The notes below the pieces were generated by a model that was not told the origin of the DNA, did no database searches, and worked only from the letters and a program-made list of their open reading frames with translations. Below are positions 1 through 64,000 of a stretch of DNA of 64,000 bases, piece by piece. The translations under genes and the position numbers were made by a program. The DNA lies in NCBI GenBank assembly GCA_027923505.1, contig BROI01000017.1:620001-684000 (forward strand), written 5' to 3'. This DNA comes from Mayamaea pseudoterrestris. Lineage: Eukaryota. Within the stretch, counting starts at the first letter, position 1, and the number at the start of each line of letters is the position of its first letter.

Positions 1-3000
1 AATCGTCGTGCAAGGGCGGCTTGGACGGGCAACGATGCTCGATATTTGCTTCGCACACGTCCTGTAAGAATAAAATCAGAGACTGGGAGCTTTCCGGACT
101 CAATTAGCCGCCATTGTCTCACAAGATAATCCTTGACAGCAGGTACACCGTGACTAAACAACGTCTTCAGAGCGTTTGCCAGCACCTTCTGTGTCAAATT
201 GCATTGATCGCGGCGAATTGTCTCGATACCTTTCGCTTCGAATTCTGGCTTCCTCTGGTCTATGGACTCGTATTTCATCCCGCAATACTTCTTCTTTGTC
301 TGCATGATGGAACCCGCATAAACCTTTTCGAGTTTAAGCTGGACAGGCGGTGGATTATTTTTAGTTACCGCTGTGCAAAACTCTTCGCCAAACCGGAAAG
401 CCTCATGAACGGATCGACCTGGCAATCGAACGAAGACCGAATCCGTGTCCCCATATATTACGGTGCAGCCTTTCCATCGACCATTAAGTTCGCTTCCCCA
501 TCTGTTTGCGAGATTGATCGCGTCCGTTAAAGTCCGTCTCCCACATTCAACGATCGTATCGGCAAGCAAGGGCATTGCGCAGCGGCCACTAAAAGTTGCG
601 CTCGTATAGCCATAAGTCACATTGGCAACGTACTTAAGAGCAAGCTGCCTTGCTTCGAGCTGCCTCAATACGGCACTTGGCAAGTCCTTAACGTTCCGCT
701 TATACAGTTTAGCCGCCCTTTTCAACATGGCGCGAGTCGTTAGCATCTCATCCAATACTTGTGGAAGCACTCCTTTCACCACGGTTTCAGATACATAGAT
801 GTCGCCAGTTGGTGCAATGTAAGCTCTGTCACTTCTATCGCTAAACAAAGACTTTAGATGATGCTTGAGTATCGTAGCGGACCGTCCTTCCGGATATGAG
901 AATGGTCCAATCTTGCCCGACGTACGTCCCTTTCTCCGCATCTCGCTTCGTGTACTTTGATATTCCAAATGACCTCCTATTGTCGAGTAGCATAAATTAT
1001 ATGCGATGACTAATGACGGATATAACGCCGTAAAATCACATACGACGACTGGATCATTGTAATGCCCAGATTTTGGTTCGAGAGTCAAGGCTTGGACTTG
1101 CAACGCCTCTTGACGGTCGGCGGCATGGAGCGACGGTGAGTAGAAAAAGTATCTCCTTCCAAGAAGTCCTTGACCTGATATGTCCTTATTATCTGGCTCG
1201 TTCTCTTGGCGATTTAATCCACGCCTCTCTTTCCATGGGCTTTGGGTCTGTGAGACGCTCCCGCTGCCCAAGCTTGATAATGCATCCAAAGAAGAAGGCC
1301 TCATGCCGGCTTTTGTTCCCCTTTCTCCCGAGTCCAAGCTCTGTAAAGCGCGAAGCAAAACACCCTCAACCTTGTATTGCGACCCTCTAATGCCAGGAAA
1401 ACTTTGACTCAACTCAACTCCACTTAAACGCGCAGCTTCGCCAGCCCTTCCTATCACATCCATTGCATCGAACAATACAATAGTAGACATGGCTTGAACA
1501 AGTCTGTAATGAAGGACACGCCATCTCTCTCTTCCTTTCTTTTCGCTGTACCATTGGGTGAGTTTAAGATTGTCATGAAACGGTATGCGTTTGCCTGTGA
1601 CCGTAGCTACGACAGCCTGCAGATAAGATGCATTTGGGTGTTTCACCTCTTCCGCTACAAGCTTCCATGACGCAAATACAAGCCTTCCGACGATTGATGA
1701 CGCTGCAACGCCGGCGCCGACGCGTTCGTCCCAATCGGCACCCATTCCACTTCCTTTCCACTTGTCTTTCTTCTCGTCAAGAGGTGTTTTTCCGTCCGCA
1801 ACGCCACCAGTTTCAATTTGAAAAACATTATCGCGATCGTTGGCTTCAGCGAGTGCCGAAACAGTCGGCGTGCGTCCCAAAAGCTTCGCAAGATCGATTC
1901 CGCATGGCGCATTGTTAGAATCTTTCATCATTGAGCTTCTCTCAATCAAAAAACCCAGCCCAGCTCCTTGGGTATCCCACGAGCACATAAGATCTGGATC
2001 TTTCCAGCGAACAAGGCTGGCGAAACGAAGAATTAGCTGCCGCTCGTTCAAAAAACACTCGACAGAAAGCGGGGAACATTTCCCCATTGTTGCAACTGGC
2101 ATGCTCGCATGTATGCTAGCCTTAAGAGTTGACAAGGGATCTTTGTTGATCCCACTCCCGACAAATTCAAGTTCAGCGTCTGGCGGCACCAACAGACACC
2201 CACGCTCCACTACCTCAAGTGACTCTCCTCCACCGGGATCTATTCCCAGCGCATAGACAATAGCTGACACACGGTCTCTGTCTGGTTGCGGAGTGAGAGC
2301 TAAGGGACGCGAAGAAGCATCCTTGCCCTTTCGACATTGTACATGTATTTCAACCGTTAGCAAAGATACCGGAGACGGTAATTCCTTCCTGTTAATCTCG
2401 CTTGAACGGCTCGCACTCTGCGACGGACGGGTGGTTGCCTTTAAATTCCCTCCGCCTTCAATGTGAAGTTTGCCACCTTGGGCACCTATGCCTTTCAAGG
2501 CCGGGTCATTGCTGGGAGTATGACCTGGCATTGTTTCGTCAGGAGTTGACTTCGTCAAAGAAATTGAAAGTGATTCATCTTCCTGCAAATTTTCTTTGAA
2601 GGACTGCGACTGGCTACAACTCTCGTCCGCCAGTTGCGATGCTAATGCCGGCTGACTCGAACGCCATTCCACTTCCTCCACATTACGTTCGTCTACTTTG
2701 TCGATACAATCTGCAAAGGGTATGTCAACACGTTGTCGCTTCTTAGAAACAGGCGTGGTCGGCTCAATCGGCGGTCGTGTTCGCCGCACCCATGATAAAA
2801 CCGTCTTATAATTCGGCGGCGGGCACGTTCTTGTTATGCTATAACCGCCCTCGGATGAATTTTTTGGTAAAGAAGACCTTATTTTATGTGGATACATTTG
2901 AAAATATGACGAGGCAAACATCCACGACGGCTGATCTTTTTCACGCTCCATCGGTAACAAAGTTGTTCCACGTCCTTCCAAAATCTCTCCTCGAGTTGGG

Positions 3001-5807
3001 GGCTTTAGGATATCGTCTTCCATTGACTTAAAAGCTGCCGTGACAGTATTTAAGTCTGTTGGCTTATTGTCCGAACTGAACGCTTCGTTCGGATTCGCCG
3101 GCGACGAAAGTGGCGAATGAAAAGGCTGCGACGTGTGCGACGTGTAATCTTCTGCGTCCGAATCAATCATATTATTATCAATTTGTTCAATCACAGTTTC
3201 AACATTTTGGTGCCCAGCTTGCCAGCGATCAGGTGTAGAATGTTTGTCGTCAAGCCGCGAGATACCAATCTGTCCAGAAGGGCATAGAGGCGACTGAAGA
3301 TGGGAGGACATTTCATTTACATCATTACATTGGTCGTCATATATTGTTTCATCGTCATCGAGATCTTCGTATGGACGTAAAGTTTCTGGGTCTATGTACT
3401 CATCCACATGTTCCATAGGTCCGTCTAGTAATAAACCATCCCCTCGGTCAATTCGTTGCGTTAATTCCATCTGTGTTTGCCAGTCGACTACATCACATTC
3501 ATGCCCAAAGCGACCGCAAGCAGAAACAGGTAGCGCGCTGGCACGAGACGAAGCGCGCGATGGCGGCATCTGTGACAAACTTGGATGCAAATTAGCGGCG
3601 AAACCAGCTACTTTGTCCATGTGTTCGTCATCCGTACAAGGAGAAGAAGCTTGCGATAAGGGCATCTGCGACATGCTTACATGAAAGTTTGCGTCCAATG
3701 CATCAACTTTGTCCGTTTGATCATCATCTGAGCAAACGGTAGCCGGATTGTCGAGCCAAGGCGACAATGATGCTGTTTCATCACCATCGTCTTTCAACTC
3801 ATCCCCTCCGTCGCCGCCCAAATCCTCTAGCGCGAGCAATGCCTCCTCGTCCGTTGGAGTCAGTCCACATGACACCTTTGGTTCGGCGCCGACGTATGCG
3901 ATGTCTTTTTCTCGCAGATGCAGGCTCTTTACCTTTGCCATGTCCGCATCTATTCGATCAATCCGTGCTCCATGCTTTTCAACAATGTCCTTTGCTACTC
4001 GTCGATGTGCGTCGTACAATCCATCAGTCACTCGCACGAGTCGCTCCATACCTTCCTTCGCCAAGCGCGCTCCCGACTTACCACCGCCATCCGGCGCCTG
4101 GAGTGTCAATGGCGGCGTCACTGGTTGCTCCATATTTGGCTGACTCAAGAAGTCGTCCTGTGGTGGCAGCAATCTCCGCATGCGCCGACGCTCCTGCGTC
4201 CACATTGCCTCGAGACTTGGGACAGCCCGCCAACAGACGTGTTGGTTGTCATCTTGGTCTTGCTTTTGGGTCAAAACATCGTGCACGTTCAAAATGTGCG
4301 CAACCGTCGTATCCAGTTCCACCTGACAACTAGTCTGCGACCTGGACCAAGACCCTCCAGGCAAGTTGGCGTTGAGTAAGTCAATTCTTAATGCCACAGA
4401 TGCATCCTCGCTAGAAGCTTGTGTTGGCAGAGACGGGAACAACCGCTGATTTTGCTTCTCTAATTGACTATTGGATGGCGAGGTCTCTTCCAAGTCCTCT
4501 GGCGTAGCTTGATGCAAATCGGGCAAATTTTCCAGTGCCATGTCATCAACGACCAATTCTTCATCGTAATTACTCGCGTCGGTCGTCTGAAGCGTAGTCA
4601 GCAATGCATTATGGGTCTGCGGCAAAGGTGGCCAAACTGATTCCGTATTTGACCGAAGAAAGAGCTGAGTCTCGTCGCTATTTTCCGCTTCAATATAATT
4701 GCGTGAAACATCATTTCCTCCAAGCGTTGGATATGACCGATGAATCGACGCTCGCAACGGCAACTCTCGTCGAAACAATGCTTGCTCCAAGTGTATATAG
4801 GACATACCCGCCAGATTGTAGTCTTTGAAAAATTGCATCGAGTACGGAATGTGTGCCTCGTAACAATGAAACGCCAGTGTTTCGGGTGGATTGTCTGAAA
4901 TTTCGGATGCGTCATCGTCGTCATGCTTCCTGTCGGCTGAGTGACCATCGTCATCATACGTATACTGCTTTGGATTGGGATGAAACTGGTACGGAACATC
5001 CGCAAGTCCCTTCTCCAACGCAAGCTTGATGCGCCACCGCTGGGAAGGATCGTAGTATTCGATTCTTACAAATGGCGCAGCAATGCCCGGGCAGTACGTA
5101 TAAAAGCCACGTCCCACAACCACAGTCAATTGTCGAATGAATCTCGCATGGACCGTCTTCTTACTACTGCTAGCGCTGCTGACACTTGCTTGCAGCGTCG
5201 CTTCCAGTGCGTCCTGCAGAATAGTTAAAATGCCTTCTACCTGCTTTGGACAGTCCCAATCCGTATGATCTTGCTCACCGCGCAGAAGTAAAGCATATCG
5301 TCCAGGCCCCCCATCTGGTCCAGCAACGACAGGTCGGGCCAGCATGTAGGGGAAGGCTCCGTGAATGTAGAGACAGGCTGACTGCTTGGGAGGCTGCAAA
5401 ATAGGACGAGGCGCATCGTCGTTGCTATCATCGTATGACGAAAAGTCGCGGCGCAGAATGGGACCAAAGATGCGAAAGACTGGGACTTGTAGATTGTTCG
5501 TATGTTTCGTACTAGTCGCTTTTCCAAACACGTCTGGTTGCCGATCGATTCCGACATATGCATCAACGCGAACCGACTCATCTACATCGCCTTGTAGACT
5601 ATGTTTGGTCGCCTCGTGAAATTCTTTCGGCTCCAAGGGTGTAGGATCCATCATAATGTAGTCGATTACCGTAGCTAAAACGGAACATAGAGGTGACGGA
5701 GGAGACTGTACATGGTTGGCAGGTACAAATTGGTCGCTTGACGAATGCTGAAGGTCCTCATGATGGTCGTCACCAGCGTCCGACGGCGAGAAGAAGTAAC
5801 AATTCAT
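1..5807 (-). CDS. REV3: DNA polymerase zeta catalytic subunit (family B); 3' end lies outside the window
   Basis: Hand translation from ATG 5807 gives VIDYIMMDP...VPVFRIFGP...QSACLYIHGAFPY (REV3 N-terminus). The same frame at ~1079 gives EPKSGHYNDPVVVCDFTALYPSLVIAYNLCYST, followed by NVTYGYTSATFSGRC and YGDTDSVF. Missing from the ORF track, consistent with no stop inside the window. Confidence 0.93.
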   Translation of the reverse strand, partial: MNCYFFSPSDAGDDHHEDLQHSSSDQFVPANHVQSPPSPLCSVLATVIDYIMMDPTPLEPKEFHEATKHSLQGDVDESVRVDAYVGIDRQPDVFGKATSTKHTNNLQVPVFRIFGPILRRDFSSYDDSNDDAPRPILQPPKQSACLYIHGAFPYMLARPVVAGPDGGPGRYALLLRGEQDHTDWDCPKQVEGILTILQDALEATLQASVSSASSSKKTVHARFIRQLTVVVGRGFYTYCPGIAAPFVRIEYYDPSQRWRIKLALEKGLADVPYQFHPNPKQYTYDDDGHSADRKHDDDDASEISDNPPETLAFHCYEAHIPYSMQFFKDYNLAGMSYIHLEQALFRRELPLRASIHRSYPTLGGNDVSRNYIEAENSDETQLFLRSNTESVWPPLPQTHNALLTTLQTTDASNYDEELVVDDMALENLPDLHQATPEDLEETSPSNSQLEKQNQRLFPSLPTQASSEDASVALRIDLLNANLPGGSWSRSQTSCQVELDTTVAHILNVHDVLTQKQDQDDNQHVCWRAVPSLEAMWTQERRRMRRLLPPQDDFLSQPNMEQPVTPPLTLQAPDGGGKSGARLAKEGMERLVRVTDGLYDAHRRVAKDIVEKHGARIDRIDADMAKVKSLHLREKDIAYVGAEPKVSCGLTPTDEEALLALEDLGGDGGDELKDDGDETASLSPWLDNPATVCSDDDQTDKVDALDANFHVSMSQMPLSQASSPCTDDEHMDKVAGFAANLHPSLSQMPPSRASSRASALPVSACGRFGHECDVVDWQTQMELTQRIDRGDGLLLDGPMEHVDEYIDPETLRPYEDLDDDETIYDDQCNDVNEMSSHLQSPLCPSGQIGISRLDDKHSTPDRWQAGHQNVETVIEQIDNNMIDSDAEDYTSHTSQPFHSPLSSPANPNEAFSSDNKPTDLNTVTAAFKSMEDDILKPPTRGEILEGRGTTLLPMEREKDQPSWMFASSYFQMYPHKIRSSLPKNSSEGGYSITRTCPPPNYKTVLSWVRRTRPPIEPTTPVSKKRQRVDIPFADCIDKVDERNVEEVEWRSSQPALASQLADESCSQSQSFKENLQEDESLSISLTKSTPDETMPGHTPSNDPALKGIGAQGGKLHIEGGGNLKATTRPSQSASRSSEINRKELPSPVSLLTVEIHVQCRKGKDASSRPLALTPQPDRDRVSAIVYALGIDPGGGESLEVVERGCLLVPPDAELEFVGSGINKDPLSTLKASIHASMPVATMGKCSPLSVECFLNERQLILRFASLVRWKDPDLMCSWDTQGAGLGFLIERSSMMKDSNNAPCGIDLAKLLGRTPTVSALAEANDRDNVFQIETGGVADGKTPLDEKKDKWKGSGMGADWDERVGAGVAASSIVGRLVFASWKLVAEEVKHPNASYLQAVVATVTGKRIPFHDNLKLTQWYSEKKGRERWRVLHYRLVQAMSTIVLFDAMDVIGRAGEAARLSGVELSQSFPGIRGSQYKVEGVLLRALQSLDSGERGTKAGMRPSSLDALSSLGSGSVSQTQSPWKERRGLNRQENEPDNKDISGQGLLGRRYFFYSPSLHAADRQEALQVQALTLEPKSGHYNDPVVVCDFTALYPSLVIAYNLCYSTIGGHLEYQSTRSEMRRKGRTSGKIGPFSYPEGRSATILKHHLKSLFSDRSDRAYIAPTGDIYVSETVVKGVLPQVLDEMLTTRAMLKRAAKLYKRNVKDLPSAVLRQLEARQLALKYVANVTYGYTSATFSGRCAMPLLADTIVECGRRTLTDAINLANRWGSELNGRWKGCTVIYGDTDSVFVRLPGRSVHEAFRFGEEFCTAVTKNNPPPVQLKLEKVYAGSIMQTKKKYCGMKYESIDQRKPEFEAKGIETIRRDQCNLTQKVLANALKTLFSHGVPAVKDYLVRQWRLIESGKLPVSDFILTGRVRSKYRASLPVQAALARR

Positions 5808-6060
5808 GGTCAATTATAAGCTTGTATAAAGCAACAGACAAGAGTTTATTTTTAATCATGTCTTGCTTTGAATGATACTAATAGCCTCGTCTGATGACTT
5901 GCACAATTAGCGGAGAAATCCCATGGTGAAACGTACCGAGGTTCGCACACCACGCTTTTCACGCATTCGTACCGGTACTAAATAGACGTCGGAGCGGTTT
6001 TGAATGTCTGAACTCCATCCATCAAATTCAAAATCGCCGTGTCATTTTGTTCGACAAACC

Positions 6061-7566
6061 ATGGCGAATCCAAACTCCTCAACCCTTTTCACGGGCATCC
6101 TCATTGGGTCCTCTGCGACCCTGTTGCTCACATGGGTCTACACAAGATTTGCGGAAAGGAAAAATGAGACGCCTTCCTCGTTCAATGAGCCGCAACAGAA
6201 ACCACAACGGCGACGACAGCAACAACACCAAGTCCTTCCTCCATCCATTCGCGACGAACAATTATCGCGATCAACACTCTACTTTGGACAAGAAAACATG
6301 CAGAAACTTTCAAAGCATTCTCGCGTCTGCGTGGTAGGTCTTGGTGGAGTCGGCTCTCACGCGGCGGTTGCCTTGGCGCGGGCTGGCCTTGGTCCTTATT
6401 TGCGGCTCATTGACTTTGACCAAGTGACACTTTCAAGTTTGAATCGACATGCATGCGCAACACTGCAGGATGTTGGAATACCAAAAGTGACATGTGTGCG
6501 TGAATATATTCGCAAAATTTGTCCAAATGACGAGTATTTGATGGTGGATGTTTGCGTTGAACTCTTCAATGCTGCAGCTGCGGACAGATTACTGGAGTTG
6601 CCAGATGGCGAACATTGGGACATGATCATTGATGCAATTGATGATGTTCCAACCAAGGCGGAACTCATTCAGTATTGCTTGAAGCATAAGATTCCAGTCG
6701 TCTCCTGCATGTCGGCGGGTGGCAAGGCCGACGTTACCCGCTTGCATATTTCTGACTTGCAATCGGCTGCAAAGGATCCACTCGCAACCAAGCTACGGCA
6801 AACACTGAAACGATTAATGAAGAATGAGACTGGTGATAATGACGACGGTGACGATGCTCCATCATCATCATCTTACTTGGAAGACATGGATCGACTATCA
6901 ATCTTGTACTCATCCGAGAAGACAGTCACAAAGCTCGCAGCACTCACACCCGAACAGCAAGCTGCTCCTCATACGTTTGGCGCGATGGATCACATGCGGG
7001 TCCGCGTCGTGCCGGTGCTAGGAACCATGCCGGCAATTATGGGACTATCATTGGCGGCAGTTTGCATGACCCGACTTGGTCAGAAACCGTTGCAGCCAGT
7101 TCCAGGGGAGCGGATTGGACGAAGCGTGAGACATCGCATGCTGCAGCATTTGAAAATGCGAGAAGAAAAGATACAAAAGCACGTGCTGGCAAAGGCTGGG
7201 TTAGAAACGTTGCCGACTGCTAATATTGACGACTCGGACGGAAATGGCGACGACGCAGAGGAATCTGACGACAATCATGGCTGTATGGTGGACGGAACTT
7301 GGATTGGCCGCGTGCAAGTGGACATGGACGACATTGACTTCCTATTTGAAATCTGGCGAAATCGATGCGCCGTGACGGGTGCACGACTTGGCACTACGTT
7401 GGCGCTTGTCCGCTGGAACATGGATAAACCATCAACATGCGACAACATTGTGCTCATGAGTGCAAAGGCGATGAAGCTATTTGACAAGCCAAATGGCAAG
7501 AGTGATATACCCGAAGCTGTTCAACGAAGCATAGAGGAGCGATTGGAAACTTGTCGGTGTGCATAG
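6061..7566 (+). CDS. tRNA threonylcarbamoyladenosine dehydratase (TcdA/TCD1-2, ThiF/E1-like family) with N-terminal membrane anchor
   Basis: VCVVGLGGVGSHAA, LIDFDQVTLSSLNRHA, IIDAIDD, DPLA and VVPVLGTMPAIMG motifs. Alternative start at 6004. Confidence 0.88.
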   Translation: MANPNSSTLFTGILIGSSATLLLTWVYTRFAERKNETPSSFNEPQQKPQRRRQQQHQVLPPSIRDEQLSRSTLYFGQENMQKLSKHSRVCVVGLGGVGSHAAVALARAGLGPYLRLIDFDQVTLSSLNRHACATLQDVGIPKVTCVREYIRKICPNDEYLMVDVCVELFNAAAADRLLELPDGEHWDMIIDAIDDVPTKAELIQYCLKHKIPVVSCMSAGGKADVTRLHISDLQSAAKDPLATKLRQTLKRLMKNETGDNDDGDDAPSSSSYLEDMDRLSILYSSEKTVTKLAALTPEQQAAPHTFGAMDHMRVRVVPVLGTMPAIMGLSLAAVCMTRLGQKPLQPVPGERIGRSVRHRMLQHLKMREEKIQKHVLAKAGLETLPTANIDDSDGNGDDAEESDDNHGCMVDGTWIGRVQVDMDDIDFLFEIWRNRCAVTGARLGTTLALVRWNMDKPSTCDNIVLMSAKAMKLFDKPNGKSDIPEAVQRSIEERLETCRCA

Positions 7567-7785
7567 CTATAAAAAGTATAATCGACTATATTTGTACAAT
7601 CATTTGCCACCAATGCAGAACGACGAGATAAAAGTGAAACAGTATATTTATCTTTGACACAATTTGTGGTCTCCACGCTTCAAAATATACAAGACTGCAC
7701 TGCAGATGGTCAAGCCGGCCACAATCCGGCAAAACTGCTCCTCCAATCGCCATTAAGTGAAAAATTTGCTGCTCATTGTCATGTT

Positions 7786-8507
7786 CTAATTTTGCATTAA
7801 TGCCTTGAACTCCTCAAAACTAATCTCTCCGTCGCCATTCTCATCAACCTCGTTCATCATGGCATCAATCTCTGCTTCCGATAAAGCCTGTCCCAACTTC
7901 TTCATGAGACGCTTGAGTTCTTTTCGATCAATCGCACCACTTCCATCAGAGTCAAAGACCGCAAAGGCGTCTCGCAGCTCCTGCTCCGGATCACGGTGTC
8001 CGATGCGCGACTTCATCAATATGAGAAATTCTTCAAAGTCAATTTCGCAGTCTCCATTGTCATCGACTGATTTGATCATTTCCTTCAGTTCATTCTCCGA
8101 CGGATTCTGGCCTAATTTGCGCATGACTTGCTGGAGTTCGTGCAATTCAATGGTGCCTGTTAATAACAAAAAAGTATTATGAGACAAGCAGGCGAAACAT
8201 GGCGCGAAATAAAAACAACTCAAAGGCAAAACTTCGCATAAAGCCAATGGCAGTCGATCATCGACACGTGGATCGGGGACGCCAAAAAGCCGGAATGATT
8301 AACGATCAAGCGAAGATCGTTCCTAGTCCTCCCATTATCAAATTCCGGATACTTTCATTCTGCACGGTACTAACCATCTCCGTTAATGTCAAACATGGCG
8401 AACGCCTCCTTCAAGTCTGCCACTTGTTCCTCCGTAAGTCCTTCAGCTGCCTTGCTCGTGATGGAGGAGGATGCAACGGATGACGCGGCTTTCTTCTTTG
8501 ATGACAT
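7786..8507 (-). CDS. Calmodulin-like EF-hand protein, 2 exons (intron 8157-8374)
   Basis: Exon 1 MSSKKKAA...[22 protein letters not shown] splices GT..AG to [20 protein letters not shown]. Four EF-hand loops. Confidence 0.9.
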
Positions 8508-8855
8508 GGTTAAAATGCTTTATTGAAGAAGAATATCAGTCTATCGAGTGATGCTGCGCCGCAATGAGTTTAGGATGGAGGCAGACGAGCCCAACAACAT
8601 CATGCGCGCAGCCGAACAAAGCGGCATGCTGTCTCATGCGCAGCTGCCGAGGATGACTGCGCAAAATGACCGGTCATGATGGAGCACGACTGCCGAATCG
8701 TGTTTCCGTGCGAGCCGGCCGGGTCGAAACTGACTTGACACGTCACGCATCGCAATCTTTCTTCGCATAATGCTCGACCATGATGGATTGCTTCCTCGCG
8801 TCACGCATCAACGAAACGAATTAACTCGCAGCTTTACAACAACAGTAAACTTTGA

Positions 8856-10703
8856 ATGATGTCACATGATGAAACGATCGCATTTGCCAAGGAATGGGCG
8901 ACAATGGACCCAAACGAAGCGACCAAGCTACATGTTCTTGACTTGATTAACGCAGCAACCTCTAATAAGAATCTTGAGGCAATGTCAAAGCTTGAACGAT
9001 TGTTTCCCTCTGACAAGTCTAGAATCAGTTTTGGAACTGCTGGATTACGCTCCGAAATGAAACCTGGACCGCTTGGCATGAATGATCTGGTTGTGATCCA
9101 AACGGCGCAGGGATTGGCGCGATTCTGCGAATCGCAATCCATTTCGACGGTTGTCATTGGATATGACCACCGTTCTCGGTCTGAATATAAACTTTCGTCA
9201 CGATCATTTGCCATTTATTCAACTCTATGCTTCCAACAAGCAGGCTTTCGCGTCTTATTGCTAAATGGATTTGTGGCAACGCCAATAGTGCCCTTCACGC
9301 TATCGTATCTGGCCGATGAAAAGGCGATTGGTATCATGATTACAGCGTCGCATAATCCCAAACAAGATGCCGGCTACAAGGTTTACTGGAAAGATGGTTG
9401 TCAGATACGACCTCCCATTGACCAAGGCATGGCGAGTGCGATCTTGGAAAACCTTTCGCCATGGACCGACTATCAAGCACTTGTTAAGAAGCTGCAATGT
9501 TCCATGGGCCATGTGAATGATCCTTGCTTTGGTTTGAGCAATCCTGACTTTACCAGAAAAGTGATTGACGCCTACTATGAAGCTGTCGCAAAATCTGGCA
9601 TGGTGTCAGGACAAGCTTTAAAGGTTGATGCCCCGACACGACTTCGATTCTGCTACTCTGCCATGCATGGGGTCGGCCACGCATTTGCTAAGCGAGTCTT
9701 TAAAACACTCAAGGTCGCGCCGTTTGTACCCGTTCCATCGCAGCAAGAGCCCGATCCTGACTTTCCTACTGTAGTCTTTCCAAATCCGGAGGAAAAGGGG
9801 GCACTTGTCCTTGCGCAAGCCTACGCCGTGGAACATGACTGTCAAGTTATTTTGGCGAATGATCCCGACGCCGATCGTTTGGCGGTTGCTGAGTACGATG
9901 AGACGAAAAAGTCATGGATAGTCTTTACGGGAGATCAAATTGGAACCATGCTGGGACATTGGCTATGGGAGCAGTTTCGAGACAAGTCCAGCAAACCACT
10001 TGCCATGTGCGCGTCAACGGTCTCATCTGGCATGCTTCGCGAGATTGCCCGCGTCGAAGGCTTCTACTTTGAAGACACGTTAACAGGATTTAAATGGATT
10101 GGCAGTCGGGCCGCCGAGTTGAATGCTGGCGTTTATCATACTATTTTCTGCTACGAGGAAGCGATTGGATTCTGCTGTGGCGACGTCATCTATGATAAGG
10201 ACGGAATAACAGCTGCAGCAGTTTTTGCCGAGCTGACAATGGCAGTGTATGCTCAAGGCATTACACTGGAAAAACACATACAGAGTTTGTATGACAAGTA
10301 TGGAGAGTTTGTGAGCAACAATGGCTACTTTGTCGTGCACGATACATCGTTGGCTCCCCGCATCATGGATGACCTCACCGGCAAGGGTTCCTTCACTACG
10401 TTAAAGGCCGTCGGGCCGTACGAAGTGGAAGCCATTCGCTATTTGGGTGAGCCAGGCTATGATTCACGCACGGTTGACAATAAGCCAACGCTGCCGACCT
10501 CCAAGTCAAGCCCAATGCTTTCGCTGACTTTCAAGAATGGTTTGGTGGCGCAGTTTAGAGGCAGCGGAACGGAGCCCAAATTCAAATATTATCTTGAACT
10601 AAAAGGCAAGCCCGGCGTATCGCGAGCGCAAGTGACAAGCGACTTGGATGAAATGTCGAGATTTATATTGAAGGAACTGTTCGGCAGCTATGGTCTGTCT
10701 TGA
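8856..10703 (+). CDS. Phosphoglucomutase/phosphomannomutase, PGM2-like
   Basis: FGTAGLR, ITASHNP (phosphoserine loop), DPDADR (metal loop), YEEAIG and RGSGTEPK motifs. Confidence 0.93.
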   Translation: MMSHDETIAFAKEWATMDPNEATKLHVLDLINAATSNKNLEAMSKLERLFPSDKSRISFGTAGLRSEMKPGPLGMNDLVVIQTAQGLARFCESQSISTVVIGYDHRSRSEYKLSSRSFAIYSTLCFQQAGFRVLLLNGFVATPIVPFTLSYLADEKAIGIMITASHNPKQDAGYKVYWKDGCQIRPPIDQGMASAILENLSPWTDYQALVKKLQCSMGHVNDPCFGLSNPDFTRKVIDAYYEAVAKSGMVSGQALKVDAPTRLRFCYSAMHGVGHAFAKRVFKTLKVAPFVPVPSQQEPDPDFPTVVFPNPEEKGALVLAQAYAVEHDCQVILANDPDADRLAVAEYDETKKSWIVFTGDQIGTMLGHWLWEQFRDKSSKPLAMCASTVSSGMLREIARVEGFYFEDTLTGFKWIGSRAAELNAGVYHTIFCYEEAIGFCCGDVIYDKDGITAAAVFAELTMAVYAQGITLEKHIQSLYDKYGEFVSNNGYFVVHDTSLAPRIMDDLTGKGSFTTLKAVGPYEVEAIRYLGEPGYDSRTVDNKPTLPTSKSSPMLSLTFKNGLVAQFRGSGTEPKFKYYLELKGKPGVSRAQVTSDLDEMSRFILKELFGSYGLS

Positions 10704-10902
10704 ATGGATTGCGGAGGCGATCTATGCGCCTCAATATTGACGACTGTACATGTAAACTCGCTATAGCATGATAAAGTCTGCAATGTAATCCATTCAGCTA
10801 CTCAAATTAGGATATACTATTACTCTTCTTTCTCAAATCCATTGTCTATACGACCAAAACAGACAAGACGGCACCTTCAACCATCGCACTCAGCTCAATA
10901 GT

Positions 10903-11854
<952 letters not shown>

Positions 11855-12125
11855 GGTATCGTTTCTTGTAGTGTATGTAAGTGTGGGTTGTTCGGAGCAA
11901 GATGCTTTACAAATGCGGCGCAGAGAGCGTGTGTGTGGCCAAAGATCTCGCGGCCAATCGATGACCCGTGGCGCCAAGACTTTGCACGCCAGCCGGCTGC
12001 AAGAGCCGTTGCCATCCGATCCGTTTCCGCCACGTCATTGATGCAAGTCGGAGTGGTACTTGCCCTTCGCGCGCGCGAAACCGCGAAACGTTCTTTTCGA
12101 TTTGCCATCACAAATCACAATCACC

Positions 12126-12653
12126 ATGGGCATCTTGCGTCTATTTCCTCGTTCCATCGAGCAGCAGATAGGAGATCCAGAGACTGGAAGACGGAGGATA
12201 AATTCATGGAATGATGTGTTTGTATCGCGAACGCTTTGTCAATCCATTCATGTAGCTGAAAACGATGACGATCAACCAGCGCTGCATTCACCGTCGCTGC
12301 CGCAAGTTCCATTGTCTCCTCATTTACCGCAACAATATCCAAAGCAATTAGCAAAAACTCACAGCCATGAGAACTATCGAAATATGTACGACGAAGAATC
12401 TTGTGCAAGCTGCTTGTACACCGGTGTCGCAACCTGCTTTGGATTGGCCTCCTACTTTTGCTACCTTGCCGTGGAAGACCAGCTCACAGCCAAGAATGCT
12501 AGTGATGGAGCAATAAAACAAGGTACACTGCATAGGATTGCAATGCGTGAATCTGTCGATATGATAAGAGTGGCTGCTAGGACAAGACCTGGTTTTCTCG
12601 TGGTAGCTGCTGGTTGGGTTGCCATTGGGATTCACCGATGGAGCCTCGGCTAG
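12126..12653 (+). CDS. Small membrane protein, possibly DUF4536/DMAC1-like; start uncertain (could be ~12383)
   Basis: CxxC motif followed by a hydrophobic helix (ESCASCLYTGVATCFGLASYF) and a second C-terminal hydrophobic helix. Confidence 0.45.
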   Translation: MGILRLFPRSIEQQIGDPETGRRRINSWNDVFVSRTLCQSIHVAENDDDQPALHSPSLPQVPLSPHLPQQYPKQLAKTHSHENYRNMYDEESCASCLYTGVATCFGLASYFCYLAVEDQLTAKNASDGAIKQGTLHRIAMRESVDMIRVAARTRPGFLVVAAGWVAIGIHRWSLG

Positions 12654-12901
12654 CGACTAATGTCTGTTTTCAAGTAACGTGATTTGTTGTCATAATATAA
12701 TATATGCGTACACATATAAAATGTCGATAAGCTTGTTCCAACTATATACAAATATACTTTCTCCTTGTACTAAGTGTCATCATTGCACTGATTACTCTCA
12801 TACGCTCAAAATAAGCTGTATAATTGCCCAGGCAACCCATGATGTATCCTCTTCCAATTATCTCATTCACAGCAAATCGTATTTCGTCTAATTTACTCTT
12901 C

Positions 12902-13577
12902 CTATCGATTCGGTGCCGGCCCGCCAGATCCATGCCGCTGCGGATCATGCTGCAACATGTAGGCGGCGAGCCATTCAATTGGCTTTGGCGGACGTTCCTT
13001 GACAAGTTCCGACATGCCTGCCAGAACAAGAAATAGTTATATACATGAGAAAATGATGAATTTAGCAAATGCAACTCAAAAGCAGCTTTTACATACCATC
13101 GAGTAAAATTGGAACCACAGTCTGATCCAAATACGCTCGAATGGGAAGGCGGCGAAAGGCCTCCTGCTGTTGCTGCTGCGCCATTATGTTGTTCGGCATG
13201 CTCGACGGAGGCGCAACGTGTTGCTGCGGCATTGGCTGCATGGAGGATGCATTGGGCGGTTGCGGAGGTGGAGCACCATACAATGACGAAGAAATCTGCG
13301 GTTGCTGATGATTCTGCATGGACTGCTGCTGCTGCGGCTGTTGCATAAGGACTTGCTGGCGTTGCTGCAACTGAGCAATGAATTGCTGCTGATCAGCCGA
13401 TCCTTGTTGCTGTCCATGGTGGGGAGGACCTTGCTGCTGCTGTTGGGGCGGCATTTGCTGCGGACGTCCAACGTTTTGCGGCGGAAACTGCTGGTGCTGC
13501 TGCATAAACTGCGGAGGCGGTTGCTGCTGTTGCTGCGGAGGCCCGCCTTGGAAGCCACCCAAGTTGTTGGGATCCAT
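12902..13577 (-). CDS. DPY30: DPY-30 family protein (COMPASS subunit) with Q/P-rich N-terminus, intron 13018-13096
   Basis: Spliced LPIRAYLDQTVVPILLDG|MSELVKERPPKPIEWLAAYMLQH is the DPY-30 motif. Confidence 0.9.
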
Positions 13578-13848
13578 GGTGATAAACGACGATTAGTGCT
13601 TGGAACAAAGGTTGGACAGCAAGTCGGAAGATGCAAGGCGGGGCAGCCAATCGTGTGTCATTGTGAACGGCGGAGAAACGTCGGCGCGAGGGCGCGGCAG
13701 CTTTTAGGCGTCGCACTGGTTTTGACAATTCTTCCATTGAAAAGCGAGCGTCTCTCTATCTTTTCCTTCTCATTTTTGTCATAAGCCACTGTTTATTAAT
13801 TATCCCTCTTGTGCTTTGCCGATTAGGCTTTCTCGCCAATACCAACTA

Positions 13849-14415
13849 ATGGTCCGAGATGATCACGCAAACGTAAAGGAAGGCGATGCCGATGCTGCGT
13901 CTGCTTTGACTGTTTCTTCGACAATAAACAACACAAGCAAAGACCAAGACAGCCATTCTGATGACAGTCAAGACTGTCATTCTTATAACTCGCTTGATGA
14001 CATTGGGAACTCGCTGCTTGATGAAATTGAGCGGGAAATTCAGTGTCAGTTGGACGCACAAATTGACGACATGATGGAACAACAATGGAACGAAATGATG
14101 CAAGAACATGCGAAGGAGGATAGCGACTCTACCGACTGCGACGAGCTTGATTATCAGGTCTGGGACGACGAGATGGAAGTGCACGCGGGTGATGTTACTT
14201 CTGTCGCAAACGACTATGCCGAAGGCACACTAGACGACCTTTGGTTGCTACAAAACATGACTATACAGTCCACAGTGCGACCAAAAGTCAAAACATCTCT
14301 CAATACACGTAGACAAGAGACTCCCTTGCTTTCGCCCGCATCTGCAGGCGATTCGACTGTCGAGTCTATACAGGCAACCATTCGACAAGTCTTGCAGCTG
14401 CACGGATACCTATGA
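13849..14415 (+). CDS. Hypothetical acidic protein
   Basis: D/E-rich ORF of ~190 codons, divergent from DPY30. No family recognised. Confidence 0.5.
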   Translation: MVRDDHANVKEGDADAASALTVSSTINNTSKDQDSHSDDSQDCHSYNSLDDIGNSLLDEIEREIQCQLDAQIDDMMEQQWNEMMQEHAKEDSDSTDCDELDYQVWDDEMEVHAGDVTSVANDYAEGTLDDLWLLQNMTIQSTVRPKVKTSLNTRRQETPLLSPASAGDSTVESIQATIRQVLQLHGYL

Positions 14416-14885
14416 CGCCAGAAACTAAAGTTTAGCATGATAGCTACATTTTGCGCTCTATTGTAAATAAAGGTCATATGATACATACATATTGCGCTAT
14501 ACATCATATATATTTGAGTAGTAGAAGGCCTTAAAGATCACTCTCTTGGAGGCTAACCACTTAGCTACTCATCATACCGGCATTGAAGATGACGTCATCC
14601 TCATTCGTCTCCCTCCAATGCAGGCGCGGCATCAGCTGCTCTTGATTCTTGGCAAGCGATGTTTGTCATTTATTTTTCTTCCGAACGTGCCGCAAGGTCT
14701 TGACACGAGACGCCTTGTCGTATTGCATCTGAACAGAACGTAGCAGTAAAAGTACTGGAACAAGGAGTAGCCTCCAAGTAGGACAACTGTACTTGCGGTA
14801 CTTGCGATTCATTTGCGTACCTCATCATTCCTCGCAAGCACGCAACAAACACACTATTTGTAGAAGTACATCTTGACATTTCACC

Positions 14886-17800
14886 ATGACGACTGATAGC
14901 AACGCCATGAAGTACGATTCCGTTGGCATTCTCGCCATGGAGGTTTACACCCCGCGCACCTTTGTCAGCCAAGCCGCCTTGGAGAAGCATTCCGGCGTAC
15001 CAGCCGGCAAGTATACCATTGGCTTGGGCCAGGAAGGATTGGCGTTGACGGGCGATGCTGAAGACATTAACAGCCTCTGCTTGACCGTTGTGCAGAGTCT
15101 TTTGGAAAAGTGAGTACAATATCATCATTTTGGAGTTGATGATGTTTGTTTGGTTTGCATGCTGCGATTGAGTGAATGAATTGGAGACTGCTTGACATTT
15201 CCTTGGCGATGAGAGTCTTGGTCAAATTCCTCTTCAAGTTTTTGCATTCTACCAACATTTGTTCTCACTATTGATCATTTTGATTCTTCTTCTGCCAGAT
15301 ATGACATTGACCCCGATTCCATTGGCCGCCTCGAAGTTGGTACTGAAACGCTCGTCGACAAATCCAAGTCGACCAAGACGGTTTTGATGAGTCTCTTTGA
15401 CAAGAATGGCAGTGGCAGTCGTGACATGGAGGGAGCTACCATTGTGAATGCCTGCTACGGTGGCACTGCTGCACTATTGAATGCCGTCGCCTGGGTCAAG
15501 GAGCGACTCGGAGCCAATAAATCTAATGTTAGCACGCAATCACCACTCGCCATTGTCGTTGCGGCTGACATTGCCGTTTACGCCAGAGGACCAGCGCGAC
15601 CGACGAGCGGCGTTGGTGCCGTGGCTCTGTTGGTGGGAGCAAACGCTCCACTCGTAATCTTGCCGGAGCGAGCGACGCACGCTTGCCATGTGTGGGACTT
15701 TTTCAAGCCCGATCATTCCGTGGAATATCCCGTGGTAAATGGCGCTGACTCACAGACTTGCTACTACCGGGCACTTGATGATGTTTACATGAGATTGGCG
15801 GAGCAATTGAGCAATGGTGATGACGATTTATTTACGGTCGAGTCAACTGACTACTACTGCTTCCATGCGCCATACAACAAGTTGGTGCAGAAAAGCTTTG
15901 CGCGGCTGTACTTGTTGGATGCCGTTCGAAAGTACAGACGTACTAAGCTGCAAGAGTCAGCATTGACGGGCGACAGATTATCAACGGAACACGTTGATGG
16001 AGCCAGTCAAAAGACAGACACCATCGATAGCAATGGTGACAGCAAGATGCACAGCAACGGTGTCAGTCACCACGACAACGATAAAGACTTACCTTTGCGA
16101 GATTGGGTTAACAAGCCACTTGAAGAGACGCACTCGGATCGCAAATTAGACGATGTTTTAAAGAAGCTATCGTCCGACGCTTTTTGCGCCAAACTTGCTG
16201 ATGCAAACATGGCCAGCAAACTTGTCGGAAATACCTACACTGCCAGCATTTTCTTTGGACTCGCATCATTGATTGATCGTGTGGGAAGCAAGGGGGAACT
16301 TACTCCGGGCAAGAATATTATCATGTTTTCTTACGGATCGGGCGCTTTGGCTACAATGTATCGCATACAAGTGTAAGGACGAAATTGCAAGAACATGCAC
16401 ACTTGTTTCTTTATATAATTCTCACCTCGCCTTTTCTTCATTCTTAGTCGCGAACCGACAGGAGCATCAGCCAGATTTACAATTGCTAACATTGCAAGCG
16501 CCATGAACCTAACTGAACGTCTTGCTAGTCGAGAGAGTGTTGATCCGAGTGAACTTGATCATGCTTTGGATACACGAGCTCGCATGCATCACGCCGGTGC
16601 GCCCTACGCCCCCGTCTATCCAACGCTTGGTCGTCTCTTTCCAGGGACTTACTATCTGGAAGAAATTGACGCGCAATGGAGGCGGACTTATCTTCGAATT
16701 CCGCGTGACGCTCGCGTCGATCCGCCTGGATCGAGCTTGGCACCGCAAAGTGTCCTTCAACTTGCTCAGAACGAAGCGACCATCGAACAAGTGGTCGACA
16801 CACGGGCACTCGAAGCACCACAAAAAGTGGCATGCGTCATTACCGGGACAGCCGCAGGATTGCCGGGGACAGAAAGGGTCGTGTTTAAGAGTGAAAATCT
16901 TCAGCGCTTGATCGACGGCAAGCAGTGTATCGCTTCCTTGTCGGAAGGCGACAAACAGGCCATGCTGGAAAAGAACGTGGTACAGCTGGTGAAGCAGAAG
17001 GATGGATTAATTCAGAAGCTGCCGGTCGATTCGGAGGAACACATCATCAAGCTAGCCGCCAAGATTGGAACGTTTGATTTGTCTGATGCCTATGGTATTC
17101 CTCCTGGGCTTGCACAAACAATGGATATTGCAGCTCAATTAGCAGTAGCTTCGGGAATGGAAGCGTTGAAGGATGCAGGATTAGTCAGCGGCCAGTCCAA
17201 TGATCCTAATGAGTGGAAACTCCCTGAACAATTCCGAAACAGCACAGGCGTTGTATACGCTAGCAGCTTTCCAGCTATGGATGCGGCAGTCGGCGAAGTG
17301 ATGCGTTTCCTGCAGTCACAGACGAGTGATGCGAACTCGATGCGATTAATATCGTCTCTACGCAGTCGTCTCCTCAGTCTGACACCGGAGAAACAACTAT
17401 CGGATGACGATGAGACTGCTTTTGCTCGCTTGCTAAAGCGATCCCACGAACTTGAGCCGAACGTGGCAGCCGCAACCTACGAGTTTGATCGCAAATTTCT
17501 GTTTCGCGTGCTGGTGCTTGGCAACGCGCAACTGGCCCAGCTTACAGGCTGCCGCGGTCCAAATACTCAAACGAACGCTGCATGCGCTGGAACAACGCAG
17601 GCTATTGCCATGGCGCAAGACATGCTTATATCAGGCCGAGCTGAACGAGTGGTCGTGGTCGCCGGTGACAACGCTAGTGGCAGCACGTTGCTGCCGTGGC
17701 TGGGTTCTGGATTTCGTGCCTTGGGTGCCGCCTGTACTAAGGACGCCGTCGAGGATGCCGCCATGCCGTTTGACAAACGCCGATCTGGCTTGCTTTTAGG

Positions 17801-18419
17801 CGCCGGAGGCATTGGCTTGGTGCTTGAGACCGAAGCGAGTTCGGTGAACCGCCAAAAGCTGCCGGCTCATGCATTCCAGATCAAGGCTCGATTGCTGCAC
17901 ACGCAATATTCTAACTCGGCCTTTCATGGCGCTGCTTTGGACAGGAAACACATTGCATCGGAACTGCAACGCTTCTTGGCCGACATTGAATTGGTTCATG
18001 GTATATCCAAAACCGAAATTGCTGAACATGGTGTGTACTTTTCGCACGAGACCTCTACGCATGCATCCGATGCCAGTAGCTGCGCCGGTAACGAGATATC
18101 TGCTCTTCGACAAGCATTTGGCGACGAAGACTTGTCCAAGCTGCTGATTCTAAACACCAAGGGGTTTACAGGCCACCCAATGGGTGTTTCGTTTGAGGAT
18201 GTTGCTGCTGTCGAGGTGCTTATGCGGCAGAGGGTGCCACCTATACCCAATTATCAGGAAAAGGATGAGTATCTGGGCAATTTGAACATCTCCAAAGGCG
18301 GGCCTTACGCTTGTCGGTATGCTTTGCGGTTCGCTGCTGGCTTTGGCAGCCAAGTGGCTTTTGCATTGTATGCGGCAGCAGATCAGGAACGAGTTAAACC
18401 TGGGCCGGTTAGTAAGTGA
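14886..18419 (+). CDS. HMGS: HMG-CoA synthase fused to a C-terminal beta-ketoacyl synthase domain (~1089 aa; introns 15110-15298, 16373-16447)
   Basis: HMGS motifs [34 protein letters not shown] and GTYYL. KS motifs [24 protein letters not shown] and KGFTGH. Both GT..AG introns keep the reading frame. Confidence 0.9.
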
Positions 18420-18529
18420 ATGCTATCTGTCCTTTTATGCTACTGTGATGCTATCCTATCAGTGCGGCGTAGCAGGAAAATGTTTTCGTTAGCCTAGCCG
18501 TAGTAGTGCTGCATACTGTACATTACAAA

Positions 18530-19326
18530 CTACGTCATTTTCAAATTTAGCGCTTCAACAATCGTCTTGAGTGCACTTTGCGCCGATATGACTTGCTTTT
18601 TTGCTTCTAGCAAATACTTTAATACATTGTCTTCTCCACCTCCTGGATTGTATTCGCCAAATTGACTCACGTAAGCCATGCTATTGCTCATGGCCATGGC
18701 TCCCTCCCATTCCTCGGCAGCTTCAAAAATCTCCGGTAGCTTGTCTGGATCAATGCTGTCCATGTATCGAATCTTGGCAAACACTTTATCAATCTGGAAG
18801 AGAGGATCAGTCGTTGTTCTCTGGAAAAGAATATTGATGATTGGTAAGCATTGCCTTCACGAACATACGACATCGCTGAGCAGAAGACAACGTTGAAAAC
18901 ATACCAGACCGAGAGCTCTTCGAATAGCGTCGGAATCTCGTTTGCATTTGCCTCCGCCACCTTCTTTGCAAACTGTCGTTTCTTCCTAAACGTTTAAGAT
19001 GAAGAAAGACGAGTCAGTCTCATTTCTTTTCCATGTCAGCTGACAATCACACAACGTACATCAAAATGGTCAAGCAAGTAGTTGATTTGCTTGTAGCCCT
19101 TTACAATTCGATCCAATTCTTCCGCGGTCGGCCCAGCACCAGCTGCAAAGGCAGATTGTATTCCAAAGTGATGCTGAGCAACGAAGAACGCAGTGCTTCC
19201 ACCAACGGCAGTCGCAAAAGCTTGTCGCCGATCCATGGTGGAAAGTGCCAGAGAATGCGCCAGTGACGTCAAACCAGCAATGGCGACTAGTAGCTGCATC
19301 TGTAGCAATGTTATTGATCTCATCAT
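18530..19326 (-). CDS. Plastid-targeted, probably thylakoid-lumen protein, 3 exons (introns 18986-19059, 18821-18904)
   Basis: Signal peptide, then an RR motif, hydrophobic stretch and AFA cleavage site (TAT-like). The exons splice in frame. Confidence 0.7.
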
Positions 19327-19630
19327 GTACTTTAACTGACAGAATGCCCAAGGAGATGGCGCCTATCAGGTGATGTGATGTGTGCAGCGCGAAAGATCGC
19401 GCGGTTCGAAATCTACGGTTGCACTATTCGGTTCATGTGCTTTTTCGACGTCAACCGCTTAGCTATGTAGGAGTAGCATTCCTACATGAGAGTCTAATTC
19501 TGTCTAGGGGGCTTGGTTTATGGATGTGGTTGTGTTTGAATATATTAATCTTTGGATGACATTTTGTATTGAATGTGGATGTAGATGACTTAATTGGTGA
19601 CTGTGTTCGATGCTACAAGTGTATGTATAT

Positions 19631-19941
19631 TGTAACTTGTAAATCAAATCGTTGCACCTTTCGCTTGTAGCTGTCCTTGGATGGCCAATCCAAGCTTGCA
19701 GTTGCTACAATACGAGAGACGAATAAATCGCTTTCTTAACTCTTCAAGCTTAGTAAGTCTGCTTGTTTCTACTCTATATCGCACTAGTTTCAGCAATATA
19801 CTTGTTGAATCGCTTCGAAGCCGTCGCTGCCACGCATCACGCGATCGTGAGGCTGTGGTGAGCCGCGAGTGCCGCTGTGTCACCCTATCGGACATTCGGT
19901 GTGACTTGCCCGATTTTCGCTGTTTTCGTTCGCATCCTGCA
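19631..19941 (-). repeat. 3' LTR of element 1 (TG...CA, ~311 bp)
   Basis: Follows the PPT. Its terminal 25 bp (tgtaacttgtaaatcaaatcgttgc) recur at 24689-24713. Confidence 0.8.
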
Positions 19942-22900
19942 ACTCCCCTCAAGTCATACCTAATAGTTAGATTCCTTGAAGAGCAGGTTCTTTAAGTGCT
20001 TGCTTGCCGTAGCCCGTGGAAGAAACTTGGTAAGTACATCCGCCGGGTTTGTCGTTCCCATGATGTGGTTGAAATTAATAATTCCCGCCGCAATCGCTTC
20101 GCGTACACGGTGAAATGCCAGTGCATTGTGTCGCTTCGTCAGACTAGAGTGCGGTAGGTTGCTGCTTTGCGTTACCGACTTGTTGTCTCCAAACATCCAT
20201 GAAGGTCCGTCGAGCGGAACTCCCAACATGCGTAGCGTGAAGCGAAGATCCATGATCTGCTCCGTGCTCACTCTCGCTGCTACAAACTCCGAGCCGTACG
20301 TCGCCGTCTCGACCGTCGCTTGGCGTTTCGAAAACCAATCAACGACTGTTCCATTCAACATGTGTAGCATGCCCATCGCTGCCCGTCCCGTCGTGTAATC
20401 GTGGTACAGGTTCGCATCTTCGAACGTTGACATTCGCACCGCCTTGCCGCGCGGCGTGGGCATGTTCCACGGAAGCTCTTCGCAGATCTTGCCGTACACA
20501 CTGTAATCCCAATCCATCTTGTCAACTGTCGCGTATCGCTCGTCCGTTGGAATCGAAACGTTGAATCGAATCGCTCCATCCGGGTATCTTCGTAGGTATC
20601 CGCAAATATGCTTCAACCGTTCCAAGTGCCCCGCTCGTGGCGCAGCTCGGAATCTCCCCATAGTCATGACAGCACAGTGAATGTCGAATCGACATAAACT
20701 TACTGCCCATTGCAACGCACCAATTATCGATTGATACTTCGCAATTCCGTCGTCGTCAAGTTCTTTCGTTTCGTCGAGTTCCGGATGATCGCCGTCGCGT
20801 AGTGGACTTGTCTGCGGTCGCGGTTCCTCGCCGAACATTTCTTTGTAGTTCGCTAGTAGTCTTGTGACGTACTTCTTCGCTCCGAAGCAGAGTACGCCGT
20901 CGTCGTCTCGCCAAACGTCTGCGCCCAAATGATATGCCAATGGACCGACGCCCTTCAACTTGTAGTTGTAGTTCTCAATTAAAAGATTCGTTAGTTCCTT
21001 CGGATTCTTCATCGCTATCGCTAAATCGTCGACATACACACAAACGTATTCGTAGTGCGTGCCTTTATCGCGCATCCACACGTCCGGTTCTGCGATACAC
21101 GGCATGAAGCCAATGTCGCGGAGCGTGTCTGCAAAGTGCTCGTGCCAGCGTGCGCCTGACGTGCGAAGACCGTATAATGCCTTCACGATCGTGAGCGTGT
21201 GACCCTCGAGCTCCCGAACTCCGGACCTGCCACGATATAAACCTTCTCTTTCGTTTTCGCTTCCAAGTATGCGTTGCCGACGTCAGCTGCCCACAGTTCC
21301 AGACCGTTGAGTTCCGCTAACATCGCTACCATTCGTAGACTTCGCAATGACACAACGCCCGAGTAAACTGAATCCTTCGGCGGCTCTGTCATATGTCCTC
21401 CTCACACGAGACGTGCTTTCCGTCGCAAATCGTACTTCACATCGCACATCATGTGCACGTTTATTCGTTTCCACGCCGCCCGCCTAACCTTACCGACTCC
21501 TTGATCTGCGAACGTGTCGTAATCATTTATCTGGATTTAATTCCGTTCGAATCGCATCCGTCCACAGCGTGTTGCCGTTGATCTCGTCGAGAGCTTTCGC
21601 ATCTTTATAATTGCGCGGCAACCTTACGCCGAATGTAGCGTACGCCGTTTGCTTCGATTTTCGTTTCGCCGCTGTTACCATCTGTCGAAACTTCTTTCCT
21701 TCCGAGTGTAATGCTCCAGCTGCTTCCATCCTGGCTTGTCGAGTAAGCCGTGCTTGAGTCCATACTCTGCGATCGTTATCGGATCGTCCTTCTTCATGAT
21801 CGCGAGAGGCTCCACGTTGTCGTTACGTCAGTCCATTCGACGAGAACGTTACTTGAACTTCCTTTGTATGTCGGATCGTTCGGTTTCAAATTAAGCTCGT
21901 GTCCGATTACCTTCGTGAATACCCACTGAGTCGCCGGATCGTTTCGTATATCTTCGTCCATCTGTCGTTCGATTAAATCCGACAGTTCGTTGTAATCATT
22001 AAGTCTTTCGCTGGCTCCTCCCATTTAGTTGAAACGCGCCTCGTTTCGAGTGGCTCGGTTATCGCCTTCCGATATTTCGCATGCAGTCCTCATTTTTCTC
22101 CGTTTTGCCGTGTTCCCTTACGAACGTCGTCCGATGGGTTCGCGGAAGACCAGCATTTCTTCCTGATTCCTCATCGCTTCTGAGAGAACTTCGCTGGTAC
22201 GTTTGGCGTGGTTCTGCTCGTGTTTCGTCGTCGTTTCCTTCCGTGTTGTTGTTTACTACTTTCTGTCACATGCGTGCGGTGGCGTCCTGTCGGGATCTCG
22301 TTCGTCGAAATCGTCGTGCGCGTGCTCGACATCGCAAACAGTCGAGTCCTTACTGGCACGTCCGGACGTCATGATGACAGTCGGATACTTATCCAAATCA
22401 TCGAACGGGTTCTGTCGTCCAAGTACACCAGGCCATCGCGAATTGCCAATGGTAAAACGTAGCCCAATGTTCGTCGTAATCTGTTGCGTTCCGCCAAACA
22501 TGGTCGGAATATCGTCGACGGGATGTCCCATTGCGCGCAATTGATTCGGGCAATGAATCGTCGGTCCGTTCCCGCTTTTAAAGCATACTGGTGACACAGA
22601 AGCAGAATGGTTTCGCCACTGGCAGGGTCTTTGCCAGTCCAGCTGCAGTGCCAATCTTGAGCTGGGACAATATGATCGTCAATACCAGTCACATCCACCC
22701 GGCGTTCGCTCCGAAACGACGAGCATGCCTCTCCGCATAAGCTTCCGCCTGCGCCGTCGATGAGCGCGCCTTCGTTGATCCGCTCGTAGTGTGCGCGATT
22801 GACGCGCATACGACGATGCATGTTGAAGCTGAATGTACTCGTCCGGTGTTATCAGTCGTCAACGATCCTGTCACTTGCTGAGTTGTAGTGCAATACTCGC

Positions 22901-24713
22901 ATTGTTCGCTTGCAGAACCGATCGCAGCCAGGTTTGGACTGACATTCCACTATTGCCGGGCTGAATATTAATCGTGCCAGGAACGCTTCGGTGTGATCGT
23001 TCGCTACAGATTCCGTCGCGTGATTGATGCGCCGCGTTGACTTGCGTCTGCGTCGTAGCCAGGCCTCGCTGGTTGCGCGGTCGCCATCCGTTTCGGGTGT
23101 CTTGGCGCCGTCGCACGCTTGTCCTTCAACTGCTTTCGCTGATCAAACTCATCTCCAACCAGACTTCATCCTTCACGCTCGCGTGAGGTTTTCATGATCG
23201 CTGCAAATCGTTCCGCTGATAAGCTGCTTGGAGTCGCGCCGCCATTGCCGCCGCCGCCTCCTTTCGTTCCACTAGACTGCGCTTGATTGATTGTGCGCTT
23301 AGTCTTCGTCGTCGATGGGTGTTTCTTGTCATACTTGATGCAGCACTTTCTAAGTGCGCGTACAACTGCGCGAAATTGTCTTCCGGAGTCGTGTTGCCCC
23401 ATGTGTCTTTGATGGCAATCATTCCGTCAAAACCTGCTAGTGATGCGCTGAATCCTGTGTGCTCGGAGAAAGCGTCGCGTAGATGTCGTATCGTTGTAAA
23501 CTGTCAGAGCTTGGGCGTCCATTTCGAGCAGCCAGATGACTTTCAGAACAGTGCGAGAAATTGATCGTCGGCCGTGACCACTTCTCGGTCAGCCGCATTC
23601 CCTGCAGTTCCGTTCGCGCGCGTTCCTTCTCGATGTGAGCAGTAGCGCCTCTTCGTATCGCGTTCCGCAATCGTTGGTAGACTTCGCGTCCGTCCATCGT
23701 CTTCTTTGAACTGCTGTACTGCGAGTGATGCAGAGACGGAGTTCGACAGTGTGAGAGATCCTGTATACAAACACATTTTCTTGCATACGCCTCTGTTCTT
23801 TCGGTTTTCCTTCTGGTCATAATCGCTGTCAAAGACTTCGTGGAAGTCATGCAATGTAGCGATGACTTTCAACTCGGAATCCACTGTTTCACGAGGAATC
23901 CAGCTTTACTTTTTACAACTCGCCGAGAACTTGATAGGACTTTCGTAAATTCGGTCTGAATACTTCGTCGTCTTCGTCGTCGCCGAGGTCCAGTACGGAT
24001 GTCGGTGATCGCTTTGTCCACGTCCACACCCTCGTCGGTGGCACTGTCGGCCGAGTTTCAATCTTCGTTCGTTAGCGTGGAGTCCTGGATCTGTCCTTCT
24101 TGATTCCGTTTCGTTTCGCTGGAGGTTTCGCTCCGCTTCCGCCGCCCCACGCTCGCAATGTTGCGCCGCTTCTTTGCTCGCAGTTTGACGAACGTCGCCA
24201 GCGTTTTCTGGTGGTCAGTTGCGACCATGTCTTGATGTCCGGCGACTCTTGCGCCAATACCATTCGATCGCGTTCGTGATCGTGCGTTGTTTCATCTTGT
24301 TAGCGAGTGCTTCCTGCTCGTTTCCTGCGTGACATTGTCGCCATCGTCAGTCGTCGTCGTTGTCGTCGTCGTGACGTTCCACTTCGTCGCGAAATCGTCG
24401 TACTCATCTCGATCAGTTGCGTAAGCGATTCTACTCTGGAGTTCGCCGAATAACCTTGAACTGGAGGATTTGAAAACGCTCACGTTCTCTTTCGTAAACA
24501 TGCGCAAACGCCGCGTCTTTCTGCGCGCGCGAGTTTCCGCCATCGTTGTCGTCGTGACAATGTTCTTGGCACACCTGCGGAACTTTCCGCCAAGAACCAA
24601 CGTGCGTCCACGCGCATTTCGTAAATCAATAGTACTCTTCAAGGTCGATAAAGTCTTCATGCCGAGTAATGAGTCTCAAGACAGCGATTGTAACTTGTAA
24701 ATCAAATCGTTGC
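19631..24713 (-). mobile_element. Ty1/copia (CoDi-like) LTR retrotransposon 1; degenerate, 5' LTR truncated
   Basis: RT/RNase H ORF 19960-21186 (ALYGLRTSG, YVDD, VETATYGSE, NPADVLTK). Frameshifted gag/protease remnants upstream. Polypurine tract GAGGGGAG next to the LTR. Confidence 0.92.
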
Positions 24714-27700
24714 CATTTGAGACTATGCACCTGTCAATGACATACCCTGGTTTATGTTTGGCCTGACTCATTGGGTATTTGGTGCCAGGGCATAGAGGCG
24801 TTTGTAAGTCCAGAATCGACAGCTTGTAGTGGACCACGCCCAGGAGGCGTCACCCATGGTGTAAGCCTCCAGGCAGTCCTTTTGCACCATTTGAGACTAT
24901 GCACCTGTCAATGGCATGCACCCTGGACATGTTTGGCCTGACTCATTGCGTTTTGTGGCCAGGGCATGGGGCGTTTGACAGGTAAGCGACAACGCGGTGT
25001 TGGCCACTTTCCCACACGTGGGAGGCCCGTGCCATGGTGTCAGCCTAGGCAGTCCATTATTTAGACTCTGCACCTGTCAATGGCATACCCTGGACATGTT
25101 TTGCCTGACTCTGTGGTGTTGAGGTTAGCCTGGCATCAGAGGCGTTTGACAGGTCAGAATCGACAACTTGTGGTGTTGGCCATACCCACCGTGGAGAGCC
25201 GGCACATAGTGTCAGCCTCAGAGCAGTCCTTTTTGCACCATTGAGACTCTGCACCTGTCAATGGCATACCCTGGACATATTTGGCCTGACTCATTGGGTA
25301 TTTGGGGTGGCCCAGGGCATGGGGCGTTTGACAGGTCAGAATCGACAACTTGTGGTGTTGGCCATACCCACCGTGGAGGCGTACCCATGGTGTCAGCCTC
25401 CAGGCAGTCCATTTTGCACCATTTGAGACTCTGCCGCACGTATTTGGCACCTGGACATGTTTTACCTGACTCACTCGGGTATTTGGGTGGCGGGGCATGG
25501 GATGACAGGTCAGAATCGACAACTTGTGGTGTTGGCTGTACCCACTTTGGAGGCCGTGCCCATGGTGTCAGCCTCCAGGCAGTCCTTTTGCTACCATTTG
25601 AGACTCTGCACCTGTCAATGGCATACCCCTGGTTCATGTTTGGCCTGACTCATTGGGTATTTGGGTGGCCAGGGCATGGGGCGTTTGACAGGTCAAGCTC
25701 GACAACTTGTGGTGGCCATACCCACCGTGGGGCCCGTACCCATGGTGTCAGCCTCCAGCATATCCTTTTGCACCATTTGAGACTCTGCACCTGTCCATTG
25801 GCATACCCTGGACATGTTTTGGCCTGACTCATTGGAGTATTTGGGTGGCAGCGAGGGCATGGGAGCTTTGACAGGTAATCAACTTGTGGTGTTGGCCATA
25901 CCCACCGTGGAGCCGCACCCATGGTGGCGGCCTCGAGCAGTCCTTTTGCCCATTTTGAGACTCTGCACCTTTCAATGGCGCTACCCTGGACATGTTTGGC
26001 TGACTCATCGGGTATTTGGGTGGCCGGGAGCATGGGGCGTTTGACAGGTCAGTCGGCAACTTGTGGTGGCCATACCGTGTGCTGGGTGTCAGCCTCCGGC
26101 ATTCTTTTGCACCATTTTGAGACTCTGCACCTGTTAGTGGCTACCCTGGTATGTTTGCCTGACTCATCCGGGTATTTGGTGTGCCCAGGGCATGGGGCGT
26201 TTGACGGGTCAGAATCGGCAACTTGTGGTGTTGGCCATACCCACCGTGGGCCGTGCCCATGGTGTGTCAGCCTCCAGAGCAGTCAATTTTGCACCATTTG
26301 AGACTCTGCACCTGTCAATGGCATACCCTGGACATGTTCGGCCTGACTCATTGGGTATTTGGGTGGCCCAGGGCATGGGGCGTTTGACAGGTCAGATCGA
26401 CAACTTGTGGTGTTGGAATGCCGATACCCCGGGGCCGTGCCTCATGGTGTCGGCCTCCAGGAGCAGTCCTTTTCTTTCGAGACTCTGCTACCGTCAATGG
26501 CATACCCTGTACATGTTTGCCTGACTCATCGGGTATTGGGTGGCCAGGGCATGGGGCGTTTGGCGAGGTCAGAATCGACAACTTGTGGTGTTGGCCATAC
26601 CCACCGTGGAGGCCGTACCCATGGTGTCAGCCTCAGGCAGTCTTTTGCACCATTTGAGACTCTGCCTGTCAATGGCCCCTGGACGATGTTTGGTCTGCAT
26701 TCTTTGGGTATTTGGTGGCCGGGGGTATGGGGCGTTTGAGTCCTCTGCTGTGGTGTTAGCCGCCCACCCCGTGGGCCGTCCATGGTGTCAGCCTCCAGGG
26801 CAGTCCTTTTGCACCATTCTGGACTCTGCACCTGTCAATGGCATACCCTGGACATGTTTGGCCTGACTCATTGGGTATTTGAAGTGGCCCAGGGCATGGG
26901 GCGTTGTCAGTCAGTCGACAGCTTGTGGTGTTGGCCCACCCCCGTGGGCCGTGCCCATGGTGTCAGCCTCCCGGCGGTCCTTTTCCTTTGGCTCTGTCTG
27001 TCCGTGGCTTACCCTGGACATGTTTGGCCTGACTCGGGTATTTGGGTGGCCAGGGCAGGGGGCGTTTGACAGGTCAGAATCGACAACTTATGATGTTGGC
27101 CATACCCACCGTGGAGGCCTGCCCATGGTGTCAGCCTAGGCGGTCCTTTTTGCACCATTTGAGACTCTGCACCTGTAATGGCTCCCTGGACATGTTTGGC
27201 CCTGACTCATTGGGTTTTTGTGGCCGGGCATGGGGCGTTTGACCCGTCGATCGACAACTTGTGGTGTTGGCCTACCCACCGGGGGCCGTGCCCATGGTGT
27301 CAGCCTCAGGCAGTTCTTTGCACCATTTGAGACTATGCCCCTGTCAATGGCATACCCTGGACATGTTTGGCCTGACTCATTGGGTATTTGGGGCCAGGGG
27401 CCGGGGCGTTTGACAGTCAGAATCGACAACTTGTGGTGTTGGCCTTCCCCCGTGGGGCCGTCCCATGGTGTCAGCCTCCAGGCAGTCCTTTTGCACCATT
27501 TGACTCTGCACCTGTCAGTGGCATACCCTGGACATGTTTGGCCTGACTCATTGGGTATTTGGGTGGCCAGAGGCCTGGGGCGTTTGACAGGTCAGATCGC
27601 CACTGTTGTTGGCCCCCCGGCGTACCCGTGGTGTCAGCCTCCGGGCAGTCCTTTTGCACCATTTGAGCCTCTGCACCTGTCACTGGCATACCCTGGACAT

Positions 27701-30700
27701 GTCTTGCCTGACTCATTGGGTATTGGTGTGGCCAGGGCATGGGGCGTTTGACAGGTCAGAATCGACAACTTGTGGTGTTGGCCATACCCACCGTGGAGGC
27801 CGTACCCATGGTGTCAGCCTCCAGGCAGTCTTTTTGCACCATTTGAGACTCTGCACCTGTCAATGGCATACCCTGGACATGTTTGGCCTGACTCATTGGG
27901 TATTTGGGTGGCCAGGGCATGGGGCGTTTGACAGGTCAGAATCGACAACTTGTGGTGTTGGCCATACCCACCGTGGAGGCCGTACCCATGGTGTCAGCCT
28001 CCAGGCAGTCCTTTTGGCACCATTTGAGACTCTGCACCTGTCAATGGCATACCCTGGCCATGTTTGGCCTGACTCATTGGGTATTTGGGTGGCCAGGGCA
28101 TGGGCGTTTGACAGGTCAGAATCGACAACTTGTGGTGTTGGCCATACCCACCGTGGAGGCCGTACCCATGGTGTCAGCCTCCAGGCAGTCCTTTTGCACC
28201 ATTTGAGACTCTGCACCTGTCAATGGCATACCCTGGACATGTTTGGCCTGACTCATTGGGTATTTGGGTGGCCAGGGCATGGGGCGTTTACAGGTCAGAA
28301 TCGACAACTTGTGGTGTTGGCCATACCCACCGTGGAGGCCGTACCCATGGTGTCAGCCTCCAGGCAGTCCTTTTTGCACCATTTGAGACTCTGCACCTGT
28401 CAATGGCATACCCTGGACATGTTTGGCCTGACTCATTGGGTATTTGGGTGGCCAGGGCATGGGGCGTTTGACAGGTCAGAATCGACAACTTGTGGTGTTG
28501 GCCATACCCACCGTGGAGGCCGTACCCATGGTGTCAGCCTCCAGGCAGTCCTTTTGCACCATTTGAGACTCTGCACCTGTCAATGGCATACCCTGGACAT
28601 GTTTGGCCTGACTCATCGGGTATTTGGGTGGCCAGGGCATGGGGCGTTTGACAGGTCAGAATCGACAACTTGTGGTGTTGGCCATACCCACCGTGGAGGC
28701 CGTACCCATGGTGTCAGCCTCCAGGCAGTCCTTTTTGCACCATTTGAGACTATGCACCTGTCAATGGCATACCCTGGACATGTTTGGCCTGACTCATTGG
28801 GTATTTGGGTGGCCAGGGCATGGGGCGTTTGACAGGTCAGAATCGACAACTTGTGGTGTTGGCCATACCCACCGTGGAGGCCGTACCCATGGTGTCAGCC
28901 TCCAGGCAGTCCTTTTTGCACCATTTGAGACTATGCACCTGTCAATGGCATACCCTGGACATGTTTTGCCTGACTCATCGGGTATTTGGGTGGCCAGGGC
29001 ATGGGGCGTTTGACAGGTCAGAATCGACAACTTGTGGTGTTGGCCATACCCACCGTGGAGGCCGTACCCATGGTGTCAGCCTCCAGGCAGTCCTTTTTGC
29101 ACCATTTGAGACTCTGCACCTGTCAATGGCATACCCTGGACATGTTTGGCCTGACTCATTGGGTATTTGGGTGGCCAGGGCATGGGGCGTTTGACAGGTC
29201 AGAATCGACAACTTGTGGTGTTGGCCATACCCACCGTGGAGGCCGTACCCATGGTGTCAGCCTCCAGGCAGTCCTTTTGCACCATTTGAGACTCTGCACC
29301 TGTCAATGGCATACCCTGGACATGTTTGGCCTGACTCATTGGGTATTTGGGTGGCCAGGGCATGGGGCGTTTGACAGGTCAGAATCGACAACTTGTGGTG
29401 TTGGCCATACCCACCGTGGAGGCCGTACCCATGGTGTCAGCCTCCAGGCAGTCCTTTTTGCACCATTTGAGACTCTGCACCTGTCAATGGCATACCCTGG
29501 ACATGTTTGGCCTGACTCATTGGGTATTTGGGTGGCCAGGGCATGGGGCGTTTGACAGGTCAGAATCGACAACTTGTGGTGTTTGCCATACCCACCGTGG
29601 AGGCCGTACCCATGGTGTCAGCCTCCAGGCAGTCCTTTTTGCACCATTTGAGACTCTGCACCTGTCAATGGCATACCCTGGACATGTTTGGCCTGACTCA
29701 TTGGGTATTTGGGTGGCCAGGACATGGGGCGTTTGACAGGTCAGAATCGACAACTTGTGGTGTTGCGCCCCCCCCCGTGGGGCCGTCCCTGGTGTCAGCC
29801 TCCGAGGCAGTCTTTTGCACCGTTGGACTCTACCTGTCAATGGCTTTCCCTGGCATGTTTGGCCTGACTCATTGGGTTTTGGGTGGCCAGGGCATGGGGC
29901 GTTTTGACACGTCAGTCGACAGCTTGTGGTGTTGGCCATACCCCCGTGGGCCGTGCCCTGGTGTCAGCCTCCAGGCGGTCCTTTTTGCACCTTGAGACTC
30001 CCTGTCCTGGACATGTTTGGCCTGACTTCTTGGGTATTTGGGTGGCCAGGGCATGGGGCGTTTGACAGGTCAGAATCGACAACTTGTGGTGTTGGCCATA
30101 CCCACCGTGGAGGCCGTACCCATGGTGTCAGCCTCCAGGCAGTCCTTTTTGCACCATTTGAGACTCTGCACCTGTCAATGGCATACCCTGGACATGTTTG
30201 GCCTGGGTATTTGGGTGGCCAGGGCATGGGGGCGTTTTGACGGTTCGAATCGACAACTTGCGGTGTTGGCCATACCCACCGTGGAGGCCGTACCCTGGTG
30301 TCAGCCTCGGCAGTCCTTTTGCACCATTTGACTCTGCACCTGTCATGGTCCTGGACCCGTTTGGCCTGACTCATTGGGTGTTTGGGTGGCCGGGGCATGG
30401 GGCGTTTGACAGGTCAGGTGCACTTGGTGTTGGCCACTACCCCCCTGGGCCGTACCCATGGTGTCAGCCTCCAGGCCAGTCTTTGCACCATTTGAGACTC
30501 TGCACCTGTCGTGCCATACCCTGGACATGTTTGGCCTGACTCATTGGGTATTTGGGTGAAGCTCGGGGCATGGGGCGTTTGACAGGTCAGAATCGACAGC
30601 TTGTGGTGTTGGCCCGCCCACCCACCGTGGAGGCCGTACCCATGGTGTCACGCCTAGGCAGTCCTTTTGCTCCATTTGAGACTCTGCACCTGTGGGCATA

Positions 30701-33700
30701 CCCTGGGCATGTTTGCCTGACTCGTTGGGTATTTGGGTGGCCAGGGCATGGGGCGTTTGACAGGTCAGAATCGCTGTGGTGTTGCCATACCCCCGTGGAG
30801 GCCGTACCCATGGTGTCAGCCTCCCAGACAGTCCTTTTGCACCATTTGAGACTCTGCACCTGTCATGGCATACCCGCCGGCATGTTTGGCCTGCTCTTTG
30901 GGTTTTGTGGTGGCCAGGCATGGGGGCGTTTGACAGGTCAGAATCGGCACAACTTGTGGTGTTGGCCATGTACCCACCGTGGAGGCCGTGCCCATGGTGG
31001 TCAGCCTCCAGGCTCCTTTTGCACCATTTGACTCTGCACCTGTCATGCTCCCTGCTGTTTGGCCTGGCTCATCGGGTATTGGGTGGCCAGGGCATGGGGC
31101 GTTTTGACGTCCGGGTCGAAACTTGTGGTGTTGGCCATACCCCACCGTGGAGGCCGTACCCATGGTGTCAGCCTCCCGGCAGTTTTGCACCATTTGGACT
31201 CTGCACCTGTCACTGGCATACCCTGGACATGTTTGGCCTGCCTTATTGGGTATTTGGGTGGCCAGGGCATGGGGCGCTCGACAGGGCAGAATGGACAACT
31301 TGTGGTGTTGGCCATACCCACCGTGGAGGCCGTACCCGTGGTGTCAGCCTCCAGGCAGTCCTTTTTTGCACCATTTGAGACTCTGCACCTTCAATGGCAT
31401 ACCCTGGACATGTTTGGCCTGCCTCATTGGGTATTTGGGTGGCCAGGGGCATGGGGCGTTTGACGGGTCAGAATCGCTCACTTGTGGTGTTGGCGCCGCC
31501 TACCCCCCGGGAGGCCGTGCTCCCTTGGTGGCAGCCTAGGCGGTCCTTTTTGCACCATTTGAGACTCTGCACCTGTAGGCGCATGCCCTGGACATGTTTG
31601 GCCTGACTCATTGGGTATTTGGGTGGCCAGGGCATGGGGCGTTTGACAGGTCAGAATCGGCAACTTGTGGTGTTGGCCTCCCACCGTGGAGGCCGTACCC
31701 ATGGTGTCAGCCTCCAGGCCCTTTTGCCCCTCTGCACCTGTCCATGGCATACCCTGGACATGTTTGGCCTGCGGGTATTTGGGTGGCCCCAGGGCACAGG
31801 GGGCGTTGACGGGTCAGAATCGACAACGGTGTTGGCCCTTCCCCCCGTGAGGCCGTGCCGCCGGTGTCAGCCTCCAGGCGGTCCTTTTGCACCATTTGAG
31901 ACTCTGCACCTGTCAATGTCATACCCTGGACATGTTTTGCCTGACTCATTGGTGTTTTGGGTGGCCAGGGCATGGGGCGTTGTTGACAGGTCAGAATCCC
32001 ACTTTGGTGTTGGCCGCCCCACCGTGGAGGCCGTACCCATGGTGTCAGCCTCCAGGCAGTCCTTTTTGCACCATTTGAGACTCTGCATCTGTCAATGGCA
32101 TACCCTGGACATGTTTGGCCTGACTCATTGGGTATTTGGGTTGCCAGGGCATGGAGCTTTGACAGGTCAGAATCGACAACTTGTGGTGTTGGCCATACCC
32201 ACCGTGGAGGCCGTACCCATGGTGTCAGCCGCAGGCGAGTTCTTTTTTCGACATTTGAGACTCTGCACCTGTCAATGGCATACCCTGGACATGTTTGGCC
32301 TGACTCATTGGGTATTTGGGTGGCCAGGGCATGGGGCGTTTGACAGGTCAGAATCGACAACTTGTGGTGTTGGCCATACCCCCCGTGGAGGCCGTAACCA
32401 TGGTTTCAGGCCTCCAGCAATCCTTTTTGCACCATTTGAGACTCTGCACCTGTCAATGGCATACCCTGGACATGTTTTGCCTGACTCATTGGGTATTTAA
32501 GTGGCCAGGGCATGGGGCGTTTGACAGGTCAGAATCGACAACTTGTGGTGTTGGCCATACCCACCGTGGAGGCCGTACCCATGGTGTCAGCCTCCAGGCA
32601 GTCCTTTTTGCACCATTTGAGACTCTGCACCTGTCAATGGCATACCCTGGACATGTTTGGCCTGACTCATTGGGTATTTGGGTGGCCAGGGCATGGGGCG
32701 TTTGACAGGTCAGAATCGACAACTTGTGGTGTTGGCCATACCCACCGTGGAGGCCGTACCCATGGTGTCAGCCTCCAGGCAGTCCTTTTTGCACTCTGCA
32801 CCTGTCAATGGCATACCCTGGACATGTTTGGCCTGACTCATTGGGTATTTGGGTGGCCAGGGCATGGGGCGTTTGACAGGTCAGAATCGACAACTTGTGG
32901 TGCTGGCCATACCCACCGTGGAGGCCGTACCCATGGTGTCAGCCTCCAGGCAGTCCTTTTTGCACCATATGAGACTCTGCACCTGTCAATGGCATACCCT
33001 GGACATGTTTGGCCTGACTCATTGGGTGTTTGGGTGGCCAGGGCATGGGGCGTTTGACAGGTCAGAATCAACAACTTGTGGTGTTGGCCATACCCACCGT
33101 GGAGGCCGTACCCATGGTGTCAGCCTCCAGGCAGTCCTTTTTGCACCATTTGAGACTCTGCACCTGTCAATGCCATACCCTGGACATGTTTGGCCTGACT
33201 CATTGGGTATTTGGGTGGCCAGGGCATGGGGCGTTTGACAGGTCAGAATCGACAACTTGTGGTGTTGGCCATACACACCGTGGAGGCCGTACCCATGGTG
33301 TCAGCCTCCAGGCAGGACTTTTTTGCACCATTTGAAACTCTGCACCTGTCAATGGCATACCCTGGACATGTTTGGCCTGACTCATTGGGTGTTTGGGTGG
33401 CCAGGGCATGGGGCGTTTGACAGGTCAGAATCAACAACTTGTTATGTTGGCCATACCCACCGTGGAGGCCGTACCCATGGTGTCAGCCTCCAGGCAGTCC
33501 TTTTTGCACCATTTGAGACTCTGCACCTGTCAATGGCATACCCTGGACATGTTTGGCCTGACTCATTGGGTATTTGGGTGGCCATGGCATGGGGCGTTTG
33601 ACAGGTCAGAATCGTTAACTTGTGGCGTTGGCCATACCCACCGTGGAGGCTGTACCCATGGTGTCAGCCTCCAGGCAGTCCTTTTTGCACCATATGAGAC

Positions 33701-36700
33701 TCTGCACCTGTCAATGGCATACCCTGGACATGTTTGGCCTGACTCATTGGGTATTTGGGTGGCCAGGGCATGGGGCCTTTGACAGGTCAGAATCGACAAC
33801 TTGTGGTGTTGGCCATACCCACCGTGGAGGCCGTACCCATGGTGTCAGCCTCCAGTCAGTCCTTTTTTAACCATTTGAGACTATGCACCCATGTCAATGG
33901 CATACCCTTAATACGTTTGACTCATTGGTTATTTGGGTGGCCAGGGCATAGGGTCGTTTGGGTCAGAATCGACAACTTGGGTGTTTTGGCCATACCCACA
34001 CTGTGGAGGGCCCCAGCAGGTTCAGCCTCCAGGCAGTCCTTTTGCACCATTTGAGACTATGCACCTGTCAATGGCATACCCTGGACAAGGTGTTTGGCCA
34101 GACTTATTGGGTATTTGACAAGAGCATGGGGCGTTTGACAGGTCAGGAATTGACAACTTGTGGTTGGCCATACCCACCGTGGAGGACGTACCCATGGTGT
34201 CAGCCTCCAGGCAGTCCACTGCACCATTTGAGACTCTGCACCTGTCAATGGCATACCCTGGACATGTTTGACCTGACTCATTTGGTATTTGGGTGGCCAG
34301 GGCATGGGGCGATTGAGCCAGGTCAGAATCGACGTGACTTGTGTAGGTGTGCGTGGTGTTGGCCATACCCACCCTGTGGAGGGGTGTACCCATGGTGTCA
34401 GCCTTGGGCAATCCCTTTTTGCACCATTGAGACTCTGCACCTGTCAATGGCATACCCTGGACATGTTTGACCTGACTTATTGATTTTGGGTGGCCTGTGG
34501 GCATGGGGCGTTTGACAGGTCAGAATCGACAACTTGTGGTGTTGGCCATACCCACCGTGGAGGCCGTACCCATGGTGTCAGCCTCCAGGCGGTCCTTTTT
34601 GCACCATTTGAGACTATGCACCTGTCAATGGCATACCCTGGACATGTTTGGCCTGACTCATTGGGTATTTGGGTGGCCAGGGCATGGGGCGTTTGACAGG
34701 TCAGAATTGACAACTTGTGGTGTTGGCCATACCCACCGTGGAGGCCGTACCCATGGTGTCCCTCCAGGCAGTCCTTTTGCTCCATTTGAGACTATGCACC
34801 TGTCAATGGCTACCCTGGACATGTTTGGCCTGACTCATTGGGTATTTGGGTTAGGGCATGGGGCGTTTGACAGGTCAGAATCGACAACTTCGATGGTGTT
34901 GTCGCCAACCCACCGTGGGAGGCCCCGTACCCATGGTGTCAGCCTCCCAGCAGTCCTTGTTGCACGACGTATTTGGCTCTGCACCTGTTAATGGCATACT
35001 CTGGAGCCATGTTTTGCCTGACTCATCGGGTATTTGGGTGGCCAGGGCATGGGCGTTGACAGGTCAGAATCGACACAACTTGTGGTGTTGGCACATACCC
35101 ACCGTGGAGGCCGTACCCATGGTGTCAGCCTCAGGCAGTCCTTTTGCACCCTGGCTTTAAGAGACTGCACCTGTCAATGGCATGCCCGGGACATGTTTGC
35201 CTCGACTCATTGGGTATTTGGGTGGCCAGGGCATGGGGCGTTTGACAGGTCAGAATCGACAACTTGCGGTGTTGGCCATACCCACCGTGGAGGCCGTACC
35301 CATGGTGTCAGCCTCCAGGCAGTCCTTTTTGCACCATTTGAGACTCTGCACCTGTCAATGGCATACCCTGGACGCTGTTTGGCCTGACTCATTGGGTATT
35401 TGGGATGGCCGGGCATGAAGCGTTGTGGGTCAGAATTGACAACATGTGGTGTTGGCCATACCCACCGATGGAGCCGTACCAATGGTGTCAGCCTCCAGGC
35501 GAGTCACCACTGCACCAGTTGAGACTATGCACATGTCAATGGCATACCCTGGACATTTTTTGCCTGACTCATTGGGTATTTGGGTGGCCAGGGCATGGGG
35601 CGTTTCGGACTGTAGAATCGACAACTCCGGTAGTTTGCCATACCCAACGTGGAAGCCGTACCCATGGTATCAGCCTCCAGGCAAAGTCTTTTTTCCCTTT
35701 TGGGACTATGCACCTGTCAAATGGCATACCCTGGACATGTTTGGCCTGACTTCATCGGTGCTTTGGAAGTGGGCAGGCATGGGGCATTTGACAGGTCAGA
35801 ACCGACAACTGGTGTTGGCCATACCCACCGTGGGAGGCCGTACCCATCGTGTCAGCCTCCGGGCAGGCCTTTTTGCACCATTTGAACTCTGCACCTGTCA
35901 ATGGCATACCCGGACATGTTGGCCGTTAGACTCATTGGGTATTTGGGTGGCCAGGGCTGCGTTTACAAGTCAAATCGATTTAACTTGTGGTGCTGGCCAT
36001 ACCCACCGTGGTGCCGTACCCATGGTGACTGCCTGCAGGCAATCCTTTTTGCATCCATTTGAGACTCTGCACCTTCAATGGCTGATACCCTGGACATGTT
36101 TTACAACTCATTGGGTATTTAAGTGCAGGATGAGGCGTTTGACATCAATCGACAACTTGTGGTGTTCTACACACCGTGGAGGCCGCGACCCATGGTGTCA
36201 GCCTCCAGGCAGTCCTTTTTGCAACATTTGAGACTATGCACCTGTCAATGGCATACCCTGGACATGTTTGGCCTGATCATTGGGTATTTGGTCGCCAAGA
36301 CATGGGGCGTTTGACAGGTCAGAATCGACAACTTGTGGTGTTGGCCATACCCAACCGTCGGAGGCCGTACCCATGGGTGTCAGCCTCCAGGCAGTCCTTT
36401 TTGCACCAATTGAGACTCCTGCACCTGTCAACATACCCTGGACATATTTGGCCTGACTCATTGGGTATTTGGGTGTCCAGGCCCTGGGGCGTTTGACAGG
36501 TCCCAGAATCGACAACTTTGTGGTGTTGGCCATATCCCACCGTGGAGGCCGTACCCATGGTGTCAGCCTCCAGGCAGTCCTTTTTGCACCATTTGAGACT
36601 CTGCACCTGTCAATGGCATACCCTGGACATGTTTTGCCTGACTCACTCATTGGGTATTTGGTTGGCCAGGGCATGGGGCGTTTGACAGGTCAGAATCGAC

Positions 36701-37196
36701 AACTTGTGGTGTTGGCCATACCCACCGTGGAGGCCGTACCCATGGTGTCAGCCTCCAGGCAGTCCTTTGCACCATTTGAGACTATGCACCTGTCCAATGG
36801 CATACCCCTGGACATGTGGCTTGGCCTGACTCATTGGGTATTTGGGTGGCCAGGGCATGGGCGTTTGACAGGTCACAATCGACAAGTTGTGGTGCCATAC
36901 CCACCGTGTAGTACCCATGGTGTCAGCCTCCAGGCAGTCCTTTTGCACCATTTGAGACTATGCCTGTCAATGGCATACCCTGGACAGGTTTTGCCTGACT
37001 CATTGGGTATTTGGGTGGCCAGGGCATGGGGCGTTTGACAGGTCAGAATCGACAACTTGTGGTGTTGGCCATACCCACCGTGGCGGCCGTGCCCATGAAG
37101 TCAGCCTAGGCAGTCCTTTTGCACCATTTGAGACTCTGCCTGTCAATGACACCCTGGACATGTTTGGCCTGACTCATTGGGTATTTGGGTGAGGGC
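24714..37196. repeat. Tandem satellite array, 180/181-bp monomer, ~69 copies
   Basis: The unit catttgagactctgcacctgtcaatggcataccctggacatg...cagcctccaggcagtcctttt(t)gcac recurs head-to-tail, e.g. at 28200, 28380 and 28560. The length variant is a T4/T5 run. Confidence 0.98.
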
Positions 37197-37577
37197 ATTA
37201 ACACACGTTGATGATTTACGTGGTCGTCATGCCTCAAAAGCTCCGATACAGGGTCCTTGGCCACGGTCTGTACAGCTCTTGATGGAGATGGCTCGTCGTC
37301 AGTCTTGCGCTCGCCACTACACAAAATACGACTGCTCTCGTCATAAACTAGTAGTTCTATATTGTGAGCTTATCGCTACATCGCTACATCGACCGCGGAA
37401 GATCATCCGATCGTTTCTTTCAATCACATTACATCAGTCATGTCGCTCATTCCATTCATACAACGCATACGACGAGTTGCGCACTTTCTTCATTCACATG
37501 TCACATACGACAGCTGCGGACTCGAGACAAGCTAATTGGGGTTCGGGCTCTTGACTTCGCCGCTCTGCGACTTGTCA
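37197..37577 (-). repeat. 3' LTR of element 2
   Basis: Matches 44704-45098 and begins TGACA directly after the PPT. Confidence 0.88.
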
Positions 37578-40500
37578 CTCCCCCTCAGGTACGCTGCTCA
37601 ATCGTAGCCACATTTTCACAATCGCTGTTCGGAAAACAATACTGGCTAGCAGTAGCATGCATCACAGTGCGGCAGGTACTTCGTCAGTCGTCCGCAATGT
37701 TCTCCTTTCCGTCAATCTTCACAAACTTGATAATCCGCAGCCTTTGCCCAACGGACACGATGGTAGGCCAACGCATTGTGTCGCTTGGACAATGTCGAAC
37801 TCAGGATTGTAGATTTTCACTTTCTTGGTTTTCCGTACATCCAGGCAGACTTTAATAGTGCGCCTAGCCATGAGCGATGCGCGTGAAATGCTGATATCAC
37901 GTTCCTCTTTCTACGCCCGAATTCCGATCGAGAAGGTCGCAGTCTCGACTGTAGCCTGGGTTTGCAGTGCCAGTCGACAGGCGTCTGGTTGACAAATGGT
38001 AAAACTCAGCTTAATGACTTGCCTGTCACCATGCAATGCATGAGACACGCATCCACCGAAAGTTGATGTTCGCACAGTCACCCTTGGGTAGGCGTAACAT
38101 CTCATCAACTCCGTCCTTCGTAAACGCTGCGCTCCCAATCTTGTTCCTCCATGGTGGAAGTGCTCCTCGTTGGCTGGCCACTTCGTCGCGGAAACGGATT
38201 GCTGCGTCGGTAACTCTCGCAAATACTCGCGCTTCACCCACTGCAGGTGTCGCTGCGCGGCTCCACACGGAATCGCGACAGACTTGCTACACGCAATGTC
38301 AAATTAGTAATTGCCCACTGAAGTGCCGACTAGAGACTGGTAAATCTTCTTCTCTTGGTCGTTCATTAGCTTTTGGTCAAGTTCTGGATGATCGTGCGTC
38401 GATTGTTGATGAATAGCTTCTTCAGGACCTTCAAACAAGCGCTCGTACTGCGCCAAGAGTTTCTGCGTGGGTCTTGCCGACCAGTAAAGAAGTTCGTCGG
38501 GAATCTCGTCCAAAGTCACCGCCGAGATGATACTCGGGATGTCCAACACCTTTGAGCTTAAACTTGTACTTCTCCTCTAGCATCTTGAAGACGCTGCTGG
38601 ATCGTCTGAAATATTCAACAGTGTGAGCCAGCACAGAGGTAGTCATAGCTGTCGCCGGCGTCCTTGATCCACAAATCGGAATGGCAATAGGACGGCTTCC
38701 ACCCTTCCGCAAGTAGGGTGTTGGCTAAGCGTTCGTGAAATCGTGCTCCGCTCGTTCGCAATCCATACAAAGCCTTGATGATGACCAGGATGTGTCCTTC
38801 GCGCTCCCGATCGGGGCCTCCAACGAAGTATACCTTCTCCTTGTTGAGCGGCTTCTAAGCATTCCCAATGTCACCAACCATCTTCTTGCCGTTCGCTTCT
38901 CCAATGACGAGAGCTAAGACGCATTGCCTTCAATGAGATAACACTGGAGTAGGCATCGTCGTTGTCTTTTCGTCAGGTGACGCCTGCAGCGAGACGTGCC
39001 TTGTATGCAAATCGTGCTTGACATCGTACACAAAATGAACTCGGATCTTTTGGTAACCAGTTGGTGGTGTTGTGGTGGAACTCGGACCGAGATCTTGAAA
39101 CGTCTCGTTTTCGTCCAGGTTATAAGCTCTCCGCCTTCCGCATCCGTCCACTTTGTGTGCCCTGCTTCCTGCAAACATCGCGCTTCCTTCCAATCTCGAG
39201 GTGCAGACTCCAAACTTGTAGCGCGGTCCGTTCTTCTGCTGCTTCCACATTCGGGCGATCGCCACGCCGCGCACTTCTTGGCGTTGGGCCCATTGATTCA
39301 ACGATGCCCATCCGTCCTTGTCAAGATTATGCTTTTGCGCGTAGGCTGCCACTGATACTTTGTAAGCTTTCGATCATCGCGTTGAGAGGCTCCCAAGTCT
39401 TGGATCCATCGTCCCCATTGCACAAGGACGTTCCACTTGGAGTGCTTCCAGTTCTTCGACTTGCTTTCGTCAGCGGACTAGTGGTCTAGAATCTCTTTGA
39501 AGAACCATTTTACGCTCAGGATTCTTATGTCTTGGTTCACGCCGGCCTCGTAGAATCGGAAACCTCGACATATGACATGACTTCCTCCGCTTTCGCCGTT
39601 ACCAAGCTTCAGCATCATTTTAATGTTCTGATGGTTCTGCTTTGTCCTTGATTTGTTCAACGCTCATGGCCGGTCGCTCGAACTACTTGCCCGTCGTCCG
39701 TCTTCCGAGGAAACGACTTGCCGATAAGTTCATCGGGTGCATACTTCGGTTGCGCCACGGATTGATGTTCTTCTTCTTCTGACTTGTAAATGAGTCGTCA
39801 TCGACTTGAGTTTGAATCTTCCTCCCGTGTTATGATGTCTTCGGTATTCCCCGTCTCAACTATAGAAATTATCGTCTTCGTCAGGAATGAAGAATCATCT
39901 GCTGTCGGCGGTAATCTTCTTGATCATTTCCGGCATAAGGATCACCAGCCACCTAGACCAGGTGCGGTATAGAACGCGGCTCCTTCTTTCATGACTGGGA
40001 AGCAGGTGCCGTGCGAAGGTTCAAAAATTGGGGTCGTTTCGGGAGTAAGCAAACCGATCCGTCATGATGTCTCGTGTGTCTTGCAATCGCAGATGAAGTA
40101 CGTCAGGTCATCTCGCTGCGTCGTGTTGGGACCAAGCCGATGCGCCCGCTCCGGGTACCGACATCCTTGACACAAAGTAGTACAATTTCAAACCAACGAA
40201 AATGCAAATACTCGCCGTTGGGGCGTTTGATAAACTCATGGGAGCTTGCCGTCAAAGGCAGGATGCGACAAATGACGGTACATCTCGGTCTGGAAGAGTA
40301 AAGCGCGTAGCCAGAAGCATGCCAGTGCCCGTTCGGTCGTATGACTTTTCCTTTCCGCCCAATGGCGCTCGGCTGGATTTTGATTCTGATAGTACGGCTC
40401 CGATGTATGGCGGCGGCGGAATATGACTTCGCGCTTTGACTCATCGCTTCTTTCGCATTGAAACTTCCGCGAGACTTCAAACTCGCCGGATGAAATCACG

Positions 40501-43500
40501 GTGTTTTGGTACGTCACTTTTCGCTGGGGACTGACTGTGACAACCATAGAAAGCTGCATGTGCACCACTGCATAATCGTCGATATGGTCATCCATGGCAG
40601 GTTCGTCGAGAAGAACATGGTGTCATGGGCCACTCGTACTAGGCGGTACGTCTCTTCCCGATGCTTCGTGGGGGTAGGCTCGTGCATGTTGAACGCGTGC
40701 TATGCGCAGAAACCATATGATGTCGTCTGCGCCAGGTACCATGCAAGTTCGGCATCAATGCGCCGATATCGGTTCCTTTGGCAGGATAGACTTGTAGGGC
40801 TGATAGGCGAGATCCGCGTTGTACTGTACGACGGCACAAACATTCAGCTCCTTCTCGGTGTAAACAGGTTGATTGTCGTGTCGAGATTCGTATAAGTCAC
40901 GTTGCTCTGACGATGGGTGCGATTCCGTACGAGCATGTCACGCGCGTGAAGCTCTTCGTTCACTGTCTTCGTCTTCGTCGGCGCGACAACAAGTCCGGTA
41001 CGTCGTTCGTCGTCATCATCATCCGAAGAGTCATAGTCGTCGTCCTTGGTGCTGAGCGTCAAACTCATCGGATCCCAAGGCCCATGAAGGTCATCATGAC
41101 CCAGGTAAGGTATGGAGCTCATGCGCCGACACTGGAAACGATGGCAAGGTCGCCATGCGCTTTCCATTCCGAGCATAAACTTGTATCCATCTGGCGTTTC
41201 GATTCGTAACGCAAAGTTGTAATGCTTGTTGTTGCCTTGAAGTCCGAAGGCTTCCATCTGCATACTTGAATGAATCATCTTGCGGTTAGAATATGCGTAA
41301 TTATGGAACTCATATGACCCAACCTTAGTGCTCTTAAGCTTGGCGACTGCTGTGACGGTAGACAAGTCCGGAAGTTGAGACCACCAACTCCAGTGACTTC
41401 AATCTTGTGGAACTTGTCCTCATTGGAGATGCGACGTCCGCTCCCCATACTCCGCCACTCGCGCGCGATCGACAGTCGACGCTGAATGCTTATCAAGTCA
41501 ATGCCAGCGACTTTGGCATTTGCGACTCACAGGCAATATTTGCTCCCAGGTCGTAGTCGTGAGCTGGTCTGGACCCTAAGAAACTTTGCATCGCTGAGCC
41601 ACCGTGTTGTAATCCTCGGATGTTGGACTCGGTACGCCAATGAGAAAGCGATGCATCACTTTGCGCGAGTGAGTAGTCGGCTGGTTCTCCGCAAGAGTAA
41701 CACGTCTAGTCGTGGTTGGATTGACAGCTGCAGCAGCAGAGTTGTCGGGCGCGTTGGCGGGCGCGTTGGGCGCGTCGGAAACCGTCGGAGGATTGACAAA
41801 CTTGCGATTGCAAGTGAGCAGGTCTTCATAGAAGTAGAGTTTCATGTTGATGGTGGCTTTGGTTGCTTTGGAGATACTGTGGAGAGAGTAGTCGCTGTTG
41901 GTTATACTGTTGATCGGTCGGCCGAAGAAAAGTGAAACGAGAGGTGAAGGTGCGCCGGTGTCAGTTTTTCGTGGTACAGTTCCTACGTGAGGTTTGTCCT
42001 TCGTCGGGTTGTCGTCGGGCAAAATGAGCCTATGCTGTAACTTGGCGGGATCTTGGTCGTTTTCGATATTTCTTGATTATAATGATCAAATTATAGTGGT
42101 TGATGATGATTCAGGTCATTTGAACTATGTTAACTGTGATATAGATGGCGTGCGACGTCGTTCAGGAGGTTCCAAAACTGGGTGTACGCCATCGGGTTGC
42201 CGGTCTTGGACTCTTCGATCAGCGCCATGTTCACCGCCGCTGCCATATCCGCATGGCGGAAAACCGCGCGTTCCAAAATCTGACGCTTCGTGCTTGCTGT
42301 AAGTAGCTCGGTTTCCTCGGCGTAGTCATTGTAGTTCTCTTCCTTGCTGGACCACTGGATGAGCCAATTGACGAGAGATTTGGCGTAACTCGCATCGAGA
42401 GTGAAATTGCGCCATTCGTCTTTGGCCGAACGTAGATCCAACTTGCGCGCCATCCCGTCGAGAAATGTCGCCTCCAACTCTGCAATGCACGCTGAGGCAT
42501 TCGCGCTGTCGATGTGCTTGCGGACAATGAGCTTGCTCTGCGGTGTCTTGCAGGTATACTCGAGCGCCGCTAAAAGCTTCGAACACTGATACTGATACTC
42601 GGCGAATTCGGGCTCGAGTGCAGCTGGTGCCTTGAACTCGTCGTCCCAAAAGTAGCCAAGTCGCTTCGCATGCGGTTCTTGAAGGCCCGCCAGTAGGAGT
42701 AGAACTTGCGATCGTTCTTGAGCTCCAGCATGGTCTTCAGATCCAGCTTGATGTCGTGTCGTTTCGTCGTGGTGTCGTTGCCTCCGATAACGCTAAAGTC
42801 TCCGAAACTGCGGTTGCCTGCTGTCGGTGACCCCGGCGCTTGGTGCTCTTAAGCTTGGCGACTGCTGTGACGGTAGACAGGTCCGGAAGTTTGAGACCAC
42901 CGACTCCAGTGACTTCAATCTTGTGGAACTTGTCCTCGGTAAGGATGCGGCCGTCCGCTCCCCATACTCCGCCACTCGCGCCGCGATCGACAGTCGATGC
43001 TGAATGCTTATCCAAGTCAATGCTCGCGACTTTGTACTTGCGACTCTGAGCGATATTCGCTCCCCGAGTCGTAGTCGTGGGCTGGTCTGGACCTAAGAAA
43101 CTTCGCATCGCTGAGCCACGGCTGGTGTTGTTCACACGCTTGGTCGCCGCACTCGCCGTCGTTGCCGCTGATGAAGTGGCTGCGACGTTTGCGTTGCGTG
43201 TTGTACTCGTCGTCTGCGTGGTGCCTGCCTGTGTTGCTGATGTCGAACCACCTGCAGCACTGGCCGCTCGACTCGTACCACGGCGTTCAAACACTTCATG
43301 TTGCTGATCGCGGGTAAGGAGTCGCCACGTGTTTGGTGGTATCGTCGCATTCACGTCGCTGGGAATTTCGATCGTCTTCGTGTCGGCATAGCTGCGAACA
43401 TACGAACGAGTATCTCCCCGACCGCGGCCGCCGCCGCCTCGTCCCGTGCTCAAGTCGCCGCGACCACCGCCCCCCTGATTGGACTGCTGATTGTTGCTGC

Positions 43501-44695
43501 TACTTGGCGTAGACTGGGAATTGTTCGCACTTGCCTTCTTCGTCTTCTCCTTCTCTTTCTTGGTCTGCTCAGATTGGTTCGCCTGACGCTTCTCGGTCTC
43601 CTTGATGCCACGACGATTGTCAGATTGACGTGCGACGTCGTTCAGGAGGTTCCAAAACTGGGTGTACGCCATCGGGTTGCCGGTCTTGGACTCTTCGATC
43701 AGCGCCATGTTCACCGCCGCTGCCATATCCGCATGGCGGAAAACCGCGCGTTCCAAAATCTGACGCTTCGTGCTTGCTGTAAGTAGCTCGGTTTCCTCGG
43801 CGTAGTCATTGTAGTTCTCTTCCTTGCTGGACCACTGGATGAGCCAATTGACGAGAGATTTGGGCTAGAGTGAAATTGCGCCATTCGTCTTTTGGCCAAC
43901 GAAGAGATCAACTTGCGCGCATCCCGTCGAGAAATGCCGCCTCAACTCTGCAATGCACGCTGAGGCATTCGCGCTGTCGATGTGCTTGCGGACAATGAGC
44001 TTGCTCTGCGGTGTCTTGCAGGTATACTCGGCCGCTAAAAGCCGAACAAACACTGATACTGATCTCGGCTTCCGGGCTCGAGTGCACTGGAACTCGACGT
44101 CCAAGTCGCTCGCTTCGCATGCGGTTCTTGAAGGCCCGCCAGTAGGAGTAGAACTTGCGATCGTTCTTGAGCTCCAGCATGGTCTTCAGATCCAGCTTGA
44201 TGTCGTGTCGTTTCGTCGTGGTGTCGTTGCCTCCGATAACGCTAAAGTCTCCGAAACTGCGGTTGCCTGCTGTCGGTGACCCCGGCGCTACTGGGAGGTC
44301 TCGGCTCGTAATCTGGTCTTTCTCCAAGTCTTGCCATTGCGCAGTCGTCCGACGTTGCTCGTGAATCCAACTCATGAGCTTGCGCAATCGGCTTGTTCGT
44401 ATCGTCGACCACTGGTACTGGGTCTTAATGTTTGTCACGTCTTGTTCCGACAGCTCGGCCATCGCCTCCGCAGTCGTGAGTTCCTCTTGCTCGAAACACA
44501 CTGCGGTAGGGTCGTTTGGATCCCAAGTTGCGGATGCTGCGAGCCACGGAATGTCGAAGACTTTACCGACGGCACGCTTGTAGGTCGTTACATCAATCGT
44601 CGCCATGTTGGAGGTTGATCAGAGGAATCGGACTCGCTGCAGACGAATGTGTCACGATAGCTCCCTCGCTCGTTCTCGCTCTCAAAGCACTGAAA

Positions 44696-45098
44696 TGTTA
44701 ATCTAACACCGTTGACGATTTCGCAGTCAACGTCTTACCTCCAAAAAGCTCCGATACAGGGTCCTTGGCCACGGTCTGTACAGCTCTTGATGGAGATGGC
44801 TCGTCGAATAGTCTTGCGCTCGCCACTACACGAATACGACTGCACTCTCGTCGCAGACTAGTAGTTCTATATTGTGAGCTTATCGCTACATCGCTACATC
44901 GACCACTCGGAAGATCATCCGATCAATCCGTTTCTTTCAATCACATTCCATCAGTCGTAACTGGTCGTTCCATTCATACAACGCATCCACACGACGGTTG
45001 CGCATTTTCTTCATTCACATGTCACATACGACAGCTGCGGACTCGACACAAGCTAATTAGGGTTCGGGCTCTTGACTTCGCCGCTCTGCGACTTGTCA
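44696..45098 (-). repeat. 5' LTR of element 2 (TGACA...TAACA)
   Basis: Direct repeat of 37197-37577, lying just upstream of the gag ATG at 44606. Confidence 0.88.
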
Positions 45099-48000
45099 GC
45101 CGAGCACGTTGATGAAATTCATAAGCGAACGAGGCGCTCCACTCGAGCTCTTCTCTGACTGCGCTAAGGAAGCTTGCAGCAAGGAAGTTGAGGAAATCCT
45201 TCGTATGATGATGATTCGGCGTCATAAACGAAGCGAGCCATACCAACAGAACCAAGATCCCGCGGAGCGCGCCATTGGCGACGTCGAGCGCCAAGTGAAT
45301 GTCGTCATGGATCGTACTGGGACACCAGCTCCATTCTGGTTGCTTTGTACGCTGTACATTGCGAGTCTCTTTTGCGTTATTTCCCAAGCTTCTTTACAAG
45401 GGAAGACTGCCTTTCAGCATACTACTGGCCAAGTCCCAGACATTTCGCCATACTTGAATTTCCATTGGTGGGAGCGTGTATCTTTCCTTGACGACAATCC
45501 CGACAAGATGACTGATAGCATGCAACGCGCTGGTCGTTTTGTTGGCGTTGCAAAGGATGTGGGCGACCATTTAACTTATTGGATCCTTGATGAGGAGACG
45601 ATGAAGGTCATTCCTCGGTCTGTTGTTGCAAAGCGCGACGATCCTGCAAACCCCAATCTCCGGCTCGATACGCCGACTGTTTCTGCTACTGCAGATGGGG
45701 AGGCATTCGTTTACACGCAAGACGGCATCATTGAAGCATTTAACTTGAGTGATAAAGACGAAGAGTCTCCAGTAACAGACAGCGGCGAGCGCTCCCCGGG
45801 TGAAACCGTCGAGAGCGACGAGTCGAGCAATCCTTCGAGCAATCCTAATCGTCCTCAAACTCGATCACAAACTAAAGCAAATCCTTCTCCAAGCAATCGC
45901 CCCAAGTTGCCTTACTTTTCACCTGAAGATTTGATTGATCGGTCCTTTCTATACGACGCTCCAAACAGGCAACGCCTTCGAGCCGTCGTCAAACGCAAGC
46001 TAGACACGTTGGACGCTCAGAATCATCAAAACATTAAGTTCCTTTTGCATCTTGGTAAAGAAGAAGCGGAGGAGGTGATTGATTACGTTAAATTGAACGA
46101 CATCTTCGAGGCTCTTGTGCTGGATGAGGTAGCTAACCCTCAAGCGTGGCCGACTTACAAAGAAATCCTTTCCCACGCTGGTCCGTACACAAACCGGTCC
46201 CCTGAGTGGCGTGGAAGCAAGTTTAACGTGTTGGTATTATGGGACGATGGCGAGGTAAAATGGGAGCCATTGAATCAATTTGGCAAAGATGATCCCGTAA
46301 GCTGCGCCGACTATGCTCGAGACCATGGGCTGCTTGAGACGGATGGATGGAAGTTTCTGCAGAAGCATGCGAGGCGAGACAAGCTCCTTAAGCGCAAGAT
46401 CAAAGCAGCGAAGTCAGCTCAATCAAAACGCGGTCCACGCTACAAGTTTGGCGTCCGTATCCCTCGCGACTGGCGTGAAGCTCGTTCCTTTCAAGAGGAA
46501 GCTGGCCATACCAAGTGGACTGATGCGGAGCAAGTTGAAATTGACAATCTATTTGAGTACGATACGTTTAAAGACCTCGGTAAAGGCGACAAGCAACCGA
46601 AGGGGCATCAAAAGATCCGCACCATTTGGGTCTACGATTGCAAACATGACTTTCGCCATCGAGCAAGGATGGTGGCTGGAGGGCACTTGACGCCCGAGGC
46701 AGACGATGCTTACTCGAGCGTCGTATCATTGGAGATTATGCGCTACGCGTTGGTGATTGGAGAGCTGAATGGACTCAAGCCCATGGTCGGCGACATCGGC
46801 AATGCGTATCTCGAGGCGTACACTAAAGAGAAAGTTTATTTCGTCGCTGGTCCTGAGTTCGGCCATCTTGAAGGGCATTCCCTGCTCATTGTCAAAGCTC
46901 TATACGGTCTGCGAACTAGCGGAGCTCGTTTCCATGAGCGTCTAGCCGATGCTCTGCGTGACGAAGGATTCAAACCTTCGCTGGCGGATCCCGACCTGTG
47001 GTTGCGAGACACTGGCGATTGCTACGAGTATATATGCGTCTGGGTTGACGACTTGCTTGCCATTCTGAAGGATCCAGAGGCGTTTTACGAGGCGCTGCGC
47101 AGCAAGTATCAGTTCAAATTGAAAGGCGTCGGGCAACCCGAGTATCATCTTGGAGGCAACCGTCCGGTACGCTGATCCTGATGGCACGCTTGGCGACCGG
47201 TGGTAAGCTTCGGCAATTACGAGCGCATGTTTGGCGGTCCTCCAAAGAAGTATTCTTCGCCGCTCGACAAGGACGACCATCCTGATTTAGAGCGCGCGCT
47301 GGAGCGCAGAGCTCGCCGATTGCTGCGCGCCGATGGAGTCAAGATGTCTTGCGGATCCTTTCATATCGGAGCAGTGATCGAGCCTGTAGGGCATCTTGAT
47401 AGAGCGTTCGTGGCTACGCGTGATCATCCTGACGCTGCGATTCGCTTCCGATTCTGGCCTGGGCAATCAGCATTGGAGAGCAACCCGAGTTTGGATTGGA
47501 TGTAAGCGTCCGCGGAGGATGAGCTTGCTTTATATCCTCCACCAAAGGGAAGAATGGTGCGTCTGACGACATGGAAAGACGCCAATTTAATGCACTGCAA
47601 AGTAACTGGCAAATCTTGCAGCGGCATTCTTCATTTCATTAACCAAACGCCCGTCAAGTGGTTCTCCAAGTTACAAGATACAGTGGAGGCGGCAACGTTT
47701 GGATCTGAGTCAATGAGTGGACGCATTGCTACCGACCATATCATCGGGATGCGCGCGTCGCTCAAGGCGATGGGTGTGCCTATAGAGAAGACCAGCTGGA
47801 TGCTTGGAGACAACCAGTCGGTAATCACTCAAAGCACAGTCCCTAGCTCAACACTTACAAAGCGTCACAATGCTCTGGCCTACCATCGGATTCGCTGGGC
47901 GGTGGCGACTAAGGTAATCAAGTTCGTCAAGGTCGACGGTAAGGAAAACGTCGCAGACCCTCTGACCAAGTACATGAATTACACTGAGTCAATGCCTTTG

Positions 48001-48435
48001 ATCAAGCCTCTGTTATTCTGGAGAGGAGAGACTTTGATTGAAGGAGATTTGGGAGCTGGCAGCCGATCTGCTTAAGCGGAGTGTCAGCCGATTACATGAT
48101 TGAATACTCGAATGCTCTTGTCGCATGCGACATGAGCTATACATCAATACCTGGCTCGTGTGTGAATCGCCTGTTAATTAAGGACGATCGCCTGTTGGAT
48201 CTATTCAACGGGAGCACATGGACAGTTACATACAAAATTAGCGGACGCTACAGGATTAGCAGACTGTAGCGGGTAACTCACTTTCTATAGTATCACGTTG
48301 TTTTACCGACGTTGTAGATTGTGCCTCTTGCAATACGAGAGCAGTAAAGGAGAAGTGCACATCTCTGGTCTGCTTAAGGATTGTACAGAGGATTGAAGAC
48401 CACTGTCGAGCATCTTGCAAAGAGGCCGTGTGACA
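45099..48435 (+). mobile_element. Ty1/copia (CoDi-like) element 3, 5'-truncated (partial integrase, RT, RNase H, 3' LTR)
   Basis: ORF 45109-47175 (SEPYQQNQDPAER, GRFVGVA, ARMVAGGH, ALYGLRTSG, WVDD) and ORF 47554-48075 (VEAATFGSE, ENVADPLTK). Confidence 0.93.
48082..48435 (+). repeat. Putative 3' LTR of element 3
   Basis: Starts TGTCA just after the pol stop and a purine-rich tract, and ends TGACA (perfect 5-bp terminal inverted repeat). No second copy in the window to confirm it. Confidence 0.65.
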
Positions 48436-48616
48436 TACCGGTACCGTAGGCTGGGGCAGATCCATCGCCGGAGTGACGTACCGGTATACATTTCTACGTT
48501 CATTCCGCTTCATCCAACCCGGTAGCCGAAGATGGCTTGCAAAATTGATATCCAACTCATCAGCAAAAGTAATATAGAGCACCATATCGTCCACGCCAAG
48601 ACAAACGCAAAAGACC

Positions 48617-50409
48617 ATGGTATCATTACAGAAGACGCTCCTTTTGTTGGTGATGGCCACTCAGAAATTACTGATCTCGACAGCGCATCCATCTCACGAT
48701 GGCGCCAGCATCATCACTGTTGTCAAAAGCGATGATGTCGTTGAGAAAAATCCTTATTACGTCGAGCCTTTATCGTTTGATAGAGACGACGAAAAGCTAC
48801 AGTCTAGGGCAAAGGTAGATGCTGCGTTATCAAAAGCTAAACGAAACTCGAGCAGAAAGCGGCTTCGCAAGGTTTCCAAATTTATGAAGCGACATAGACG
48901 CACGATCCTTGTCACAATAGGTGTTTATGCATTTCGAAGAGAGATAAAACATGTTGGCTGGCAAATCATTTCAAAGTCAGTGCCTAATTCTGTGTCAAGC
49001 GAGATAACCAGGAAACTTTCATTCAATTTGAACCCAACGTCGATGCTGAAGATAGCTCTTTTCATCTCCGTCGTACGACAGCTCTCAATAAAAGGTGAGG
49101 GCGCTTCACCTGCGACAAAGATGCTTTTGGCAAGTGGAAAAGCTGGAAATCCGATATTATCGCTACTCATATCGTCGTTATTCGCGCCCTCCAACTCGGC
49201 CTATTTGCCGCCTGTCCAGCAGCACTTCACATTTGAATGCTTGAACGCTCGCTTTGAGAAGGATGGTATGGCTTTACAAAAAGCAATGGGCGCATCGCGA
49301 CCGCACTCTCCGATGGCAGGCCCAACATTAGTGTCGAGTCTGCTTACTGGGAACGTTATCAGCAAGCCTTATAACGGCACCATGATTGTGTTGGACTTAA
49401 CCGGGCTTGATGCGTCACTGAGCCAGCTCGACAGCATCCGAGACAGCGTTTCCTTTCTTTTGGACAAGAATGGAATCGCTGTTATAGAGATGCCCTTGTC
49501 CATGAAGGGCGGCGAAGCTCGGTCAGGTGATGCAAGGCTGGAGAGCCACGCCGCCGAATGTGAAATTGTTGTATTGCTGGAGTCTCCTGGAGGATCGCCG
49601 AGCGAGTACGCGATGGCGTCACAGCAGATCATACGCATGCGCAATCGCGGCATCAAAGTCACCGTCTGTGTTGACAAAGTGGCCGCTTCTGGTACGTCTT
49701 TGCTCAGTGGGGATCCGTGTGTGTACTTTATGACCTGGTATTTAACGTCCGTTTTTTATTTACTTTTATAGGAGGGTACATGATTGCCTGCACAGCCAGC
49801 CCAGGTCAGCTGTTTGCCGCTCCGTTTAGCATTATTGGCAGCATCGGAGTCGTTGGGCAAGTCGTGAATGTGCGCAAGACGCTAAAAGACTGGGGTGTCG
49901 ACCCTATAATTTTCCGTGCCGGTAAGGACAAGGCTCCCATTTCTGCTTTGGGTGAAGTTACAACGGAAGGTATCTCAGCAGTTCAAAACATTGTCGACAA
50001 TACCCACCGTGCCTTTAAGCGACACGTGGTTGAATCTCGACCTGTTCTCGGTGAGGTGATCGAAACAGTTGCCACGGGAGACATTTGGCTTGGATATGAT
50101 GCCTTTCATCATCAACTAATTGACAGAATAATTACCAGTGATGAGTACATTTCAGAGCGAATGAATGAAGGTGCCAGGGTGTTGCGTTTGGTCAGAATGC
50201 TTCCGGCGCGATATCCCTTCTTCCGCCCAACCATTGCACGCGGCGTTGGTACACGAACAGCGAGCTCGTCGCCAGCGCGGATGCTGTCTTACTTCCAAAG
50301 TATATTGAATCGGGTGGTGGATGTTATGGACAGCGTCGTTGGCACTGATTGTGAGGAGGAGAGTTTCTCAGCTTCTATCCAGGCAAATGTAGCAGCGGGA
50401 ATGAGATAG
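48617..50409 (+). CDS. Peptidase S49 (SohB/SppA-like), intron 49692-49771
   Basis: LESPGG, VCVDKVAASG|GYMIAC, APFSIIGSIGV and VATGDIWLG motifs. N-terminal signal-like peptide. Confidence 0.9.
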
Positions 50410-51047
50410 CCAACGTCAGACATAGAATGATCACCTGAAAAGGCTTTACATTTCGATCGTTGGCCTAGCCAATGTCATGTTACGTTGTTGACGCCATGGA
50501 GATCACATTGCCAAAACTTTGGTCCACAAACGATAGCTAGCGTCCGGAAGAGGTGCTGTCGTATCGAGACTCTATGCGACACGACTGCGACTTCAATAAG
50601 AAGCGCAATGAGAAGGGATAGCTGATCCCGGATCTGCCTATGCGAATCCTCCAAGAGACTCTTGAGATCCCGCAATCCCGAGAATGGATCTTTCTCGTCT
50701 GTAATATCATAGTCACAATAAACATAATAGCATCTCCATTACTGGATCGATCAGGTGCACAGGGATGCGCCGGCTCGCTCGTTGATTCGAAATTTGGCCA
50801 GCAGCCAACCAGCATTTTAAATAATTAGTCCAATCAAAGCGTGTCTTCGAGCCTGCCACGACTGCTGAATGTAAAGCCCTTCCTCGCGTGCGCATGACGC
50901 GAGCTCCCGCGATCGATCCCTGCCGAAGGAATGAATCGGACGAACTGCGCGCTGAGATGATTGGACCGAGCACCACATCGACGATCACTCTTCTCATCTT
51001 TCGAATAAAAGTCTAGGTTTGATTGCGACTGTGATCATTGGTTAGAG

Positions 51048-52421
51048 ATGGTAAACAAGAGCTACGACGACGTTGGCGAGATACCCGCGATCAGACCGCA
51101 AAGTAATAATGAAACCATGGTTACGGAAGCGGCGTCAGTCGCTAGCAGCAGCAGCCTCAGCGCCGTGGAAATCGTAGCGTGGGAGCAACAAGGCGTCGAG
51201 GAAAGGAAGGAAAGTCATTTGCAGAATGACAGTGTGAATCGGCTCAAACCCAGACAAGAAAAGCATCGACGACGAACTGTTATTTCATGCTCTCTACTCG
51301 GCCTACTCCTTGTGCTCATTGCGGCCGCTGTCGCCGTTCCCCTGCTTATGTTTCATCAAGATTTTTCGGAAGCAGCAACGAGCTCCGACGAATTTTCCAA
51401 TTCGAGCAGCAGTACAAGCTCTCCTTCTACCAAGAATGACGACGAAGAGGAGGACGACATACCTATCGTGATACATGACGACGAAGAAGATACAGATGAT
51501 GTGATCAAGACTCCAATTCCCACTCCATCACCCACGACTCCAGCTGCTCCAGTATATACCAACAATATTACCACCTTTTACGTCATTGGTGACGTTCCAT
51601 ACAATTCACAACAAGCGATTGAAATTCGTCAGCAAATGCTCGACGTTCCAGACGACGTCGAGTTTGTCATTAATGTTGGTGACATTCGCAACGCTGGCCG
51701 CGACTTGACTTGCGTACAGTCCGACTACACGGACGCGGAAGCATTGTTTAACTTGTCACGAGCTCCTGTTTTTATGCTATTGGGAGATAACGACTGGAAC
51801 GATTGTCCCAATCCAGATGAAGGACTGACTTATTGGCGGAATCAGTTTGTGGGCTTTGAAAACAAATATTGGTCTGCGCCCTTTACCATTTCGCGGCTGG
51901 AGAATCATCCAGAAACCTTTACATTTCTGTGGAAGAACACTTTGTTTGTTGGACTGCAGTTGGTTGGTGGCGATATTTTGGATGAGAGTGAATGGAACGA
52001 TAGACTCGCTTCGCAAGCCAATTGGACGATGGATTTGATAACATTATATCGCTCGACACTTGATTCTACTGGCGATACCGGCAGAGTTGTCTTGTTCGGA
52101 CACTGCAATCCCAATTCAAAACACAAGCCGTACTTTGAGCCACTTGAGGATTTCATCGAATCTGAATTGAACAACTCACTACCCATGTTGTACGTGAATG
52201 GTGACTCGCATCGATGGGAATACAATACGTCGTTTCAGGATCAACCATCATTTCTTCGCATCATGGTGACGGGAGGATCAAGTGAACCGCCATTGAAGAT
52301 TGTAATAGATGGAAATGGATTATCAAGAGATGCAGTGACAGCATTTGCGTACGATCGTCAACTTGATGGATGGGTGTATGGGAATGGAACGTTCCCGGCC
52401 AGCAATGAGACAAGTCATTAG
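51048..52421 (+). CDS. Membrane-anchored calcineurin-like metallophosphoesterase
   Basis: Single TM helix, then GDVPY, NVGD, GDNDWNDC, FGH and NGDSH motifs. Confidence 0.8.
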   Translation: MVNKSYDDVGEIPAIRPQSNNETMVTEAASVASSSSLSAVEIVAWEQQGVEERKESHLQNDSVNRLKPRQEKHRRRTVISCSLLGLLLVLIAAAVAVPLLMFHQDFSEAATSSDEFSNSSSSTSSPSTKNDDEEEDDIPIVIHDDEEDTDDVIKTPIPTPSPTTPAAPVYTNNITTFYVIGDVPYNSQQAIEIRQQMLDVPDDVEFVINVGDIRNAGRDLTCVQSDYTDAEALFNLSRAPVFMLLGDNDWNDCPNPDEGLTYWRNQFVGFENKYWSAPFTISRLENHPETFTFLWKNTLFVGLQLVGGDILDESEWNDRLASQANWTMDLITLYRSTLDSTGDTGRVVLFGHCNPNSKHKPYFEPLEDFIESELNNSLPMLYVNGDSHRWEYNTSFQDQPSFLRIMVTGGSSEPPLKIVIDGNGLSRDAVTAFAYDRQLDGWVYGNGTFPASNETSH

Positions 52422-52601
52422 ACATGGCGACACGATTATTATCACCCTTACACACGGTCTCATACGGTTGTATAGCAATACATTTATTTCTCCTCCTCTT
52501 ACATAAGTAGAAGGTTCCATTGTTGCCCGGTGCGTACCGGTTTGTAAGTAGTTCAATGGAATAGCTAAGACAGACTGTAGAGCATATATATTTCTGAGTA
52601 A

Positions 52602-53375
52602 TTATTCCGTCGCAACTGTTGCAATTCTATCTGCTTCCTTCGCAAATTTAGTGCCAGCAACCATGCGATAGTTCATTTGTCGTTCCATCAACAGCGGCAA
52701 TCCCTCGGTGATATTCGTTCCATGCGCCAATAATTTTCCTCGGTCATCTACCAACACAAATTCATCAAAGACATGGTTTGGTACCCATACGAGTCGAAAA
52801 GCAATCCTTGCCTTGAACTGCAGACCTGCAACGTCTTGAGCGGCGCAGGTTGTCCAGCTACCGCCGGGGCCAAGCTCGGGCAAGGAAGCAATGCGTATTC
52901 CTGGGCCCAGTAAATTGCCTCTCGCAATACCAGGTACATGTCCCTCATTTTGATTGTTTGACACATCATCAGCAATAGGAGTCAAGTCAACGTGATTCCA
53001 GTCGTTAAAGCAGTGACCCGTGTACCCCTGTCCAGGAGTCGCATTCGGAAGATCTCTCAACCCTCCAGCCCACAATAACTTGCGCCGAATGTCTTCCCAT
53101 GGAGCATTGGATAATTCGTCGCGATCAACGAGTTCCTTCACACGCTGACGCGCTGACTCGAGTCGAACGACGGCAGTTCCAGGGGATTCGGCGTCAAAAC
53201 TAGAGGATGCGATTGATGACATGCTGGCAGCAGTTGTCGTCGTTTGAGTGTGAAGGATGCGACTTGTTCCTGAGCTCGTCACAAAAGCAGACGCGTTATT
53301 GGACGTAGCGATGATTGAGCGAGGTGCAAGTGTCGTCGCGAATGCAAATAGAGTGGGTGCGATTCTCATGGTCAT
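52602..53375 (-). CDS. Hypothetical protein with N-terminal targeting-like peptide
   Basis: ORF of ~260 codons with a globular-looking core (LLWAGGLRDL, GQGYTGHCFNDWNH). Family not recognised; start uncertain. Confidence 0.65.
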   Translation of the reverse strand: MTMRIAPTLFAFATTLAPRSIIATSNNASAFVTSSGTSRILHTQTTTTAASMSSIASSSFDAESPGTAVVRLESARQRVKELVDRDELSNAPWEDIRRKLLWAGGLRDLPNATPGQGYTGHCFNDWNHVDLTPIADDVSNNQNEGHVPGIARGNLLGPGIRIASLPELGPGGSWTTCAAQDVAGLQFKARIAFRLVWVPNHVFDEFVLVDDRGKLLAHGTNITEGLPLLMERQMNYRMVAGTKFAKEADRIATVATE

Positions 53376-53872
53376 GTAATTCGGACGATCGAATTTTTGC
53401 TTGCGATGGTCAATTTGTCGCTCATCCCTCCAGCGCGGCGGAACGAGATTCATGACGTGGTCGTAGCGTCACTCGCCCAGCTAACACACACTACTCAGTA
53501 GTTCTTTTATTTACAGTTGCCTCTTACTGGAGCACAAGAATTTACGGCCAACATGCATCGGTATGCGATCGGTATATTGCCTCAAAGGCAAAGCTAATCA
53601 TGCATATATTGAACCTCGGCGATGTAGATAATTTAGCTAGCTAGTTCATAAACATTAGTTAATGATAGTAAGCTAGTAATATATCAAGCCTGCAAAGCAT
53701 ACCGTTCTATTTGTTACTGTATGGATGAGAAAGGCAAATTGAAGTCAAAGACTGATATATGTGAGATGAAGAGTAGAAGTGGCGACGACACATAAATCGA
53801 AGGTCAATAGCATACCTGCGGTAGCATACAGAAATAATCGCCAAGAGGACAACGATGCTCAGTACATCGCGA

Positions 53873-54900
53873 CTATACGATGATTAGCTTCTTGTGTTTG
53901 TATTCGGGCACGCGTTCCTTGTATGTATCAAAGAGGCGACGCACTTGTTCCAAATACTTTTCGTGCCAAATGTCAATCTCTTCCTGTGAGGGTCGTTCGA
54001 TATGCGGCATACCGAGCGGCTGCCCCGCCACATAAAGAAGCTTGGCTGAACGAGGAATCGGCAAACCCCATTTTCCCCATATATAAGTTAGACTGGAGAG
54101 GGGAATGTGCGAATAAGGTCTTTGTCGCCGGGAGAAGACAACTCAACACGCCAAAATACTTACGATACCTGAAGCTTGCGCGACAGATCCGCCAGTACTT
54201 CATTTTTCAACACAGACAAAACTGATGTGTTTCCAAACAAATAAACTGGAACCACATCAACTCCAATTGACAAAGCGAGCGTTATAAATCCTTTGCGATT
54301 CCTAAGGTATAGTCGCTCGACATTCTCGCAGCTCATGAATAGCTCCGCCATACCACCAACTTACAGAACCAACGTCCCTTCAGCACCCGGCTTGGCAAGT
54401 TGTCGTAGCATACTCTGTTTCGATGCTGAAACTAGGCCAAAGATTCCAAGAACATGTTTCAAAATTGGTGTGTGCAGCAATGCATCAGCAACCGCGGTGG
54501 GTGGCAAGGAAGTCGTCGGACAATTAATGGCTGAACAAATACCGCAAAACGATACGGCGCCGTGGGGTTGACAAACAAGCAAAAAGTTTTTACCGCTGTT
54601 GATCTACTGTGTTACATTGCGAGGTTTGGCTTCGTGTATCTCCTCGTAGTCAAAGTACGTCAATAAAGGGGAAAGTCTCCGGACGAGCCAGGGCAAGTGC
54701 ATTGGCTTGACAAGTATTGATAAGACAATGGGGGAAACGAACAACCAAACGGCATGCGATGTTGGCGACTTGATCAAAAGGACCAACGCTGAGATCATGT
54801 AGAAGGGAGCAAGAAAATACATGCTGGAAAAAACGGCGCTCTGGATCATGCCGATTGTATAAAGAACTGATCGTTCGCGACTCGTTTCATTAGCGGTCAT
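53873..54900 (-). pseudogene. DGAT2: Diacylglycerol acyltransferase type 2 with two in-frame stops; intron 54093-54163
   Basis: YFDY, QPHG, VGGMAELF, RKGFI, VVPVYLFGNT and WGLPIPR motifs in one spliced frame. TAG at 54604-54606 and TAA at 54361-54363 interrupt it. Confidence 0.82.
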
Positions 54901-55358
54901 GCTTTCTAAATAGCCACACATGACTCTGACTATGCAGCACAATGATGATGTTGTTTACTCTATGACGAGGAGGACGATGCAGGCTGAGCGGCTGAGCCAT
55001 GGCCGCGAACGCTTTCGAACTGAATGATCCACTGGAACATACGTCATGCATCTTTTCAACACTCATGACGCAGTTTTCACTAGCAATTGATGACAATTCA
55101 CGACACTTTAAGTACCGGTACGAGGATCATTGTTTGGTGCTGGCTGTAAAAAATAATATGGGTGTCGAGTACTCCTACTGGCATGCTGTAAGCCCATTTT
55201 CGAGTTGTACATATTAACAGTAGTAAAGTAGGCACGAAGTAATATGGTTTGTATCATCTATATCTGAAAATCTCAGAGTGACGGCACATCATGGACGTCA
55301 GTCTTAATTTGCACCAATTCGAAGCGGCCGTCGCTACTCGAGTGAGACCACCATGATT

Positions 55359-56322
55359 TTACTCGACAGTCTTCAACTGCGGATACCATCCCTGCATGGC
55401 TTCGACAAGTTTAGCAAAACATTCCTCCAAATCGTTGTTCACCAAGACACGATCAAAATTTCCTTCTGCTTGTCCGTACTCCAATTCCTTGGCTGCGTTG
55501 CCCAGCCGTACCTTCATGGCATCCTCCGACTCTGTGCCGCGCCCGCGCAGACGCTGCTCCAGTTCCTCCAATGAAGGTGGTGCAACGAAGACGTAGATTG
55601 GGTCAAGGCTGCTTTCTTTGACCTTTTGGACGCCCTGAATGTCAATGTCGAGGATACAAATCTTTCCACTTTGTTTTACTGATTCGACGGCGGCAATGCT
55701 GTGTAAAGTATGATGTGGCTATAGTTAGAAAAGGTGCATTGCAGCGAAGTGGGGTACGCGAAGAATGAATCACTTGATTATAACATGCCATCGCCGACAC
55801 TTCAAACTCCGATACAAACCGTAATCGCCAGACAAGACGCAACAGCATACTCTTCAACATTCTTTCTACTAACGCGCACCTTGTTCCGTAGTATTTACCA
55901 TGCACTTCTGCATACTCAATGAATTTCTTGTCCATAATCGCTTGCTCAATCTCCTTGACTGTCGTAAAGTGATAGTGAATGCCATTCTCCTCGCCGGGCC
56001 GAGGCTGGCGAGTTGTATGTGAGACGGAGAAACCAAACTGATCATTGGGAAAAGTCTTTTGGAGCTTTTCAATGAGTGTTCCCTGCTTGTGTATAGTAAA
56101 GATGTTGCAAGAGGATGAGGCACATGAATTGGCTGGGGGCGGATCAGGCCGACATGATAATCCAATGGTGGTCGTCGAAGTTCCAGCTTGTCGGATGTAC
56201 TTCTTCTCGATAACTCTTTAATCTACTACTAGTATAAATTTTACCTCTAATGTAGCTACACATACCTTTCCGACGCCACTGGGGCCACAGAAGACAATTG
56301 GACGAAGAGGATCGGTGCTCAT
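55359..56322 (-). CDS. Guanylate kinase, 3 exons (introns 56083-56265, 55699-55879)
   Basis: GPSGVGK|GT P-loop, SVSHTTRQPRPGE, FIEYAEVHGKYYGT, CILDID and LEQRLRGRGTE. Confidence 0.94.
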
Positions 56323-56521
56323 GGTTGCAAGGTACTCGTAATCGTAGAATTCGAATGTGATTTGGATTTGTTGCTCCATGGCGGGCCGCGATGTGCCATT
56401 TCGATACCGATACGACATCATCGACATTCGTCTCGTCTCGCAAAAAAAATGAACATGGCCATGTTCCAGCCGCTCCTCCAGATCATATCGAATCTACAAC
56501 AATCATTGTTACACTTTCAAC

Positions 56522-57283
56522 ATGGCTTCAAATTGCAAAGTATGTTCATAATGTGTGTGTACAGTGTACATACCGCCGCGATACTCGTCGTTTTTTGCGT
56601 CCCGTCTCGTCTCTCGTCGCTCGCTCATTCGTTTTAAATGTTGACGATATGATACAGTCAAGTACGGTGGGAACACAAGATCAGAGTCGACTCCAAATTG
56701 AAAAAATGGAGGTTGAACGAGAGGAGCGTCGGCATGGCTTGATGATAGTAAAGACCAAAAAGGTGAGCGAGCATCGTCGGCGTTTACGCGTTTACTGCAA
56801 CATCCAACAGATCTAACCTTTCATTTTCCTCATCGAATCACTGGTAACTTTCAATTACTGTAGTGCAATCAAAACCCCGCAAAAGAAGAGCAAAGGTATA
56901 TTGCTGTCGGTAATTCTGGAGATGTCGATATTATCGAATTGGGTGAGAGCAAGAGCCAGTCGCAGGATGCAACTACATCAACCACGTTGATGAGTCATGC
57001 TTCTAATTTTGTCGTCGAGAAAGTGGACGCCGAAAATCAACCGCACGTGCAAAACGCCGCTGAGGAAATCTTGAACCTGCATATGGAGAATATTCAGGAG
57101 AATGCCGAGCTCTTGTCAGAGGAAGGTCATTTGCTGCAGATGGTGCAGCGGGAGACTGTCACAGACAAAGAAATGGATGATTACGCAGCTGCGCTTGAAG
57201 CTATCCTTGCACGAAAAGAAGATATGATTCTTGGTTTGCAGGAAATGATTGCCGTATTGCGAGATGGATCGGTTAATGGTTAG
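56522..57283 (+). CDS. ~180-aa coiled-coil protein resembling a kinesin-13 neck plus tail with no motor domain (predicted introns 56540-56657, 56763-56863)
   Basis: Two phase-0 GT..AG introns join the frames. IEKMEVEREERR...EEQRYIAVGNSGDVD and EILNLHMENIQENAELLSEEG...DDYAAALEAILARK recall kinesin-13 non-motor regions (recognised from memory, not searched). Confidence 0.5.
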
Positions 57284-57608
57284 ATCTGTGCTAGTTGCGT
57301 ACATGAAGCGAACTTGACTACCGTAACGTAACAATCTTATCTTTGCAAACCGATATAGAGTCTTCGCAAAGTTGCAGTATGGTTCTTTCGCACGTCCTGG
57401 CGCAAACTACTGTATGAAAAATGCCGGCGCTAGTAGATGAAACAAGAAAAGGGGAGGTGACTTTTGATAACCGCTACGATATCAAGGAATGCCGACGAAC
57501 CGTAACGCTCACGCGACGAGACCCCACATTTGAAATGTGAACGAACGTTTCACTTACTCTTTGATCGCTGGTGATGGCCTTGTAAAGTATATAATACAGC
57601 AGTTGTTC

Positions 57609-58862
57609 ATGTTTCGCAACATAACTGATCGTATTGTCACGGCAGCATCAGCAGTGGCAGCGTCTGCCGGCTTGACGGACAATCGAGTTTCCGCCTTGAC
57701 GGCTCTCGGTTTCGAACAAGTTGCTGCGCAGCAGGCACTTCAGGCCTGCGACGGCAACGTTGACCGAGCTGCGGAGCTCTTGCTCGCGAGTCCTACTAGT
57801 GGAAGTACGAATAACACAACAAATACAGAAACAGGAAGTCAATTCACTCCCATTACTATTGAAGACGATGACGATGCCAAAGTATGGCGGCAAGTCATTG
57901 ACGAAAGTCGACGAACTGCTAGTGTTGAACACCGACGTCAAGAGAAACGTTCCGCAGCATCTATTAAGGCAGGACAAGCTGCCGTCTTACCAACAAATTC
58001 TCCAGTTATTACAATGAAGCCGACTTCTCTCGCCCTGACGCATCCGCGAGTCAATGTTCTCGCGAAACTCCAGGACAAACCGACGGAAGAACAGATTCTT
58101 CGTTGCGCGGATCGCCTTAAATCATTCCCAGCAGCCGTTGACACGCTCCATCGAGTTTTGTCTATGATTCAAGCCAATCCTGATGATCAGAAGTACCGAA
58201 GTATCGACAAGTCGCTGGCTAGCTATCAGCGAAGCATAGGTAATGCAATTGGTGCTGATGATTTCATCCAAGCGATGCAGTTTCTGCCGCGCGACCGATC
58301 GACTTTGGTATTGGATCGTCACTTAGTGGATCCTGCCTTGCTCTATTTGGGGATCTCGGCGCTGGAGCAGACGAAACTTACGCCCGAATACAATGAGGTC
58401 AAACAGCTCCAAATGTTTCGTAAGGATGTTTCGAATCTGTTGGCGGTGGCTGCCGCGAGCGAGTCAGAGGCAACTGCGCAGGCGAACTTTTTATCGAAAT
58501 GTCCGACGGAACCACCCGAAGGTCGGGGAGCGCTTATGACTGTAATTCTCGCAGATCAAACGTTGCGCCGTCGGTTTGATGGCGATGACACTTTGGCCGA
58601 TGTCATTCATTGGCTCGGCGGTCATGGAAACTTTATTTATACCAAACTTTTAAGCCGAGAGTGGAGCTTGTTTGACAAGAACGCATATCCGCTTCGCGTC
58701 GTGAGTTGCGACGAGTCGGTTCAGCGTTATACGCTGCAATATCTTGGTTGTTGGCCAAGCGGTTTTTTAGAGATATTACCGACTTTGGAGGAACGAAAGA
58801 AAACGAACGCATCTACGGGGAGCATGGAACAGCAACTGGGTTCAGCGGAGGCCTTTCGGTAG
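57609..58862 (+). CDS. UBA-PUB-UBX domain protein (probable Cdc48/p97 adaptor)
   Basis: UBA-like LTALGFEQ...GNVDRAAELLL, PUB-like NPDDQKYRSI, UBX-like LRRRFDGDDTLADVIHW. Confidence 0.78.
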   Translation: MFRNITDRIVTAASAVAASAGLTDNRVSALTALGFEQVAAQQALQACDGNVDRAAELLLASPTSGSTNNTTNTETGSQFTPITIEDDDDAKVWRQVIDESRRTASVEHRRQEKRSAASIKAGQAAVLPTNSPVITMKPTSLALTHPRVNVLAKLQDKPTEEQILRCADRLKSFPAAVDTLHRVLSMIQANPDDQKYRSIDKSLASYQRSIGNAIGADDFIQAMQFLPRDRSTLVLDRHLVDPALLYLGISALEQTKLTPEYNEVKQLQMFRKDVSNLLAVAAASESEATAQANFLSKCPTEPPEGRGALMTVILADQTLRRRFDGDDTLADVIHWLGGHGNFIYTKLLSREWSLFDKNAYPLRVVSCDESVQRYTLQYLGCWPSGFLEILPTLEERKKTNASTGSMEQQLGSAEAFR

Positions 58863-58934
58863 GAACGTCTCCCCTTCAAAACAAAGTCTTTGATACTCAC
58901 TTCATAATAAATACGATGTTGTCTCAAGCATTAT

Positions 58935-60566
58935 CTACGTCTTACGAGTAATAAATTCCATCGTAACTCCATCTTTTTCTTCCGTCGTGATCTTTGTAAA
59001 TTGAAGCAATAGGTCTCCGTGAGTGCATCCAGCTCCATCTGACCACTTATCAAGGTAAGGCTGTATTTCGTCGAATTGCCATTTACTCTTTATAGAGAAG
59101 ATGGATGCAAAGCCACAAGACGGGTCACGAGGCAACGCATCAGCTGGAAAATACTGCCAGTACGACGCTTCTCTGTCGCCGTTCAAGGTTGGCACTTCGA
59201 TGGCAATACCACCCAGCATTAATGTACTGACTTGGTATTCAAGTCCGACACCTGGGAGCTCGGCCTGCCATCGGTCGACAAAGAGCGATTGCTCCCAGGG
59301 CTGTGTTTGCCGCTGAAGAAGTTGTCGCGCTACAATGGCAGCCACTTTCGATACGTCAATAATTACTTTGTTATCGATGTCCATAATAGTCCCGTCGTTT
59401 TCCGTGCTCTTCTCGATATCAGTGGCGTTAGTCTTCCCGTCATCTCGAGCCAGGCGATTAACGCAAAAGGAAACGAGGCCTCGCTTACCTCCTGGCAAGC
59501 AGCGCATGACTTCTTGTCTCGATTCGCTACATGAAAATCGCTCCACTGCGCTTTGTATTAGTAAATTACGCGATACACCACGTGCGTAGTCGGTAAGTTC
59601 GGCAATTTCGGCCAGTGCAGCGACGATAGCCTTATAGGCTTCCATATACGCCTCCTCTGACAAGATGACAAAAGCAGTTGGTATTGACTTTGGCAGTGGA
59701 TAGTAGGTAACGGACGCAAAGAGAGCCTTATCTGCCGACATGACCTGGGCGACCTGTGCTTCCGAAACTTGTAGCTGATTAGCAAGTTCGCAGACAGTGA
59801 CGCCTTGAGCACTCGAACAGGTCGCTTGGCTGATATCCTGTCCATTGACAATAGACATTTGATCATCACGGTCAAATGGATCGAGCACTAGCCTGTGTTG
59901 ACGAAACAGCTGCTCAATGGTGCCCTTCGAAAGAGTCTTTGGACGGAGCTCTAAAAAGGACGCTCCATTTCCACCAGGTTTGAGCAAGCAAGCCGGAACG
60001 GAACGAATCATCTTGACGCGATTGCTCACTAGATGAATCTCTTTTGTTATGGTTGTTGTTGCGGATTCTTCTCCATCGAATGTCAATGCTGGCGCAGGAG
60101 GAACCATAATGAAGCAGTTGGAGGTTTCCACGCGTTGCACGTGAAAGCTCGTTTGCTTGTGTTCTGATACTAACGCGGCTTGTGTCGCAGTCAAGGCAGG
60201 AACAACAAACTTGGCGCTTTTGAGATCAGAGATAGTCCATCCCAAAGGTAGCTGCAGCAAAAGAAGAGCACCGTTCTTGCCTTTGGTATCAGTTGTTGGC
60301 GTTGCATTTGTCTCGACGGATAAGGACGAGGACTCATGTACGAGCAAATCGGAACGAGGCAGAGTCAACAAACAAGTCGTTCTGTTGTTGCTGATGCAAG
60401 CATCGAATGCAAATACCATACTGTCCATCGGGTACAAGAAGGAATTTACATCAATCATTTTGCCGGTAGCTGTGGTAGCGATGGTCGGCGAGGTTTCAAC
60501 ATTGCACATCGTAGCGGCACACAAACACCGGTACGACATCTTTTTTTTGGGCGTTCCATCACCCAA
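58935..60566 (-). CDS. DCC1: Sister chromatid cohesion protein DCC1 (Ctf18-RFC subunit); start uncertain
   Basis: AALVS...FHVQRVETSN near the N-terminus, and WQAELPG...LPRDP...FSIKSKWQFDEIQPYL at the C-terminus. Confidence 0.75.
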   Translation of the reverse strand: MGDGTPKKKMSYRCLCAATMCNVETSPTIATTATGKMIDVNSFLYPMDSMVFAFDACISNNRTTCLLTLPRSDLLVHESSSLSVETNATPTTDTKGKNGALLLLQLPLGWTISDLKSAKFVVPALTATQAALVSEHKQTSFHVQRVETSNCFIMVPPAPALTFDGEESATTTITKEIHLVSNRVKMIRSVPACLLKPGGNGASFLELRPKTLSKGTIEQLFRQHRLVLDPFDRDDQMSIVNGQDISQATCSSAQGVTVCELANQLQVSEAQVAQVMSADKALFASVTYYPLPKSIPTAFVILSEEAYMEAYKAIVAALAEIAELTDYARGVSRNLLIQSAVERFSCSESRQEVMRCLPGGKRGLVSFCVNRLARDDGKTNATDIEKSTENDGTIMDIDNKVIIDVSKVAAIVARQLLQRQTQPWEQSLFVDRWQAELPGVGLEYQVSTLMLGGIAIEVPTLNGDREASYWQYFPADALPRDPSCGFASIFSIKSKWQFDEIQPYLDKWSDGAGCTHGDLLLQFTKITTEEKDGVTMEFITRKT

Positions 60567-60692
60567 TCGGTGTTGGCTTGACGATGCTTCTTTCGGTACA
60601 AGTACTCCTTATGAAGAAACCTTCTTTTTTATCTGCCAACATTATGCACTTGTAGATGATAAAAGCTTGATAGAAGAATTACCCGAAAAGCC

Positions 60693-63600
60693 ATGACGCC
60701 AAACTCGGTCCTCGTTTTGCATTCCACGAATCCAGCTGAAGATGCCGATTGCCTCCAAGCCATTCTCCAATTCTCCGATTTTGTCGACTGTCCAGCTATA
60801 CGACGAAACGCTCCGGCATCTTTAAAGCGTGCTGATGGAACAGTAATATTCATTGTTCAGTCCGATGACTCCGCCGTCGGATCTGTCGTGTATTGTATTC
60901 CAGATCAGGAAAGATGGAGAGAGATAGAGCTTGCGGCCGAATCCAACAGACAAGCTCGCCTAGAGATTCGTCTGATCACCGATTATAATCTGCGATTGGG
61001 CGAGCTGATTCTGCCTTCGAAGGCACGCATGATTTTGGTATCATCACAGTTACTCACGTCGCCGTTCGGACGAATTGAGTTGTCAAATATGCTCATTTCC
61101 TCGACGAACAGTTTAAATAAAGAGAATAGCAGTAAGATTGCAGATAGTGTGTTCTCGTCAACGACGGCGGCAGCCCCAATCATTCAACTGCCTAGGTTTC
61201 GCACTTTACAAGCTGCATGTGTTGGGATGGGCGGGAATATGCACAACTTCTCGCTAAATGCCCGAGAGGCTGCTAGCTTTGAGACAGACCTCTTTAAAGG
61301 CAAGATTATATGCGTCCTCCGCCCCGAGAATCCTAGTAGCGACGATCCTTTCTGGCATGAACGAGTCTTTGCTCATAAGCGGCGCCGACTGATAATCAAT
61401 GTTCAAGGTACCTTTAAAAAGCAACCGACTGGTGTGGTTTATGCTGGCGCCGAGATTTCAAAGCCTATGAGGCTCGGTCTTGTGACGCGAGCGCTGGCTG
61501 GTGTGTTGCTCAAGTTGGTGGATCGGTTCATCCCCGGCGTTCATTCATCGTTCGGAGACGACAATGAACAAGCACATATTGTGGCTCCAGCGCTGGGCTT
61601 TTTCGAACGTATTGTAGTAACTCCTCCCGGAAAAATTGCGCCTAAACTCGATGAAGATATTGTGGAATCGACAGAATCGATGGCCAGTCGTAGAAGTGGC
61701 AAGTCGAGTATAAAATGGAACACGGTTGATACCTTCACATTTTCCTTTTATTCGATGAATATTGACTTGCCAAATTGGTCATTAGTTGGACTGCCAGTCT
61801 CTGGGGATATATCTTTGACAACATTTTGGGGAGACTCCGCTTTAAAACTCTGTATGTACGAGAAATCGGGGGCGGACAAGCAGCATCGGACCGACTTGAA
61901 GCGCTATGTCTTTGCAATGCAGGTAAGCCGACAAAGACGGTATATATGTATCTTAGATCATCGCTGACATTTCGCTTTCTTGACTCATAGATCAAGTATC
62001 TTGGACGAGAGACTCCAGCGTCCGACATATATGAAGCCGAAGAGGACATTCTTCGATGGAGTGGTCGAGATGCTGTGGTAGACCAGAGTGAAAGCCAGAT
62101 GCTTGATGGGCCCTTAGAGGAATTGGAAGATGAATCTGATGCAGAATCCCTTTTTTACGATGCTGAGCAGCCGAAATTGGGAGTTGACCTTCATCGGATG
62201 CGGATTATTCCGTCGCGTTGCATGGAAATACTCTCGGCAATCGATGTTTTATGTCCGGCCTGGATTGAAATTGTATCCAGTCGTGGTAATTACACGCATG
62301 CTTTTGCTGTGAATATAAATGGAGTGACCATGTTGCGTTCAGTTGAGGACTGTAATGAGTTAATCGGCGACAGTGCCGCGTCAACGCTTGTGGAGCGGAC
62401 TTTTTCGCCCCGTCTATCGGCGGCTGAGCGGATGAGGAGAATGATTGGTTGGGCACTTGTCAATCCACAAGAAGTGGAAATCGCGGCGAGCAAAATTACT
62501 CATTTCCGGCAACGGCGTCGTACGTTTTTGAACAACTTTTTAGGCGGGGCTGTCTCTTCATTGTCAGAGAAAGAGAAGTCGCACTTCAAACTATCTGGGA
62601 ACGTCTTTAGGGCCTTGAGTGATCGACACTGGGTCCAGGAGTATGTCACGCTTACAACAAAACGTATTGCGTTTGTTCATCCCGGCAAGAAAAAGCCAAC
62701 CTTCCATATAAACCTAGCCAGCGTCGTTGAAGTTGCCAGACTTGCAGTGGAAGATTGTCCGATGTTTAGCAATCAGTATTTTCTCGCTTTCCGGTCACTT
62801 GGGCGATCGGTGTATTTAATGTTTGGGTCTGAGAAGCATCGAGAGCGATTCATTAGCGACTTTTTTAACTTAAAGGTTATGGAAGGCGGCACAGCCGGAC
62901 TTGCAGGGTCCATTAATTCCGAAATGAGCACTGCGTCCCGGCTTGCTCTGATTGATAATCCTGCTGATGAGTTCATGCACAAGAGTAGCATGTGGAATTG
63001 TCAACGGCGACGAATTCTTAATTGCGGCATGTTTAACTTTCGACATTCCATGCCCTCATCTGATCCTATGGAGCAGGTAGAGGATGTGCTGAGGCAAGCA
63101 TTGGAGCCGCTCAGCAGCACCGTTGACGAGGTGGACCAGCGTCGACTATTTCTCGACGCTGCGGCAAAGCTGAAGCAAGCTGACGTTCGAGACCTTTCGG
63201 AGGAATCAAAGCGTGCATTTTTCTTGAACCTGTATCATTTGATGATTATGCATGCATACCTCATTCTCGGCCCTCCGGACTGGAGCCTGAAGTGGATATC
63301 ATACTTTAACAGCATTGCGTATGAGGTTTCTGACGATATTTTTTCGCTTGCCGAATTGGAGCACTGCATTCTTCGGAGTAAAATGAGTCAACCGTCCCAG
63401 TTCATATCGCGGCTGGTCATCCCTCGATCACACTACGATATTGCGCTCTCATCTGCAGATTTCCGTATCAACTTTGCACTGAATTGCGGCTCGCTTTCGA
63501 ATCCCTTGTACATATTTGTTTACGGCCTGGACACACTCGACGCTCAACTCGATGCCGCGAGTCGCTTATGCCTGGCGTCGGCCTCGGTGACGCGAAAGAG

Positions 63601-63856
63601 TGGTCGGAAGGTTGTCGTGGAGCTTCCTCGAATCTGTGAGTGGTATTTTGCTGATTTTGGTCAATCGGATGACGAATTGTTGGGGCTGCTGGAGTCCTAC
63701 TTGAGTGATGACTGCCGAGAAGCCTTGAGGAAGTGTCGCCTGTCAGAAACTGGATCGTACGATATGAATCTGATATCCATTCGCTACCAGAGCTACAATT
63801 ATGAATGCCGACCGCTCCAGCTATATGAAGCTTCGTCGCTTTTAAAGCAAACATAG
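60693..63856 (+). CDS. Multidomain protein DUF1769 + PH-like + DUF547 (~1031 aa), intron 61923-61990
   Basis: FETDLFKG...FAHKRRR...VQGTFKK (DUF1769-like) and AFFLNLYH...FSLAELEHCILR...FRINFALNCGSLSNP (DUF547-like). A phase-0 GT..AG intron joins the two ORFs. Confidence 0.75.
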
Positions 63857-64000
63857 AACTACGCGAAAGTTCTTGTAGGTGCAGGTATATGTACTGTAAA
63901 GGTAGCTTTGCAAAGTGCGCGCGCAGCGAAGGACTCATTTGTCATCACATCGGTTTTGCTCACCTAGTCGTCGCCGCTGCCACAGAAATCGCAAGCAGTC

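Follow-up and report, generated by a model that had tools for sequence, protein, structure and literature searches.

The locus analysed here raises a question of function: what does a ketosynthase do when it is joined, within one protein, to the HMG-CoA synthase (HMGS) of the mevalonate pathway? HMGS uses up acetoacetyl-CoA, and Cys-His-His ketosynthases form beta-ketoacyl thioesters by decarboxylative condensation. The gene occupies positions 14886-18419 on the forward strand of a 64,000-nucleotide stretch of Mayamaea pseudoterrestris contig BROI01000017.1 (hereafter the window), and a preliminary description of it had offered two roles for the pair, either supply of an acetoacetyl thioester to HMGS or polyketide-like beta-branching. 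Drawing on sequence, structural modelling and analogy, we favour the first, to which we assign a probability of roughly 0.45: the gene would encode the organism's mevalonate-pathway HMGS together with an active ketosynthase (here KS') that acts as a decarboxylative acetoacetyl-thioester synthase feeding it. The simplest reading of such an architecture is that it unites consecutive pathway steps.

The window DNA gives a gene of three exons with a 1089-aa product, and translation of the spliced CDS (3270 nt) reproduces the deposited M. pseudoterrestris hypothetical protein P0001 letter for letter across all 1089 aa. Exon 1 (14886..15109) opens with the ATG at 14886, carries the start of the HMGS N-terminal domain and is followed by a donor GT at 15110; exon 2 (15299..16372) holds the HMGS core; and exon 3 (16448..18419) contains the HMGS C-terminus, the linker and the entire ketosynthase, ending in a TGA stop at 18417-18419. 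All three are on the forward strand, as are the intervening GT..AG introns (intron 1, 15110..15298, 189 nt; intron 2, 16373..16447, 75 nt). Exon 3 is open from the HMGS C-terminus through the complete ketosynthase with zero stops between them, placing both within one exon as originally described. Contigs from four public sequencing runs of unrecorded library kind, which we used solely for joins and bridges, agree with this structure: position 15109 is joined to 15299 in contigs of runs X3 and X4, skipping the 189 nt of intron 1; contigs of X2-X4 have loose ends at 16372 and 16448 made up of the letters of the adjacent exon; and a 1244-nt contig (16551-17794; X2 and X3) spans the HMGS C-terminal region to beyond the ketosynthase Cys codon. 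In other diatoms, MMETSP ORFs of 1071-1123 aa are labelled 'type:complete'. Together with these complete MMETSP ORFs, the uninterrupted exon 3 and the spliced contigs argue against a pseudogene or an annotation chimera.

The first half of the protein is, judged by its sequence, a bona fide eukaryotic HMG-CoA synthase. Its domain (14919..16697 on the forward strand, introns inside the span; aa 12-516) is matched by TIGR01833, PF01154 and PF08540, and the eukaryotic HMGS model TIGR01833 scores 470.1 bits on the whole protein against a cut-off of 286.2. The Pfam families HMG_CoA_synt_N (PF01154), HMG_CoA_synt_C (PF08540) and ketoacyl-synt were all detected. Three HMGS catalytic motifs fall in exon 2 on the forward strand: EVGTET (aa 87-92, from 15333), NACYGG with Cys127 (15453-15455) and FHAPY with His264 (15864-15866). 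The Glu of EVGTET that we take to be the catalytic one, Cys127 and His264 are each identical in 23/23 aligned full-length fusions, and an insert in exon 2 (aa 291-345) is poorly conserved. The 16-residue landmark of the HMGS C-terminus begins at aa 499 (16644, forward strand, exon 3), exactly where it had first been noted, and is followed by a partly conserved linker (16698..16823, forward strand; aa 517-558) in which L530, A531 and P532 are invariant at an all-pairs identity of 55%.

These properties bear directly on the second role that had been suggested, in which the HMGS-KS' pair would be a polyketide-like beta-branching unit acting on a secondary metabolite. The pair does resemble HCS (HMG-CoA-synthase-like) cassettes, in which the decarboxylating ketosynthase has its active-site Cys replaced and works with a carrier protein and enoyl-CoA hydratases as partners. 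Against this, the eukaryotic HMGS equivalog scores 470 bits here and the prokaryotic HMG-CoA synthase equivalog only 192; in Phaeodactylum tricornutum the orthologue, Phatr3_J16649, is taken as the pathway's HMGS gene; and no enoyl-CoA hydratase or polyketide gene was found among the 13 large ORFs scanned in the window. A PP-binding (carrier) domain is likewise absent from the three exon translations of P0001, from 6 further fusion representatives and from 9 longer relatives (1348-1521 aa, 0/9), the last of which contain HMGS and KS' only. With a full-scoring eukaryotic HMGS, no carrier domain and the ketosynthase Cys in place, beta-branching is disfavoured, and we regard it as highly improbable.

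The second half looks like a complete ketosynthase of the KAS-II fold, so far as sequence and model allow, and both halves of the fusion appear catalytically complete. The KS' domain (16824..18380, forward strand; aa 559-1077) carries its catalytic Cys in NAACAG (starting at aa 809; Cys812, codon 17583-17585), a catalytic His in SHETST (starting at aa 965; His966, codon 18045-18047) and the catalytic Lys/His in KGFTGH (starting at aa 1004; Lys1004, codon 18159-18161, and His1009, codon 18174-18176), all on the forward strand and at the positions given for NAAC, SHETST and KGFTGH in the preliminary description. Its statement that these residues are kept holds far beyond this gene: Cys812, His966, Thr968, Thr970, Lys1004 and His1009 show no variation across 23/23 full-length fusions, and the catalytic Cys/His/Lys-His set is intact in 142-143 of 143 members of the KS' family. 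An AlphaFold model of KS' (pLDDT 88, pTM 0.87) finds its best structural match in FabF/KAS II (e.g. PDB 1kas, 4jrh and 4ls8; Foldseek E 1e-26, TM on target 0.86-0.89), and Cys812, His966, Lys1004 and His1009 align with the corresponding FabF residues. A full-length model built with 23 close homologues (pLDDT 49.9, pTM 0.44) is too poor to place the halves relative to each other.

Despite this match, KS' differs from FabF in several respects: identity is only ~20%; a carrier-protein partner is not seen; a helical insert of ~60-110 residues is present (here 17277..17453, forward strand, KS-domain residues 166-224, modelled as two long helices); the canonical HGTGT has become HETST in the Mayamaea protein, with His-Glu-Thr instead of His-Gly-Thr in 143/143 members; and the FabF gating Phe is replaced by Ala1063, with Ala at the gate in 142/143 members. 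Because the HETxT motif and the Ala gate adjoin the active site, the chemistry of KS' may differ from that of canonical ketosynthases. FabF aligns only on either side of the insert, which many prokaryotic KS' domains share and which many relatives match without a break. Family models capture the domain poorly, in that none of the Pfam or NCBIfam models searched reaches its curated cut-off on the KS' subfamily: the fabF model (TIGR03150) scores 109.3 bits on the fusion, below its cut-off of 493.75; the PF00109 match is limited to the last 95 positions of the model, with PF02801 unreported; and the PF08545 (KAS III) match, at 32 bits, is confined to 36 residues surrounding the Cys, with PF08541 unmatched in exon 3. 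A search of a protein atlas returned generic ketosynthase clusters only and nothing past the HMMER results. From these sequence signatures we define KS' here as a distinct KAS-I/II-like ketosynthase subfamily, characterised by HETxT, Ala at the gate and the helical insert.

Could KS' be present for its shape rather than its chemistry, as a non-catalytic dimerisation or scaffold module, or as a regulatory acyl-CoA sensor for HMGS? Both HMGS and KS' have dimeric thiolase-type folds, which would suit such a role, but all catalytic residues are retained, and the catalytic core (aa 791-1076) is the best-conserved part of the fusion, with an all-pairs identity of 84% compared with 76% for the HMGS core. 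We therefore think a purely structural or sensory function improbable.

A related question is whether KS' acts mainly as a malonyl-CoA decarboxylase that hands acetyl units to HMGS. The Cys-less ketosynthases of polyketide beta-branching cassettes and loading KSQ domains have such a malonyl decarboxylase role, the pairing of HMGS with a ketosynthase is the signature of these cassettes, and KS' invariably keeps the two His and the Lys that decarboxylation requires. The nucleophilic Cys, however, is retained in 142/143 KS' family members, whereas decarboxylase-only forms replace it, and cytosolic acetyl-CoA is not scarce. A decarboxylase of this kind seems to us improbable, about on a par with the non-catalytic role.

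The preliminary description had remarked on the prokaryotic look of the ketosynthase, and the closest non-eukaryotic relatives of KS' are indeed found in many bacteria and some archaea, as the internal second ketosynthase of PfaA-like megasynthases. Identity to these is 38-45% over KS-domain residues 18-531 (~510), including the insert, HETxT and AAGFG, and the HETxT and AAGFG signatures occur in 142-143 of 143 KS' members. Their hosts are Myxococcota, Actinomycetota, Chloroflexota, Acidobacteriota, Thermoplasmatota and Heimdallarchaeota MAGs (e.g. L060 and L079). The prokaryotic proteins are 2000-4000 aa long, with the order KS, AT, KS', ACPs, KR, DH, such that carrier domains come directly after KS', and they are flanked by acyl-CoA dehydrogenase, phosphopantetheinyl transferase and biotin carboxylase genes, the last being usual. 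In the phylogeny of KS domains, which had been recommended as a check, KS' forms one clade set apart from the canonical KS of the same megasynthases by branches of 2.15 + 2.15 (FastTree) or 3.3 + 1.8 (IQ-TREE) changes per column. While this is the sequence family nearest to the fusion KS', each prokaryotic member is one domain of a multidomain megasynthase without HMGS: a tblastn search with the HMGS half across 80 prokaryotic KS' loci (1.37 Mb) gave zero matches, with no HMGS within 10 kb, from which we take the HMGS link to be eukaryotic only. The position of KS' beside an ordinary KS-AT and biotin carboxylase would fit a malonyl-dependent condensation distinct from chain elongation. Extending the comparison, it is possible, and we propose it tentatively, that the fusion KS' is a carrier-independent acetoacetyl-CoA synthase derived from a PfaA-like second ketosynthase that an early stramenopile captured and welded to HMGS.

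Members of the same clade also occur without HMGS in transcriptomes. They include a 575-aa 'type:complete' protein of Pterocystis (the list from the Pterocystis KS' search consists mostly of diatom exon-level models), and further entries without HMGS families are a chrysophyte protein of 580 aa and a 'type:complete' MMETSP protein of 589 aa. The ketosynthases of a sister eukaryotic clade are joined to a methyltransferase-like region. Both the unfused Pterocystis form and the alternative partner count against acetoacetyl-thioester supply to HMGS as the function of KS'.

The fusion itself has a wide distribution. Of the 120 database entries most closely related to exon 3, 116 have HMG_CoA_synt_C and ketoacyl-synt together, a pattern that is not due to chance, and for a Pythium protein both parts occur in 118 of its 120 nearest relatives; the Mayamaea protein shares 44% identity with its Pythium orthologue over 99% of the Pythium sequence. 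Database searches found the fusion in pennate and centric diatoms, brown algae, Phaeothamnion and many oomycetes, the latter including Albugo, Bremia, Peronospora, Hyaloperonospora and Plasmopara. The preliminary description suggested that the architecture may have been noted before in pennate diatoms. Prior notice exists, since Table 2 of Morris et al. 2009 (PLoS One, PMC2705460) counts the fusion among 21 shared multifunctional proteins, with members in Phytophthora sojae (Ps128154), Thalassiosira pseudonana (Tp260768) and Phaeodactylum tricornutum (16649), and the paper has domain order kept between diatom and oomycete genomes; the limit to pennate diatoms does not hold, as the fusion is stramenopile-wide. 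The architecture is thus already known, and in that table it is given as architecture only, without residue analysis, subfamily assignment or function. New here are the subfamily, its kinship with megasynthases, the conservation of the KS' core and the absence of a carrier domain. Our search of openly accessible main texts turned up no experimental work on the role of the ketosynthase half.

This distribution helps to weigh the alternative that KS' is active but makes a different product, such as a longer beta-ketoacyl thioester, or acts on a free carrier protein from another gene, its tie to HMGS reflecting co-regulation or assembly. The nearest relatives of KS' sit in lipid megasynthases with carrier domains, the clade also exists unfused, its sister clade has another partner, and thiolases are annotated in oomycetes bearing the fusion, all of which speaks for such an enzyme. 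However, the order HMGS then KS' is held throughout the stramenopiles, including the parasites Albugo and Peronospora, which argues for linked function; none of the fusions examined has a carrier domain; and the 13 large ORFs scanned in the window revealed no lipid or polyketide genes near the gene. We consider a different product unlikely.

Under acetoacetyl-thioester supply to HMGS, an acetyl group would be loaded onto Cys812 of KS', the two His and Lys1004 would decarboxylate a malonyl thioester, and the resulting Claisen product, an acetoacetyl thioester, would be condensed with another acetyl-CoA by the adjoining HMGS, yielding HMG-CoA. What the analysis shows directly is the architecture and splicing, the fold and its residues, and the conservation, relatives and taxonomic range; substrates, product and hand-over to HMGS are what we infer here. 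The malonyl donor is presumably malonyl-CoA, because the protein is without a carrier domain; with no PP-binding domain in the fusions examined, CoA thioesters are the available substrates. The net effect would be an ATP-driven, irreversible entry to the mevalonate pathway in stramenopiles. The intact residues of both halves, the whole KAS II fold predicted for KS', the conservation of the KS' core and the retention of the fusion from diatoms to oomycetes support this reading. KAS I/II enzymes normally use carrier-protein-bound malonate, and the prokaryotic KS' precede carrier domains, both of which count against it, as do the His-Glu-Thr and Ala departures beside the active site.

Two known systems offer partial precedents. 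The catalytic triad of KAS III enzymes is Cys-His-Asn, and the second catalytic position of KS' is the His of KGFTGH and not the KAS III Asn. An archaeal complex of acetoacetyl-CoA thiolase, HMGS and a DUF35 protein physically couples acetoacetyl-CoA formation to HMGS; its thiolase is non-decarboxylative and its scaffold is a protein of its own, whereas the coupling here is covalent and involves a predicted decarboxylating ketosynthase. A related bacterial complex is described in PMC12960953. The closest functional parallel is NphT7 of Streptomyces sp. CL190, which PMC5509993 presents as a condensing enzyme of the thiolase superfamily that has a genetic link to a mevalonate-pathway HMGS and uses acetyl-CoA and malonyl-CoA without a carrier protein, the same role that we propose for KS'. 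NphT7 is a KAS III (FabH) homologue encoded by a separate gene, while KS' has a KAS I/II fold with Cys-His-His and is fused; KS' would thus play a role akin to that of NphT7 from another branch of the thiolase superfamily, covalently bound to its consumer.

In the oomycetes a conventional first step is also on record: Tables 1 and 2 of PMC5289490 list acetyl-CoA C-acetyltransferases annotated as the first mevalonate step in Saprolegnia parasitica and Phytophthora infestans, two oomycetes from genera in which the fusion occurs. The thiolase route may therefore coexist with KS', which is not required merely as a gap-filler; this is a further point against the favoured reading.

Diatoms and brown algae rank among the main primary producers, and oomycetes among the main pathogens of crops and fish; the sterols, quinones, dolichols and prenyl groups of fusion-bearing stramenopiles start at the HMGS-KS' enzyme. 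If KS' does supply HMGS, these organisms would have a channelled, malonyl-CoA-driven, two-step entry to the mevalonate pathway that is lacking in plants, animals and fungi, bypassing the thermodynamically uphill thiolase step across a whole eukaryotic supergroup. The carbon and ATP accounting of isoprenoid flux would change, terpenoid engineering in diatoms should count genes of the Phatr3_J16649 type as two enzymes, and KS' would be a feature specific to this lineage that plant and animal HMGS do not have. By extension, the KS' of prokaryotic megasynthases would be a priming (acetoacetyl-forming) ketosynthase, in a subfamily that occurs widely among uncultured bacteria and archaea.

The gene at 14886-18419 (+) encodes an HMG-CoA synthase (HMGS) fused to a ketosynthase, and reconstruction of its spliced frame yields three plus-strand exons (14886-15109, 15299-16372 and 16448-18419) with GT..AG borders at both introns. 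The spliced coding sequence of 3270 nt encodes 1089 aa, a 100% match to a hypothetical protein from the pennate diatom Mayamaea pseudoterrestris. The preliminary description had the HMGS C-terminus reading through into the ketosynthase within a single exon, which is borne out: the two (the former at aa 499-514) share one exon with zero stop codons between them, and every motif it named appears in the translation where it was placed. Four public runs of unrecorded library type cover the gene; contigs from two of them join 15109 straight to 15299 (GT..AG), contigs from three stop at 16372 or 16448, where the loose letters are neighbouring exon sequence, and a 1244-nt contig (16551-17794; two runs) runs from the last part of the HMGS domain through the linker into the ketosynthase, past the Cys812 codon. 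Because of these exon joints, and not of any recorded library type, we read the contigs, in which transcript ends are not visible, as matching what would be expected of spliced mRNA. MMETSP transcriptome ORFs from other diatoms (1071-1123 aa, labelled 'type:complete') contain all four of the Pfam families described below. An in-frame stop lies 9 nt 5' of the ATG at 14886. Over 14911-18150 the run contigs sort into two sets, which match the window at 99-100% and 95-99%. Their differences, among them 3 nt inserted in frame near 14912-14914 and 3 nt missing at 15941-15944, suggest a second allele or a close strain.

Exons 1-3 encode the Pfam domains HMG_CoA_synt_N and HMG_CoA_synt_C, and the whole protein scores 470.1 bits against the NCBIfam eukaryotic HMGS equivalog TIGR01833 (cut-off 286.2). 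Exon 3 adds a partial ketoacyl-synt match and a 36-residue ACP_syn_III match around the Cys; no NCBIfam ketosynthase model reaches its cut-off, the top one being fabF (109.3 versus 493.75). The model predicted for residues 545-1089 on their own, together with 28 relatives, is confident (pLDDT 88, pTM 0.87), and the known structures it resembles most are those of FabF/KAS II enzymes (E ~1e-26, TM on target 0.86-0.89, ~20% identity). At the sequence level FabF aligns chiefly with the last 280 residues of the ketosynthase, the N-terminal part being only weakly alignable, and the FabF catalytic residues pair with Cys812, His966, Lys1004 and His1009; an insert relative to FabF forms two long helices (KS-domain residues 166-224). 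Beside the active site, H-E-T-S-T (18045-18056) replaces the H-G-T-S/G-T of FabF, and Ala1063, within Phe-Ala-Ala-Gly-Phe-Gly (18333-18350), occupies the position of the FabF gating Phe. Both changes recur throughout the subfamily that we call KS': in 143 such domains (18 fused, 33 short and 92 from megasynthases), the first His, the Glu directly after it, the Lys and the second His are each present in 143/143, and the Cys and the gate Ala in 142/143. Judged by these counts, the Glu and the gate Ala are a KS' signature.

Across 23 full-length fusions, drawn from both pennate and centric diatoms, the catalytic residues of the two halves are all invariant (23/23). All-pairs identity among these fusions is 84% in the KS' core, 76% in the HMGS core, 72% in the C-terminal part of HMGS, 55% in the linker and 32% in the HMGS insert. 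Constraint on the ketosynthase half is therefore at least as strong as that on the HMGS half, and by these identities no part of the fusion is better conserved than KS', whose catalytic residues are complete. Most diatom orthologues, P0015, P0016, P0030 and P0078 among them, also have an N-terminal extension of 20-50 residues (columns 1-60 of our alignment A1) with a conserved Ala/Gly-rich hydrophobic stretch (consensus LAVGAxxGA...RR); the extension, a possible anchor or targeting signal, is missing from the Mayamaea protein and a few other orthologues.

The architecture reaches well beyond diatoms. HMG_CoA_synt_C and ketoacyl-synt occur together in 116 of the best 120 relatives of exon 3 (named bearers include Fragilaria, Cyclotella, Thalassiosira, Skeletonema, Leptocylindrus and Corethron), and a 50%-identity representative library gave more fusions, including Phaeothamnion confervicola, with the HMGS part in 12 of the 150 representatives listed. 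With the deep-branching Pythium insidiosum fusion as query, both parts were found in 118 of the 120 matches listed, which include oomycetes (Pythium, Lagenidium, Globisporangium, many Phytophthora species, Saprolegnia, Aphanomyces, Hyaloperonospora, Peronospora, Plasmopara, Bremia, Albugo and Peronosclerospora) and the brown algae Ascophyllum and Scytosiphon. The fusion does occur in pennate diatoms, as the preliminary description suggested, but that framing was too narrow, given centric diatoms, brown algae, Phaeothamnion and oomycetes. The architecture itself is already known, being annotated in databases and, in keeping with the same description, tabulated in print: Table 2 of Morris et al. 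(2009; PMC2705460) gives it as one of 21 multifunctional proteins common to P. sojae and two diatoms, and the paper is silent on function. The relevant passages of two diatom papers handle Phatr3_J16649 simply as HMG-CoA synthase (PMC6330534, PMC12168105), and no work on the ketosynthase half turned up in our search of open-access full texts. What is new, on the comparisons presented here, is that this half falls into a separate ketosynthase subfamily, widespread and unstudied, which otherwise occurs within a PfaA-like megasynthase (PfaA belonging to the polyunsaturated-fatty-acid synthases).

An exhaustive HMMER search with the ketosynthase half returned 4005 matches at E <= 1e-3. The fusions and a few short eukaryotic proteins head the list; the best matches below them align over all 510 residues of the domain (37-45% identity) and lie in proteins of 2000-4000 aa with the Pfam domain order KS, AT, KS', ACP(s), KR, DH and sometimes PPTase; one such megasynthase exceeds the TIGR02813 (PfaA) cut-off (1230 versus 1010 bits). 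This agrees with the prokaryotic PKS/FAS-like look noted at first sight, the closest non-eukaryotic kin being the internal ketosynthases of PfaA-like megasynthases. Scanning one prokaryotic genome per species gave 599 stretches, 589 of them confirmed relatives, and the best 80 loci come from MAGs of Myxococcota, Solirubrobacterales and other Actinomycetota, Chloroflexota, Acidobacteriota, Thermoplasmatota and Heimdallarchaeota. Full 10-kb flanks are available for 45 of these loci, and in every one of the 45 a canonical KS-AT lies upstream of KS', accompanied by genes for an acyl-CoA dehydrogenase (42/45), a phosphopantetheinyl transferase (34/45), a biotin carboxylase (34/45) and a carboxyltransferase of the type at locus L060 (11/45); HMGS is absent from all 80 loci and their flanks. 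The conserved gene set looks like a self-contained lipid synthase. Example sets at L060 (5183-20886) and L079 (5325-21043) comprise a dehydrogenase, a megasynthase, a phosphopantetheinyl transferase and an acyl-CoA carboxylase, the megasynthase being PfaA-like, 2800-3200 aa long and equipped with two ketosynthases (KS, AT, KS', ACPs, KR, DH).

In a FastTree tree of 85 rows, branches of 2.15 + 2.15 changes per column lie between all KS' and the canonical KS domains that these megasynthases also contain. The 18 fused and 6 short eukaryotic domains (Pterocystis, Aureoumbra and unnamed) fall into one group (support 100), and a second eukaryotic group (support 96) holds Cyanophora together with proteins whose N-terminus is methyltransferase-like. 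A quick IQ-TREE search of 60 rows, leaving out 73/92 megasynthase and 13/33 short rows, recovers the 24-row group (SH-aLRT 100) and unites both eukaryotic groups at 90, nested in prokaryotic KS' diversity; because the root falls across a very long branch, this apparent nesting is a lead only. The fusion may have a single origin, the tree giving two changes, one of them forced by well-supported branches. Members of the second clade, which is without HMGS, include P0141 (Cyanophora paradoxa, 1018 aa), with ~460 residues after KS' that match no Pfam family, and P0145, P0149 and P0160 (916-1205 aa), the first two with a weak methyltransferase match N-terminal of KS'.

One protein carries a complete eukaryotic HMGS and a complete, strongly constrained Cys-His-His ketosynthase fold, an architecture kept across a eukaryotic supergroup that includes the parasites Albugo and Peronospora. 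Pfam finds no carrier domain in the fusion protein, and nine longer relatives contain no domain beyond the two enzymes (carrier domain 0/9). Cys-His-His ketosynthases catalyse decarboxylative Claisen condensation, and acetoacetyl-CoA is the substrate of HMGS. At a probability of roughly 0.45, we infer that KS' would condense acetyl with malonyl, in the simplest case both as CoA esters, to an acetoacetyl thioester that HMGS would then use; the mevalonate-entry role proposed in the preliminary description is plausible but unproven. Against such an acetoacetyl synthase, KAS-II-type enzymes usually need carrier proteins, and in its prokaryotic relatives KS' is followed directly by carrier domains; the altered residues next to the active site could also confer a different chemistry. 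Some eukaryotic KS' members are, moreover, unfused or joined to another partner, and the pathway annotation in PMC5289490 assigns the first step to acetyl-CoA C-acetyltransferases in Saprolegnia parasitica and Phytophthora infestans.

The genes neighbouring the fusion are ordinary nuclear ones, encoding a family-B DNA polymerase (3-5813, -), a ThiF-type E1-like enzyme (6004-7566, +), a phosphoglucomutase/phosphomannomutase (8856-10703, +) and Dcc1 (58935-60608, -), and no lipid or isoprenoid gene was found among the large ORFs of the window. Copia-type reverse transcriptase fragments (RVT_2) lie at 19960-21282 (-) and 45076-47175 (+); between them (20-46 kb) the DNA is richer in G+C (0.52-0.59) with strongly negative AT skew, and this stretch directly downstream of the fusion gene is probably retroelement-rich.

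Follow-up and report, generated by a model that had tools for sequence, protein, structure and literature searches.

A gene-free island of 29 kb, composed of a satellite array with a monomer of ~180 bp and three decayed Copia-type elements, lies within gene-dense diatom DNA. The window, i.e., the whole stretch of DNA analysed, is 64 kb long. On balance, the island is probably a single interstitial site of a satellite family that is abundant throughout the genome, set in a Ty1/copia graveyard, and it would then be silenced heterochromatin with no role in chromosome segregation. The repeat island is real and could be a centromere, which the 64-kb window alone does not decide. To our knowledge, Phaeodactylum is the only diatom with experimentally defined centromeres, and these are short, low-GC, repeat-free DNA. 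The low-GC rule underlies the design of diatom episomes and artificial chromosomes, and an abundant nucleosome-sized satellite in Copia elements is an obvious alternative candidate where low GC fails.

Host setting and edges of the island

Ordinary genes occupy 19.6 kb on the left side of the island and 15.6 kb on the right side. The host ORFs are intact and reach 1937 aa, and the best named relatives of the phosphoglucomutase coded in the window are diatoms, with 55–57% identity. According to Pfam, the left host flank carries HMG-CoA synthase and beta-ketoacyl synthase ORFs (15213–18419, + strand) and the right host flank carries ORFs ending in an S49 peptidase domain (48578–50409, + strand). 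The Pfam search was made with 43 ORF translations from within and around the island, run as sets of 14 and 29. Inside 19.6–48.4 kb it returned RVT_2 three times and one sub-threshold match to DUF5753, with no host family, in agreement with the first-pass annotation of 29 kb without a host gene. The same annotation had put ordinary genes within ~200–300 bp of each edge. This was confirmed in part. On the right, a long ORF starts 143 bp from the edge at 48578; no Pfam family was assigned to this ORF, and the S49 peptidase domain is at 49675–50409. On the left, the last Pfam-supported ORF stops at 18419, 1.2 kb from the island.

The left edge at 19629/19631 is supported by a perfect 27-bp repeat and by Logan contigs starting at 19630, and the flank outside it is covered at 19129–19358 by Logan contigs of single-copy depth. 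The right edge at 48435 is putative; the sequence ends there in ...TGACA, which is plausible as an LTR end. A subtelomeric position was ruled out, as there are no TTAGGG or CCCTAA runs and ordinary genes stand on both sides.

Satellite array

The array was found at 24713–37198 (+ strand). Tandem Repeats Finder reported 24713–37191 with period 181, 70.4 copies, 85% matches, 9% indels, and a score of 17110. BLAST with a 180-nt consensus gave 71 matches, all on the + strand, of which 70 cover the full monomer and one covers a 75-nt part of it. The monomers are contiguous and head-to-tail from 24713 to 37198, and none was found in the rest of the 64-kb window. Both programs thus agree with the ~12.5-kb nucleosome-sized tandem repeat noticed at first pass.

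Two blocks of the array are homogenised. Monomers 19–28 (27839–29643, + strand) have 0–4 substitutions each against the consensus, and monomers 45–52 (32432–33870, + strand), nearly identical to the first block, have 0–6. The mean identity among these 18 block monomers is 0.974. Diverged monomers sit between the two blocks and also outside them. No higher-order repeat was detected, the mean monomer identity being flat (0.867–0.875) over lags 1–15.

ORFs within the array derive from a single stop-free frame of the monomer. When this open frame was used in a protein search, one match was obtained among 11 candidates, and this was translated satellite: in P0152, an environmental ORF that was assembled independently, ~1.7 variant monomers are translated with 76% identity. 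An array of RNA genes (5S, tRNA, snRNA) was rejected, as no Rfam family reached its gathering score in the full window or E ≤ 1 on 28199–28920, and the tRNA search gave no tRNAs. The array is non-coding and, as a long head-to-tail array, belongs to satellite DNA. Special dyad symmetry or non-B DNA was also rejected; only short and imperfect palindromes were found, and the dimer fold has z = −1.59, with 10 of 100 shuffles folding equally well. Metagenomes were scanned with a 22-mer shared by 34 of the 71 monomers and with a gapped monomer pattern that has 30 matching places in the array, and no locus was returned by either.

The G+C content of the array is 0.558 versus 0.481 in the flanks. The observed/expected ratio of CpG in the array is 0.37, a value that effectively reflects one 180-nt consensus with 4 CpG versus ~14 expected; TpG is 1.46 and CpA is 1.96. 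For the elements and host DNA, the CpG ratio is 1.07–1.54. The deficit fits methylation-driven decay, in which long-term cytosine methylation would have eroded CpG. A low-GC trough of the Phaeodactylum type (at least 500 bp below ~33% GC) was not found within the 64-kb window, where the lowest GC over any 500 bp is 0.40. Six of 1279 windows of 100 bp have GC of ≤32%, one of them inside the island; the maximum is three per 3 kb (at 10–13 kb), and no cluster of such windows within 3 kb was recognized in the 64-kb window.

Copia-like elements

LTR elements on both sides of the array had been proposed from the first reading, and tblastn with eight metagenomic Copia polyproteins recovered three pol remnants there. 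The left Ty1/copia-like LTR element is degenerate and spans 19631–24713 (− strand). RVT_2 was identified in its ORF 19963–21282 (− strand) with E 1.1e-12, and tblastn placed pol at 22105–19975 (− strand) and a gag-side match at 23712–23533. The 3' LTR of ~311 bp (19631–19941, − strand) was read from the sequence, with a presumptive inner boundary; it has the form TG...CA on the minus strand, and the purine run GAGGGGAG is placed just upstream of it. In bins 19581–20160, which cover this LTR, the Logan contig depth is 2–3 times that of the element interior. The terminal 25–27 nt of the 3' LTR form the first copy (19629–19655) of a 27-bp direct repeat. The second copy (24687–24713) is all that is left of the 5' LTR, of which only the last 27 nt survive, and it abuts the first monomer at the point where the satellite begins. 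Two exact copies of this repeat are present in the window, while none was expected in 100 shuffles. Circularly permuted Logan contigs, representing the LTR-collapsed left element, join 24640 to 19630 across ~50 nt.

The middle Copia-like LTR element is 7.9 kb long (37199–45098, − strand) and was recognized by an LTR pair, a degenerate pol at 40406–37664 (− strand, by tblastn), and gag-side ORFs at 40847–44618. Its RVT_2 match has E 0.0045, below the Pfam cut-off, and an Atlas search led to copia gag/protease clusters with scores of 0.76–0.88. An internal tandem duplication of ~1.5 kb is situated in the gag-side region at 41324–44289 (− strand; repeat families D1, D2, D4, D8, and D9; 90–93% identity). 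The 3' LTR of 379 bp (37199–37577, − strand) and the 5' LTR of 395 bp (44704–45098, − strand) were delimited by nucleotide self-comparison and alignment. The intact outer end of the 3' LTR directly adjoins a monomer that is interrupted at ~position 82 of the consensus. The two LTRs are only 88.7% identical. The element has no target-site duplication, since its 5-nt flanks differ (GGCAT versus GCCGA). The missing duplication is read as a later rearrangement.

The right Copia-like element (45099–48435, + strand, right end putative) is apparently 5'-truncated inside the integrase core and was identified by RVT_2 (E 4.4e-19) and tblastn. Its pol gave one tblastn alignment of 1008 aa at 45100–48033, and the remnant spans 45082–48063 (+ strand) in a single frame, with two in-frame stops in ~1000 codons. 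The ORF also has a weak match to rve at aa 11–55 (E 0.2, below the Pfam cut-off). With a 5' LTR remnant of 27 nt, a truncated monomer, and a right element apparently cut in integrase, the junctions show turnover and not a designed structure.

The left, middle, and right elements have no nucleotide similarity to one another, and the RT cores of the left and right elements are 60% identical over 98 aa; they therefore belong to different lineages. Judged by sequence, such a mixture would not give the picture of one centromere-seeking family, and with three dissimilar elements, no dedicated centrophilic retrotransposon family was recognized at this locus. Their closest database relatives are metagenomic polyproteins with at most 53% identity over full length. 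In the relatives P0001 (E 0.0037), P0007 (E 0.011), and P0021 (E 0.015), weak rve matches below the cut-off were located N-terminal of RT. RVT_2 and, in the left and middle elements, long terminal repeats place the elements in Ty1/copia. With the Ty1/copia elements (Pseudoviridae) of diatoms, known as CoDi, they share the RVT_2 reverse transcriptase, LTRs ending TG...CA or nearly so, and a purine tract that precedes the 3' LTR, and an integrase upstream of RT may be a further common feature; they differ in that all three copies here are broken.

Abundance in public sequencing runs

Logan contig depth was read over 19001–27700, and satellite words reached 10^3–10^4 times the depth of the single-copy flank in four public runs from two studies, where summed contig depth does not equal copy number. 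In run X2, ten satellite bins had values of 176,073–2,336,219 versus 82.9–128.4 in the single-copy flank, and bins of the left element had 3,312–93,355. Runs X4 and X5 had satellite at 10^2–10^3 times the element contig and no cover on the host flank 19001–19580; they come from the same study as X2 and, with depths of ~0.1–0.7% of those in X2, may be carry-over. The 70 local copies could give at most ~70 times the flank depth, and so the satellite family is probably much larger than the local array. Arrays confined to one locus had been named at first pass as evidence that would count against the annotation; this appears to be contradicted, as the satellite bins in X2 are 1,400–28,000 times the single-copy flank.

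Centromere or heterochromatin island

The first-pass annotation gave two readings, a satellite-based regional centromere and a heterochromatic knob. Both fit the anatomy of the locus (nucleosome-sized monomer, array embedded in LTR elements, interstitial position between housekeeping genes, no telomere repeats), but the GC-rich array opposes the tested diatom centromeres, and the knob is considered the most likely of the two. In favour of a heterochromatin island is the higher GC of the array relative to the DNA around it, the opposite of the experimentally defined centromeres of diatoms. Such an array would grow, shrink, and locally homogenise by unequal exchange and gene conversion, and local homogenisation of this kind would explain two near-identical monomer blocks among decayed ones. 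LTR elements may insert into and beside the array, where they would be harmless, and later deletions and recombination between elements could trim the junctions. If it is not a centromere, the locus still illustrates clearly how satellite DNA and LTR elements together form small islands of heterochromatin within a compact, gene-dense algal genome.

The array may instead be the centromere or pericentromeric satellite of its chromosome, with CENH3 on the monomers and Copia elements at the edges; this is the main rival reading, possible but unlikely. It draws on the nucleosome-sized monomer in a single orientation, the homogenised blocks flanked by diverged monomers, the LTR elements to the left and right, of which one has inserted into a monomer, and the interstitial position amid housekeeping genes without telomere repeats. 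The tandem repeat that is commonest in a genome is often that of the centromeres, and in the four runs of two studies the satellite appears far commoner than one array would make it. The abundance could just as well reflect roughly one array per chromosome: on a rough reading, ~10^4 monomer equivalents divided among tens of chromosomes would mean arrays comparable in order of size to the local one. The 180-bp monomer and its LTR embedding match plant-type centromeres, the window has no low-GC trough as an alternative, and stramenopile relatives have Copia-rich centromeres, according to the available text of PMC7082073 and 10.64898/2025.12.07.692804. Against it, the array is GC-rich while the tested diatom centromeres, as far as their descriptions were available, are low-GC and repeat-free; there is no higher-order repeat, the dimer is without special dyad symmetry, and the flanking elements are of three different lineages. 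Moreover, the window is 64 kb of a 724,790-bp contig, and a low-GC centromere may lie elsewhere on the chromosome. A specific form of this reading, in which CENH3 binds the GC-rich 180-bp repeat as the centromere satellite, each chromosome carries about one array, and Copia elements accumulate at the edges, is slightly more doubtful again. A centromere here would be the first satellite-based one described in a diatom, and the group would then possess two or more unrelated types of centromere, among them the short low-GC DNA of Phaeodactylum and satellite arrays resembling those of plants.

It is quite improbable that the structure is partly an assembly artefact, with a collapsed array, a mis-join at 24713, or unpolished sequence in which the 52 diverged monomers are noise. 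The divergence of these monomers is star-like and might in part be assembly noise: 47 of the 52 are nearest to a consensus-like block monomer, none has its nearest neighbour within two positions, and their identity is 0.833 to each other versus 0.896 to the blocks. The substitution spectrum is nearly unbiased (375 transitions versus 521 transversions), deleted letters in the array outnumber inserted ones, and the changes from clean to noisy monomers are abrupt. About eight of the 12 listed one- or two-base differences between window and contigs are homopolymer shortenings in the window, and the best run contains only 0.26 of the sampled words of 22001–32000. However, the Logan contigs for the most part represent other copies and lose rare variants, and they cannot judge the local copy. 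The host ORFs are intact up to 1937 aa, and the right pol has only the two stops mentioned above. Deletions in the array are often 2–16 nt long and, except for a T5 run, not tied to homopolymers. Substitutions also drift regionally, with 130 AT>GC versus 69 GC>AT in monomers 29–44 and 72 versus 111 in monomers 53–65. The array and the island would remain even if the noise were real.

The least probable origin, and a very unlikely one, is from a retrotransposon, with the satellite born from or carried by an element as an amplified tandem repeat of its LTR or UTR and the island as one expanded element. The array does start 27 nt inside the position of the left 5' LTR and end exactly at the middle LTR, and the available text of PMC7004042 documents satellites from retrotransposon tandem repeats in plants. 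But the monomer dimer has no similarity to the window outside the array (best match 29 nt, E 0.17, in a host gene), and in the family-consensus contigs, the 3' end of the left element runs on into its 5' end without intervening satellite.

Comparison with known systems

The maize 180-bp knob repeat is a heterochromatic interstitial satellite mixed with retrotransposons and without a kinetochore role. The array under the preferred heterochromatin reading would resemble it as an abundant ~180-bp interstitial satellite among retrotransposons, and it differs in a size of kilobases instead of megabases. Plant-type centromeres have ~180-bp monomers in long head-to-tail arrays with LTR insertions and homogenised blocks next to diverged monomers. 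The locus shares with them the monomer length and head-to-tail order, the LTR elements in and beside the array, and the homogenised blocks beside diverged monomers. In contrast to them, the array has only 12.5 kb, is GC-rich and without higher-order repeats, and the elements are Ty1/copia of three lineages and not one centrophilic family. The Arabidopsis 178-bp repeat with ATHILA and maize CentC with CRM are the plant satellite centromeres named in the available text of 10.64898/2025.12.07.692804.

No description of satellites of such type in diatoms was found in full-text literature searching, and stramenopile or diatom terms did not occur in the preprint of the Darwin Tree of Life centromere atlas (10.64898/2026.09.17.752431). 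Centromeres of Phaeodactylum tricornutum have GC below 33% over at least 500 bp and no repeats, as given in the available part of 10.1101/096016. Putative centromeres of Fistulifera solaris have 36–42% GC, and a clear low-GC peak is present on only 8 of 22 chromosome pairs, according to the accessible portion of 10.1101/2021.11.10.468027, so that low GC may not define all diatom centromeres. The locus has in common with both species, as described in these portions, the algal group, gene-dense DNA, and perhaps one small region per small chromosome; their centromeres are 0.5–3 kb, low-GC, and repeat-free, whereas the locus here extends over 29 kb, has a GC-rich array, and consists of repeats.

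Among other stramenopiles, the centromeres of Phytophthora sojae are rich in the Copia-like element CoLT, 211–356 kb long, and without satellites in the available text of PMC7082073, and centrophilic Copia is reported from Dictyota and Schizocladia in that of 10.64898/2025.12.07.692804. P. sojae CoLT and the brown-algal Copia/ECR, so far as described there, share with the locus the stramenopile host and gene-poor islands in which Copia-type LTR elements cluster. Those centromeres are without satellites in the same descriptions and are each characterized by a single enriched family of elements, whereas here a satellite is present together with elements of three lineages.

Satellite array

The gene-free island at 19631–48435 carries a single large satellite array accompanied by three Copia-like LTR elements. 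Tandem Repeats Finder placed the array at 24713–37191, with a period of 181, 70.4 copies, 85% matches, 9% indels, and a score of 17110. In BLAST, the 180-nt monomer consensus gave 71 contiguous matches, all on the plus strand, namely 70 full-length monomers followed by a 75-nt final one, with the array end at 37198; no copy outside the array was found in the 64-kb window. The tandem repeat of nucleosome-sized monomers claimed in the first-pass annotation is thus borne out by both programs. ORFs occur within the array because one frame of the monomer by chance has no stops. Rfam gave no family, neither for the full window at the gathering score nor for four monomers at E ≤ 1, and no tRNA genes were found.

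Two homogenised blocks, monomers 19–28 (27839–29643) and 45–52 (32432–33870), match the consensus, and one another, almost perfectly (mean identity of their monomers 0.974). The other 52 complete monomers each carry 5–34 substitutions against the consensus and have lost up to 29 of its letters. Their divergence is star-like; the nearest neighbour is a block monomer in 47 of the 52 and lies within two positions in none, and identity is 0.833 among themselves and 0.896 to the blocks. Substitutions comprise 375 transitions versus 521 transversions, and deletions are often 2–16 nt long; apart from those at the T5 run, they show no link with homopolymers. Drift differs between blocks of monomers, with 130 AT>GC versus 69 GC>AT changes in monomers 29–44 and 72 versus 111 in monomers 53–65. 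Two readings of the star-like divergence remain: an old burst with copy-by-copy decay and later partial overwriting by the master sequence of the family, or a partly unpolished assembly. Substitutions away from the consensus are also strand-asymmetric, with 120 A>G changes on the consensus's 32 A positions versus 85 T>C changes on its 48 T positions.

The CpG observed/expected ratio of the array is 0.37 (TpG 1.46, CpA 1.96), versus 1.07–1.54 in elements and host DNA. This depletion would be the footprint of methylation-driven loss, with in effect one 180-nt sequence as its basis. The left element (19631–24686) has a ratio of 1.54, four times that of the adjoining satellite, versus 1.07–1.14 in host DNA; element and satellite seem to have had very different methylation or age histories.

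Copia-like elements

Pfam recognized the Copia-type reverse transcriptase RVT_2 at 19963–21282 (minus strand), at 45076–47172 (plus strand), and weakly at 38618–38854 (minus strand). With eight metagenomic relatives of the right-element ORF as tblastn queries, pol remnants were mapped at 22105–19975 (minus) in the left element, at 40406–37664 (minus) in the middle element, and at 45082–48063 (plus) in the right element. LTR elements on both sides of the array, as proposed earlier, are confirmed by these matches. No nucleotide similarity was found among the three elements; the reverse transcriptase cores of the left and right ones are 60% identical over 98 aa.

The left element (19631–24713, minus strand) has a perfect 27-bp repeat at 19629–19655 and 24687–24713 (chance expectation 0). 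The segment 19941–19631 on the minus strand starts with TG, ends with CA, and has a purine run just before it, which identifies it as the 3′ LTR of about 311 bp. The 27-mer at 24687–24713 is the sole remainder of the 5′ LTR, and the first satellite monomer begins at its last base. From the public sequencing runs X4 and X5, Logan contigs of 6207 nt and 5454 nt, respectively, cover 19630–22020 and 22294–24640 as a circular permutation, the gap from 24640 to 19630 being about 50 nt. An LTR element collapses in this way in short-read assemblies. Over 2391 nt, these contigs show 18 and 16 differences from the left element, an identity of about 99%, and between 22020 and 22294 they carry extra sequence absent from the window's copy. 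Their presence without cover of the host flank reflects either carry-over between libraries of the same study or recent sharing of the element.

The middle element (37199–45098, minus strand) has LTRs at 37199–37577 and 44704–45098 (88.7% identical) and a purine run immediately inside the 3′ LTR. Its gag-side ORFs (40847–44618) are matched in tblastn by residues 541–649 of P0021, a long relative among the metagenomic protein records, and resemble copia gag/protease clusters, as leads only (scores 0.76–0.88). In this gag-side region, about 1.5 kb is tandemly duplicated within the element (41324–44289); the pairs 41324–41602/42839–43119 and 42143–42840/43622–44289 are 90–93% identical, and the minus strand there retains open frames as long as 375 and 236 aa. 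The 3′ LTR end adjoins a monomer cut at consensus position ~82. The 5-nt flanks are not alike, and the element is therefore without target-site duplication.

The right element (45099–48435, plus strand) apparently starts in the integrase core, to judge from an rve match at aa 11–55 that is weak, and its pol is a single frame with two in-frame stops. In this lineage (45076–48072 and the metagenomic proteins P0001–P0029), rve falls below the Pfam cut-off (E 0.0037–0.2), while RVT_2 is clear; the closest full-length relatives are metagenomic proteins without names, at most 53% identical.

On our reading, elements inserted into and beside an existing array. Deletion or inter-element recombination would then have left little of one LTR on the left; on the right, the right element would have lost its 5′ half, and the target monomer its far half.

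Abundance of the satellite family

A run search with 22001–32000 returned eight runs from two studies, all as Logan contigs and none recorded as RNA, with 0.08–0.26 of the sampled words shared per run. Contigs of four runs were placed on 19001–27700, with 19001–19580 as single-copy flank. Summed contig depths, which include contigs of other copies and other organisms and are not copy numbers, were in X2 128.4 and 82.9 on the flank, 3,312–93,355 in left-element bins, and 176,073–2,336,219 in satellite bins; in X1 2.05 and 0.36, 304–7,735, and 50,883–264,424; in X4 0, 14.8–29.6 (one contig, 29.6), and 2,844–22,928; and in X5 0, 8.31–16.6 (one contig, 16.6), and 314–7,705, respectively. Of the X2 contigs on the flank, two match the window exactly and one shows 5 differences. 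X4 and X5, from the same study as X2 and at about 0.1–0.7% of its depths, may represent carry-over. As 70 local monomers would give at most about 70-fold the depth of the flank, the family is very probably far larger than this one array, on a rough reading about 10^4 monomer equivalents. Confinement of the arrays to one locus, named in the first-pass annotation as speaking against a centromere, appears contradicted by satellite depth far above ~70 times the flank. Related arrays occur in environmental data as well, since the 101-aa ORF of the environmental protein record P0152 is the translation of about 1.7 variant monomers (76% identity).

Arrays of satellite DNA interspersed with LTR elements are well known as a sequence type; in diatoms such satellites appear undescribed. 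Full-text searches of openly accessible papers yielded no description of a diatom satellite-based centromere or characterised satellite family, and no diatom or stramenopile terms were found in the 325-species centromere atlas preprint (10.64898/2026.09.17.752431).

Nature of the island

We lean towards a repeat island without kinetochore function. A (peri)centromere is rather unlikely, even if monomer length and single orientation, homogenised blocks, embedding in LTR elements, an interstitial position with no telomere repeat in the window, and abundance of the family argue for it; abundance itself is compatible with centromeric, dispersed, or terminal arrays alike. Copia-rich centromeres have stramenopile precedents, namely the CoLT centromeres of Phytophthora sojae (PMC7082073) and centrophilic Copia in two brown-algal relatives (10.64898/2025.12.07.692804). 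The elements here, however, belong to three lineages and not to a single centrophilic family. The array is also GC-richer than its genome (55.8%, with 51.8% in the remaining island and 48.1% outside it), unlike low-GC diatom centromeres. According to 10.1101/096016, the sole experimentally defined ones are at least 500 bp long, below 33% GC, and without repeats; 10.1101/2021.11.10.468027 gives putative Fistulifera centromeres as 1.4–2 kb with 36–42% GC, "none ... highly repeated". The window, 64 kb of a 724,790-bp contig, has no low-GC trough; its lowest 500-bp GC is 0.40, and 6 of 1279 100-bp windows have at most 32% GC, with no more than three per any 3 kb. A higher-order repeat is absent, with mean identity at 0.867–0.875 for all lags 1–15, and so is any special dyad symmetry; both absences count against a (peri)centromere. 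Ten of 100 shuffles folded as well as a dimer (z = −1.59).

It is improbable that an assembly artefact affects this picture; incomplete polishing is one reading of the monomer divergence. Birth of the array from a transposon is slightly more improbable still; the monomer resembles none of the three elements.

Host genes in the flanks

Ordinary genes on the flanks code for a B-family DNA polymerase, a ThiF-family enzyme, phosphoglucomutase, HMG-CoA synthase, ketoacyl synthase, an S49 peptidase, and Dcc1. The best named relatives of the phosphoglucomutase are from the diatoms Amphora, Cylindrotheca, Fistulifera, and Seminavis (55–57% identity). In the ORF at 16419–18419, the C-terminal end of an HMG-CoA synthase domain occurs together with matches to ketoacyl-synthase and ACP_syn_III. 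An HMG-CoA synthase ORF at 15213–16376 directly precedes it; the two may be a single gene, intron-split or fused.
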